Below are positions 1-64,000 of a stretch of 64,000 nucleotides of DNA, in pieces (the first letter of the stretch is position 1; each line of letters opens with the position of its first letter). The notes under the pieces are model-generated. The model was not told where the DNA came from. It made no database searches and saw only the letters and a list, made by a program, of their open reading frames with translations. The DNA comes from Chiloscyllium plagiosum. Lineage: Eukaryota. The translations under genes were made by a program, and so were the position numbers. The DNA is taken from the NCBI RefSeq assembly GCF_004010195.1, contig NC_057718.1, forward strand, positions 90,506,376 to 90,570,375. Direction: 5' to 3'.

Positions 1-122
1 TGTGCGAGTTTGTGTTAGTGCGCGTGTGTGTGTGTGTGTATGGGTGGGTGTGTGTAAATGTGGGTGGATGTGTGAGGGTGTGTCGTTGCAAGTATGTGGA
101 TGTGTGTCTATGTATAGGGTGA

Positions 123-166
<44 letters not shown>
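1..166. repeat. (TG)n microsatellite region
   Basis: Pure TG run at ~124-165 with degenerate TG upstream. Confidence 0.95.
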
Positions 167-1758
167 TGTACGGCGAGCAGAGAAACCATCTAGAGGCAGA
201 GCAATGTTTCGTGGAAAGGATACAAATGCCTCCCCACCTCAAAACAAATTGGATAACAATAAGAAATTACAGTGACTCCTGGGCAACAACAGAGGTTTGT
301 TTTCTGTTGTGATCACATTATGAGAAGGGCACTCATTAATAGGAACCGAGGCTTGGATGGTTTCCAGTTTATCTTGTCTCTATCCCCAACCCCTTCACCC
401 CCCTCCCCACTTCTCCCCACACCCCTACCAGAAGTTAGAGAGGTGAACCAAGTTTACTCGTGTGCCTCTGATTCTGGATTAATGCTCCCAGGTTAGATTC
501 ATGGACTGTGCTGTAGTGCACTGTTACACCTCAAGGGTCAGTGGCTACATTCCTGACTCTGCCCCTCACTGGGGTGACCATGTGCATCGATGTCCAGTCT
601 TCAGGAGGTCCCTGTTCAAGTCCCTCTCTCGGTCGGCTTTCGCGAGGCATTGGTATTTTTTGCTCTAAGTGGCGACTATCACTGTGCTTCTGAGGAGAGG
701 TGGTTCTGTCTGTGTGCACTGAAGTGATGGGATAACACTGTCTGTAATGTTGAGCTGTGCAGGGATCTGGACTATGACCGTAGTCCTCATCACCAGTTTG
801 ATTCAAATTGAAACGAAAAGCCAGCCGAATTGCACCATGTGTATTATTGAAAGAGGCGGGTGTTTCGGGTGGCCAGCTAGGCAAAAACTGAGCAAAAATA
901 TTGGTCACTCAAGAAATTCGAGGCAGAATTGGGGTATCATGGCTGTTGGTAATAATGAACATCCATCACCTTATGTTCTGCTGGTCTCAAGTGCCAGCGT
1001 AACTAGGTGACCCAGGTGAGGTTTATATTAAAAAGACTAGAATATACAATATAGACTGTCATCTCACCTGTGGGTTCACCTAGATTACACTATTTTCAGA
1101 CACTTCAAGATGCTTAGTGGAAAGTGACTCCCTCCCAACTATCTATTACTGCATGTCCATTTTGCTTATCTGCTTGCAAATGGAATACATCTTCAAGTTT
1201 GTTTGTCTTTTGCCAGCACCTAAGAATTCAGTTCTGCTGAACATGGGGAAAAATGTCTGTTGAAAGCTGTTACGGGGGATGCACGTCAGAGACTACTATG
1301 TTTACAGTGATAAGAAGTGATTTTATCAAAATAATTCTCTCATAATCCTGGTGTTGTAATAGTAGAGTGCTGATTGAACAGAAGGCTATAACTGATAAAA
1401 ATGATGCCCATCTCTTGTTAGGTACTGAATATTTGTCAAGTGTTGAACACCACTCCAATAAGTGAGGCAGTCCTGAAGCCACGAACCTAATCAGGCAAGA
1501 GGTCCCTTTCATTAAGATAAGACTGTTCTCACTGCACTTATCTCCTGCAGAATTAGATAAAAACAATGACTGCAGATGCTGGAAACCAGATTCTGGATTA
1601 GTGATGCTGGAAGAGCACAGCAGAACTGCAGAACTAGAGTTCACCCTCATTAATCCTACAGCTGACCCCGTGTGGTTCTTAAATGTGCTTGTGCCTTGTC
1701 ATTGTACAACACAATATACGTCCGGGAGCCTTTTCTGCAGTTTCTTTTTAAAAGACTA

Positions 1759-1897
1759 GATTGTGGAGGAGCCGGTGATGAACTGGGTTGGACAAAGTTA
1801 AAAATCACACAACACCAGGTTATAGTCCAACACCAGGTTACAGTGCTTCCAAATAAACCTGTTGGACTATAACCTGGTGTTGTGTGATTTTTAACTT
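1759..1897. mobile_element. Palindromic PLE-derived insertion (family B), internally deleted
   Basis: Same inverted arms as 47969-48175, but the central hammerhead segment is missing. Confidence 0.7.
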
Positions 1898-4800
1898 AAT
1901 AGGCTAGTTTAGTGCACATCTGAATGATTTTAGACCTAACTCTCACCATTACGATGACACATCCCAAAGAAATGGCAGTGCAGAATTGATCAATAAATTA
2001 TGCAGCCTCACTGTATGAGGCTGAATTTATTTTTCTTTTAAAAATCCTTTGCAGGATGTGGCTGTTACTGACTAGGTCAGCATTTATTGCCGATACCTAA
2101 TTGCCCCTAAAAACGGTGGTGGGAAGCCACAGTCCAAGTGGTGTGTGTCCATCTACAGTGCTGTTCGAGAGGGAGTCACAGAATGTTCACTCCGTGCCAG
2201 TGAAAGAACAGAGATGTGGTTCCAGATCAGGAGTGCATGTGTGTCTTGGAGGGGAGCTTGGTGTTTGTGTTGTAACCTATGACGTATATTTTCGAACATT
2301 TATTGGCATTCTACTTATTTATGTGATGATCCTTGTCTTGGTGATAGGATGAGTGTCAGTACTGGTTGGGAATCTTGAGGGTTAAGAAAGCCAATGTGCT
2401 CAACCAGCTGTGAAGGAAGCAGTTTTGTTAATTCAGAATGCGTTTCTGTAACCAAGGTACTGAAATTATGGAGTCATTTTATTGATGAAGGTGATCATTG
2501 TTGGCCAAACAGTGGAATCTTACTCTAGAGGAGCTCCAACTGTCAATATTTGTGCACTGTAGATGGACACACACCACTTGGACTGCAATGGCCAAGAAAG
2601 TGGCTTGCCACCACCGTTTTTAGGGGCAACTAGGGATTGGCAATAAATGCTAATATGCTCTAAAAAATGTGATAGCCGAAAAGTGGCTGTCACTCATAAG
2701 TTAGTGAGGTCTTGCCTACAAGCAAGGATGCTGTTTATCCCATACAATTCTTATTTTAAACTCTCTATTTTGTATTGACACAGAAACGTAGCTGGCCAAG
2801 TAATGATTCAGCCATTCCCTTCTGGCGTTTTCTTTCGGGTAAAATAATTCTCGATAGATCTGTAACTCACCTTGCATAAACCCACCTCCATCCCTTCAAT
2901 CCTCAACTTCTCTGTTCATTTTCTCTCTCTTCTGGATCTTTGCACAGAAAGCCGCAGCACTGCTAGCATGGAGGAGGGTGACTGTGTTTTATTCTTAAAA
3001 GCCTAGGTTATTGGAGATTTCAATAATCCCAATGAGCTAGGAGTACATTTGCCGATTCATCAAATAACCAGCTTGAATTGGGTGCATCCGGGCTGAATTT
3101 GCGCTCTATTTAATTCGTTCATGGGATGTGGGTGTTGCTGGTGCTAGTGCATGTCATAAACATTGATGTCAGTGCAAGGTAGGGAAGTAGCTTTGAGGCT
3201 GATAAAGATTTAGTTAGCGGGGGGAAGACACATTAACCCGCAGTTCTGCTGTTTTCCTAGTTCAACAATGGAGCCTGGACTGATTTTTGACTTCATTACT
3301 TATAGTTGGCCAGTGATACTCTATCCCACTATGAGGGAAAGGATAATGGAGAGAGCAGGGGTGTGGGAGTGGGGGAGAGAGATGAGCTGTGAGAGAGATG
3401 ATACGTGGAGGGTAGGGAATCACTGTGACCATTGCTGCCTTGGTGCCCTAAATTTCCTGCATGTGATCCCACCTGAGGTCCGGACCCCAGCCTTGGGATA
3501 CCCTGAAGTAGGTTGTTTGATTCCATCAGTGCTGACAATTGTAGCCATGGCTCCCAGCGGTGAAATCTGGTTGTGTCTGAAAGTAGGGAGTTCCTACCTT
3601 TGCCAACAACAGGTAGTAAGTAACGTGGTTGACATCGAAAACATTGCAAAGACCAGAAGACTTTTTACTGGCCTCCAAGGGCAAGATGTTGAATGAGAAT
3701 GAGTGCTGGAGTTTATGTACAAGGCATATCTGAACTGAATTCATTCTTGAAAACTTGCTTGCAGGATGTAGATGTCACTGGCAAGTGCAGTATTTGAGAA
3801 TTATTTGTTCTGCCTTCTTGAAACACTGCACACTCTGTAGTATGGTTATAGTAATAGCTCTGTTCGGAAGGAAAGTTTGGAATTTGACCCATTGGCAATA
3901 AGGGAACAGCGATACTTTCAAGTTAGGATGGCGTGTGACTTGGAGGGGAACCTTACCTGTGGTGTTCCCATTGCTTTTGCTTTCCTTGTCCTCCTGGGTG
4001 GTAAAGGTTATGGGTTTGGAAGGTGGCATTGAAAGAGCCATTGGGAATTGCTGTGGTGCATCTTGTAGGTGGGACACACTGGTGTCACTGAGAGCCAGTG
4101 AAGAACAGATTGAATGTCAAAGTTGGTGGGTGGGGTATGAATCAAGTGGGCAGTTTTGTCTTTGATGATGTTGAGCTCCTTGAGTGTTGGAGCTTCATTC
4201 TTCCAGGCAGGTGGGGAGTATTCCATCGCACTCCGGACTGTAGATGGTAGCAAGTCCTTGGGGAGTCAGGAGGTGAGTTACTCGCTGCAGAATTCCTAGT
4301 CTCTGGCCTGCTTTTGTATCCAGTGCTAGTCTGGATAGACCACAACTTCTCAGCCATCCTTCCCTCAGCCAACTCGTGAGAGTTTCTCTTGCTTTCTTTG
4401 GCCCTCTAGGTAGAGATCCTGTATCAGCTTGGATCAGATAATATTTAGTTCAGGTGACATTTACTCTTCTGTCAGACACATGTATGTGTTTAAATCTCTC
4501 CCCACAACCACCCCAACCCAATCCTGAAACCAAATGAGTACTATCCACTGTAGTGTAGCGATGGCAGTGTCTTAGAAACATAGAAAGTAGGATCATGGCT
4601 GATCATCCAACTCAGTGTCCTGTTCCTGCTTTGATCCCTTTAGCCCTCCGAATTGTAGCTTGAAAACCTTCAATGTTTTGGCCCGAACCACTTCCTGAGG
4701 CAGAGAATTCTACGTGCTGACCACTCTCTGGGTGAAGAGTTTTCTCCTCTACTCAGTCCTAAATGGCCTACGCCCATATCGTTAGACTCTGACCCTTGGT

Positions 4801-5360
4801 TCAGACTCCCCAGTTATCAGGAACATCTTTCCTGTGTACTTCCATTAGAGTGTTATAGGTTTTCCAAACGTGGTGCTTTGAGGCTTTGGTGCTCAAGGCT
4901 TCAACCGGTCTAACCACTCCAACTGAGAGTCCTCAGTCCCCATGAGTCACAGTCTGTCTTTGCCTGTGTTTCAGGTTACTGCTCAGATGATATGCCTTTG
5001 TATAGTCGCTTCAAGTTTTCGACTGTGGTTGAGTAACCATTCCATGAGTCTATGACTTTGACTGTAAACTTGTCGAGTGTATTTATTAAGCAGTAAATGG
5101 GTAAGAGAGGAAAGGCTAGGGTTACATAAGTGCAATTTTAACAACTCTTCAGAAGGTTTAAAAAAACACGTTAGCATCCAGCAACATGAACTGGACCAGC
5201 CCCAAGGGGGGGGGGGCTGCAATTGTTTAACCTTGTGAGGTAGTTTATGGCTTATCTACAGTGGCATCAGGTGGTTGACTCAATTAGCACTAAGCAACCT
5301 ATGAACTTGTATTTCAAAGTGTGACCTTGTGGAAGGAGGTTTAAGTATGTGTCTCTTAAA

Positions 5361-5670
5361 TAGATTAGAATCACTACAGTGTGGGAACAGGCTCTATAGC
5401 CCAACCAGTCCACACCGACCCTCCGAAGAGCAACCCGCCCAGACCCATTTCCCTCTGACTAACGCACCTAGCACTATGGGCAATTTAGCATGGCCAATTC
5501 ACCTGACCTGCACATCTTTAGACTGTGAGAGGAAACCGGAGCAACCGGGGGAAACCCATACAGACACGGGGAGAATGTGCAAACTCCACACAGATAGTCA
5601 CCCGAGGGTGGAATCAAACCCGGGTCCCTGGCACATGAGGCAGCAGTGCTAACCACTGAGCCACTGTGCC
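5361..5670 (-). mobile_element. HE1-type tRNA-derived SINE
   Basis: A-box TGGCTCAGTGG and B-box GGTTTGATTCC on the - strand, conserved body, (TCTAA)n tail. Confidence 0.85.
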
Positions 5671-5842
5671 ATCTCATGGTTGTCAATCATACACATATTC
5701 AGGCATGATTGCTTACGAGTTGAATGTCTCTGTCTCAGCTCTTTGGCCACTGGTAGGCCATTAGTCAGATGTCCCCCTGTATCCATGAACCTAAAACGTG
5801 TTCCCCCCCCTGTAAATTTCAGGTTGTATGAGCTGCTAATGA

Positions 5843-6158
5843 GCACGGTGGTTAGCACTGCAACCACACAGCGGTAGGGACCCGGGTTCGATTTCAGCCT
5901 CAGGGCAACTGTCTGTGTGGAGTTTGCACGTTCTCCCTGTGTCTGCGTGGGTTTCCTCCGGGTGCTCCGGTTTCCTCCCTCAATCCAAAGATGTGCAGGT
6001 CAGGTGAATTGGCCATGCTAAATTGCCCGTGGTGTTAGGTGCATTAGTAGATATAGGGTAGGTGAATGGGTCTGGGTGGGCTACTCTTCGGAAGGTCGGT
6101 GTGGACTTGTGGGCTGAAGGGCCTGTTTCCATACTGTAGGGAAACTAATCTAATCTAA
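5843..6158 (+). mobile_element. HE1-type SINE
   Basis: GCACGGTGGTTAGCACTGC...GGGTTCGATTTC...TGTGTGGAGTTTGCAC...CTAATCTAATCTAA. Confidence 0.85.
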
Positions 6159-7720
6159 AGAATGCAAGACCATCAGGTAATTACCCAGTAAATGGTGGGA
6201 TTTTAAGGATTGACAGAGAAGTAGCAGAGAATCAAACTCAGATTGGGGTTAAAAAGACACAAAGAGAAAGGGCGGCTGGTTGGAGAAAGGACAGGACGGA
6301 AAAGTTTTGAATGTTAATAACCGCGTGTGTCGTTGACATGCCATTATTTTTCTGGCAAGTTCCGCCCATTATGTCTGCATCTGAGTGTATTGTGTATCCA
6401 AACAAACGGCAGCATTTAGTGTGATTGAATCTACCTTTTAACTCCTTGTGGACCATGATGGGAAAGAAAGAAGCATAATACACCAAAGAGAGAATGACTT
6501 GCTTTGGTGGTGTTCTTTGATTTTGATATTAAAACACAAGGCCCTTCAGCTGATGTTCGTGGTTGAGGTCGCGAACCATGTACAAAAGTCCCCCATGAGC
6601 CTGTTTGATAGGCCTCCATTGACAACTGCCATCAGAACAGCTCTCATCCCAACTGCCATGGACTGACATCAAACTGAGTTGCCATTGGTTGAGGGAGGAA
6701 TTTGGTCAGGCTGACCTTTCAGTTGATCACTTGTGGGATCTTGCTGCGCACTCCCCCATTTTGCCTGGATCATAGTCAATGCATTTCCGTGTAGCTAATT
6801 GTACATGCACCACCAATTGGGAGATATGATTAAGTACTATTTAAGTGCATGTTCAGTGGTGTACTTAAAGATTTCTGGCCTACAATTTAGGCCCTGTCGA
6901 CAGGTAACCTCAAACAGACTGTTAATAGTTCACTGTTTCTGTTTTTGGATTTACAACAAATGCCAATCCCAGAAGCAGATTAGAATCTCCGTTTTTGTCT
7001 GTACACTGTACAGTGCAATGTTTTAAAAACGTTTAGTTCCTAATTAAGTTGTCCAAATGGGACCCACACTATCATTGGCTTGATTTCTTTGGAAGATGAA
7101 AAGCACCATGAGACAAGTCAAAAGTTATCAATCGATTAATTTACAAATACAGTTAGAGATGCAGTGAGGCATGTCAAATTATTTCCGGCACAGTGGTTAA
7201 AATGGAAGGCAAAGAGTTAATAAACCCTTTCTTAGCTGACGTTCTTACAGTGCTTGCTAATTTCTCGGAGCCCTCCGCAGTGCTAGTTGTGTGTAGATGA
7301 TGGAGGTGACTAATTTGCGGCCGTCAGATTTTGAGATAAATATTAAAAACAACACAACGCTCTTCAACAGCACTGAGCTTCCTAAAATGGTCTCAAACAC
7401 AGTAGATAGGAAAGGTCAATTGAATGACATGTTACTGAGAAATTCCTTACACACAACGTGTGTCCTAGATCTGCCAAAGCTTTGAAGCAGGAAGACACTC
7501 ATCTGTGACTTATCAGATTCCTGAACCTGGCCTGTTGGACAATGAAGTATTGGGCCATTCAGCCCATCTGAGCTGCTCCGCCAGTCATTTAGATCATGGC
7601 TGACCTGTAATTTACCCCCACATGCTTGCTTGTGTTTCTCTCAATAATCTTCACTAATGTCCTTTAGGCATCCATACCTACATGTGACTCCAGACCCATG
7701 GCAATGTAGTTGACTTTCAG

Positions 7721-8006
7721 TTAGATTAGATTCCCTCCAGTGTGGAAACAGGCCCTTCGGCCCAATAAGTCCATACTGGTCCTCTGAAGAGTAACCCAGA
7801 CCCATTTCCCCTCTGACTAATGCAATTAACATTATGGAATTTAGCATGGCCAAGTCACCTGGCCTGCACATCTTTGGATTGTGGGAGGAAACAGACACAG
7901 GGAGAACCTGCAGACTCCACACAGGCAGTTGCCCGAGGCTGGAATCAAACCTGGGTCCCTGGCATTGTGAGGCAGCAGTGCTAACCACTGAGCCACCATG
8001 CCACCC
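7721..8006 (-). mobile_element. HE1-type SINE
   Basis: Same consensus on the - strand with an internal deletion. Confidence 0.8.
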
Positions 8007-8707
8007 ATTAGGGGTGGGCAACAAATGCTGGCCTAACCAGCAACACCCATATAGAACATAGAACATTGAACATTACAGCGCAGTACAGACCTTTCAGCCC
8101 TCGATGTTGCACCGACCTGTCATACCAATCTGAAGCCCATCTGACCTACACTATTCCATGTACGTCCATATGCTTGTCCAATGACGACTTAACTGTATCC
8201 CATGAATGAATGAAAAAGAAATCCTGCCTGGCAAAATACTGGTGATCTCATCAGGGTTAGGGTATGGATTGGTTCGGTTCAGCTAAAACCCACAATTTGA
8301 AGTGAGTTGGACGCTTCCACTAGCTTTGTCTGAAGACATCTTTGTTGTTACACTGACAGATCTGGAGGCGCACATTATTGCTTTCAACAGAGTGTCAAGA
8401 AATTTGTAAAACTGGGCATGACCTTTGCAAAGCTGAAACAATGTGCATTAATTGAGCGTAGGCTTCTGAATGTCATGGTGTTTTTGTTTTGTCTCTTGTA
8501 ACTCCTACTCTTCTCTCCCGAAGCTTAGGGCCCATCCTCCGACTCAGTCTGATACGCCTGAGACCACATTTCCATAGTGTGGTGGTTATAATCATTAAAT
8601 TAAATGGGCCTATGATCCTTGCTGACTAGCTAGGCTGATCGATTAGAAAGTATGTCAGGTCAGATTTTGTGTCCCACTGACTACAGTTCCAGATTTTCAC
8701 GTGGGTT

Positions 8708-9133
8708 GGCATGGTGTCCCAGTGGTTAGCACTGCTGCCTCACAGTGCCATGCACCTGGGTTTGATTCCAGCCTCGGCCGACTGTCTGTATGGAGTTTGC
8801 ACATTCTCTCCGGGTCAGCGTGGGTTTCCTCCAGGTGCTCCGGTTTCCTCCCACAATCCAAAGATGTGCAGGATTGGGGTGGACAATGTCAGGCATGAAG
8901 TGCTTATGATTTCAAATAAACCTGTTGGACTGTAACCTGGTATCACGTGGCTTGGTCCGAAGATGTGCAGGTTAGGTGGATTGGCCGTGCATAGTGTCCA
9001 GGGACCTGTAGGCTAGGTGGGTTGGCCATGGAAAATATAAAGTTATAGGAGTGGGGGTGGGTCTGGGTGGGATGTCTTTTGGAGGGTCAGTGTGGACTTG
9101 ATGGGCTGATTGGTCTGCTTCCATTGTAAAGGG
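8708..9133 (+). mobile_element. HE1-type SINE interrupted by a family-B PLE fragment (~8874-8950)
   Basis: SINE body resumes with a duplicated AAGATGTGCAGG after the insert. Confidence 0.7.
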
Positions 9134-9399
9134 ATTATAATTTTTTTTTCTATCCTACCCATGCACCAAGAATTAATCAATACAAAGGTGAGATGCTGAA
9201 GCAAATTCCTACTCATTTCAGCTGGTAACATCAGTAAATCCAGTGGTAATGACCCTACCTCTGGACCAGAATCTCTGGGTTCAAGCCTCACTTGACGACT
9301 TGAAGCCAGGAGCTTGGTGACTGGCCGGAGCGTCCTGGCATTAAGAGCTTCCAAGAGGAGAATTTTGCCGTGAGTGACAAACACACACACGTCAGCACA

Positions 9400-9675
9400 G
9401 ACCCATCGGCACCACTCAGACCCATCCCTCTATCCTATCACTCTGTGTTTCCCATGGCTAACCCATCTAGCCGACACATCCCTGAACACAATGGACAACT
9501 TAACATGGCCAATCTGCCCTAACTTGCACATCTTTGGACTGCTGGAAGAAACCAGAGCAAAACCACCCAGACATAGTGAGAAAATGCAAACTCCACACAG
9601 ACATTTGCCTGAGGGTAGGATCGAACCCAGGTCCCTGGCACTGTCAGGCAGCAGTGCTAACCACTGAGCCACCCT
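9400..9675 (-). mobile_element. HE1-type SINE (diverged)
   Basis: Consensus head and body on the - strand. Confidence 0.75.
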
Positions 9676-9699
9676 TAAGTCTTGAAAGTCAGTTTCCAG

Positions 9700-10205
9700 A
9701 TTTAATTTCCTTATCTGAGGAAGATTGTTCTATAGAGGGGACACAGCAAAACCTTGCCCAGTTGGTTCCTGGGATGTCAGGACTGACTTATGAGGAGAGG
9801 TTGAGCTGATTAAGATTGAATTCACTGGGGTTGAGATGAATGACAAGGATCTCATAGAAACTGATAAAATTCTAACAGGGTTAGACAAGTCCAATGCAGG
9901 AAGGATGTTCCCATTGGTGAGGGAGTGCAGAACCAAGGGTTATCGTTTATGAATAAGTGGTAAACATTTTAGAACTGAAATGAGGAGCAGTTTCTTCACC
10001 TGGAGAGATTGGAATTCACTACCACACAAAGCAATTGAGGCCAGAACATTGTGTGTTTTCAAGAAGGAGATCTATGTAGCTCTTTTGTCTAAAAGAATCA
10101 AGGGATGAGGGGGTTGCATTAGGGTATTGAGCTCGATGATCAGCCGTGACCATGATGGAGCAGATTCGAGGGGCCGAATGTCTTCTCCCTTTCTTCTCTG
10201 TTTTC
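9700..10205 (+). mobile_element. CR1 LINE 3' fragment
   Basis: LVPGMSGLTYEERL remnant and a typical CR1 3' UTR. Confidence 0.7.
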
Positions 10206-10995
10206 CATGAACCTTACCCCATACTGACTGGGTCAGTATTCCATGATGCCAGTCAAGGGCAGCTCTTCAAATTCCCCTCACTACTGTAACTTCAGAGACA
10301 TGTTTTACATTTTAATCTGGCAGAAAAATAAGAAACTCATGAGTGCACAACAATAAAGCCATTAAAATGGTCAGTGTAGTTTTTAAAACTAATTTTAAGT
10401 AATTATGAATTAGATTACTCAAAGTGGCTGACAGAGCTATTTGAAAAAGTGACTGACATCGAGTCTAGAAATGAAATACATTAGCAGGTGCTCGGAGGAA
10501 GGGGGCACTTATTAAAATGCTTAATTGTGCCGATTAAATCCATCTGTGTTAATAAAACTGCAGTAGGTTATCACTTGAATATGTCTAAGATTGCTTTTTA
10601 CTGGGAATAATAATAAAATAAATAATTGCATGCTAATATATTGCCCAACTGTACTAGGTCACTGAAGGTCTTACATTTGTGGTTAGGCAAATGAATTTTA
10701 TTGAAAATTTGAACTGTAACCTAGCCTGTGTCATTTTCAGTGCACCACTAATAGCATCTCATGTAGAAACTCTCTCCCAGTGACAGCAGCTAAACCTGAT
10801 AGGGTCTTCAGCTGATTGTCAGATGTGCTGCTTTCTAATGGAGTCAGTTGGTAATGGGTACGCACTGTTGCAATGCAGAGTGACATCAACAGAGTGGGTT
10901 CAATTCCTGCACCGGCTGACGTTACCATAAAGGACTCTCCTTCTCAACCTCTCCCCTCACCTGAGGTGTGGTGACCCTCAGGCTAAATTACCACC

Positions 10996-11279
10996 AGTGG
11001 CTCAGTGCTGCCTCACAGCACCAGGGACCCAGGTTCGATTTCAGCCTCGGGCGACTGTCTGTGTGGAGTTTGCACATTCTCTCCGTGTCTGCGTGGGTTT
11101 GATCCGGTTTCCTCCCACAATCCAAAGATGTGCATGCCAGGAGAATTGGCCATGCTAAATTGCCCATAGTGTTAGGTACGTTAGTTAGGGGAATGGGTCT
11201 GGGTGGGTTACTCTGCGGAGGGTCGCTGTGGACTGGTTGGGCCAAAGGGCCTGTTTCTGCACTGTAGCAAATCTAATCT
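10996..11279 (+). mobile_element. HE1-type SINE
   Basis: GTGGCTCAGTGCTGCCTCACAGC...AATCTAATCT. It appears nested in an older SINE spanning ~10840-11698. Confidence 0.8.
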
Positions 11280-11310
11280 TATCTTTAATGAGAGAGCAGA
11301 CCTACAATGA

Positions 11311-11658
11311 ATCAGAATCATAGAATTCCTACAGCGTGGAAACAGACCATTTGGCTCAACAAGTCCACATCAACCCTCCAAAGAGTGACCCATTCCCCTA
11401 CGCTATTACTCTACATTTTATCCCGACTAATACACCTAACCTACACATCTCTGAACATTATGGGCAATTTAGCGTGGCCAATCCACCTGACCTGCACATC
11501 TTTGGATTGTTGGAGGAAACTGGAGCACCCGGAGGAAACCCGCACAGACACGGGGAGAACGTGCAAACTCCACACAGACAGTAGCCTGAGGGTGGAATCG
11601 AACCTTTGACCCTGGTGCTGTGAGGCAGCAGTGCTACCCACTGAGCCACCGTGCTGCC
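11311..11658 (-). mobile_element. HE1-type SINE
   Basis: Full-length, tail-to-tail with the previous copy. Confidence 0.85.
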
Positions 11659-12038
11659 TTGGTAAGGCTATGGTAACTTGACCTTTACCTTTACCTATCA
11701 ATAGGAAATATATGGGCTGAAGAGCCTAATTCTCCTCCTATATCTGATGGTCTTGGGGAACCTCCGCTATTTCAATGACCTCATCACCATCTTCTGTCTT
11801 AGGACAGTGCACTGGTTGAACTGTGTGAACTCTTTGCAGATTCGTGTGTGGAATGAACTTCCTGAGGAAGTGCTGGATGTGGGTACAGTTACAACTTTTA
11901 AAAGACATTTGGATCGGTACATGAACAGGAAAGGTTTGGAAGGACTTGGGCCAGGAGCAGGCAGGTGGGACTAGTTTAGTTTGGCATTGTGTTCGGCATG
12001 GTGTGGTTGGACCAAAGAGTCTGTTTCCATGCTCTATG

Positions 12039-12200
12039 TCAGACGTCACCAGATTATAGTTCAGCAGGTTTATTTGGAATCAGACAGTTTCAAAGGCAGC
12101 TCCAAAAGCTTGTGATTTCAATTAAACCTGTTGGACTATAACCTGGTGTCATGTGATTTCTGACTGTGTCTAGCCCTGTCGGCACGGTGGTCAGCGGTTA
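12039..12200. mobile_element. Diverged palindromic PLE-derived insertion (family B-like)
   Basis: GTCAGACGTCACCAGATTATAGTTCAGCAGGTTTATTTG... inverted against ...TAAACCTGTTGGACTATAACCTGGTGTCATGTGATTTCTGAC. Confidence 0.6.
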
Positions 12201-12475
12201 GCACTGCTGCCTCACAGCAGCAGGGACCCGGGTTTGATTCTAGCCTCGGGTGACTGTCTGTGTGGAGTTTGCACGTTCTCCCTGTGCCTGCGTGGGTTTC
12301 CTCCCACAATCCAAAGATGTGCAGGTCAGGTGAATTGGCCATGCTAAATTGCCCATAGTGTGAGTCAGGGGTAAATGTAGGGGAATGGGTCTGGGTGGGT
12401 TGCTCTTAGGAGCGTTGGTGTGGACTTGTTGGGATGAAGGGCCTGTTTCCATACTGTAGGGAATCTAATATAATC
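12181..12475 (+). mobile_element. HE1-type SINE
   Basis: GGCACGGTGGTCAGCGGTTAGCACTGCTGCCTCACAGC head, TCTAA tail. Confidence 0.85.
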
Positions 12476-12696
12476 TGTCCAACACTAGCATCTCCACATT
12501 ATAACTCTATGAGCATTTGCTACTGTGTGTTCTTTATCCTTAATGTCTCTGTCTCACACACAATCCAGGTAGGGTGATGTAACTTATAAAAATCAGTAAC
12601 ATGATCAGAATTACTGACATAAATACCTAGTTACTTGGGATGTTAATAAGTTACATACCTTCACTTCTCAGTCTATTGCTAAACCATGGCAATTAA

Positions 12697-13016
12697 ATTA
12701 GATTCCCTAATGGGGAAACAGGCCCTTCGGCCCAACAAGTCTCCGAAGAGTGACCCACCCAGACCATTCCCCCACCCTAATACTCTACATTTAACCCTGA
12801 CTAATGTGCCTAACGTACACGTCCCTGAACACTATGGGCAATTTAGCATGGCCAATTCACCTGATCTGTACATCTTTGGATTGTGGGAGGAAACCCACAC
12901 AGATACAGGGAGAAAGTGCAAACTCCGCACAGACAGTCACCTGAGGGTGGGGATTGAACCTGGGTCCCTGGCGCTGTGAGGCAGCAGTGCTAACCACTGA
13001 GCCACTGTGCCGCCCC
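12697..13016 (-). mobile_element. HE1-type SINE
   Basis: Full head GGGGCGGCACAGTGGCTCAGTGG on the - strand. Confidence 0.85.
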
Positions 13017-13141
13017 ATTTGATAACCTAATCAAGCAGTTTTAGTCATTATCGCCTCTAAACTAGCTGAGCTAAATCTTGAACTTATTTCACAGTAAGTG
13101 GTGACTTGGTTATATCTCTCTTTCAGCATTATAATTAGATT

Positions 13142-13362
13142 AGGAGAAAGTGAGGACTGCAGATGCTGGAGATCAGAGCTGAAAAATGTGATGCTGGAAA
13201 AGCCCAGCAGATCAGGCAGCATCCGAGGAGCGGGAGAATCGACGTTTCGGGCATAAGCCCTTCTTCAGGTTCCTGAAGAAGGGCTTATGCCCGAAACGTC
13301 GATTTTCCTTCTCCTTGGACGCTGCCTGACTGCCGCGCTTTTCCAGCAACACATTTTTCAGC
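13142..13362. mobile_element. Palindromic ORF-less PLE-derived insertion (family A)
   Basis: ~90-bp inverted arms meeting at ~13270 plus an unpaired AGGAGAAAGTGAGGACTGCAGATGCTGG extension. 21-bp duplication TTTCAGCATTATAATTAGATT at 13121-13141 and 13356-13376. Confidence 0.8.
13273..13300 (+). ncRNA. Minimal hammerhead ribozyme motif (PLE-type)
   Basis: CTGAAGA-A-GGGC-TTAT-GCCC-GAAA-CGTC: intact core, 4-bp stem II, palindromic ACGT, GUC triplet. Mirror copy on the - strand at 13241-13268. Confidence 0.7.
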
Positions 13363-15392
13363 ATTATAATTAGATTGGCAATAATATCGTGAAAAGATTC
13401 AGGGATGCCTTAATCAGAAGTTCGCAGATGCATTTTGTTGATCTGAGTTCAGGCTTTTGTTTGATCTTGCTTTCATTTTTGCCAGTAACCCCAGAAGGGG
13501 TGTGCTAAACGCCAAGCTCGAATTTGTTCCAGTTTCTGCACTACCAACAAAGAGAAAATAGAAAGTTAAGATTTCTCTTTGCAACAAACGCATCGAGCCA
13601 ATTGCACATTGTAAATGAGAGGGCACTTTAAAACAAATGTGGGATCTTAAGTCTCAGAATATCTACCATAATCTGACGATTGTAATTATCTAAATAATAT
13701 ATCTTCCAAAGAGAACATGGTGCAGTTTTCATTGCTAATGACATTTGTGTGAATATCCCATATGTTGCTAGGATATTCTGAACGGGTGGTGAATCATACG
13801 TTACCAAGGCTTGTCCAATATATTATTTGTGTGGTGAAAGTTTTGAAGCAGTCTTTAAATTATTATTGGAATTGACTTCCTATGGGACTGCGGTCAGAGA
13901 ATTACGAATGAAGTTTTCACATCAGTGGTAGTCAATCTCATTGAAATATCTCATGGTGCCTCACACAGTGAATTACTTTTTGGAAGCTCAATTACTGTTT
14001 CACAGTAGTCGACATTCTTGGCCAAGTAATGTCCCGTGGTCATACAATTGTACAGGAAGAGCAGACAGGAACTGCCCACAACTTTGGAAGTTCTAAGAAT
14101 TGCAGTGATTGTTTGTAAGCAAGTACAGCCTCGTTAGTGTTGATAATCCCTCACCTTTAAACCAGATTTTACTCAGTTAGTTTAATGCCACAAAGTGCAT
14201 TTTTATCACCAGTAGGATAGCAAGGACTCTTTGGCACATTATTGGAAAGTCTCTGCAAATGAAAGAGCCAAAAAAAAAAAGCCTTTTCTGTTCTCAAGGA
14301 TATGAGAACTGCATCACGGAGCAAGCAATTGTGTATCTCTTTAACCAAACTGGTTGAAGAATCCTTAACCCAGCAGCAGAGATCCTGAATGAGGACGTGC
14401 AAGTCAGAGCAATAAATTTAATATTCAATCATAGACTGAAAGAAAAATACCTTCGGGAAAAATATATTGGATTGTGGGAAGGGGAGCAGAAGAGAGAGAA
14501 AGAACCTTAACATGCAATCATTTTTATTGATTTGCAAACCCTTTTGAAAAACTAAAATCAAGAAAAAGAGACTCCACATTTGTTAATCTTTTTAGAACGT
14601 TATTCTTTCATGGGAACTGGATGCTGGGCCAACATTTAATGCCTGGTTGCCCTTGAGAAGTTGGTGGTGAGCTGCCTTCTTGAACTGCTATGGCCCCTGA
14701 GGGAGTGAATTCCTGGATTTTGACCCAGCGACAGCGAAGGGAACGGTGATATCTTTCCAAGTCAGGCTGGTGAGCGACTTAGAGAGGAACTTGCAGATGG
14801 TGGTGTTCCCATGTATCTGCTGCCCTTGTCCTTCTTGATGGTTGATTCTCAGTGCCAGGGAAGTTGTTTGGCTGTAATTCACACTTGCCACACTGTTTCG
14901 AAATAGAAATGCAATGAAATCTGCAAATTCAAACTTGCTCTGCTGAACTTAGTGAACTATCCATCAGGTAAACATAGTAAATTGTCCCCGTTCCATGCAT
15001 TTCAGTGATGAGTCAGTAGAATGCAATTTCTAAACAAAACAAGGCATTTCCAGCAGCCACAACACCCTGATCCCTGCAATTAACTGCAAGGGAGCATTCA
15101 CTGGGGGTTGCTGTCCTTTTGGAGGTTAATATCTTGAGCCTGACTGTTGCTGAATAAAAGACACCGTAGTGTGAAACTTTCTGTCTTACACTCATGAGGA
15201 CAATTTGCAAAAATGCCAGTGTATAACAGAACAGCATTTTTATATTGGCATGCTAGGTTGGCAAGTGGACTCTGGTAGAGGCATCATCATGGAGAATGCA
15301 CCGTTTAGATGATGACTAACAGACAACTGCCAAAGGTAGGTTGACTCTGATTGGTCAAAGCAAATAAAATGCAACACCTTCAAATGCATCTG

Positions 15393-16046
15393 TCCAGACT
15401 GGACCCTCTGGGACTCCCTTAGGAACCGCAGTGGACTGAAACTTCTGAGACCCCCTTTGCAGCCACACCGGATTGGACCTTCTAGGACTCCCTTAGGAAC
15501 CAGACTGGACTGGACCCTCTGCGACCCCTTTAGGAACCAGACTGGACTGGACCCTCTGGGACCCCCTTTAGGAACCAGATTGGACTGGACCCTCTGGGAC
15601 TCCCTTAGGAACCAGACTGGACTGGACCCTCTGGGACTCCCTTAGGAACCAGACTGGACTGGACCCTCTGGGACCCCTTTAGGAACCAGACTGTATTGGA
15701 CCCTCTGGGACCCCCTTAGGAACCAGACTGGACTGGACCCTCTGGGACCCCCTTAGGAACCAGACTGGACTGGACCCTCTGGGACCCCTTTAGGAACCAG
15801 ACTGGACTGGACCCTCTGGGACCCCTTTAGGAACCAGACTGGACTGGACCCTCTGGGACCCCTTTAGGAACCAGACTGTATTGGACCCTCTGGGACCCCC
15901 TTAGGAACCAGACTGGACTGGACCCTCTGGAACCCCCTTTAGGAACCAGACTGGACTGGACCCTCTGGGACTTCTTTAGGAACCAGACTGTATTGGACCC
16001 TCTGGGACCCCCTTTAGGAACCAGACTGGATTGGACCCTCTGGGCT
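15393..16046. repeat. ~37-bp minisatellite (~17 units)
   Basis: Unit GGAACCAGACTGGACTGGACCCTCTGGGACCCCTTTA, head-to-tail with no spacers. Confidence 0.95.
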
Positions 16047-16369
16047 TCCCTTCCAAATATACCCATCCAGATGCCTTTTAAATGTTGTAATTGTACCAGC
16101 CTCCACCACTTCCTCTGGCAGCTCATTCCATACACGCACCAGCCTCTGTGTGAAAAAGCTGCCCCTTAGGTTCCTTTTATATCTTTCCCCTCTCACCCTG
16201 AACCTATGCCCTCTAGTTCTGGGCACCCCACCCCAGGGAAAAGACTTTGTCTATTTATCCTATCCATGTCTCTCATGATTTTATAAACCTCTATAAGGTC
16301 ACCCCTCAGCCTCCAACACTCCAGGCAAAATAGCCCCCAGTATATTCAGCCTCTCCCTATATCTCAAAT
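16047..16369 (-). mobile_element. CR1 LINE 3' fragment
   Basis: RTRGHRFRVRGERYKRNLRGSFFTQRLVRVWNELPEEVVEAGTITTFKRHLD. Confidence 0.8.
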
Positions 16370-16832
16370 CTGAAACAAATGCAGACCTTGCTGGCAAATC
16401 TCAGAAGGTCCATGGAGGGAAATCTAAGTTAATGTTTCGGGTCCAATGACCCTTCTTCAGTAATGGTGGTAGCTAGGTAAAGGATCATTTTTATACAGAA
16501 GGGGGAGTGGGTGGGAGGGCAGAGTAGTTGATAGGTGGAAATAGAGCCCGAAGAGAGAGAAAAACAGTTGGACAGACAAAGGAGTGGGTAAAGACCAGGC
16601 CTAGGAGAAGGACTAGCTGCTAATGGGACTTCAGTAGCTGACAATAGGTAGTGTCTGGTAGCAGCCTATGGTGGTGACAAGGCCAGGGGTGTGTGAGGGT
16701 GGGGGAAAGCATGGGGAAAGGTGCTTAAGCCCTGAAATTGTTGAACTCACTATTAGGTTCCTAAGGCTGCAGGGTTCCCAAGCAGAAAATGAAACATTGT
16801 TCTTCCGGCTTGCATTGAGCTTCGCTTGAGCA
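16370..16832 (-). mobile_element. Penelope-like 3' fragment
   Basis: Minus strand encodes a KLEEQ-like C-terminal remnant followed by a terminal repeat with a hammerhead motif. Homologous to 63400-63945. Confidence 0.6.
16431..16460 (-). ncRNA. Degenerate hammerhead motif (third PLE family)
   Basis: Minus strand CTGAAGA-A-GGGTC-ATTG-GACCC-GAAA-CATT. A related, more decayed copy is at 63847-63876 (+). Confidence 0.5.
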
Positions 16833-16838
16833 CCTTTC

Positions 16839-17682
16839 TGCACATAAGGATCCTGTCCTTATATTTATGTGCCTATAAAAACGATGGACTGCAAAAGGAA
16901 TGAATTGTTATTAAAAACAGGGATGGCTGCAACATTTTCCAGAAAGGGATTTGATACCTGTTGCGAGCTCAGTGTTTCTGTGGCTGTGGGTTCCTGCAAT
17001 GTTGTAGACGACCAGGAGCCGAGGAGCTGTTACAAGTGAAGCTGGTTGGTCCTCAGCTAACTGGGCGAGTTGGAACTGGAAACCAGTTACAGAGACCCAG
17101 ACTGACAGAGCGAAAAACACAGAAGGGTGTACTGTCGTTCTACCAGGCAGTAGCTGTCTGTTCTCTGCAGTAAAAGCAACCCATTTGAAGAAAATTAGTT
17201 ACCTTTTCAACAGACTTTTGAATTAATAAATTGAAGCCATTTTCCAAGTGAGTCAGTTACAAATTGGTGGAAGCTTCTACAGAGAGAGACAACTGATCAG
17301 CAAGGACCTGGCTAGCTAAGGAAGGATCGACTCAACATTGGAATCAGGAAGCAAAGGCTCCTGAACTGACTTTTCAGCTTTTCCCTACTTCTGCCAGTAA
17401 TTTATTTTCCTTGCACTTATTTTCATGTGTGTTTGTGTGTGTAAAGGGGAAGTTTATGGAGGGATTAGAGTTTTAGTTAACAGGGTTACATCCCAGTGGT
17501 TTATATGTGTTTACTTAATGTATATGTATTTATAATCTTAATTACTTAAACCAATTCAGAAACTTGGTGTGGAAGTCCAATAAATCAGGGTACTGTGTGC
17601 ACCTTTTAAAAGACCATGTTAACATTTAGTATAACCCCGGGAATACTTGATTTACAATGTGCAACCCATTAAGGCTATAACA
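16839..17682 (+). mobile_element. Possible solo LTR (~844 bp)
   Basis: TG...CA termini with CTTTC on both sides (16834-16838, 17683-17687), TATAAAA near 16874, AATAAA near 17578. Confidence 0.4.
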
Positions 17683-17864
17683 CTTTCTCAGTGTTCTATT
17701 ACCGCTGTCTCTCCATAGCTCTTTATGCCAAAAAGTATTGTTGAGCATGAGCGAGAAATAGGGGTGGATAAGTGGAATGAGCCAAACCCGTTTTAAGCTT
17801 GGCTTCAGTCTTTGGATTCAAAGCGGCTCGTAGGTCCTTCAAGACAAGTGCGTGCTCACCCCCT

Positions 17865-18100
17865 CAGTGCCCGAGGGCACTTAAATGCAGAAGGTCTGAG
17901 AAAAAGAACAGGAAATGACATCACCAACGCCGGAAATGGCATCACCACAGGAATTGACATCACCAACCCAAGGAAACCGAAACACGTAAATAGAAAGCGG
18001 GCCATAATGCCAGTGCTTCACCAGAGGCTCACTGATGATGTTACCTAGTACCTAGTCTGAAAACAAACCTTCCAGCTCCATGAGCAAACTTACATGCAGA
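17865..18100 (+). mobile_element. Terminal fragment of another Penelope-like family
   Basis: AAAAAGAACAGGAAATGACATCACC repeats and CACTGATGATGTTACCTAG, a hammerhead 5' half with the rest deleted. Confidence 0.45.
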
Positions 18101-20669
18101 AGGTGATATTTAGAAAAATGTTCTTTGAGAATGGATATCCTTTCAATTGAATTCTTCAATGCACATTCAGGAATACAGGAAGTGGAGTTGGCTCATAGCT
18201 GTGCCCTGGCCTTATTGAGTGACAGTGCAGGTACAATGGGCTGTACCTGTTTAATCTACTTTACAATGAGAACGTACAGCTCTTTAGCCTTGGATACTGT
18301 TGTGCACTTGCCTCACTTACAGTTACACTTCCTGTACATTCCCTTTCTTTTTGAAGCAGTCGTGCAAAGTATGTTTTTGTAAGGCTCTAGCCTGCCTGAA
18401 TGTTTGTACAAAAATAAATTTGCACCGAAACACTTTGAGACACAAACCTGGAAACAATTACTAGGATGTTATTCTGCAGCTGGTCAGTGCCTCTGTTGAT
18501 GCAGCCGGGAGAGGAATTTAATATGAACATGCTAAGCATGTGTGCTGTAACGTTAGCTCATTTTGCAAGGACGTTTGAATCCCCAACTGTGATAGCATCA
18601 TAGAATACAGTAGAAAGCGAGCAGACTAAGTGATTAGCTCTGATTGAATGCGCAGTACGGATTAAAACTGGAGCTGTGGGGAGATGTCAAAGCAAAGGGT
18701 GCAGTAACTTTTGAAAAAGGCTTAAACTTGAAAAAAGCATTTAACTATGTGTTGAATGTCAATTTGCAAATGGGTCAACTTGCTGTGCAAATGTAACAAC
18801 TTATCGACAACCAGAATATACTTTATTCAATTCTGGGAAGCAAATGGCAGTGTAATTTGAAGCATCTTAATTGTTTGGGGGTAGATGGGATGTCATTTGA
18901 GATTTAATGGTCTCTACGTAGCTACATGTAATAGTAATTTAACCACAGTTGCCTGTGGTTAGTTGGGGTTGCTGTCTATCCTACTGCTCCCCATCTACTT
19001 CTCCATTTCTCAGATGATTACTCAACTTGATAAATTGAGACCACTGTACTTGGCTGAATTATTCCCTATTTGTTTCCCAGTAAAGGGAGTTCACATGGAA
19101 TCCAGGGGGAGCTAGCCAATTGAATACAAAATTGGCCTGACAGAAGGAGACAGAAGGTGGTGGTTGAAGGTCGTTTTTTTTGGACTGGAGACCTGTGAGC
19201 AGCATTGTGCCACAGGTTTTGGTACAGGGTCCACTGTTGTTTGCATACGGTAAATGATTTGGGTGAAAATATAAAAGGCGTGGTTAGTAAGTTTGCGGAT
19301 GACACCAAAATTGGTGGTAAAGTGGACAGCGAGGAAAGTTCTCTAAGAGTACAACAGGATCATGATCAGATGGGCCAAATGGACTGAGGACTGGCAGATG
19401 CAGTTTAATTTAAATAAAAGGTGAGGTGTTGCATTTTGCTAAGGCAAACCAGGGCAAGAATTACAGCTAATGGTAGGGCCGTGGGGTATATTTTCGAACA
19501 GAGAGACCAAAGGGTTCCTTGAAAATGGTATCACAAGTAGATAGGGTGGTGAAGAAGGCATTTAGCACGTCTTCATTGGTCAGAGCATTGAGTACAGAAG
19601 TTGGAGTGTCATGTTGTGCCTGTACAGGACATCGGTGAGGCCAGTTTTGGAATACTGCATGCAGTTCTGTTTGCCCTTCTGTAGGAAGAATATTATTAAG
19701 TTGGAAATGGTGCAGAAAAGATTTACAAGGATGTTACCGGGTTTGAGTTATGAGGAGAGGCTGGATAGCCTTGGACAACCTTCCCTAGAGTGTAGGAGGT
19801 TGATGGTTGACCTTACAAAGCTTTGTAAAATCATGAGGGCATAGATCAGGAGAATAGACAAGAGGAGGGGAATTCAAAACTGGAGGGCATTGTTTTAAGG
19901 TGAGAGGGAAAAGAGTTAAAAGCGACCTGAGGAGCAACTTTTTCACCCAGAATAGAATGAACTGCCAGAGGAAGTGATAGATACAGATACAGTTACAACG
20001 TTTAAGAAATATTTGGGCAGGTACATGAATAGGAAAGTTTCGAGGGATATGGGCTAAACATGTAGTTGAAGATGCCCTCCAATGCATCTCATCCACATCC
20101 CGCACCTCCGCCCTCAAACCCCATCCCTCCAACCGTAACAAGGACAGAACCCCCTGGTGCTCCCCTTCCACCCTACCAACCTTTGCATAAACCGCATCAT
20201 CCACCAACATTTCCACCACCTCCAAACGGACCCCATCACCAGGGATATATTTCCCTCCCCACCCCTTTCCGCTTTCCGCAAAGACCGTTCCCTCCGTGAC
20301 TACCTGGTCAGGTCCACACCCTCTACAACCCACCCTCCCATCCTGGCACCTTCCCCTGCCACCGCAGGAATTGCAAAACCTGCACCCACACCTCTTCCCT
20401 CACCACCATCCAAGGCCCTAAAGGAGCCTTTCACATCCATCAAAGTTTTACCTACACATACATCATTTATTGTATCCATTGCTCCCGATGCGGTCTCCTC
20501 TACATTGGGGAGACTGGGCGCCTCCTAGCAGAGCGCTTTAGGGAACATCTCCGGGACACCCGCACCAATAAACCCCACTGCCCTGTGGCCCAAACATTTC
20601 AACTCCCCCTCCCACTCTGCTAAGGACATGCAGGTCCTGGGCCTCCTTCACCGCCGCTCCCTCACCACC

Positions 20670-20675
20670 NNNNNN
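20670..20675. other. Assembly gap (NNNNNN)
   Basis: Six N bases inside the PLE fragment. Confidence 1.
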
Positions 20676-20821
20676 TATACTCTTTTCTACCTTCCCCCAC
20701 CCTCCTCTCTGACATAACACCTTCATCCCCACCCCCATCCACCTATTGTACTCTTTACTAACTTCTCCCCAACCCCACTCCCCTCCCATTTATCTCTCCA
20801 CCCTGTAGGGTCCCTACCTTC

Positions 20822-20857
20822 AGTCCTGATGAAGGCCTTTGGCCCGAAACGTTGATT
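20822..20857 (+). ncRNA. Hammerhead motif in the terminal repeat of a PLE fragment
   Basis: AGTC-CTGATGA-A-GGCC-TTT-GGCC-C-GAAA-CGTT-GATT, directly downstream of a GIY-YIG-encoding remnant. Confidence 0.55.
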
Positions 20858-23800
20858 TTCCTACTCCTTGGATGCTGCCTGACCTACTGTGCTTTTCCAG
20901 CACCACTCTGATCTAGATACAGGCAAATGCGGTCAGTTTAGTTTGGGAAACCTGGTCAGTGCGGATGAGTTAGACCAAAGGGTGATGATGTTATGGGTAT
21001 ATCTCTTAAAGGCACACTGACGTACTGACTGTAAGATGTAAGACAACGCACTGCACTGCTATCATGTGTAATAGGAAGTGGATGCAACTAGCCAGTAAGG
21101 ACATCAATGTAAAATGCAAGCCTTATTGCACATAAAGCATGATTTGATGCCTTCAGCTTTGCCACATTGTGCAGTTCCAGTACTGAGCTTCGGAGTGTGG
21201 CTGAGGTGACACAAGCAGCAGGGGCACAGCCATAGTGTCATACAGCATGTAAACAAAACCTTCAGTGCAACTCAACTACGCTGACCAGGTCATTCTCAAA
21301 TTCAAGGGATGACATAGGGCACCACACTTATTTGTGATAACCAGGTTAGATAATCACGCCCCAACCTCAGAAGACCTTCCTCCAGTTTTTAATCTCTCAC
21401 AACATATATTCTGTGGTTACTGAGTGAAATTCCTGATTTGAACAAAATTCAAGAAAGTTCTTTTCCTTGTTGACCCCCACGCAGCAGTAAATGGGTTAAA
21501 CCTGCCCATACAAATGGGCTTTGCAGACAGGCTATTCTCTGAATCAGCTCCCAGAAATAAAAGGCTTCCACCTCATCTTTAAGATGCCGCATCATAAATG
21601 TATTTTAATTATTTCAGAACAAAATAAACTTAAACCAAAAGCAGCTATTTGCTCCAATTTCAATCAGTTAATAATGAGACATCTCCATGAATGTTTTTCT
21701 GATGGGATTAACAGACGGGCAACAGGAAAGCCACCATAGACAGTCATGACCTCTGGCTGATTGAAGGGGCACTGAAGAGGCCAGTAGTTGGTTGAGAACA
21801 GGCCCCAGAGAAAACAGGCAAGCGAATCCTGTACCTTTTCAACCCCTATCTCCCTCCGCAGTAAATATGGCAGCGATGGCCTGCCGAGGTGGGAGGTTCT
21901 GAACTAAACCACGTAAAGTTTATTGATCGCCACGAGGCAAATCAACATCTTACAAGGTGGCTGTTTGCCTAGTTTGTGAGAGATTGAAAACTGGAGGAAG
22001 GTCTTCAGAAGTTGGGGCCCAATGTTGAGGCTTAGTTCACAGAAATTTAATGAGCTGCATTTGTATAGTGCCTCAGCTCACCCTCAAATCCAAGGAATGA
22101 GTTTGGACATCACTGTCATCACTGTTTGTTTGAACCGTCTTGGCAGCCAATCTACCCACAAACCGTAAGTGAACGAATTACTATAAAACCTGCTGCTACG
22201 GTTGGTATTAGTTGTAAGGGCAATGTTGACCAGAGCACGAGCAAAACTCATACTCTTTTCCAAATTGGTGTATCACGCCTTCCTGAGAATGCACTCAGAG
22301 TCTCAGCCACGTTTCTCTTCCAAATGAGCTCCTCCTGCTATGAGTAAGTGTGAGGCTAGATCGATGTGGTCAAGGCCACAGTGAGATTAAAGCCAGAGCC
22401 ATCTCCTCAGAGTGAGGAGCTGACAGCTCAGCAAGAGCTTTGCTTTGTACCTGACTAGACTATACCTGAACTGGGAGTGTGGACATTGGGTGTCTGAGGT
22501 TGGGGGGAAAATCTTCATCACTCCCATCATTGTGAGGGACTTCAAAGACAAATAGCCATCAGTACCTAGTCTGACTGTCTCTTTCACCTACTGTCTTCCT
22601 TGTCGGTCTTTAATGACTTCCAATTGTCCCCACAGTGTTGATTCCTATATCCTCACTTTTTGTATTCCTGTGGCCTACCCTTAACTACTTGCTGCCCTCT
22701 GCCTCAGCACAAGCTCCTGTTCCTATTCAGCCCCATTTGCCCACTGCCTCAAAAGGGTAAGCCCCTCAATTTAACATGGCTGAACAAATCCTTAATAAAG
22801 GCAAATCTTTAATAGTGGAGCTAATCTCAAGCTCCACCCCCAATTACGGCAATTCTGTGAATGTAATTCTGACAACATTCCGAAAGAATTTAGAGATCTA
22901 TAAAACTTTTACACATTTGGCACATTTATCATGGCTTTTCCCATAGTGTGCAACACTCACTTTAACGTGACTAGTGTTTAGTAGCAGGGTTTAGTAATGG
23001 AGACTGATACAACAGTGCAGAACAAATGTCTTTGAGAGTGTGAGCCAAGGTATCAGGTTAGGCTAAAATGTATTTGAGAAATTTTCCCAAGGGATTACAA
23101 TCTTTGGAATATGGTGGACTAGAAATTGTGAATTCTACAAGTGGCAGGGAATGGCTTACAGTTGGATTGGTGAATAAACAGTTCCATTTGGCTAAAGGGA
23201 TAAAAGCATAAGGGGGTGAAAGTGGGAACAGGGGACTGAGTTAGATGATTATCCATGATCATATTGAATAGTGGAACAGGCTAAAAGCATCGTATGGCCT
23301 GCCCTTCCTATTTTCTATGTTTCTATGTATTATCATATATTTTAAATACCATCTATATGATATGCACATATTTGTGTGCATGTATATACAGGAAAAAGTA
23401 ATTGCCAGTCCTGATGTTGGAGTAGATATAAACCTTTTGTCCTGACCTAACAGTTAATGTTAATGTCCCCCCAAGTTAGCGGCTATAATACTGAAGACCT
23501 ACCACACTATATTTATGATCATGAATGATTTACTGGAATAAAAGTTGGGCGCTCAAACAGTGAGTAAAAGCTGGAATGAGTCACCCAATATGTTTTTATT
23601 ACAAAGAAAGAATGAGGTCTTATTTAAATATTTCACATACTCAGGCAGTTGTAAAGCCCTTCACAACCAGAGGTAAATGCTGGCTGTGAAACAGAGGCAT
23701 TTCTGTCCAGTAGGATCTTTGCTCAGCCTCCGCTTACTGTCTCCTCGGAAACGTGGCACCATCGACAATGTGATTCTCCACTCGGCTGTCGACTGGATTC

Positions 23801-24040
23801 TGTGGAAGTTAGGCTTCCACCCAGCAGGAAAGAGAAGCTGTGCTGTGCTGATCTAACAAGGTCAGACGTCACACGACACCAGGGTGGAGTCCAACGGGTT
23901 TATTTGAAATCACAAGCTTTTGGAGCGCTGCTCCTTCATGACTCCACCTGATGCAGGGGCAGGGTTAGGAAACCCACAGACAAAGAGATGACTGAATTCT
24001 TACAAGTCGTTCTTCTGGATTTGATCCCAAGGGGGAGGGA

Positions 24041-24345
24041 GGGTGGCTCAGCAGTTAGCACTGCTGCCTCACAGTACCAGGGGCCCAGGTTCAATTCCCG
24101 CCTTGGGCAACTGGCTGTGTGGAGTTTTCACATTCTCCCCGTGTCTGCATGGGTTTCCTCCCACAGTCCAGAGATGTGCAGACCAGGTCAATTGGCCATG
24201 CTAAATTGCCCATAGTGTTAGGTGTCTTAATCAGGGATAAATATATGGGACTGGGTCTGGGTGGGTTGATCTTCGGTGGGTTGGTGTGGACTCGTTGGGC
24301 CTAAGGGCCTGTTTCCATACTGAAGGGAATCTAATTCAAATCTAA
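24041..24345 (+). mobile_element. HE1-type SINE
   Basis: Consensus head, body and tail. Confidence 0.8.
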
Positions 24346-24973
24346 GATCTTTAAAACTGTGGCCCCGTCACTCTTGTTCCATCTCTGACGCTAAAGTCCC
24401 AACCCTCATTCCAGGAGTAGTCTGAGAGATTGGTGGCAATAGGGCCAGAGGATCGGGAGATGAACAGGGTGAACTCAACAACGGGTCAAGGAGGGTACAG
24501 AGGTGAAACTAGAGAAAGATTCAGAGTTCATGGCTGGGGCATGGGATTCCTTTGAAGATCTTTGGCCCAGTGAGTTAGGAAAAGGGAAAGCAGCAGCTGA
24601 GGCATCTTAGTCTTTACATCAAAGGAATTCCCCAAGGATAATTAGTGGTATGTCTGCCCAGTGATTTAATTCCCAATGACACATACTACTAAAGAGCACA
24701 GGAACATTTATTCTCTTCAATAGTTTGTAAGCAAATATGTCTGCCCTTTTGTTTCAGTAATTTCTTCCGAAATACTCTGCTAAGCAGTGTACTGTGGAGT
24801 TTAGATATGAAATAAGCATTGCTGTTTCCAGTTGCTGTATTTGATTTATTTGAATAATGTCCTCAGCTATCTTATTTCCATGGGTTAGCTGACTTCGAGC
24901 CCATCACATGACAGCTCCACTTCAATCACAACCCTTTCTGAGGTGTTGCAAGTGTTCGGAGTGATATCCAAAT

Positions 24974-25160
24974 CAACTAGGCGAAAGGGAGGACTGCAAA
25001 TTCTGGAGATCAGAGTCAAGATTAGAGTGGTGCTGGAAAAACACAGCTAATGCCTGAAATGTCAATTGAAGGGCTAATGCCTGAAATGTCAATTCTCCTG
25101 CTCCTCGGATGCTGCCTGACCTGCTGTGCTTTTCCAGGACCACTCTAATCTTGAGTCTGA
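24974..25160. mobile_element. Rearranged palindromic PLE-derived insertion (family A-like)
   Basis: CAACTAGGCGAAAGGGAGGACTGCAAATTCTGG extension, inverted TCAAGATTAGAGTGGTGCTGGAAAA arms, internal 22-bp direct duplication, near-TSD ATC(C/T)AAATCA. Confidence 0.6.
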
Positions 25161-25307
25161 AATCTAAATCAGTTGACACCTCGCAAAATCTAGACTTAAC
25201 CCCATCTGCTGATTTATCGGATTTTACGGAATTGTGAAAGATTGCTTGTGGACTTGTCAAAACTTGTTCTTATTTCACTAAACTTCTGACTGCAGTTTTC
25301 ATAAAAC

Positions 25308-25621
25308 TGCAGAGTGGAAGCTGGCCAGTTGGCCCATTGAGTCCATGCCAGCCCTCCAAAGAGCAAGCCAGCCAGACCCATTCCTCTACCCTCTGTTTTT
25401 CATGGCTAACCCATCTAGCCTATGCATCCCTGATCACTATGGGACAATTTAGCATGGCCAAACCACCCTAACCTGCACATCTTCGGACTGTGGCAGGGAA
25501 CCAGAGCAGACATGGAAAGAACGTGCAAACTCCACACAGACAGTCGCCTGAGGCTAGCATCGAACCTGGGTCCCCAGTGCTATCAGATAGCAGTGCTAAC
25601 CATTGAGCCACCGTGCCACCC
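25308..25621 (-). mobile_element. HE1-type SINE (diverged)
   Basis: Consensus on the - strand. Confidence 0.75.
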
Positions 25622-25699
25622 AAATAGTACTCTTTAGTTTGACCAGCTCCTTTGATTGCATATTATCCCTCCATCAGTATTCCGATTTTTTAAATTGAT

Positions 25700-27570
25700 T
25701 CATGGGCTAGGGACAGGAGGTGTTGATGAGCTCCTTTCTTGAACACTGCAGTTCCTGGGTGGGGTACTTTTAGTAGACGGTTCTAAGATTTTGCCTCAGT
25801 GACACTGAAGGAACAGCAAGATAGTTCCGAGTCAGGAGAGTGTATGACTTGGAGGGGAGCTTGCAAATGGTGATGATCCCACTTATCGGCTGCCCTTACC
25901 CTTCTGGGTTGCAAAGGTCACGGGTTTAGAAGGTGCTGTTGGAGGACCTTAGCTGGACTACTGCAGTGCATTGTGTAGATACAACACACTGCTGTCACTG
26001 AGAGTCAGAGTCGAGAGTGCGTTGCTGGAAAGGCACAGCAGGTCAGGAAGCATCCAAGGAGCAGGAGAATCTACGTTTCGGGCATAAGCCCTTCAAGCAT
26101 AAGCCCTTACGATGAGAGGAAGGTCATTGGTGAAGCAGCTGAAGGTAGTTGGGCCTAGAACACTACCCTGAGGGACCAGGGTTGCTTTGGTGCAGTGGCA
26201 GTGCCCCTACGTTGAGTCAGGAGGCCTGGGTTTGAGTTTCACCTGTTTCAATGATGTGTAATAACACTCTTTGAACAGGTTGATTTGACAATATGTAGCT
26301 GAGGTATTCCTGAGATAATTGACCTTCAACAACCACCGCCATCTTCCTTTCTGCCAGGTGTGGCCGTACCCAATTTTTGTATTGAATCCAATTTTTCTCG
26401 AGCTTGATGGTACATTTGACGAATCGTTGACTTGATGCCAAGGGCAATCACCTTCACTTGTCCACTTCAGTCCACCACATCCTTTCTAGTTTGGTTCAAG
26501 GCTAGAATGAGGTCAAGAACCGAATGATCCTGGCAGAACCCAACTGGGCATCACTGAGCAAGTTCTTACTGAGCAAATGTTCCTTGATAGCACTGTTGAT
26601 GACACCTTCCATCACTTTACTGATGATCAAGAGTAGAGGCAGTGATTGCTGGATTGGATTTGTCATTTTGTTTTGTGTAAAGGGCAATTTTCCACATTGT
26701 TGGGTAGATGACAGTGTTGTAACTGTACTGGAACAGCTTGGCCAGGGGACTGGTTACATTCTGTCTTCAATCTGATTGCTGGAATAATATCAGGCCCATA
26801 GCCTTCACTGGATCCAGTGCCTTCAGCCATTTCCTGATATCATGTGGAGTGAATTGTTTGAGGACTGGCATTTCTGATGCGAGGAACCTCAGAATTGGCT
26901 AAAATGGATTTTCCTTTCCACAGTTCCAGCTGATGCTTGTAAGTGCTTCATCGTTGCCTTTGGCATTGATTGTGCTGGCACTACCCATCATTGAGGGTGC
27001 GGATATTAACAGAGCTGCCTCCTCCAATTTAGTTGCGTAATTGTCCACTGCCACTCATGACCGGATGTAACAGGACTGCAGAGCTTAGATCTGATTTACT
27101 GGTTGAAGAGTCACTCAGACCAGTTTAGTTCATGCTGTATGTAGTGCAGTTTTGTAGCTTCACCAGGTTGACATCTCTATTTTAAGCACGCCTGGTGCTG
27201 TTCCTGGTGAAATAACTCCGCAAAGGCTGGTATTCTGTCACCAAGTTACCCTTTATTTACATGTGCACATGACCCAGTTAGCTCAGAGTCAGTTGCAAGA
27301 GAGAGCAGCACCTCCGACTTGCCTGTTTATGTCTGTCAGCCAAGGCTCCCTGGTTGGACCAGGTTAACAGCCGCAATCAGAGAACTCACACTCTGAGAGA
27401 TTCATCGGGCTGACCTCGTTCCAATCACTGCATTTGGCATGTCCTCCAGCATTCTTCATTGACCCCTTGGCTTGATAGTAATGGTAGATTCAGGGAAACA
27501 TTGGTCCACACAGTTACAGTTTGTGGTTGAGTACAATGTTGCTTCTGCTGCTACTGATATCCTACAGTGC
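25700..27570 (-). mobile_element. Decayed CR1/L2-clade LINE (second family) with nested inserts
   Basis: IISKVMEGVINSAIKEHLLSKNLLSDAQ (N-terminal RT region). The same 3' end recurs at ~2045-2250, 3745-4335, 14600-14845, 44480-45470 and 60530-60700. Confidence 0.65.
27208..27432. mobile_element. Short solo-LTR-like insertion (~225 bp)
   Basis: TG...CA termini, interrupts LINE sequence, degenerate flanking duplication CCTGG/TTTGG. Confidence 0.45.
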
Positions 27571-27739
27571 CTTATGTCCATCCTGTGTTACAGTTTCACT
27601 CTGTATTAGGGTGGTTTTTAACGTTATATTTTTCTCCTCCCAAAGTAAATTCTTGGCCCCACGTTGAAGGATGTCACTTACCACTGAAAGCCCAGTGATC
27701 AATTGATTAATCACATTGTAAGGTTTTTGCTGTGGATTA

Positions 27740-28565
27740 GTTGGTAGCCCCCTAACCCTCTGAGCCAGAGATTGTGGCTTTTGGAACCTCATTCTGAAGA
27801 CCTGAACACATCATTCAGGCTGATCTCCCAGTGCAGTAATGAGGGAGTGCCTCAGGGTCAGTACTGAGGGAGTGCTGCACTGTCAGAGGGTCAGTACTGA
27901 GGGAGTGCTGCACTATTAGAGGGTCAGTACTGAGGGAGTGCTGCACTGTCTGAGGGTCAGTACTGAGGGAGTGCTGCACTGTTGGAGGGTCAGTACTAGG
28001 GAGTGCCGCACTGTCGGAGGGTCAGTGCTGAGGGAGTGCCGCACTGTCGGATGGTCAGTACTGAGGGAGTGCTGCACTGTTGGAGGGTCAGTACTAGGGA
28101 GTGCCGCACTGTCGGAGGGTCAGTGCTGAGGGAGTGCCGCACTGTCGGATGGTCAGTACTGAGGGAGTGCTGCACTGTTGGAGGGTCAGTACCGAGGGAG
28201 TGCTGCACTGTCGGAGGGTCAGTACTGAGGGAAGTACTGAGGCAGTGCCGCACTGTCGGAGGGTCAGTACTGAGGGAGTGCCGCACTGTTGGAGGGGCAG
28301 TCATTTGTCTGAGATCTTAGAGTAAGGCAATTCGATTTGGAAAATGCAATACCATTTAGCACAGGGTTGCCTCCTCTGTGTCCCAGGCAACAATTATCCC
28401 TTAACTGATGTCCAACGAGCCGGTCATTATTACATTGCATTTAGTGGGAGCTTGCTGTGCCCAAATGTGCTGCTGCATTTCTTTCATTACAAAAGTGACA
28501 TGCATTAGCTGCAAAGTGCTTTCAGGTTCCCTGGATAATGAAGGACAGAGTGCAAATCAATGCTT
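27740..28565 (+). mobile_element. Deu-domain SINE (SacSINE1-like) with an internal minisatellite expansion
   Basis: CAGTGCAGTA(C)TGAGGGAGTGCTGCACTGTC core and downstream GTGGGAGCTTGCTGTGC body. Unexpanded reverse remnants occur at ~39170-39380 and 40945-41030. Confidence 0.55.
27839..28296. repeat. 33-bp minisatellite (~14 units)
   Basis: Unit GGGTCAGTACTGAGGGAGTGCTGCACTGTCGGA, with a 98-bp higher-order repeat (28003 vs 28101). Confidence 0.95.
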
Positions 28566-28731
28566 TGTGTCATTTGGTCTGTTTTTCTTCCTTATGTTGC
28601 ACTCTAAGGTCACCTTGTTTCACCTTCACTTACACTCAAGTTTGTGGGCATTTGTCCAAAACGTAAGGAAGGAATGATACTTTGGCCGGATTAAACACTG
28701 CTTCCTTGGAATCTGGTCCTCCCTCCAACTG

Positions 28732-29152
28732 TAGCAAGAAGAAGCTGAAATCTCACTGTCCTATAAGAGTCTATCAATAGTTTGATTACTGAACAATAAT
28801 AGGTTGGGTCAGCTCATCTCCACCAAGGGCATTGGTAACATCCCTCCACGAACCTTTCACTATCTCACTCCCCCTTCTCTCACTTAGTGCAATGTGTAAA
28901 AAGCCTCAATAGGCTGTGGTTGCTAGCATTTGTTGTGTGTCATAGCAAGAAGAGGCTGAAATCTCACTGTCCTATAAGAGTCTATCAATAGTTTGATTAC
29001 TGAACAATAATAGGTTGGGTCAGCTCATCTCCACCAAGGGCATTGGTAACATCTCTCCAGGAACCTTTCACTATCTCACTCCTCCTTCTCTCACTTAGTG
29101 CAATGTGTAAAAAGCCTCAATAGGCTGTGGTTGTTAGCATTTGTTGTGTGTC
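28732..29152. repeat. 211-bp tandem duplication (2 copies)
   Basis: TAGCAAGAAGA(A/G)GCTGAAATCTCACTGTCC... starts at 28732 and at 28943, with only a few substitutions. Confidence 0.95.
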
Positions 29153-29327
29153 CCTAGTTGCTGTTGAACTGAATGGCTTGCCAGGCCACTTGTACCTGAA
29201 GTTCCAGGTAAGGACAGCAGATTTCCTTTTCTGAACCAGTTGGGTTTTGCCAATCAACTGTATATTGGATTTATTGTTAAAAATCACACAACACCAGGTT
29301 ATAGTCCAACAGGTTTAATTGGAAGCA

Positions 29328-29362
29328 CACTAGCTTTCGGAGCGACGCTCCTTCATCAGGTG
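29328..29362 (-). ncRNA. Minimal hammerhead ribozyme motif (second PLE family)
   Basis: Minus strand reads CAC-CTGATGA-A-GGAGC-GTC-GCTCC-GAA-AGCT-A-GTG: stem I CAC/GTG, 5-bp stem II, palindromic AGCT, UA at the cleavage site. Confidence 0.7.
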
Positions 29363-30796
29363 GTAGTGAGTTTAAAATGCAGTTGTCATGGTGGGATTTG
29401 AACCTGTGTAATTCAGAGTGTTAGCCTGGACCTCTGAATTACTAATACAGTGGCTTTACCATTATGCCATGTTTATGGTGTAGCTGACAAGCACAGTACT
29501 GGATTCTACCCAACTGCAACATGTCACATTTATTTGCGGCACACATTGCAACTATCAGCTGAATTCTTGGTGCAGGTAGAAAGGAGGGATGCTTCTTTAT
29601 AATGTGGCTCAGAAATTGGCTGACTGCAGGTTTTCAGGGGTTCCAGCTAGTTCCAGTTCCTAGTGAAGGGCTTATGCCTGAAACATTTACTCTCCTGCTT
29701 GTCAGATGCTGCCTGACCTGCTGTGCTTTTCCAGCGCCACACTTTATTGGGATGGTGAACATCCCAAGGCGTCAATGCCATTGTCCCTACATCTGCAATC
29801 GAACGGGATTTGGTCAAACACAGGCAGGAATTGGGAAAACAAGTCAAGTCTAGTGGACAATCCTGCGGGTGTCAAAAGAACTGAGATTGTGTTTATGACC
29901 AGGGAGTGCTAAAATGGATGCAGTTTGATTTTGGTACAAAGTACAACATAATGGTTAGAAAAGGAGACCTACTCCAAACATGTTTTTGACTGGGAATTTA
30001 TCACTAATGCCAGCCCTTGTGGTGGATTGGTGATCGTTAAGTGTAACAGAATACTGAAATAGTTTGATGGATAAATCCAAAAGGTTACTTTGTTGAAAAC
30101 AGTGCAGTGCTGTGGTCACCTTAAATAGTGAGAAGAACGAAGAAGGGTGTTAGACAATTGATTGCCACCCTTACCGAGACTGGCTTTGGGTATGCGAGAT
30201 TTATTAAGTGAATTTAAATTCAATTCAAATCCCAGCTGTCCAATGGGGTATGAACCTGACTGAAGCTTGGAGCAAAACATCATGAAGGAGATTCCAAGTG
30301 ATTGATGACTAGATGCCTTTTTGACCCCTGCTGAATTTGCAGTATTCGTGAAGAAATATGGTTTCAGGATCTGAGCTAAGCAGAAACCGGGGCATGAATT
30401 CACGTTAGAGCTTTATTTCTGGCCAAACACATATCAACTCATAAAAGATAAGTCTTGGCCTGATGTTTGGAGACACAGTGGAGCAAGGAAATGAACCTCT
30501 GAATAGGGCCAAGGGTGGAAATAGCTCTGAAAACATTCAACATTGAGAAACTGTTAGTATTTGTGGGAAAGCCCAAGACTAGTGCCCATTAGTGTGACAA
30601 CGTTTCGACTAAGACGTTTAGGAGGATGCTTTCTAACTTCGACTGCTTGGAATGTAGTATTCGCTGTCCTGAGAAGTGGGTGAGCTGAGGGGGATAAATG
30701 CGAGGTGAGGCAGTTAAACCTGAGAGGATATCTTAACATGTGGAGCGTGAACATGAACCTAATGGTGTCACACAGCATAGACCTGTTGGGCTGAAT

Positions 30797-31033
30797 CAAC
30801 TAGGAGAAAGTGAGGACTGCAGATGCTGGAGAATAGAGCTGAAAAATGTGTTGCTGGAAAAGCGCAGCAGGTCAGGCAGCGTCCAAGGAGCAGGAGAATT
30901 GACGTTTCAGGCATAAGCCCTTCTTCAGGAATGACATTCCTGAAGAAGGGCTTATGCCCGAAACGTCGATTCTCCTGCTCCTTGGATGTTGCCTGACCTG
31001 CTGCGCTTTTCCAGCAACACATTTTTCAGCTCT
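30797..31033. mobile_element. Palindromic ORF-less PLE-derived insertion (family A)
   Basis: ~100-bp inverted arms centred on GGAATG-A-CATTCC (30935). TSD CTGTTGGGCTGAAT at 30783-30796 and 31032-31045. Confidence 0.8.
30940..30967 (+). ncRNA. Minimal hammerhead ribozyme motif (PLE-type)
   Basis: CTGAAGA-A-GGGC-TTAT-GCCC-GAAA-CGTC preceded by ATTC and followed by GATT. Mirror copy with one substitution on the - strand at 30901-30928. Confidence 0.7.
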
Positions 31034-31146
31034 GTTGGGCTGAATGGCCTGCTGGATTAACTGTCATGAAAAAAGTAGATGCAGCGGTTGGGGGTTTAGA
31101 GGAGGACCCATTTGTTCTGCAGATGATGAGGTATATGCTCTTCAAT

Positions 31147-32207
31147 CATTCTAATGTCTGTAAGGAATCCAGCGAGTGGAATTTGCCTCCTTTCTTCCAG
31201 TCTTTTGCATTTTTTCTGTAAAATACCAAGCAAGTGTTGAGCAGTCTATTGCCCGACCTCTTTGACAGACATGTGAGAAACTGCACTTAATTTGACTAAA
31301 GTCTTGATGTAATTTTTCAGAAATCGGGCATTTATTTTTGTTTTCCATTTTAACCCACTGACTTTGCTATTCCCAGGGTATTTCGTGGTGAGTTATGCTT
31401 CAGAGGTGGATGACAAGAGGATAGGCCGAAGACTGATGGAACACGATGATGGCAATGCCACAAATGCCAAGACAACTTCGCACCAGTATAAGAACTGCAC
31501 TGAGCCTGGTAAGAGAAGCAGTATCTCACCGGGTTCCTGAGACAGTCTCACAATGTTACGCAGTCATATGTTGTCTTTGTACAGGAGTGAGACATTGCTT
31601 GTAACGTATTCTTGTTCTAAAAATACTCTTGGGTAACGGGCTGACCCAATTAGAAACCTGGCAGTGGTTGAGAGAGAGAGAAAATGGAAATTCTGAGGTG
31701 TTATAGAGCACTCAGTAATGCTGGCTACAGCGTACCATTGATAGAGATGGAGTGGTTTGCCCGCATTATTTAACTGGGGAAGGTAAATGGGAGAAGCAAA
31801 TACTTTTCTTTTTTAAAAAGAAAACTGTACGTAGGTGATTCTGAGAGACTATCTACAACCGATCACATTGCTGTACGTACTGCAGAAGATATTCCGTTTT
31901 ACTTTAAAGGGGGTGGTGTGGTCATTTGGTGTACAGAACCCACTATAAAATGTGCCTGTGCTTGATCACTGCTTAAGTCACCTTTGTTGTTGTACAGGGA
32001 AATGTTTTGTTGGGATAAACTGAAAGCACAAACTTGCACTGCAGCCGATATAATGTAGACTTGCCATTGTAACAATAATCTGCTCCAGCACAGCATAAGT
32101 GGTGCCCAAAGCTGAAGGGCCCCATTCTAATGTCTGTAAGGAATCCAGCGAGTGGAATTTGCCTCATTTCTTCCAGTCCTTTGCACTTTTTTCTGTAAAA
32201 TACCAAG
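31147..32207 (+). repeat. ~85-bp dispersed direct repeat flanking the exon (31147-31230 and 32123-32207)
   Basis: CATTCTAATGTCTGTAAGGAATCCAGCGAGTGGAATTTGCCTC...AAAATACCAAG, differing by 2 substitutions and 1 indel. Confidence 0.95.
31377..31508 (+). CDS. SLC24A3/SLC24A4: Internal coding exon (exon 2-like) of a K+-dependent Na+/Ca2+ exchanger, NCKX3/NCKX4 family
   Basis: Acceptor ...actttgctattcccAG at 31375-31376 and donor GTAAGA at 31509. 132 bp, phase 1-1, open frame (x)GG TAT TTC... = GYFVVSYASEVDDKRIGRRLMEHDDGNATNAKTTSHQYKNCTEP. The R(R/K)LM...KNCT(E/D)P motif directly before a phase-1 intron matches exon 2 of SLC24A3 (RKLM...KNCTEP|ALHEFP) and SLC24A4 (RKLM...KNCTDP|AIHEFP), recalled from memory. 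Paralogue unresolved: length favours A3, junction Gly favours A4. Confidence 0.85.
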
Positions 32208-33704
32208 TTAGCATCTTTTAGAATACACGAACCATGAATGTCTCAAACAGTGTTTATTTTCATCTTTGCTGCTTATCCTTGGAGCTAACTGTACCCAATA
32301 TGATTGTGCAGTCCTTATGAAGATCCTATGCCTACTGTTCCATTGAAGGCAATGCTTCTTTCTTTTAAATGATGCTGGGATGGTTCCCATTGCATCAGCC
32401 AATCTTGCAAAATGCACCATTAGGTCAGACCTTTCCCTGCACCCTCCAGGTAGAATTGTTTTGGCATTGTAATGGAGGGAGAACACAAGGTGATAAATAG
32501 TGGGGGTGGTAAGTGTAGACCACTATCGCCCCACAGGAATGTTGTGGAGGCACATCAATCACCCTGTGCTTCCCACAGCTCAATGTGGCAAGTTGTAATT
32601 AAGAAACCAACCTAATGGTAGGGCGCCTCTACTGATCCCTTTAAGAGCCACTGGTTACGTTATAACAGGAATAGGAAACGCTGCAGGTTATTCAACACTG
32701 ACATCCATTCTGAGCCTACAAAACAGCACATCCAATGGACCTAATGTGTCTCTAAGACTGCCAACAGATATGCTTAAATATTGTCCAAGTCAAAATAGCT
32801 TTACAATGTTTTTTCAGACACAGACAGAGCACAGAACATAACTGCAAATTTTGCATGTGAACAACAGGCAGAATTTGCCTTTTGATTTTGTGTTTTTCAT
32901 TTTACGCTGTTCAATGCAAAAGCTTGGGCAATTTTGTCCTCAATTGATCACACTTTGAAGTTGCTTTAAGAGGAACGATTCTGTAACTGGTACTGAGAGC
33001 TCAGTCCCACTGAGGGTATGTTTTCAATGAACCAGTTGTAGAAAAAAACAAGCAAAATTGTTTATTGTAAATAGGCGAAGTTCCTCAGGACCTTCTCAAC
33101 TGTGGTTACTGCAGCACTTCAAGGCGCTTTTGCTATTTTTATGCTCTTTGATCTTGTCTTTCCTTTTTTTTTTAAACATGTCTCTTGTATCTGAAGCCTC
33201 TCTGTAATACTCAGGATGTGCTGGGCACAATCTTGATCTGGGGAAATGAGTTTTGTTGCAAAACAAAAGCATCAGGCGCACACAGACTCAGGCAAAGACA
33301 CATTCACACTGATGGTAAGAAATGAGAAACACAATGGTTCACATATTGGAGCAATTACAAAGGCTTTTTCTGAGGAAGTTCAACTATTTTATATTTGTAA
33401 GTATTTCTGGTGATGATATTGCTTCTCAGGCAACGAGATGTTTTGAGTGGCTAAATAGTGAGAAATGTTTTTTCCCTAACAGGAGAGTCAGTATTAAGAT
33501 GACTGGAGGGAAAATCTGCAACATTTACTAGAAAGACCCTAGGAATGAGGAACTGCAGAATGGGGCTGGTCTTCTCAGAGAAAGTTGAGGGGTAGAAGGT
33601 GTTCAGAATAATGGGGTGCTCGAATGAGGAAGAAATGTTGGCGGACAGAGCACACAGGTTTAAGAGATGGGGCGAAAGTGCTATGCTGTGATTTGAAAAG
33701 GGTA

Positions 33705-34170
33705 ATGGAAAAGGGTTCAGAAAAGATTTACAAGGATGTTGCCAGCTTTGAGCTATAGGGATAGGCTAAACAGGCTGAGGCTGTTTTCCTTGGAGCATCG
33801 GAGGTTTATAAAATCATGTGGGGCATGCATAGGGTAAATAGACAAAGTCTGTTCCCTGGGATGGGGGAAATCCAGAACTAGAGGGCATAGGTTTAGGATG
33901 AGTGGGGAAAGATGTAAAAGGGACCTAAAGGGCAATTTTTTCACACAATGGGTGGTGCGTGTATGGAATGAGCTGCCAGGGGAAGTGGTGGAGGCTGGTA
34001 CAATTACAGCATTTAAAAGGCATCTGGATGGTTATATGAATAGGAAGGGCTTAGAGGGATATGGGCTGGGTGCTGGCATTTGGGACTAGATTACTTTAGG
34101 ATATCTGGTCAGCTTGGACAGGTTGGAGCGAAGGCTCTGTTTCTGTGCTGTACAGCTCAATGACTCTATG
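33705..34170 (+). mobile_element. CR1 LINE 3' fragment
   Basis: FFTQWVVRVWNELPGEVVEAGTITAFKRHLD plus 3' UTR. Confidence 0.8.
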
Positions 34171-35005
34171 GCTTTGGGAATAGAGTGGGTGCATGGGGTT
34201 TAACTGGATAGCAGTGTCAAAAGGGCAGCACAGACACAGTGTGGCCTCCTTCTGTGCTGTAAGAACCCAAGAGTGGACTCATACTCTACAAGACCAGTTC
34301 CGTTCACTCAGATTCCATTTCAGAGACCAGCTAACAAAAACCGAACATGGTCGGGGTGGCCTGCTAAGATGCATCTTGCAAAAATTCAAAAAATGGGTTT
34401 TTACTATGTATTAAATCTACCGTGGAATTGTTTTCACATTTAATTAAAGCTGTCAATTCCAACTATCACAAGCAAGTTTTTACTTATGATGTGTTGAGGT
34501 AATTGTACAGTTGGGATATTGCAGCTCAGTAGCACAGTGGTTATGTCACTGAACTGCAAGCCATAGGCTGTCTGGGAGCTATGGATTTAAATCCCATCAT
34601 GGAAATTAAAATTTAGTAAGTTAGATAAGTCTGTCATGACATAAGCCCAGTATCAGTTAGCTGTGACCGTGAAACGACTGGGTTGTCATAGAAACACAAC
34701 TGGCTCAATAATGTCATTTAGGGAAGGAAATTCGCTTACCAGATCTGACCTTTTAGTGACTTAATTTCCATGACAATGTGACTGATCCTCAAGTGAGGAA
34801 CTGTAAAAGTGACCGATAATCAAACCAATAAGGACCTTAGATTTTAGATTTTATTAGCATGTGTACTCAAGTATAGGAATACAGTGAAAAGTATATAATA
34901 TCAGCACACATGGTGCCACCTCAGGTACTAAGATGCAAAGAAAGCTTAGGCATGCAGAGTAAGAGAACTGAGAGTTTGAAAGGTTAAGCATTACTTCATA
35001 GAACA

Positions 35006-35217
35006 CAGCGAGTTTTTCTATAACATGATAGTTGCGTTCTATTGCAACCTCGTGTTATAAAAAATCGCACTTTAGAAACAGCGCTTAAAGTGTTAACGAT
35101 GTAATCGCATTACAGCCAACATATGTTTGAAAAGCTTTAGAAACAGCGTTCCTAACTTGTCAATTCCATTACAGCGAATTCACGTTAACGAAACACGTGT
35201 TATAGCAGAACGACCTG
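35006..35217. mobile_element. Tc1/mariner (Tigger/pogo-like) MITE
   Basis: Imperfect 22-bp TIRs CAGCGAGTTTTTCTATAACATG / CGTGTTATAGCAGAACGACCTG (16/22 match), CAG...CTG ends, flanked by CA rather than TA. Confidence 0.5.
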
Positions 35218-35929
35218 CAGTAGAAAAATAAAGAAATAGGTAATCGTTTGGCTTAAAGTGTTTTGTAGTTTAAGCTAGGAAAATTAGTCCTCCACGTCTC
35301 TTGTCCTCGATGTTGCTGCTGATACTGTCACTGCTGCCTCTCTGACCTCCCCTGATAGCTCGCGAATGGGCCCAGGCAGGATCCATTCACATGTCGCGCT
35401 GAGACACCACCTTGAGCTGCCGAGAGACCAGCCCGGGACCTGGCACGAGCTGCTGAAGCACTCACTCAGTGCTGAATTGGTGAGATGGCAACAAGGAGAT
35501 GAGCCCTCTCTCTTTCTCTCTCTCTCTTTCTCTCTCTCTCTCTGAGGGCAGCTCACCCAGTCATTTCCCCTCTCGCCACCTCTCCTTGAGGGGAATACTT
35601 AAGAGAAAGTAAGAGGTTATAGCAGTTTGGATACTGCGTCCCAAAAGAATACAATGAACAAGTTATGAAGACTGTCTCGGTAATTGAGAAGCAACTCATT
35701 GGTGAGTCTTCGGTCCATTTGACTGTGCACAGAGAGAGAGGAGAGATGACAGGAGGGGGATTTCTGAAGGTGGGTGCTTGCTTTTGACCGGTACAGACCC
35801 AGCGGGACCAAGGGCCTTTGTCCGTGCTGGAGACCTCTATGATTTAACTTGGACCGTTTTATAATATCACCATGTTGAGCAGGAGCAACATGCCACCAAT
35901 TACGGTGACTGTATTAAATAATATCGCAG

Positions 35930-36903
35930 GTGCAGGTTCATTGCTCCTTGAAAGTGGAGTCACAGGGAGATAGGTTAGTGAAGAAGGTGTTTGGTATGTT
36001 CTCCTTTATTGGTCAGAGCGTTGAGTACAGGAGTTGGGCGGCACGGTGGCACAGTGGTTAGCACTGCTGCCTCACAGCGCCAGAGACCCGGGTTCAATTC
36101 CCGACTCAGGCGACTGACTGTGTGGAGTTTGCACATTCTCCCCGTGTCTGCGTGGGTTTGCTCCGGTTTTCTCCCACAGTCCAAAGATGTGCGGGTCAGG
36201 TGGGCCATGCTGAATTGCCTGTAGTGTTAGGTTAAAGGGGTAAATGTAGGGGTATGGGTGGGTTGCGCTTCGGCGGGTCGGTGTGGACTTGTTGGGCCGA
36301 AGGGTCTGTTTCCACACTGTAAGTAATCTAATCTAATCTAATCATTTTGCGGCTGTATAGGACATTGGATCATTGTATGCAATTCTGGTGTCCTTCCTAT
36401 TGGAAGGATATTGTGAAACCTGAAAGGGTTCAGAATAGATTTACACGGATGTTGCCAGGGTTGGAGGATTTGAGCTATAGGGAGAGGCTGAATAGGCTGG
36501 GGCTGTTTTCCCTGGAGCATCGGAGGCTGAGGGGTGACCTCATAGAGGTTTATAAAATCATGAGGGGCTTGGATAGGATAATAGACAAAGTCTTTTCCCT
36601 GGGGTGGGGGAGTCCCGAACTAGTGGGCATAGGTTTAGGGTGAGAGGGGAAAGACATAAAAGGGACCTAAGGGGCAACTTTTTCACACAGAGGGTGGTAA
36701 GTGTGTGGAATGAGGAAGTGATGTAGACCGGTACAATTACAGCATTTAAAAGGCATCTGAATGGGTATATGAATAGGAAGGGTTTGGAGGGATATGGGCC
36801 AAAAGCTGGCAAGTGGGTCTACATTAGGTTTGGATGTCTGGTCAGCATGGACAAGTTCTAATGAAGGGTCAGTTTCTGTGCGGTATATCTCTATGACTCT
36901 ATC
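35930..36903 (+). mobile_element. CR1 LINE 3' fragment (split by the SINE at 36037-36343)
   Basis: ERVQNRFTRMLPGLEDLSYRERLNRLGLFSLEHRRLRGDLIEVYKIM. Confidence 0.85.
36037..36343 (+). mobile_element. HE1-type SINE (young subfamily) inserted in a CR1 LINE
   Basis: CpG-rich intact head GGCGGCACGGTGGCACAGTGG...GGGTTCAATTCCC and (AATCT)n tail. CR1 sequence continues on both sides. Confidence 0.9.
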
Positions 36904-37351
36904 TGCAGCGCGCGGGAGCTGGGCAAGTGTCCGTAAAGGTCATGTGAAATGAAAGCTGCGGTGCACAAAATCCACAGCTGTTTATGTTTCGTTTAAGTTA
37001 TCTTTGGCCGTGACCCTGCCAACAGAGAGTCTCAACGTGAGCGTCCTTTTCAGTTTGCAAGGTCGGAAAGTGGCCCACTCCCATTCGAAAGTGATCCTGT
37101 GATTTTATTATTTTTTTTTGGTCGACAGCTCACAATCAGCGTTCCACGTGCACAACGTCCAAAAGTGATTTAGCTTTCTCACTTCTTACTTTGCAACTGG
37201 GAGAGGAAGTCTGACCTCAAAACAGAAGAGCTGCTCTGAAAACTGGTACTGCAAGTTCCTTCCCATCACGTCTTGTTTGTTAGTGGTTACTGGTTTAGAT
37301 ACTGTTGTAGTTTCGGATAACAATGTACTTCCTCCACCTTCCCCTTTAGTA

Positions 37352-37617
37352 AAACAAAACCACACAACACCAGATTATAGTCCAACATGTTTATTTGAAA
37401 GTTGGTGCTTCCAAATCCCTGATGAAGAGCTTATGCTCGAAACGTCGACTCTCCTGCTCCCTGGATGCTGCCTGACCAGCTGTGCTTTTCCAGCACGACA
37501 CTCTTCAACGATCCCTGGTGTTGAGTGAGCACGACACTCTTCAACGGTAACCTGGTGTTGTGTGATTTTTCTTTACTTAGTCCACACCAGTCCAACACCG
37601 GCTGCTCCACATCATGG
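37352..37617. mobile_element. Chimeric/nested PLE terminal repeats (family A inside family B)
   Basis: Family-B arms at 37352-37415 and 37548-37617 enclose a family-A segment with an intact hammerhead. AGCACGACACTCTTCAACG occurs twice. Confidence 0.65.
37419..37446 (+). ncRNA. Minimal hammerhead ribozyme motif (PLE-type)
   Basis: CTGATGA-A-GAGC-TTAT-GCTC-GAAA-CGTC. Stem II carries a compensatory change relative to the GGGC/GCCC copies. Confidence 0.7.
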
Positions 37618-39513
37618 CTTCCCTTTCGAGCTGTGTTGTACTGGGAGCAATGACAAATGCTCCCATGGAGCGAATCGAAGAGAGGCAATCTGGGATAAAA
37701 CCAAAGCGTTCCGAGTTAAGCCTCACCATGAACGGCAAATACTGGTTGGCTTTGAAGCTGACTTTTTAAGAAAGCAAACGGTGAAATGGCAATTGAGAGT
37801 GACGGAACCTTGCAGCACTGTCTACATAAATGTGCTGCAAAACATGAAGCGTCTGCCTGGGAGTTGGCATGAAATATAGAAAGATGGAAAATAGGAGCTG
37901 GGGTAGGCCATTTGGCCCCTCTAGCCTGCCCCACCATTCAGTATGATCATGGCTGATCATCCAACTCACGACCCTGTTCCCACTTTCTCCCCATACTCAT
38001 TGGCCCCTGACGCCCGAAGAACTATATCTAATGCCTTCTTGAAAGGATTCAATGCTTTGGCATCAAAGAAAGGGCAGTCGAGTACCCTTCTTGTGGGAAT
38101 GTCTGCATTTCTGTAACACTGCTGCCAGTTCATGTCTAAAACCTGAAGCATTCGTTTACATGCGTTGACAATGACTGCAACATCAAAAGGAAATGTTCTG
38201 GAATATGCTGAGGTTCTGAAATTGCAAATCTTTTCCTTTCCTTCATTTTGTTCCATTGTGACTCTCCTAATGCCTGTGGTATCTCTCCTGAGAAACGGGA
38301 CTTCCACATTTTTGGAAGCATTTGGCAGTTTCAGGTCAGGTGTAAGAAATACCACCTCATTTATCACAGAGAGAGGTCATTTGGACTGCTGGAATGAGCT
38401 GCCAGAGGAAGTGGTGCAAATAGAACAGCTAAAAGGCATCTCTAGTTGGGTGTATGAATAGGAAGGGTTCAGGAGGGTATGGGCCAGGTGCTGGCAAATG
38501 GGACTAGGTTCAGTTAGAATATCTGGTCGGCATGGACGAGTTGGACCGAAGGGTCCGTTTCTGTGCTGTACATCTCTATGACTGTGTGTGCTGTCTCACA
38601 ATCCTTCTGTTTCTCTGTAGCCTGACAGGCCGTTCCAAGGTTTCAATCTGCCTCTGTCAATCTTTCAGATAGCACACTCCACAGACTCTGAGACATAGGA
38701 GCAGATATGGGCCGTTCAGCCCATTGAGTCTGCTCCGCCCCACCATTGACCGACATCGTGGCTGATCTGATAAACCTCAGCTCTTTCCTGTTCCTCACAA
38801 ACGGAAGGACATTTCTCCTTTATTTAGACCTTGCGAGGTTTGCAGAATGAATTTGTCTCTGTTTTGACACAGCAGCATCCCACAGGGATGGAAAATGAAA
38901 AGCACGTCCTCAAGCATCATGCGGTTCGTTTTCAATTTCGGGTTTCCGTCATTCTGTGTCCTCCAGGTGAGTTACAGGTTGAGAAGGAAAGTCTTGCACA
39001 CCTTGCCGTCGCTGGGCACCTCCAAGTGGAAGCACTGCTATAACTTTGGAAATGCATCGGCCAGTTCGCACACTAAACACTCCCCGAAACAGCGCACGAA
39101 TGTAAGATGTCGACTGAGGGCTAAATGTTGGTCAAGACGCCAGGGATAGCTCTCCAGTTCTTCTGCGGAATAATTGCCATGACATCTTTCACTGGGCACC
39201 TTTTGAAGGTAGCTGGGGCCTGGCGCAAGCATCTCTTGTGAAGGACTGCGCCCCTGACAGGGAAGGGCACCTTCAATACTGAGAGGGGGAGTGTCCACGT
39301 CGATTGATGTGTGGATCAGGATTTGAACTGACAAACCTCTTGCTGAGACAGCAGTGCTATCAGCTGAGCTACGACCACCATTTCCAAGAATAGAGGGAGC
39401 GCCGTTGGTTTGTCAGAAGCCTCAGCTAGGTTGAATACAGCACAGAAGCTCTGCTTGGGCACCTGCACTTGGTTCTGTATAAACTGCCAAAGCAACCTAC
39501 ACTTGTTCAACTT

Positions 39514-39852
39514 AGAATCATAGAATCCCTACAGACAGAGGGGTGACCAAAAGAAATAGTAGGTTATAGTGATTCTCTGAAGAGTATCCCACCCATAAAG
39601 CTGTGTTTCCCATGGTTAATCCACCTAACCTAACACACCCCTAAACACTATGCATGGCAACTTAGCATGGCCGATCCACCTAACCTGCACATCTTTGGAT
39701 TGTGGGAGGAAACCGGAGCACCCAGAGGAAACCCACGCAGACACGGGACGAATGTGCAAACTCCACACAGACAATCGCCCGAGACTGGAATCGAACCCGG
39801 GTGCCTGGCGCTGTGAGGCAGCAGTGCTAACCACTGAGCCACCATGCCGCCC
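39514..39852 (-). mobile_element. HE1-type SINE
   Basis: Intact head and body on the - strand. Confidence 0.85.
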
Positions 39853-39904
39853 CTTTACTATTCCTTATTCTCTTTCCCTCATCTTCTTGACAGTCTTATG
39901 TCCA

Positions 39905-40472
39905 AATAGAAGTTTTCAATATTGGAGTTGGGATGCCATGTTGAGATTATACAGAATCTTGGTGAGGCTTCTTGTGGATTACTGTGTGCAGTTCTGGTAG
40001 CCCTATCACAGGACAGATATTATTACCATGGAGAGAGTTCAGAAAAGATTTACCAAGGTGTTGCCAAGAATGGAGGGTTTGAGTTATGGGATGAGATTAG
40101 GACTTTTTCACTGGAGTCTAGGAGACTGAGGGATGATCTTATAGAGGTTTATAAAATCATAAGGGGCATAGATAGGATGAATGATAGGTCTTGTTTCCCT
40201 AGGATGGTGGAATTTCAAGGCTAGGGGGCATATTTTTAAGGTAAGAGGAGAAAGATAAAGAAAAGGCTTGAGGGGGCAACGTTTTTGCTCAGAATGTGGT
40301 TCGCATGTGGAATGAACTTCCAGAGGAAGTGGTGGATGCAGGTACAAAAGACATTTGGACAAATTCATGAATAAATGTTTGGAGGGATAAGAGCCAGCAC
40401 AGAGAGGTGGGACTAGTTAATGCTTAATCTGGACTAGTTGGACCGAAGTCCAAGCGTATGACTGTATGTCTC
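39905..40472 (+). mobile_element. CR1 LINE 3' fragment
   Basis: FSLESRRLRDDLIEVYKII remnant and 3' UTR. Confidence 0.75.
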
Positions 40473-41409
40473 TAATACATTAAATGGGCTGAACGGCCTA
40501 CATCATAGAGTCTAAATTCCTTGGAGCCCAATACCTCTTTGGGCTTGACATTATTTCTTTCTCTCTCTCTCTCCAAATCTGCAATGTTTCACCAGCACTT
40601 TTAATTGTCTGTGAATTAAAATGCACACTTCTTAATCTCATTTTCTTCATTTTCCATTTTTCCCGTTTCCCCTTTCTTTTCTTCACCTTTTTGCATAACA
40701 TATATTCCCTCCAGGGCAGAGGGAAGCCATTTGGCCCATCGAGTCTGCACTGACTTTACAAATCTTTACCTAGTGATGACCAATCCCACTCATTTCATTG
40801 TGGCGTATTTATTGTGGGTGAAAATAAATAATTTTCTAAACTCAACGGTTTCACACTGAACTCAGCAATAGCTTCCATTTTTGTTGTTTTATTGGACAGG
40901 GGAACTCCTCTGTGAGTTAGTGTTCTGAGCATCTCAAAATCTGCCTTGGTTTAATGTCTCATCTGGAAGGCAGCATTGCTGACAGTGCAGCACTCCCTCA
41001 GTATTGCCCAGGAGCGTTGGCCTGGAAATGTAGGGTCTGATTTCTGTAAGGCCGTACAGTCTATTGCTGTGTTGTTATAGTTTACAATATTTTTATCTTA
41101 AGTTGTGGTAAAATCTGCCCTGATCCAGTACTCAAGGCTTCCCAGAGCTGGTGACATGCAGGTGAAAGCTGTCCTCTGTTATTCTCTAAAACGTGCGATT
41201 GAAATTGAGTGACATTTGCAACTGGCTCATTCTAAGCTCACCTGGTATTTGCGAGTGCACAGGCGTAAAACCAGAACTGATTTCCCTTCCCCTTTTACCC
41301 CAGAAATGAAGATGTAAATCTGACACCACGCCCAGACTGATTGACCCTCGTCCAAACAGTGCTGGAGAAACTCAGCAGGTCTGGCAGCGCCTGGAGTGAG
41401 AAACAGGGT

Positions 41410-42110
41410 AAAGAGACTGCTGGAAGCCATAGCATAGAGGGATTTGAGGGTCGGAGCGCATGAATCACAAGAAGTTAGCATCCAAGTTGAGTAGGAAAGG
41501 CAAATCCAGTGATGGCGTTTATTACAAAGTAAATGGAGTATAAGAATAGAACAGTCTTGCAAAACATATACAAAGCACGGGTTGGACCACACCTGGAATA
41601 TGGTGGACAGTTTGGGTCCCTTTATCCAAGGGAAAATGTATCAGCATTAGAAGCCATCCGCAGAAGGTCATAGGCTAAAGGGTCTCCTGTACTGTATGAT
41701 TTGAAGGTCCGCTAGGTTGATCCCAGGTATGGAGGGGAGGTTGAGTAGATTAGGCCTGTGTTGATTGGGGTTCAGAAGAATGAAAGATGACCTCATTGAA
41801 CCAAACAAGATTCTTAGCAGACTTGACAAGGGTAGATACTGGAAAGTTATCTCCCCTCGAGCCAGAGTCAAAGTCCACAGAGCATAATCTCAGAATAGGG
41901 AGTCACACATTCAAGGCAGAGATGAGGAGAAATTTCTCCTCTGAGGTATAAAGCTGTGGAATTCCTCACTGCCTGTTGGGTCATTCAGCATATTCAAAAG
42001 CTGAGATTTTTAATCAGGAAGAGAATCCAGGGTTGAGGGGTAAAGGCAGGAAAGTGGGATGGGGGATGATCAGATCAGCCATTAAATGGGCTGAATGGCC
42101 TACATTGTCT
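41410..42110 (+). mobile_element. Old CR1 LINE 3' fragment
   Basis: Decayed RPHLEY...QFGSP and FRRMKDDLIE motifs, CR1 3' UTR. Confidence 0.6.
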
Positions 42111-42355
42111 GACGTTTCAATATGGCTTCCTTGAAACCCCTGTCTTACAATCAGAGAGATGTACAGCACAGAAACAGACCCTTTGGTCCAACTCGTCCAT
42201 ACCAACCAGATATCCCAACCCAATCTAGTCCCATTTGCCAGCACCTGGCCCATAGCCCACTAAACCCTTCCTATTCATATACCTATCCAGATGCCTTTAA
42301 AATGCTATAATTGTACCAGCCTCCACCACTTCCTCTCTTTGGACTTAATACTATT

Positions 42356-42780
42356 TTCTCTCTCTCTCTCGCTCTGTCTCACTGTCTCACTCTCTTACTC
42401 TCACTCTCACTCTCATTCTTCACCCTCTCTCTCACTGCCTCTCTCACTCCCTCACTCACTCACTCTCACTCTCACTCTCACTCACTCTCACTCACTCTCA
42501 CTCTCACTCTCACTCACTCTCACTCACTCTCACTCTCACTCTCACTCACTCTCACTCACTCTCACTCTCACTCTCACTCACTCTCATTCACTCTCATTCA
42601 CTCTTGCACTAACTCTCATTCACTCACTCACTCACTCTCACACTCTCATTCACTCTCTCACTCTCTCTCACTCTCTCTCTTTCTCTCACTGTCTCTCTCT
42701 CTCTCACACTGTCACTTTCTCACTCTCTTACTCACTCTCACTCTCTCATTCACTCTCACTCTGTCTCTCTCTCTCTCTCC
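42356..42780. repeat. (CT)/(CTCA)n low-complexity microsatellite
   Basis: Directly visible. It is the source of the spurious SHSLTL-rich ORFs. Confidence 0.95.
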
Positions 42781-44479
42781 TTATCTGCAGTGTTTCTCCA
42801 GCACTTTCTGTTTGTATTTCAGATCTCGAGCATCAATGGTGCTTTGCTTTCATGGCCCCACCCCCTCAGTCAGTGATTGTGTACCTGCTCTGGTGTATTT
42901 GCTGAAGGAACCATCCACCTACAGCAAGTGGCTGTTCCTTTCTCAACAAATGGAGTACTTGCAGCTTCTGAAAGTTGGATCTTGTCCAGCAGGCTGCCAC
43001 CTGCCAAGATTACTCTTAATCACTTAGCAAGCTAGCAAGAAACTGTTTTATTTATAACAGCCACTGACAATGGTTTTGGGGGAAATTAAAGCAAAGTAGT
43101 GCACTGACGAGTGGAGAGTTGCTGGGGCTTGTTACCTCCTCTGAAACACACACAAATCCCTCCCCCAGGCCGTCCGCCCTCATGGTTGCTCCCTTCAGAC
43201 CTGCCCAGACTATTCCTCTCATACCTATGCCTGCCCACCCCATCAGACCTGGATTACTCCCTCACCCCCTCTTGAACCTTCTTGGATAATCCATCCCTTA
43301 TTTCCAAGCACCCCAAACCCTCCCCTTCAGGCTGTTCACGCCTATTCAGGCCACTCCTTATCCACTCAATGTTCTTTCGGGCCTACTTGGACCTGACCAC
43401 CCTCCCCCAGGCTCTGGTTTTGGTATGCCACTGCTCCTAAACTGTCCCCCCACTCCCCAAAGTGGATCGAACCAGCTCTTCAGGTTGATCCTGAGTAGCA
43501 CTACCACCCCTGTGTTGGGTTCCTAGCCCCACCCTCCACAAAGGACAGGCCTGACCACCCTCATTCATTGCCTGGAGAAATACAGGCCCAATGGCATTGT
43601 GGGAAGGAACATGCTGAGGCAATTTCTGAAAATCCGGATTAGCTGTTCACTCTGGTTTTGAGGTACACCGTTGTGTCAGCAGTTTCAGGCAATCTGAGGC
43701 CTGTTCTTTCCAGGCTGCATGGTTCTATTGCTTTTCCTTTGCCTATATAATTTGACCCGGCACCTGTGGTGAATTTCAGACGCTTTGCAAAGCAGATCGC
43801 TGTGTTTCCAATGTGATGGAATGCTGCTAAGACGTAACAATTAAAAGTGTTGCTGGCAACATGCATGAACAGTTTACCTTGAGATCATGAAGGAGACGTT
43901 TATCACGAAGCACTACTCCTTTGATTTTGGGCTTTGATTTTTTTCCCCTTCTCTCCTGACTCATGCTGGGGTTTATTCTTACTGAGGGTGTGCACTTCTG
44001 AACTGAATGGTTTGTTTCTGTGCTGTATGATTTCATGACTGTGACTCCAGTCCCCAGGGCAATCCCACACTCCCATTGTGTTCGCTGACCTTCAGTTCCC
44101 AAGATTCACTGCTCTTCATTGATCCTTCAAGAGCACCTCGTGGGATGTTTTGTTCATCTTACCCACCGGCCACATCCTTGACCCAATTCTGAAGTGTTGG
44201 CAAACCTCTCCAACGCTGCTCCCCAGGCCTCAATCCCTCTGCCTCCAGTTCTGTGTGGAGTTGACTAACTTGTGGGGGTTGCCATAGACACGAGGAACGA
44301 AGCCAAGGCTGGGAGGAGGGCACTGGGTTGTGGGCCCCTTGTGAGTTTTTTTTATGTTTGGAGCGACGGCTGTCAGATGAAACCACAAAAAGTGTGGAAT
44401 CGGCATCCAAAATTATACTGGCCTCTCCTCATCCTTTTAGAAAGGCAATAAAGATCACTTTTTACCTTCAGAAAGTACT

Positions 44480-45470
44480 TTATTGGATTCATTTACTGGG
44501 GTGTAAGTCCCGCTGGCATTTCTAAGTCTCCTCTCATCACCCTAGTGGTTGGTGACCTGCTTGCTTTGGAGACTTCTGCCTTTGGTGTGTAGCGAGACCT
44601 TCCACAGCGAGACCCTCCATGTTGTTAGGAAGCAGCTTTGTAACTTTGACTTGCTGGCAGTGAAGAAACCTGACATGAGTCAGGATGGGGACACATTGTA
44701 CAGGTGGTGACGTTCTGATGCACCTGCTGCCCATGCCCTCCTAGCTGGTAGATTTGTGGTTCAGAAAATACCGTTTCAGGAGCTGCAGTGAGTTGCTGCA
44801 GTGCTTCTTGTCGATGCTAGTTAGCTCTGCGACCGGGTGTTGGTGGTGGAGGGAGTGAATGTTGAAATGTCATGGATGGGATTCCAGGCTGCTTCATCCT
44901 GGATGACGCCAAGCTTCTTGAGTGGCATTTCAGCTGCACTCATTCAGGTATTCCATCACACTCCTGATTTGTCCCTTGCAGTTGACGGGACAGGCTTTGG
45001 GATTCAGGAGGTGAGTTACTTGCCTCAAAGTTTCCGAGCTTCCAAGCAGCCACAGTGGCTTATCCAGTTTCTGGTCAGCAGTAAACCCCGAGATGTTAAT
45101 AGAGTGGAGTTAGTTGTAGTACTATTGAATATCATGGGAAGCTGATTAGATTCTTTCTTGTTGGAGTTGGTCATTGCCTACCACTTAAGTAGCATAAATG
45201 GTACTTGCCACTTGTCATCCCAAGCCTGGATGGATATTATCCAGGTCTTGTTACATTCGGACATGAAGTGCTTCAGTATCTGAGGAGTCATGAACGGTGC
45301 TGAACACTGTGCAATGATCAGTGAACATCCTGACTTCTGACCTTATGGAGAGATGAAGCAGCTGAAGATGGTTGGGCCTTGGACACTCCACTGATGAACT
45401 CCTGCAGAGATGTCTTCGAGCTGAGATTATTAGTCTCCAAGAACTGTAAACATCTACTTTGGTGCTGGAT
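44480..45470 (-). mobile_element. Decayed CR1/L2-clade LINE (second family)
   Basis: SIRSEVRMFTDHCTVFS (FADD-like RT motif remnant) and the shared 3' end. Confidence 0.6.
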
Positions 45471-45967
45471 ATAGCGGCGAAGGCATCAGTGGCGGTGAGA
45501 TGGCACTGAGGAGTGCAGACTTCCATTGCAACGGCAGTGGTGTGGAGACTGGGACTCGTGCCTGGCCACTGGCTCCATGGTGGAGCACTTAACCAGAAGG
45601 ATCGAAAACGTTGAACACCTCTTTTCTTTATTTCTTTACTCCTCTGCCTTTGTATTCTATGTTTTGGTTTTTTTGTGTGTTTTAAATGGCACTGTGGATT
45701 GGCGATGCGAAACAACACTTGTCAACACGTCACAATAAATACATCGCATCAAATCCAAACAGCAGGGTGTTTCACCTCGATGGTTCATTCAGTAAAAAGC
45801 TTCCCTTAATGTCACTTACAGCCCACCTCACCTTTTTGTGTTTTTTTTAGGTTAATTCTTCTTTCTAATGTAGCCTGACACAGAGATGTACAGCACGGAA
45901 TCAGACCCTTCAGTCTCTCTCATCGATGCCAATCAGGTATCCTAACCTAATCTAGTCCCTTTTTTTT

Positions 45968-46240
45968 ATTAGATTAGATTTACTACAGTGTGGAAACAGG
46001 CCCTTCGGCCCAACAAGTCCACACCAACCCTCCAGAGAGTAACCGACCCAGACCCATTTCCCTCTAACACTACGGGCAATTTAGCATGGCCAATTCACCT
46101 AACCTGCACATCCTTGGATTGTGGGAGGAAACCGGAGCACCCGGAGGAAACCCCTGCAGACAGTCGCCCGAGGCTGGAATTGAACCTGGGTCCCTGATGC
46201 TGTGAGGCAGCAGTGCTAACCACTGAGCCACCGTGCTGCC
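45968..46240 (-). mobile_element. HE1-type SINE inserted in a CR1 3' end
   Basis: Consensus on the - strand, with CR1 3' sequence on both sides. Confidence 0.8.
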
Positions 46241-47545
46241 CATATCCCTCTAAACCCTTCCTATTCATATACCCATCCAGATGCCTTTTAACTGTAACTG
46301 TACCAGCCTCCACCACTTCCTCTGGCAGCTCATTCCATACACGCACCACCCTCTGCATGGAAAAGTTGCTCCTTCGGTCCTGTTTAAATCTTTCCCCTCT
46401 CACCCTAAACCTATGCCCTTGAGTTTTGTACTCTACTACCCTCAGAAAAAGACTTTGTCTATTCACCCTATTCATGCTCCTCATGATTTCATAAACCTTT
46501 ATAAGTTCACCCCCTCAGCCTCTGACACTCCAGGAAAAACAGCCCTAAGCTATTCAGCCTCTCTCTGTAGCCGAAACCCTCCAATCCTGGCAGCATCCTT
46601 GTAAGTCTTTTCTGAACCATTTCAAGTTTCACAACATCCTTCCTATAGCAGGGCTACCATCTGTCATTGTTGATTTGGGGACCACTCCATTGTGGTTCTG
46701 GTGGAACTACCTAATTTATGTTGCAGCCCCCAAGTCCTTCATTCCTGGTGTCTAGGTTCTGACAGTTCTGGCACTGCAGCACACAATACAGTTGCTTGTC
46801 ACTGCTGCATGCTGATGTTGATTTATGGTAAATTTAGAGCTATTTTCCCTGGAGCATCGGAGACTGAAGGGTGATCTTATTGAGGTTTACAAAATCATGA
46901 GGAGCATGGATAGGGTAAATAGGCAAGGTATTTTCCTCAGGGTAGGCGAGTCTCAAACCAGAGGGCATAGGTTTAGGGTGAGAGGGAAAAGTTTTTTAAA
47001 AAGGACCTAAGGGACAATATTTTCACACAGAAGGTGGTGTGTGTAGGAAGTGATTAGATTGGTTTAGATTCCCTCCAGTATGGATACTGGCCCTTCGGCC
47101 CAACAAGTTCACATCGACCCTCCAAAGAGTAACCCACCCAGACCCATTCCCCTACCCTATATTTACCCCTTACTAATGCACCTAACATTATGGGTAATTT
47201 AGCATGACCAATATATCTAAGCAGCACATCTTTGGATTGTGGGAGGAAACTGGTGCACCCAGAGGAAACCCATGCAGACCGAGGGAGAATGTGCAAACTC
47301 CACACAAACCCAGAGGCTGGAATCAAACCCTGGGTCCCTGGTGCCGTGAGGCAGCAGTGGTAACCACTGAGCCACCATCCTGCCCCATGATGGAGGCTGG
47401 TACAATTACAACATCCAGAAGGATGGGTATATGAATAGGAAGGCTTTAGGGGGATGTGGGCCCAAAAGGAACAAGATTAATTTAGGACATCTGGTCAGCA
47501 TGGACGAATTGGACCGAAGGGTCTGTTTCCGTACAACTCTTATGA
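46241..47545. mobile_element. Two oppositely oriented CR1 3' fragments (46241-46655 on -, 46838-47545 on +)
   Basis: LEHRRLKGDLIEVYKIM on + and RVVRVWNELPEEVVEAG on -. Confidence 0.75.
47053..47386 (-). mobile_element. HE1-type SINE inserted in CR1
   Basis: Consensus on the - strand. Confidence 0.8.
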
Positions 47546-47968
47546 CTCGAAGTGATTTACTTCGAGAAGTTCCATCGTTCGCCGTAAGGGAGTTTGCTGA
47601 AACTCAGTGCGGCCTGAGCGGTGAGAAAGTGTTTGTTCCCAAATCCCCGGGCCTTTACCTGACATTCTTGTCTGTTGGTGGAAAAATGTCGCTTTGCCTG
47701 GTATTCGAGCAGATCATACTGTACAAAGTGCAGCGTGGTAGCAGGACAGAATGCTTAAAATCCCAGCCCCCTAGGGTGTGGGGAGCTGGAGGACATCTTC
47801 GTGTGTGTGTTTGCTGAAGAGGCAAGGGTCAAGCCGTGACAGACTTTGTACATGTCGCTCCCTCTCTCTGCAGTGAGAATAGTCAGGGTAAACTAGTCAG
47901 AAGAGGCTGCAAACTGCAATATTATTCGTTAAAAAGCAGCCAAAGGAAGTATCTTGTTAAATGAAACA

Positions 47969-48175
47969 TGATTTGGAGATGCCGGTGTTGGACTGGGGTG
48001 TACAAAGTTAAAAATCACACAACACCAGGTTATAGTCCAACAGGTTTAATTGGAAGCACACTAGCTTTCGGAGTGACGCTCCTTCAATCACCTGATGAAG
48101 GAGCGTTGCTCCGAAAGCCAGTGTGCTTCCAATTAAACCTGTTGGACTATGACCTGGTGTTGTGTGATTTTTAAC
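47969..48175. mobile_element. Palindromic ORF-less PLE-derived insertion (family B)
   Basis: Inverted arms GTTAAAAATCACACAACACCAGGTTATAGTCCAACAGG.../...CCTGTTGGACTATGACCTGGTGTTGTGTGATTTTTAAC with central damaged hammerhead cores. TSD TAAATGAAACA at 47958-47968 and 48176-48186. Confidence 0.8.
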
Positions 48176-48375
48176 TAAATGAAACACAGCAGCTTGACAT
48201 TTTTGAGTCCTGAAAGGGTTTTGGAACTTGAATGATCTTTGCCATATTTCTGCTGCCAACAGTGCCCCTTTCCCAGTGGTGAGGATGTTAAACTGCACCC
48301 TGCAATGCCACTGTATCTTATCTTCTGCAATGGCACTCTCTCTGATTCCGGTAAGTGCTATAATACTGTGCAGGT

Positions 48376-48611
48376 AGAATCCCTACAGTGTGGAAGCAGG
48401 CCATTTGGCCCAGCAAGTCCACATTGACCCTCCGAAGAGCATCCCACCCAACTATCCTTAGGCTTAACCCACCTAGCCTGCACATCCCTCGACACTATGG
48501 GACAATTTAGTATTGCCAATCCACTTAACCACACAGAGTCACCTGAGGGTGGAAATGAACCCAGGTCCTTGGCACTGTACGGTAGCAGTGCTAACCACTG
48601 AGCCACCGTGT
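48376..48611 (-). mobile_element. HE1-type SINE (internally deleted)
   Basis: Head and tail present, middle missing. Confidence 0.7.
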
Positions 48612-49464
48612 CCAACTGCACAACTAAGGCTTGGGAATATTTTCACTGCTGGGGATGGCTGCCCACTATCTGTCTTTAAAGGATTGAAGTGATGCTGAGC
48701 ACAGGCCTGAGATGATCCACACCTCGCTGTCTCCTCCTCTAAGACCCTCCTCACAACCTCCCTTTTTGAGCAGCTGCCCCTCTGTAACTCAGTGTTGGTG
48801 ATTTGAATTTGCAATGAGGTGCCTTGTTCCTTTGTTTTGTTTTGGAGGAGTTGCTCCGTCAAGAACGCTTTCTAAATAGAAATTGTTGTTGTGGTCAGAA
48901 GTTTAGCAGGAGGTGGGTGGAGGGGAATGCTGTGGCTTAGTTGGCACCATAAGAGATAGTGGATGCCAGTCATTGCCAGTGGTCCCTGATGCCAGTGATG
49001 ATATTACAACCCCTCAGTTTTGTGAGGAAACGTCCCCCAGGAGTATCTAAGGTTGAATCTTGAGGTCTGTATGAGAGCAGTTCACGCCCGTGTGAAATGT
49101 CCACAGCAGTTGTTAAAGATTGTGGGTATTTGTTGTAAGCCTGGTGATACAAGATGGCCGACTGCAGCAGATCGCCCAGCAGGATCATGTGGCATTCATT
49201 TAGATCATGGCTGATCTGTAACTTGCATCCATATTTAAAAGAAAATTGTTCATAAGGTGTGAGCGTTGCTGATTGGGCCAACACTTGTTTCCTGTTCCTC
49301 ATGGCCCTTGCACTGATTGGTTTGCTGAGCCATTTCGTGTGGTGTGGAAGAGTCAACTGTATTACGGTGACTCTGGAGCTGTATGTTGGCTAGCCCAGAT
49401 AAGAATGACAGATTTTCTTCCCCAAAGGATGGGAGTAAACCAAGTGACAGCCGATAACCGAACT

Positions 49465-51140
49465 ATAGAGAAGTTATAATGCCAGAAGAGGTCATTCAGG
49501 CCATCATGTCTGCACCAGATGAATAAACTAACTCCCTTGTTCTGAATCCTTTTAAATGAATTAGGGTTTGTCTCTCAACCACACTGAACTGGGCTCTGAA
49601 TTCCAGACCCCCACCACCCTCTGAGCGAAAAAGATTTTCCTCATGACCCTTCAAATCCTTCTACCTGTTACCTCAGGCCTATGCCCCCCCCCCCCCCCCC
49701 TCCCCAGTCTATGCTAGGTAAACCAACCTTCCCCTGTCCACTTTTAACCAAGCTCTTCCTTATTTCATCCATCTCAGTTAAATCGCTCTTAGCCCCCTCT
49801 ATTGCGATAAAAATCAATTTTCGACCATTGCAATTTTCAAGCCTTTCCAACATTGTAAATTTGTTCTATAGTGTGTCCAGAGCAAATATGTCCTCGCTGT
49901 AATGTGGTGACCAGAGCTGTACATAAAACTCCCCCAAGTATGGCCTAACTAGTGTCTCATGTAGTTCCAACATTATATCCTTCCATTTGTATTCAATATC
50001 TCTTCCATTGAGGGAAAGCGTCCTGTATGTCTCTTTTAACATCTTATCTACTTTTTCACCCCCTTTGGGGACCTTTGCTATCCACAGGTCACTGACTTCC
50101 TCGACCTCTCTCAGTCCCCTCCTGATTATTGTGCATGTCCTAGCTTTGTGCGCCTGCTCCATTTGCACAACCTTATATTTGTCTTGCTATGGACCAGACC
50201 AAACCCCCTTCAAAATACATTAAGAGATAGCCTAGATCTTAGATTTTTTTTATTTTAAAGGCAGATATAATATGTTGCATTCCAGATGCAATTCGATTGG
50301 TCAAACTACTTGACATTAAGCAAAACACAATTTATTCATACAAGATACTTAAAAGACAACAAAAGAAAGAATAAAGAAAGGAATTAGTTTCACTGTAACT
50401 CAATCAAAATGGATAGAGTAACTATTACTAATTAACTGTTCCAATATAGTAACTTCCCACAAACACACCTTGACGAAAGGTAAATTTAGAATATAGATTA
50501 TCTCTCATGTAACTCCAGCAGCAGGGAGAGAACACCCAGCTTTTAACTGTAACTGAGAGAGGGGAAAAAATAGCTTCCACATCTGCAACTCCCCAATGGA
50601 AACTGCTTAAAGCTCAAACTAAAAATCCTGTTTTGACCACACCCATTCAGGCTGCTTCTATTGTTCCAACCCTTTTATAAACAAATCCCAAGGCCTCACC
50701 AGCTGGTCACTCTATGAGCTTTCAATAGATAGCTTGGCACCTCTGCCTTAAAACGTCTCTTCACAAAAGCGCCAGGATAAAATACACCTCTTAAAGCTGT
50801 AGTTTCATTACAGTCTGGATTGAATTCCCTTTACCACTTTTCCTCTCTCTCATTGATATCTTCCTGCAGTCAATGGACATCCTGTTCACCATCAATTGCC
50901 CAGCCCAATTTCTGTTTCGTCTGCAAATGCCCCAATCATATTGAGTCTAAATCAATAGTATATATCACAAACAGCAAGGGTCCTAACACTGAGCCCTGTG
51001 GAAACTGTAAACTGTTTTCCATTCACAAGAACATCCATGAACCATCCCTTTCCTGTCACTGTGCTGATTATTGATCTAGCTTGATGCATATTCCATTGTA
51101 TCCCCTGGGCTTCCATTTTTCTGACCAGTAACTGTTTCGG
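49465..51140 (-). mobile_element. Old CR1 LINE fragment split by a solo LTR
   Basis: IEYKWKDIMLELHETLVRPYL remnant. The sequence ACCTTATATTTGTCT|GGATTGAATTCC rejoins when 50185-50816 is removed. Confidence 0.65.
50185..50812 (-). mobile_element. Solo LTR (628 bp)
   Basis: TG...CA termini and a 4-bp TSD GTCT (50181-50184, 50813-50816), interrupting a CR1. TATAAAA (~50673-50679) and AATAAA (~50331-50336) lie on the - strand. Confidence 0.75.
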
Positions 51141-51255
51141 AGTCACCATTGTTGAGACCAACTTACAATTCCAGATTTTGTTAATCACTGGTCTGGTGGA
51201 ATTCAAGCTCATGTCCCAGTATCTGGATCTCTGGATTACTCAAATAAGCATGGAA

Positions 51256-51488
51256 AATGCTGGAGAAACTCGGCAGGTCTGCCAGCATCTGCGGAGAGGC
51301 AGACAGAGTGAACCTGCCAAGTTCAATATGATTCTGCTTCACCTCTGCTCCTAAAGAGGGGTCACACCTCACTCAAAACGTTAAATCCGTTTCTCTCTCT
51401 CTGCATAGATACTGCCAGACCTGCTGAGTTTCTCCAGCATTCTCTGTGTTGGCTTCAGATTTCCAGAATCGGCAGTATTTTGCTTTTT
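51256..51488. mobile_element. Old palindromic PLE-derived insertion (family C)
   Basis: ATGCTGGAGAAACTCGGCAGGTCTG... inverted against ...CAGACCTGCTGAGTTTCTCCAGCAT, with a decayed centre. Confidence 0.55.
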
Positions 51489-51974
51489 CTTCCTCTGGAT
51501 TACTAGTCCAACGGTGTTAACACTACACTTCTGACTCCCTTTACTCCACTTGCTTCTCTAGCCTTAATACTCCCGTCAAATTCGATTCTTGACCAGTGAT
51601 CGTGTGCTTGATGGTTTCTCAGAAGTCACAGGGGAATGGGTGAGAGTTTGATTGAAAAACTGGCAAAACTAATCCATTCACTCCATGTTCTGTCCATGCA
51701 CACTGGGCTGAGAAACCAGCCTGAGTTTAGGTAGGCCTTTTCACCCTGGACATAGGAAGTGCTGCTGGTGTTAGGAGGTCATAGAGTCATAGAGATGCAC
51801 AGCACAGAAACAGACCCTTCAGTCCGACTCATCCATGCCGACCAGATATCCTAAACTAATCTAGTCCCATTTGCCAGCAATTGGCCCATATCCCTCTCAA
51901 CCCTTCCTATTCATATACCCATCCAAATGCCTTTTAAATGTTGTAATTTTCACCAGCCTCCACAATTTCTTTCC

Positions 51975-52533
51975 CCAACCTAGTTTGCTGTATCTAGTAT
52001 TCCCGATGTGGTCTTCACGACATCGGGAAGACCAAACGTAAACTTAGGGAATGGTTTGTCGAGCATATCAACCGGGCCTGCAGGTGCCAACCGGACCTCC
52101 CAGTCACCCCCCATTTTAATTCCCCCTCCCATTCCCTTTCTGACATGAGCATCTTCGGCCTCCTCCATTGCCACAATGAACCATACCGCAAATTGGAGGA
52201 ACAACACCTCTTCTTCCGCCTGGGCAGCCTATAGCCTGGAGGACTCAAAATTGAGTTCTCCAATTTCAAATAACCTCCCTTCCCTGACCCTGACTCCCTT
52301 CTCTGCCCCTCCCTCTCCTTTCCACTCCTCCCAGCCACCCACCGGATTCATTCCTTCCATTGACTAACCCTTTGCCTGTCTTCACCTATCCCCACTTCAC
52401 CACCCTGCCCCCACCAGCCCCTTTATCTGCAGCTCCCCTTATGCCCACCCCCAGTCCTGAAGGAGGGTCGCACCCGAAACATTGACTTCTCCACCTCCTG
52501 GCTTGCTGTGTTCTTCCAGCCTCCTGCTTGTCC
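51975..52533 (+). mobile_element. Decayed Penelope-like fragment nested in CR1
   Basis: GIY-YIG-like remnant (...RCGLHDIGKTKRKLRE...; KLEEQHLFFRLGSL) and a terminal repeat with a degenerate hammerhead at 52453-52487. Confidence 0.7.
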
Positions 52534-53336
52534 ACCACTCCCTCTGGCAGTTCATTTCATACACGCACCACCCCTGCATGAAAACGTTGCCCCATAGGTC
52601 CCTTTTATACCTTTCCCCTCTCCCCTAAACCTATGCTGTCTCGTTTTGGACTTCCCCACCCTAGGGAAAAGACCTTATCTATTTGCCCTATCCATGCCCC
52701 TCATGATGTTATAAAGTAAGAAATTATAGACTCAGTGACATGAGCTACAAACTTCCAATAGGATTCACTAAAGTTCATCTGAGTGATGTAGAACAGACAA
52801 ATTTTTTCCACACTGATACCATATTTTCTTAATTTAATGTATTCTACAACTTAGTCTATTCCTTGTCTTTTAAAGTTGCTTAATTCGAATTCGAATTATT
52901 GAATATTTCAGTCTTTGGGCATTAAATTCCTTGAGTATTGTTTAGTTTACAGTTTTAATATTTTTGTTTAAATTATCTACAGTACAACACAGGATGCTAA
53001 GTGGGGTGAGCATCGGGGTAGGAAAAAACTAGGTAAAAACAATGACTGCAGATGCAGGAAACCAGAGTTTAGATTAGAGTGGTGCTGGAAAAGCACAGCA
53101 GTTCAGGCAGCATCTGAGGAGCAGGGAAATCAACATTATCAGGGTAGGAAACCATATCCTACATTAGGTACATAAATTTAGCAATGTTCATGTTTTCTGC
53201 CAAATTGCATAATGAAGATATGTTTAAATAAAAGTTTACTTTGAACAAGTACAATTTATCATATACACAATGTGAAAATATTGAAGTGAAATGAGGTTGA
53301 TGCGATACAAGAAAACATTAATATCATTCATTTTCA

Positions 53337-53900
53337 AATCATAGAATCCTACAGTGTGGAAGCAAGCCACTTAGCCCACACCGGCCCTCTGATGAGCAAC
53401 CCACCCAGACCCCACTCCCTACCCTATTCCTGCTATTCCTATGGGCTGCACATTCCTGGACACATCTCAAAGATCCACCCCACCCTACAACCTCTACCAT
53501 CGGGGAGAAGGTACAGAAGCTTGAACACACACACCAGCCGGTTTCATAACAGTTTCTACCCTACTGTTGTTAGAATACTGAATGGACTCACAAACTCTTA
53601 GCATGCGCCTGTACCTGTGTTTTTGTTTTTGCCGCTGTTTACCTATTATTTCCTTATCTATGCTACTTAACTCTGTGATCTGCCTGTACTGCTCGCAAGA
53701 CGAAGCTTTTCACTGTGCCTCGGTACATGTGACAATAAATTCAGTTCAATTCTATGGGCAATTTAGCCTGACCAATTCACCTAACCTGCCTGTTTTTGGA
53801 CTGGGAGAGAACGTGCAAACTCCAAACAGACAGTCGCCCAAGGCTGGAATGGAACCCAGGTCCCTGGTGCTGTGAGGTAGCAGTGCTAACCACTGTGTTG
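53337..53900 (-). mobile_element. HE1-type SINE split by a Rex1/Babar 3' fragment
   Basis: SINE tail at 53337-53460 and head at 53752-53900 flank the insert. Confidence 0.7.
53461..53751 (+). mobile_element. Rex1/Babar-clade LINE 3' end
   Basis: LQPLPSGRRYRSLNTHTSRFHNSFYPTVVRILN, then a 3' UTR ending GACAATAAATTCAGTTCAATT. Highly similar to the reverse complement of 56586-56870. Confidence 0.75.
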
Positions 53901-54475
53901 CCTGTACTGTGCAAGCACAAAGCAGCATTGAAAACTCCTCCAAACCTCTCTTTTACAACAAATGTGAAGGTGATCAAGGGTGTCTTGTATATGTTGCAGA
54001 TGAGGGAAAATGGAGATGCTCTGACAGGTTCACAGCAAAAGTGACCACTGCATTCATTTGTCCCATTGCAGCTAATAGATAGTAACTGAGGTGATTGTGA
54101 CGGTTCGTGGCTTGTGAAGAGATTTGTGATTGTCTCAGTGAAATGAAAACACATCGCTCTGGTTGCTGTTGAAGGAAGTGAGGGAGTTCGATGCAGGCAC
54201 CGAGAGGGTGTCACCTCCAGAGGTGATACTCAAGGTCATCCGATCCAAAGTTTACAGTGACTGGCAAACGACCCAGTGGAGACACGAGGGAACAAAGTGA
54301 AAAAAAAACATGCTCAGCAAGTTGTGGTGATCTAGAGCGTGCTGCCTGGGAAGCTGGTGAAAACACACCTAGTACTAACTGTCAAAAGGGAACTGAATTC
54401 ATGTTTAGAGACGGAGAATTGCAGGGTCACAGGCAAAAAAAAAACACAAGGGGGCGAGATAATTAGATAGCCCTT

Positions 54476-55645
54476 TAGATCATAAGACATAGGAGCAGAA
54501 ATTAGGCCATTCAGCCCATCGAGTCTGCTCCGCCATTCTGTCATGGCTGATGGGTTTTTCAACCCCATTTTCCCGCTTTCTCCCTGTAACCTTTGATCCC
54601 CTTGGCAGTCAAGAACTTATCAATCTCTGTTTTAAATCTACTCAATGATCTGGCCTCCACAGCCTTCTGTGGTAATGAATTGCACAGATTCACCACTCTC
54701 TCTGGATAAAGACATTCCTCCTCATCTCCATTCTTCCCTTCCCTCGAAGGCTGGGCCTCCAGGTCCCCGTCTCTCCTGCCAATGGAAACAACTTCCCAGT
54801 GTCCATTCTGTCCAGGAGAAAGTGAGGACTGCAGATGCTGGAGTACCAGAGTTCAAATTCACCTGCACCTCCACACACATCATTTACTGCATCCGCTGTA
54901 CCCGATGTGGCCTCCTCTACATTAGGGAGACAGGCCGCCTACTTGCGGAACGTTTCAGAGAACACCTCTGGGACACCCACACCAACCAACCCAACCGCAC
55001 CGTGGCTGAACACTTTAACTCCCCTTCCCACTCCGCCAATGACATGCAGGTCCTTGGCCTCCTCCATCGCCAGACCCTGGTCACACGATGCCTCTGAAAC
55101 TGTGGATTCTAAAATCAGTTTTAAGGCTGACACAGAACAGGAATCCCTGATTCCTGAAGAAGGGCTTATGCCCGAAATGTCGATTCTCCTGCTCCTCGGA
55201 TGCTGCCTGGCCTGCTGTGTTTTTCCAGCACCACATTTTTCAACTCCACTCAGTCCAGGCCATTCAGTAATTCTGTAAGTTTCAATTAGATCCCCTCACC
55301 CTTCTAAACTCCATTGAGTATAATCCCAGAGTCCTCAAATGTTCCTCATATGTGAAGCCTTTCATTCTCGCGAACCTCCTTTGGACCCACTCCAGGGCCA
55401 GTACATCTTTCCTGAGGTGTGAGGCCCAAAATTACTCATAATACTCTAAATGAGGTCTGACCTTTAAAGCCTCAGAAGTATATCCCTGCTTTTATATTCT
55501 AGTTCTCTCGAGATGAATGACAACATTGTACTTGCATTCCTAACTACCAACTCAACCTGCAAGTTTACCTGAAGAGAAACCTGGACTCGGACTCCCAAGT
55601 CCCTTTGCACCTCAGATTTCTGAATTTTCTCCACATTTAGAAATG
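54476..55645 (-). mobile_element. CR1 LINE fragment hosting a PLE insertion
   Basis: VQRDLGVRV...LEYKSRDILLRL remnant, with the CR1 3' UTR at 54476-54560. Confidence 0.7.
54814..55244 (+). mobile_element. Penelope-like fragment with GIY-YIG remnant, nested in CR1
   Basis: FTCTSTHIIYCIRCTRCGLLYIRETGRLLAERFREHL...VAEHFNSPSHS between a short inverted terminal piece and a hammerhead-bearing repeat (55154-55181). Near-TSD TCCA(T/C)TC(T/A)GTCCAGG at 54802-54816 and 55245-55259. Confidence 0.85.
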
Positions 55646-56585
55646 AAAGAGCTGGCATGAGCACAGTAGGCCAAACAGCCTCCTGGGCTGTAGCATTGAT
55701 GATTGTATGAGCTGATGTTTCGTTTTGAGACAGAGAAAGGAGTTGGATGATTCACAGTTCTCTGAGGGCTGGGTTGGAGTGTGAGGGAGAAAGGAAGTGT
55801 GCGCCCATTCTTTGGGGATATTTAATGCAATCTTAAATCCTGTGAGACAGGGTTCCTGGACAATTAGGGGTGTGGTGGATGGGGCTGGAGGATGGATGTT
55901 CATGAAGATTGAGGGTCAGTGAGAGACCTGTTCAGTGTCAGAGAGACGGGCTGCAATAACATGTAAAATAGAGCCCATTTCAAAATGGGTGAAGCTGAAT
56001 TCCCAGCCTCCTTTCTCTCTCTCTCTCTCTCTCGATTAGAAAATACGTTGTCTGATGGTTTACCATAATTTGTTTTCTATTATTTTGACTTTTACTTCAG
56101 GAATGCCCCAACATCTTTTAGAAGGAAGCCTGGGGCCTAGGAAGCCAGAAGGTCTTCTACTTCTTTTGTAAGAGTCACCTATGTCATCAATGTTCAAAGG
56201 TATTGGAGAATGAAGTAAAGAAAGCAAAATTTCTGGAAATGAAATGTAGTCCAAAGGGAAAAGTTAGTAAAAATGTTTTGATTGGAAACTGTAGCTAATG
56301 TCCCCCCATGGTAGTGTTACCGTTCACTCAGAGATTCCATGTTGCTGTGGCAACATGAGCTTAACTTGTACGTTGTAATCTGGAATTATGGGCAGAGATG
56401 GTAGATAGTGTTATTCCCATCACACGGCTAACCACTCCGACTGAATGACGGGAAGAAGATCATTGATGAAGCAGGTGGAAGTGATTGGGCCTGTGACAGT
56501 ACCCTGAAAGACACTTGCAGTGATGTCCTGGGGCTGCAATGACTTACCTCCAACAAGTACAACCATCTTCTTTTGAGATGGCTAT

Positions 56586-57380
56586 GAATTGAATTGAATT
56601 GAATTGAATTGAATTTATTGTCACGTGTACCGAGGCACAGGGAAAAGCTTTGTCTTGCGAGCAATACAGGCAGATCACAGAGTTAAGTAGCATAGATAGT
56701 AAATAATCAGTAAATAACGGCGAAAACAAAAACACACGTATAGGCGAATGCTAAGAATTTGTGAGTCCATGAAGTATTCTAACAACAGTGGGGTAGAAAC
56801 TGTTGTGAAATCGGCTGGTGCATGTGTTCAGGCTCCTGTACCTTCTCCCCGATGGTAGAGGTTGTAGAAAAGCATTGCCAGGGTGGGATGGAGCTTTGAG
56901 AATACTGGCGGCCTTTCCTTAACAGCGGGCCTGGTAGATGGATTCTGTAGATGGGAGGTTGGCCTTTGTGATTGTCCGGGCCAAGTTCACCACTCTCTGT
57001 AACCGTCTCCGATCTCGAATGGTACAGTTGCCATACCAGGTACTGATACATCCAGAACAGAATGCTCTCAATGGTGCACCTATAAAAGTAGGCAAGGGTA
57101 TTTGCTGTCATGCCAAATGATTTGAGCTGCCTGAGGAAGAAGTGACATTGTTGGGCCTTTGTAAACAGTGCATCCATCCGTTCCACCTCTGTGCTGTTAA
57201 TGTGTAAGGGGGAGCATGAGTAACATCCTGCGGAAAGTCAATAATGAGCTCCTTGAGAGCCAGTTTGTTCTCAGTGCACCATTTTTCCAGATCTTCCACC
57301 TCCTGTCTGTAGTCTGTTTCGTCGCCAGATGAGATTCGACCGACTATGGTGGTGTCATCAGTGAACTTGTAAATGGTATG
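56586..57380 (-). mobile_element. Rex1/Babar-clade LINE, 5'-truncated RT remnant
   Basis: IYKFTDDTTIVGRISSGDETDYRQEVEDL (FADD-like RT motif), KAQQCHFFLRQLKSFG...FYRCTIESIL, and a (CAATT)n tail. Confidence 0.8.
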
Positions 57381-57924
57381 ACTCCAAACAAGGGGAGAGT
57401 TTGGCCCATGATCCCATTGATGTCCATTTTGCCAGATCTGCTTGCTGGCTGTCATTCTCACTGAGTCCAGGGGCAAGATCTCAAGTTGCTAAAGTCCACG
57501 TTCAAAGGGAGAACTTCATGAAAGAATATGGAAAGTCTTTGACAAGTTTGAGGTCTTAGAACAGGATGGGAGGCTAAAGATGTTATATCAGAGCGGGAAT
57601 AAAAAGGGCAGTTGAACTACTGAGCCATAGTTCAGCTGGGGTCATGGTTCTGAGCAGAATGGGTGAAGCACAGGAGGCCATTTGACCCATCACACTCATT
57701 CCAGCTCGTGCTCGTCCCACTGCTCTCCTTTCTGCCGGTAGATTTGCAAAGTTTTACTTTTCAGATAATTATCCTCCTGTCGTTTGAAAGCTACAATTGA
57801 ATCTGCTTCCACCACATACTCAGGCTGTGCATTCCAAACCCTATCCTATAAAAAAAATCTTCCGGCGTCTCTAACTCTTTTGCTGAGTAACTAAAATCCG
57901 TCTCCTGTGGCCTACTTGAGAAAC

Positions 57925-58372
57925 AATGTACCGGCACTGGAGGGGGTGCAGAGGGGGTTCACTGGGTTGATTCGGGAGTCGAGAGGATTGGCTTATGAGG
58001 AGAGATTGAGTACCCTGGGATTATACTCATTGGAATTTTATTAAAATGTATAAAGTTATGAAGGGAATAGATAAGACAGAAGCAGCAAGGTTATTTCCAC
58101 TGGTTGGTAATGAAGTGTATCGCTTCAAAATAAGGGGGAGCGGATTGAGGACTGAGTTGAGGAGGAACGTCTTCACCCCAAGGGTTGTGAATCGGTGGAG
58201 TTCCCTGCCCAGTGAAGCAGTTGAGGCTGCCTCATTGATAGGTTTTTGAACAGTAAAGGAATAAAGGGTTATGGTGAGCGAGTGAGTCCACAAAAAAATC
58301 AACCATGATCTTATTGAATGGCGGAGCAGGCTCAACACGCCTGATGGCCTAATCTTGCTCTTAGTTCTTATA
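57925..58372 (+). mobile_element. CR1 LINE 3' fragment
   Basis: YKVMKGIDK...RRNVFTPRVVNRWSSLP plus 3' UTR. Confidence 0.7.
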
Positions 58373-60764
58373 AACCTATGGTCTTAGGGTCTTTTGACCC
58401 TTGTGTCAATGGGAAGCATTTCTACCAGACTACAGTCTCCAGAGCACCAGGTGTTTGTATGGAGCTCATTCGACTGATGTTTGCCTCCTAATGGGGAAGT
58501 CAGTCGGAATTTTCGTAACCTTCATTGGAAGAGGTGCATCATGGTTTCTGTGCCTTGCTGAAGGAATGTTTGGTTCCCTGGGAAATTGCCAGGCGAGGAC
58601 GCGGGACTGAGGATTAATTGGAGGAAATGGAAGGAGAAGCGAAAGACTAAATTGTTGGAGTGGTGGAGGATACAGGTTGGTGGCTGTGGGATGGAAGGTG
58701 AGCTCGGCAGCAGTTCTTCATTGAGAGAGAATCGGCAGGTGCATTTGGCCAAGGATATTGGTCAGTGGCCAAGGAAAACCACGTCGGCTTCAAAGGACAC
58801 TTCAAATGAAACTTGTCATCAGCAGAGCCGAGGGAACGGAGTCGGAAGTTGGAGAAAGGGATGTATGTTTGCCAAAGGGTGAGTGAAGCTCATGACATTT
58901 CGACAGTTGGATATGTCCGGAATGTGAAGGGAATGCCCAATTGGGAAATCATCGGCTCAGCTGATGCGTTCAGTCCACTTTGTGCCGTCTTTGTTAGAAC
59001 GCAGTGTCTGGGACTTTAATAGTGGCGAGGCTGGAAATCTGACAGCAATTCTGGCACCTGTACATGTCCGTCAAAAGGGGAGACCCAGAGGTTTCTGTTA
59101 GAGACACTGCACCATTTTTCAGGGCCTGTTGTGACACTGTCCACTCACGGGGCAAAAACATTATACCGCCCTCTCAACTGGAAGGTGGGGAGGGGCATTG
59201 AATTTGGAGGGAGGGCGGGGGACCCTGCTGCTTCAGTTACATCCAGCTCCACCCCCCAACCAACCACTGCCAATGAGACCCTGAATGCTCACGTAAGAGC
59301 CTCATCCCCCTGTCCCGTCAAGTTAGACTAAGTGGCGATGTGTTCTTGTGGTGTGGTACACGTCTCCTTACCACTGAGTCAGGCAGCCTGGGCCAAGGTG
59401 TGTAAGACCACCTCAGAGCAGCTTGGTTTTGAAAAGGTCAGTGCTCAGGGTCTTCCTGTCTTTGCACGACCCCGTCCCTTTGACTCAAAGCATTTTGAAA
59501 CGGTTACAAAGTCATTGTGATAAGAAGGGGCACGTTCCTCAGAATTTCAACCCAGAAGGAAGGCATTGTGTCAAAACTGCAGTTTTATCGGAGCTCTAGG
59601 CCCTGTATTCCTTCTCCTTGTCTTGTTTCAATCTCTTCATCAGTTGGAAGCCCAAAGCTTGCTGAACAAAGAAAGCTTTTTGTCTTGCATTCATCAGGAA
59701 ACACTGTATTTATTCTGAGCTCTTATACAGTATAAATCTTGTTTTCCCTTTACATTTATATTCCTTGCAAGTTGTCCTGATTAGTCCAAGATCAAACGCT
59801 TTTGACATAGTGTGACTTTTTGTTTAATTCTCTCTCAGATGTAATTGTTGACATTTTGCAATTGCCACTTCTCACAGGTTCAAATAACTTAGTGTGTGAA
59901 AGATTTTTTGTTATGAATAGCCTTTTTAATGTGCGTTTCTGATGACGCTAATGGAATATATCCTATTCTGGTTTGCTTTGGCTGATGACCAGTTTCACTT
60001 ACACAAAACACAACCTGAAATGCCTAAATATAAGCACGTGTGCAGACAGGTAACCTGTGGGTGTAAAAGCCAGGAGGCTTGCCTTGATCACAGGATTTAT
60101 GAAGCACTTTTCTGTTGTGGAGGCTTCTGGCAATTTGCGTGTTTCTATTTGACCAACATGCTGATGCCAAGTTCAGCTCAGTAGTCCATGGAAACACAGA
60201 TGATACAGATAAAGAAGCTGCAATTGTGCAGTGTACGGATTTCCAACACTTTTTTCACGTTTCAATCTAATCACAGATCATGGTGAACCTTTAAGGTTTG
60301 GAACAATTTGAAAATGTTTCCTTTTTGTTTTGATGGATATGTGCGCACACATTCTGCTGAGGAAAACATCGACGAGCAGGCCTCCAGTAATTTAACCCTG
60401 CCAATTGCTCCTAATTGGGAATTAGAATTGTAATGTGAGTTATCAACAGGGCTTCTAATAGTAGCAATATAACACTCGTGTTCGGGCAGAGATCAAAGAA
60501 GTTGACGCAGGTTTTTAGAAATGTATTGTTGGGATGTGATTATTGCTAGTTAGGTCATAATTTGTGCCCATCCCTAATTGCCCTTAAGAGGGTAATGGTT
60601 GACAATTATCTTGATCCGTCATAGTCCATGTGATGTCGGCACAGCTGCAGTGCTGTTCGAGAGGAGAGTCAAAACATTTTGACCCAGTGATGGAGAATGA
60701 ATGACTGTACACCTTGTGGTTACCACACATTCCTGCCGTTGTGTGTTGGTGGTGGAGGAAGATC

Positions 60765-61062
60765 TGGGTTTCTGGTGGCTCCCTCTCTGATGCTGGCCAC
60801 TGATTGGTTGCTCTCCAAACCCAGGCTTCTGGTTGGTCCCTCTCTAACCCCTGACCTCTGGTGGGCTTTTCTCTCTCTCTCTCTGGCCTCTGACCTCTGG
60901 TGGGTCTCTCTCTGACCCCTGACCTTTGGTTGGTCACTCTCTTTCTGACCCCTGACCTCTGGTTGGGCTCTCTCTGACCCCTGACCTCTGGTGGGTCACT
61001 CTCTCTCTCTTTGACTCCTGACCTCTGGTGGTGTACTTTCTCTCTCTCTCTCTCTTTCTCTC
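60765..61062. repeat. Degenerate ~30-bp CT-rich minisatellite
   Basis: Repeated CTCTCTGACCCCTGACCTCTGGTGGG with variable CT tracts. Confidence 0.8.
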
Positions 61063-62133
61063 CCCTGCTGATCCCTTCCGTGTGGTGGGTTAATGGTGGT
61101 AGATTTGTGAAAGTCTGGAATAGTTTATTCAGCCATTCCACTGGCTATGTTGGATTCACAACGAGGTGATTCTGACTTGGAAGCTGAGGACCGTGTCAGT
61201 GATTTGCCAGTCGCTGTGTAGCTGAGAACGAGCAGAATGCTAACCACTGCTTGTGTTGTGAAGTATTATGTTCCTTTTTAATTTCCTTTGAGCGTTTTGT
61301 TTCATAATTATAAAAGTATTGGGACTTTGCTAGGGCTGGAGGAGTGAAATTTGCAATTTGGGTGACTCTTGACTGACAGGATTTGGTCAATAAAGTAAGT
61401 GACACCCTCAGTAAGGACATGTTGGATGGAGGAGTCTTGGGTTTTGGACATCAACCCCATGTACGTATCAACCCAAGGACTGACCTTACATTGCACTGAC
61501 TCAGTAACAGCCTAAAAGGCTTGTGATGTACAGCGCAGAATGAAGCCAGTACAAACTCACCGACTCGTGATCTATTAACTGCTCTGCAGAGCGGAAATTC
61601 TGTGGAGACCTCAATTGACCTGAAAGTGTGGCCAGGAAGTCAAACAGTGCAAACCTGGATGAGGGTCTGAAGCTAAGTTGACAGTGAGGAGAATGTGCCA
61701 TCTGTTAGCAGTGACCCACCAATGGTGTTTCATGGGATTCCCTTGACCTCTGAACTCAGGCATAGACTGATAATGCATTTCTGATTAGCTGCAGTACCGA
61801 AGCGAGATTAAAACACTCAAAATCATAAATTAATATTTATCCCTATGCCCATGGATTATCTCTTATTCCTGCTGAAGCATTCCTATTAAAGTTTTGATAC
61901 AGTTGGAAGAGCACTTGTGTTGGCCTAGACTTGTTATATGGAATAAATCTGTTGTGAGTCTGCCGTAGACATGGCAACTGTTGGTGTTTGCGGACAGATC
62001 AACATTTCCAGTCCTCCTTGGATAATCTTCCAAGGTTATTGTACAGTGCTGTGCAGTTTTCTTATCTGAATGTAAGCCTGTAGGAAAGAGGCATACCCTG
62101 TAGTGTCCACTGTGTGGGATTGACCCCAATTCT

Positions 62134-62135
<2 letters not shown>

Positions 62136-62175
<40 letters not shown>

Positions 62176-62470
62176 GGCATGTGTGTCCGCGCGCACATGT
62201 GTGTTTGTATATCTGTGTGTGCACGCGTGTGTGTTTGTATATATCTGTGTGTTTGTATATCTGTGTATGTGCGTGTGTGTGTGTATATCTGTGTGTGTGT
62301 ATCCGTGTATGTGTGTACGTGTATACCTGTGCTCGCGTGTGTGTATCTGTGTGTGCATGCACGCACATGTGTGTTTGTATATCTGTGTGTGTGTGCATGC
62401 GCGTGCGTGCATGTTTGTATATCTATGTGCGTGTATGCGTGTGTGTTTGTATATCAGTGTGTTTGTGTGT
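62136..62470. repeat. TG-rich compound microsatellite
   Basis: (TG)n with a recurring GTTTGTATATCTGTGT motif. Confidence 0.95.
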
Positions 62471-63394
62471 AAAACTGAGGGCTGCACTGTCAGATCCCAG
62501 CTTGGTGTTGTTGCCTCATTTGCAGTCTAATGGGTGTCTCACTGTTTTTGAATGACAGAAACACATGGAATCTTTTGAAGGTGTGAGACTACAGAGCTGT
62601 GGTTTAGCTGGAAGCACGCATTCCAAAAAAAATCACTGCTTCCCCCTGGATAATTCCTTTGCTGACCCCTAAACTGCTTACTGCAGGCAAAAGTCATACA
62701 GTGTTCAAGTTCTCCTGACTGGAGACGAAAAGTAATTCCTAAGAGATGAAGTAGCTCTTAATCTGGTTGAATGTGAATATTAAAGCTTTCCATGGTCTGC
62801 ACAGTCTCTCCGTTACTCCCTTCCTGATGTTTCTTAATTCCTATTCCAATAGAAGCCAAACACTGCAAATGCTGGAAATCTGAATAAAACTCATATTTGA
62901 CTTGAAACGTTAACCCTTTCCATAACATTAACTCTCTCCATAAATGTTGCCAGACTTGCTGAGTTTCTCCAACACTTCCTGCATTTCTCTTAAAACCCAC
63001 CTCTTTGACCAACCTGCCCTAAAGTCTTTATTTTTGGTTTGGTCATTTTTTTTGTCAAATAATGCTCTTATGAAGCCTCTTGGGATGTTGAATTTGTTAA
63101 AGGCGTTTTTATAAATGCAAGACATTTGGTCTAATTCAGATTAGCGGTGAGCTTATTCTTCCTCCTAAGCCACGGTGTTGATGGTTTCCTAACTGACCTG
63201 CTCAGGTGAGGCATCACACACCTCTGGAGCAGTGGGTCTTGAAGCTAGACCTCCTTGTTCAGAGGTTATAGACACTACCACTGCACCATGAGGAGCCCTG
63301 AGGAGGTCAGGTGTCCGGTATCATCACGCATTGCCAGCACTCCTGTCTGATCATCCACAGCCCAGTACGTAGCAAGCACACAACTTCCTCTGAG

Positions 63395-63945
63395 CAAAAT
63401 AAAAACTGAAAAAGCTGCGGATACGGACCAACGTCTCTGTCCCGGGCTTGCTGCAGTGCTCCAGGGAAGCTCAGTGCAAAAACTGGAAGAACAACACCTC
63501 ATTTTCCACTTGGGAATCCTTCTGGACTCAATATCGAGTTCAACAGTTTTGGGCTTGAGGTTCCCATGTCCTTACCCCAACCCTCCCACACCAGGACATG
63601 TTATCACATAGTCTGCTATTACAGACAACCCATTGTCAGCCACCAACAATCCCCATTAACAGCTATCCACCCTCCTAGTCAGATTGCTATCCATTTCTTT
63701 GTCTATCCAACTGTCATTGTTTTTCCTTGGGCCCTATGTTCGCCTATCATTTACCCCTGATCTCCGTCTCTCTCTTTCTCTCTCTCCTGCATACCCACCC
63801 TCTTTCTTCTGCATAAAAACCAACAATTTCCTCACCACCACTGGTTCTGAGCGAGGGTCTCCAGACCTGAAACATTAACTCAGATTTCTCTCCACGAGAC
63901 GCTGCCAGAGCTGCTGAGATTTTCCAGCAGCTTCTGTTTTTGCCT
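63395..63945 (+). mobile_element. Penelope-like 3' fragment
   Basis: AAACTGGAAGAACAACACCTCATTTTCCACTTGGG (KLEEQHLIFHLG) followed by a terminal repeat with a decayed hammerhead. Confidence 0.6.
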
Positions 63946-64000
63946 CTGAGCAAGGTTGAGTCACACGCCGATGAGATGCAAGCTCTTGAATCACCCTCGT

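What the first reader, a model, noticed from the sequence alone, without database searches (positions are those of the whole stretch)
13241..55181. A dispersed set of minimal hammerhead-ribozyme motifs with covarying stem II across several repeat families
Seen: at least 10 loci carry CTGANGA-A-[stem II]-GAAA followed by a short palindrome and a UH site. Intact cores are at 13273, 30940 and 37419 (+) and 13241 and 29328 (-). Variant or decayed copies are at 16431, 20826, 30901, 48092, 52457, 55154 and 63847. Stem II differs in sequence but stays paired: GGGC/GCCC, GAGC/GCTC, GGAGC/GCTCC, GGGT/ACCC, GGGTC/GACCC. Stem I is seen as AGTC/GACT and CAC/GTG. Helix III is replaced by self-complementary ACGT or AGCT. 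Established: Penelope-like elements carry minimal type-I hammerheads lacking helix III that are proposed to cleave as dimers. Inference: at least three shark PLE families each keep their own ribozyme variant, and the + strand copies are transcribed within the NCKX pre-mRNA.
Basis: partly seen in the sequence, partly recalled or inferred. Interest (0 to 1): 0.75.

Follow-up and report, generated by a model that had tools for sequence, protein, structure and literature searches.

The report
Penelope retrotransposon stubs with minimal hammerheads
These are short leftover ends of Penelope-like jumping genes that carry an already described tiny hammerhead-ribozyme motif; most copies here are broken or predicted to fold away and so likely do not cut host RNA, and the sharp way the copies start suggests the element's RNA likely begins at the ribozyme's first base and was copied while still capped and uncut.

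Summary
The motifs are real: 9 exact cores with a paired stem II against 0.08 in shuffles, and stems I and II covary across five families. They are the minimal type-I hammerheads already described in pseudo-LTRs of Penelope-like elements (PLEs). Families A and B follow a reverse transcriptase, Neptune linker and GIY-YIG frame, C and E follow GIY-YIG pieces, and D is not yet tied to a frame. The genome holds roughly 240,000 such cores. 'Intact' was overstated. Of eight + strand cores only 30940 matches its family throughout, and it and 13273 lie in long inverted repeats predicted to bury them, so cutting of the NCKX-like pre-mRNA is unlikely. The fresh point is where family A copies start: at the first base of stem I, about 31 nt after a TATA-like box, with an extra G (3,444 G against about 1,440 A genome-wide). 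They rarely start at the cut site. This fits run-off cDNAs of a capped, uncut RNA that begins with the ribozyme. The scan has noted this family and this clue before on other DNA (287 findings in at least 27 genomes); I did not find the clue in print.

The parts
13141..13362 (.). Family A head-to-head pair, one insertion: left arm (-) with core 13245-13268 and the 3' tail, right arm (+) with core 13273-13296 and no tail; flanked by a 19-letter direct repeat (13121 and 13356)
   Evidence: hairpin -162 kcal/mol
16376..16501 (-). Family D stub; core 16435-16460, palindrome and stem I decayed; TATAAAA box starts 35 nt before C3
17909..18090 (+).
   Evidence: intact relatives
20066..20911 (+). 5'-truncated, frameshifted Neptune fragment: CxxxxCxxC linker, GIY-YIG piece, 3' UTR, then core 20826-20849 (stem II broken, stem I 4 pairs)
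29269..29368 (-). Family B stub, complete motif (core 29335-29359, GGAGC/GCTCC, AGCT, CUA, stem I CAC/GTG); starts 9 nt before C3; antisense to the host gene
30801..31031 (.). Family A head-to-head pair: left arm (-) core 30905-30928 decayed, with tail; right arm (+) core 30940-30963 matching the family, predicted cut 30967/30968; 14-letter direct repeat at 30783 and 31032
   Evidence: hairpin -203 kcal/mol
31378..31509 (+). Probable host exon (AG/GT ends, open frame), likely an early exon of an NCKX (SLC24A3/4-like) gene; the name is recalled, not tested by homology
   Evidence: covered by one contig with 192 other letters before it; PF01699 exons on + 206-297 kb further on
37356..37507 (+). 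Family B scraps joined to a family A stub with core 37419-37442 (GAGC/GCTC variant); stem I reduced to 1 pair by the junction
48006..48176 (.). Family B head-to-head pair; + core 48092-48116 has U16.1 changed to C; the - arm starts inside the core
52000..52540 (+). Family C fragment: GIY-YIG C-terminal piece, 3' UTR with TTTATCT box, core 52457-52479 (A9 to G, stem I AGTC/GACT)
54813..55246 (+). Inverted tail, GIY-YIG piece (54849-55094), then a family A stub starting G-ATTC with core 55154-55177 (palindrome decayed)
63806..63942 (+). Family D stub; core from 63847 has G8 and A9 changed; ATAAAA box about 34 nt before C3
1795..1897 (.). Family B palindrome without the core; similar stubs lacking a complete core at 12100-12180, 23856-23960, 25067-25154, 26014-26095, 29657-29745 and 53027-53143

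Best explanation
The motifs are minimal type-I hammerhead cores in the pseudo-LTRs of several Penelope-like retrotransposon families, left here as short, mostly broken insertions that likely do not cut the host RNA, and the short family A copies are likely DNA copies of the capped, uncut front end of the element's RNA. Shown: core and covarying stems; place behind RT/GIY-YIG coding pieces (A, B, C, E) and 162 nt before the likely start codon (A); two 3' ends about 35 nt apart; head-to-head pairs; target duplications; a 5' junction peak at the first base of stem I with an extra G. Inferred: a TATA/Initiator promoter starts the RNA at that base; reverse transcription starts inside the RNA about 95 or 130 nt downstream and runs off the capped end, giving 100-135 bp stubs; stubs are joined by microhomology or to a second, inverted cDNA. 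By analogy with other PLE hammerheads, the ribozyme would cut only as a dimer through the ACGU or AGCU palindrome, or with the element's protein, and would trim about 32 capped nucleotides or end a monomer. The copied RNAs had mostly not been cut.
For: 9 exact cores vs 0.08; 40 in 600 kb of stretches taken at round coordinates vs 0-2 in 10 shuffles. In 32 hand-picked copies, stem I pair 2 holds in 32 of 32 with three pair types and pair 1 in 30 of 32; the true family pairing is reached by 1 of 120 permutations for stem I and 2 of 120 for stem II. One frame with RT, CxxxxCxxC and GIY-YIG is followed by the motif (L122; RVT_1 passes its cut-off in L128 and L110, GIY-YIG in L024). B has the same order in L288. 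The motif lies 115-118 nt before the ORF-start piece in 14 of 30 loci. 5' ends: 54 of 114 unselected A copies start at -8..+6, mode -4; 6 of 114 at the cut site +27..+29. Of 21,111 exact 30-mers, the base before is non-native in 5,724: G 3,444, A or T 2,280 (63 A and 37 T in the first 100, by eye); one base further up A and G are equal, 19 and 19 of the first 100. None of 30 G-start loci has native upstream sequence, and in 8 of 8 with a target duplication the G lies in it (two of the 8 are one duplicated site). Boxes sit at fixed distance: TTTATCT-type at -31 in 44 of 57 A copies, TATAAA in B, D and E. Untemplated G is attributed to cap copying in L1/SVA (PMC3287187, passages).
Against: No cleavage or RNA 5' end was measured. 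20 of 30 G-start loci have an inverted partner that can itself supply the G. In my local sample the G excess alone was not significant (10 of 32, p = 0.18). The 5' peak has a broad shoulder to +6. The family A box TTTATCT is not a canonical TATA box. A small bump at the cut site may exist (25 of 100 late-starting copies by eye, of which 14 have another explanation). No complete gap-free element was recovered, and family D is not tied to a coding frame. For B the 5' ends are spread over -13..0.
Confidence: 0.8

Rival explanations
1. Same PLE hammerheads, but the 5' junction peak comes from DNA-level processing, not from the RNA start: the GIY-YIG endonuclease cuts its own pLTR at ATT, or repair favours that spot.
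For: The anole Poseidon protein prefers 5'-ATT-3' in its own pLTR (PMC11167929, parts 1-2), and family A has ATT at -4..-2. Many junctions show microhomology.
Against: It does not predict the G excess confined to -5, nor boxes about 31 nt upstream in several families. Families C and D have AGT, not ATT, at that place, though their 5' ends were not mapped.
Confidence: 0.12
2. The -4 boundary is a 3' splice site or the start of a separate non-autonomous short element that amplifies on its own.
For: In Drosophila Penelope the intron ends at the 5' end of helix I (PMC4209133). Families C and D and the 20826 copy have a pyrimidine tract and CAG there.
Against: The main A subfamilies have no AG at that place. 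The 30 G-start loci share no upstream exon or leader. Stubs carry several subfamily variants and both 3' ends.
Confidence: 0.05
3. Some + strand copies act as ribozymes in the NCKX-like pre-mRNA and affect its processing.
For: The copies lie in probable introns of a + strand gene. 30940 matches its family throughout, and family RNA is present in both orientations.
Against: 7 of 8 + cores are defective in core, palindrome, UH or stem I. 30940 and 13273 are predicted inside hairpins of -203 and -162 kcal/mol. The dimer helix is worth only -3.1 to -4.5 kcal/mol, and partners are kilobases away. Family-wide read depth is flat (531-557) across the cut site with no pile-up of ends in one run, though that library type keeps such ends poorly.
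Confidence: 0.03

Closest known systems
Minimal hammerheads (min-HHR) in pLTRs of metazoan Penelope-like elements (Cervera and De la Pena 2014, PMC4209133; parts 1-2 of 4 read, supplements not read)
   Same: Type I core without helix III, extra base between 9 and 10.1, G10.1-C11.1, palindromic 15.2-16.2, several consensus families per genome, mostly single motifs from truncated PLEs, opposite-strand pairs; reported there for Neptune, Poseidon and Xena of fishes.
   Different: No cartilaginous fish in the text I read; they counted about 4,000 (coelacanth) and 9,000 (Xenopus) against my estimate of about 240,000 cores with a looser descriptor; they do not relate the motif to the transcript start.
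PAc, Poseidon element of Anolis (Frangieh et al. 2024, PMC11167929; parts 1-2 of 4 read)
   Same: Hammerhead at the pLTR-ORF junction, reverse transcription starting at two internal sites that define the tail, uncut RNA as the main template, no RNA-seq ends at the cut site, protein-assisted cleavage.
   Different: There the ORF starts at stem II and the cut lies 26 nt inside it; in family A the likely start codon is 162 nt after C3. The paper does not describe run-off stubs or a cap-derived G in the parts read.
PLE insertion architecture (Craig et al. 2021, PMC8557442; Arkhipova et al. 2013, PMC3846280; passages of both)
   Same: 5' truncation, partial tandems, inverted 5'-truncated copy, 30-40 bp tail on one end, target duplications, CX2-5CxxC linker of Neptune; TATA and Inr-like motifs noted in a rotifer pLTR.
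   Different: Here most insertions are only 100-230 bp and share a sharp start at the ribozyme's first base.
Non-LTR retrozymes (Li, Clavereau and Pollet, bioRxiv 10.64898/2026.07.22.740005; part 1 of 5 and passages read, supplements closed)
   Same: Type I hammerheads derived from PLE pLTRs; found in the one chondrichthyan sampled.
   Different: Defined as tandem repeats with at least two complete motifs; the window copies are solo or inverted, and the short tandems elsewhere have a different unit length at each locus.

Membership tests
Minimal type-I hammerhead (min-HHR) | Core CUGANGA, one extra base, GAAA, UH site | tested here: met
   Family majorities of A, B, E and most D rows; many single copies have decayed
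Minimal type-I hammerhead (min-HHR) | G10.1-C11.1 and a covarying stem II | tested here: met
   G-C in 25 and G-U in 6 of 32; pairs 2-4 change on both sides between families; stem II was partly selected by my patterns
Minimal type-I hammerhead (min-HHR) | Short stem I with compensatory changes | tested here: met
   Pairs 1-3 hold in 30, 32 and 25 of 32; 1 of 120 family permutations reaches the observed pairing
Minimal type-I hammerhead (min-HHR) | Palindromic 15.2-16.2 in place of helix III | tested here: met
   CG in A and E, GC in B; 24 of 32 are CG or GC, the other 8 are CA or TG as expected from CpG decay, and they dominate the few C and D rows
Minimal type-I hammerhead (min-HHR) | Self-cleavage as dimer or with protein | not testable with these tools
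   Needs bench work; RNA reads show no end pile-up
Endonuclease-bearing Penelope-like element | One ORF with RT and C-terminal GIY-YIG | tested here: met
   L122 one frame (both Pfam hits there are below cut-off, cut-offs passed in L128, L110, L024); B in L288 with frameshifts; not shown for D
Endonuclease-bearing Penelope-like element | Hammerhead-bearing pLTR on both sides of the ORF | tested here: inconclusive
   Seen after the ORF end and before the ORF start in separate copies; no complete gap-free element recovered
Endonuclease-bearing Penelope-like element | Optional 30-40 bp tail, inverted 5'-truncated copy, target duplication | tested here: met
   3' ends cluster near +90..97 and +124..133; 94 distinct tail ends, shared continuation only into the ORF; duplications
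Neptune clade | CX2-5CxxC linker between RT and endonuclease | tested here: met
   Families A and B; no tree was built
Penelope/Poseidon clade (family E) | GIY-YIG without Neptune linker, placement in an RT tree | tested here: inconclusive
   Endonuclease pieces upstream of E copies; clade name rests on recalled motifs, no tree
Non-LTR retrozyme | Tandem repeat with two or more consecutive complete motifs | tested here: not met
   No such array in the window; two-unit partial tandems exist elsewhere
Domesticated intronic hammerheads (human RECK type) | Canonical helix III and single conserved locus | tested here: not met
   No helix III, no Rfam match, very high copy number; cross-species conservation of the sites not tested

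The most novel reading that the evidence does not exclude
In these PLEs the transcript starts exactly at the hammerhead. The reverse transcriptase, priming inside the 5' pseudo-LTR, runs off the capped end and integrates a strong-stop-like cDNA, which explains tens of thousands of 100-135 bp stubs and their head-to-head pairs. The ribozyme is then a 5'-terminal switch that removes a 32-nt capped piece and so takes an RNA out of translation and integration, or primes it for circularisation, rather than a tool for releasing the template.
Probability: 0.55. Interest if true: 0.55.

Novelty: new member of a known kind. Interest (0 to 1): 0.33.

Why it matters
The motif and its link to PLEs are in print, so the catch itself is ordinary. 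Two points add something. First, scale: about 240,000 exact cores, perhaps 130,000 with all core features, far above published vertebrate counts, though with a looser descriptor. Second, the role of PLE hammerheads is an open question, and the insertions record the ends of the RNAs that were copied. If the RNA starts at the ribozyme's first base and integrated templates were capped and uncut, the ribozyme does not make the template's 5' end. That is directly testable by CAGE and by in vitro priming assays.

Tried and rejected
Rfam scan: no hammerhead family; only chance microRNA-type hits on hairpins. Monomer folding energy: no signal; cofolding did not return the hammerhead dimer for any of 5 copies. 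MAFFT put family B one column out of register and shifted stem II in a second run, so no covariance model was built and pairs were counted on anchored rows instead. Search for a complete element: long 'open frames' were assembly gaps or 5'-truncated copies. Sequencing-run search: no RNA holder listed; run X22 laid no reads; a second lay meant to look for RNA 5' ends gave no result, so the transcript start is untested on RNA. Cut-site footprint: inconclusive (6 of 114 at +27..+29; 25 of 100 at +28 by eye among late-starting copies, of which 8 are explained by an inverted partner and 6 by internal deletions). An ATG in loop II was rejected as the start codon because subfamilies change it and the frame closes in A1. 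Early motif searches for the NCKX exon failed before one search found it. Lunse et al. 2017 is not held; I know it only through a review (PMC6765202, passages). Paper searches that found nothing on the 5'-end clue: 0 papers; 1 unrelated; 0 papers; one search found no paper on shark PLE hammerheads among 4 listed. Supplements of PMC4209133 and of the preprint were not seen and may list shark families.
Full report
Observation. An exact CTGANGA-N-stem-GAAA scan with at least four stem II pairs finds 9 in the window against 0.08 on average in 25 dinucleotide shuffles. Self-BLAST groups them into a large family A, a family B and smaller families C and D; a remnant of a fifth family E lies at 18032. 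Rfam has no match for these minimal forms, and monomer folding energies are ordinary (8 of 8).

Covariation. I sampled 60 stretches of 10 kb at round coordinates on large contigs of the 3.56-Gb genome. They hold 40 exact cores against 0-2 in 10 shuffles, which scales to about 240,000 (bootstrap 160,000-330,000; small contigs not sampled). In 70 such stretches, 26 of 85 family-assigned motifs have exact core, G10.1-C11.1, paired stem II, palindrome and UH, and 8 of these have three or more contiguous stem I pairs. On 32 hand-picked copies anchored at the core, stem I pairs 1-3 hold in 30, 32 and 25 rows with three or four pair types each, and stem II pairs 2-4 change on both sides between families. 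The true pairing of family majorities is reached by 1 of 120 permutations for stem I, whose 5' strand my patterns did not select, and by 2 of 120 for stem II. The palindrome is ACGU in A and E and AGCU in B. This is good evidence of selection on the fold in the active parent elements, not in the single copies.

What carries the motif. Three window copies (20826, 52457, 55154) follow GIY-YIG pieces. The endonuclease piece has 101,289 first-look candidates in the genome. Locus L122 has one frame with RT motifs, a CxxxxCxxC linker and GIY-YIG, followed by the motif and an inverted copy. Family B shows the same order in L288; C and E follow endonuclease pieces; D was not linked. A natural short tandem led to the 5' end of family A: the motif lies 115-118 nt before the ORF-start piece in 14 of 30 loci, and the likely start codon is 162 nt after C3 (read by eye). 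Copies end at two main places about 35 nt apart, the tail ends sharply in 94 distinct flanks, and the window's palindromes are single insertions with a tail on one arm and flanking direct repeats. These are the hallmarks described for PLEs (PMC8557442 and PMC3846280, passages). No complete gap-free element was found in this gapped assembly.

State of the window copies. Of eight + strand cores, seven fail in core, palindrome, UH or stem I. The exception, 30940, and the near-exception, 13273, pair with their own inverted copy in predicted hairpins of -203 and -162 kcal/mol. The one complete B copy (29335-29359) is on the - strand. A probable host exon lies at 31378-31509, Na/Ca-exchanger exons lie on the + strand 206-297 kb further on, and one contig of a run guessed to be RNA covers the exon with other sequence before it. 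The window is therefore probably intronic to an NCKX-like gene; the exon's name is recalled. In one single-cell poly(A) run (about 2% read), family-wide reads cover both orientations, depth is flat across the cut site (531-557) and no place shows piled ends; a second run laid nothing. This library type is a weak test.

Where the copies start. Among 114 family A copies from stretches not chosen for the repeat, 54 start between -8 and +6 relative to C3, with the mode at -4, the first base of stem I; 6 start at +27..+29, the cut site; 17 run on past -40 (one search gives the same picture). Whole-genome exact counts for a 30-mer beginning at -4 total 21,111. The base before it is native C in 15,387, G in 3,444 and A or T in 2,280. 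By eye the first 100 of the last group are 63 A and 37 T, so G is about 2.4 times A. One base further up, A and G are equal (19 and 19 of the first 100). None of 30 G-start loci carries native upstream sequence. Eight have a target duplication of 7 or more letters, and in all eight the G lies at its end, overlapping the element start by 1-4 letters; twenty have an inverted partner, which can supply the G; two are unclear. In my smaller local sample the G excess was not significant (10 of 32, p = 0.18). Upstream, a TTTATCT-type box starts 31 nt before this base in 44 of 57 long A copies, TATAAA boxes sit 35, 40 and about 47 nt before C3 in D, B and E, and the start itself reads TCATTC, TCAGTC or TCAGTT, the Initiator consensus as I recall it.

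Mechanism. The simplest reading is that a promoter in the pLTR starts the RNA at the ribozyme's first base. Reverse transcription starts internally at one of two sites that define the tail, as shown in vitro for the anole element (PMC11167929). When this happens in the 5' pLTR it runs off the capped end after 100-135 nt, adds a C opposite the cap, and is joined through that C to a G in the target or in a second cDNA. Extra G's are read this way for L1 and SVA (PMC3287187, passages). Templates were mostly uncut, in line with the anole result. The ribozyme would act only as a dimer or with protein (PMC4209133; PMC6765202); cutting would remove about 32 capped nucleotides or end a monomer. Promoter, cap and cleavage are inferred, not shown. 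Rivals are an endonuclease hot spot at ATT, a splice site, or a separate short element; each explains less. A minor class of copies starting at the cut site is possible but unresolved.

Comparison and novelty. The motif meets every testable feature of the min-HHR of PLEs, and families A and B meet the Neptune linker test. This is a new member of a known kind; a chondrichthyan with PLE-derived hammerheads is already in a preprint. TATA and Inr motifs were noted in a rotifer pLTR, and Drosophila Penelope has a TATA-less internal promoter (PMC2377424, passages). I did not find the coincidence of RNA start and ribozyme, or a cap-derived G in PLE stubs, in print, but one key paper and all supplements were unseen. 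I reached this reading before consulting the scan's notes (notebook); the notes then showed 287 findings on this motif in at least 27 genomes, several with the same clue. They are not independent support.

Verdict. Observation confirmed, interpretation right on identity and overstated on intactness and host relevance. Interest 0.33; the 5'-end clue is the part worth testing.

Noticed in passing
window 17909-18200: Remnant of a fifth hammerhead family (E) with a 6-7 bp stem II; intact relatives show stem I changes on both sides within the family (CTCA/TGAG, TCCA/TGGA, GCA/TGC).
   Followed up: partly
L063:2136-2665 (-) and L181, L183, L184, L191, L193, L200, L205: Short same-strand tandems with two complete family A motifs 331-466 nt apart (8 distinct loci of 28); better candidates for dimer cleavage than anything in the window.
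   Followed up: partly
window 30801-31031, 13141-13362, 48006-48176, 1795-1897: Near-perfect intronic hairpins of 100-230 nt; would be double-stranded RNA substrates for A-to-I editing or small RNA production. Differences in reads could not be told from paralogue variation.
   Followed up: no
window 31378-31509: Probable NCKX-type exon; the 1 kb just before the window is an assembly gap that may hold the first exon.
   Followed up: partly
window 15397-16044, 27854-28301, 28732-29152: Tandem arrays of 37, 33 and 211 bp units.
   Followed up: no
window 56779-57488 (-): Broken LINE reverse transcriptase C-terminal pieces; Pfam PF09004 passes its cut-off.
   Followed up: no
L032:3260, L140:4307, L146:1220: Further stem II variants (AGGT/ACCT, GGGC/GTCT with other loops), suggesting more subfamilies than the five described.
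   Followed up: no
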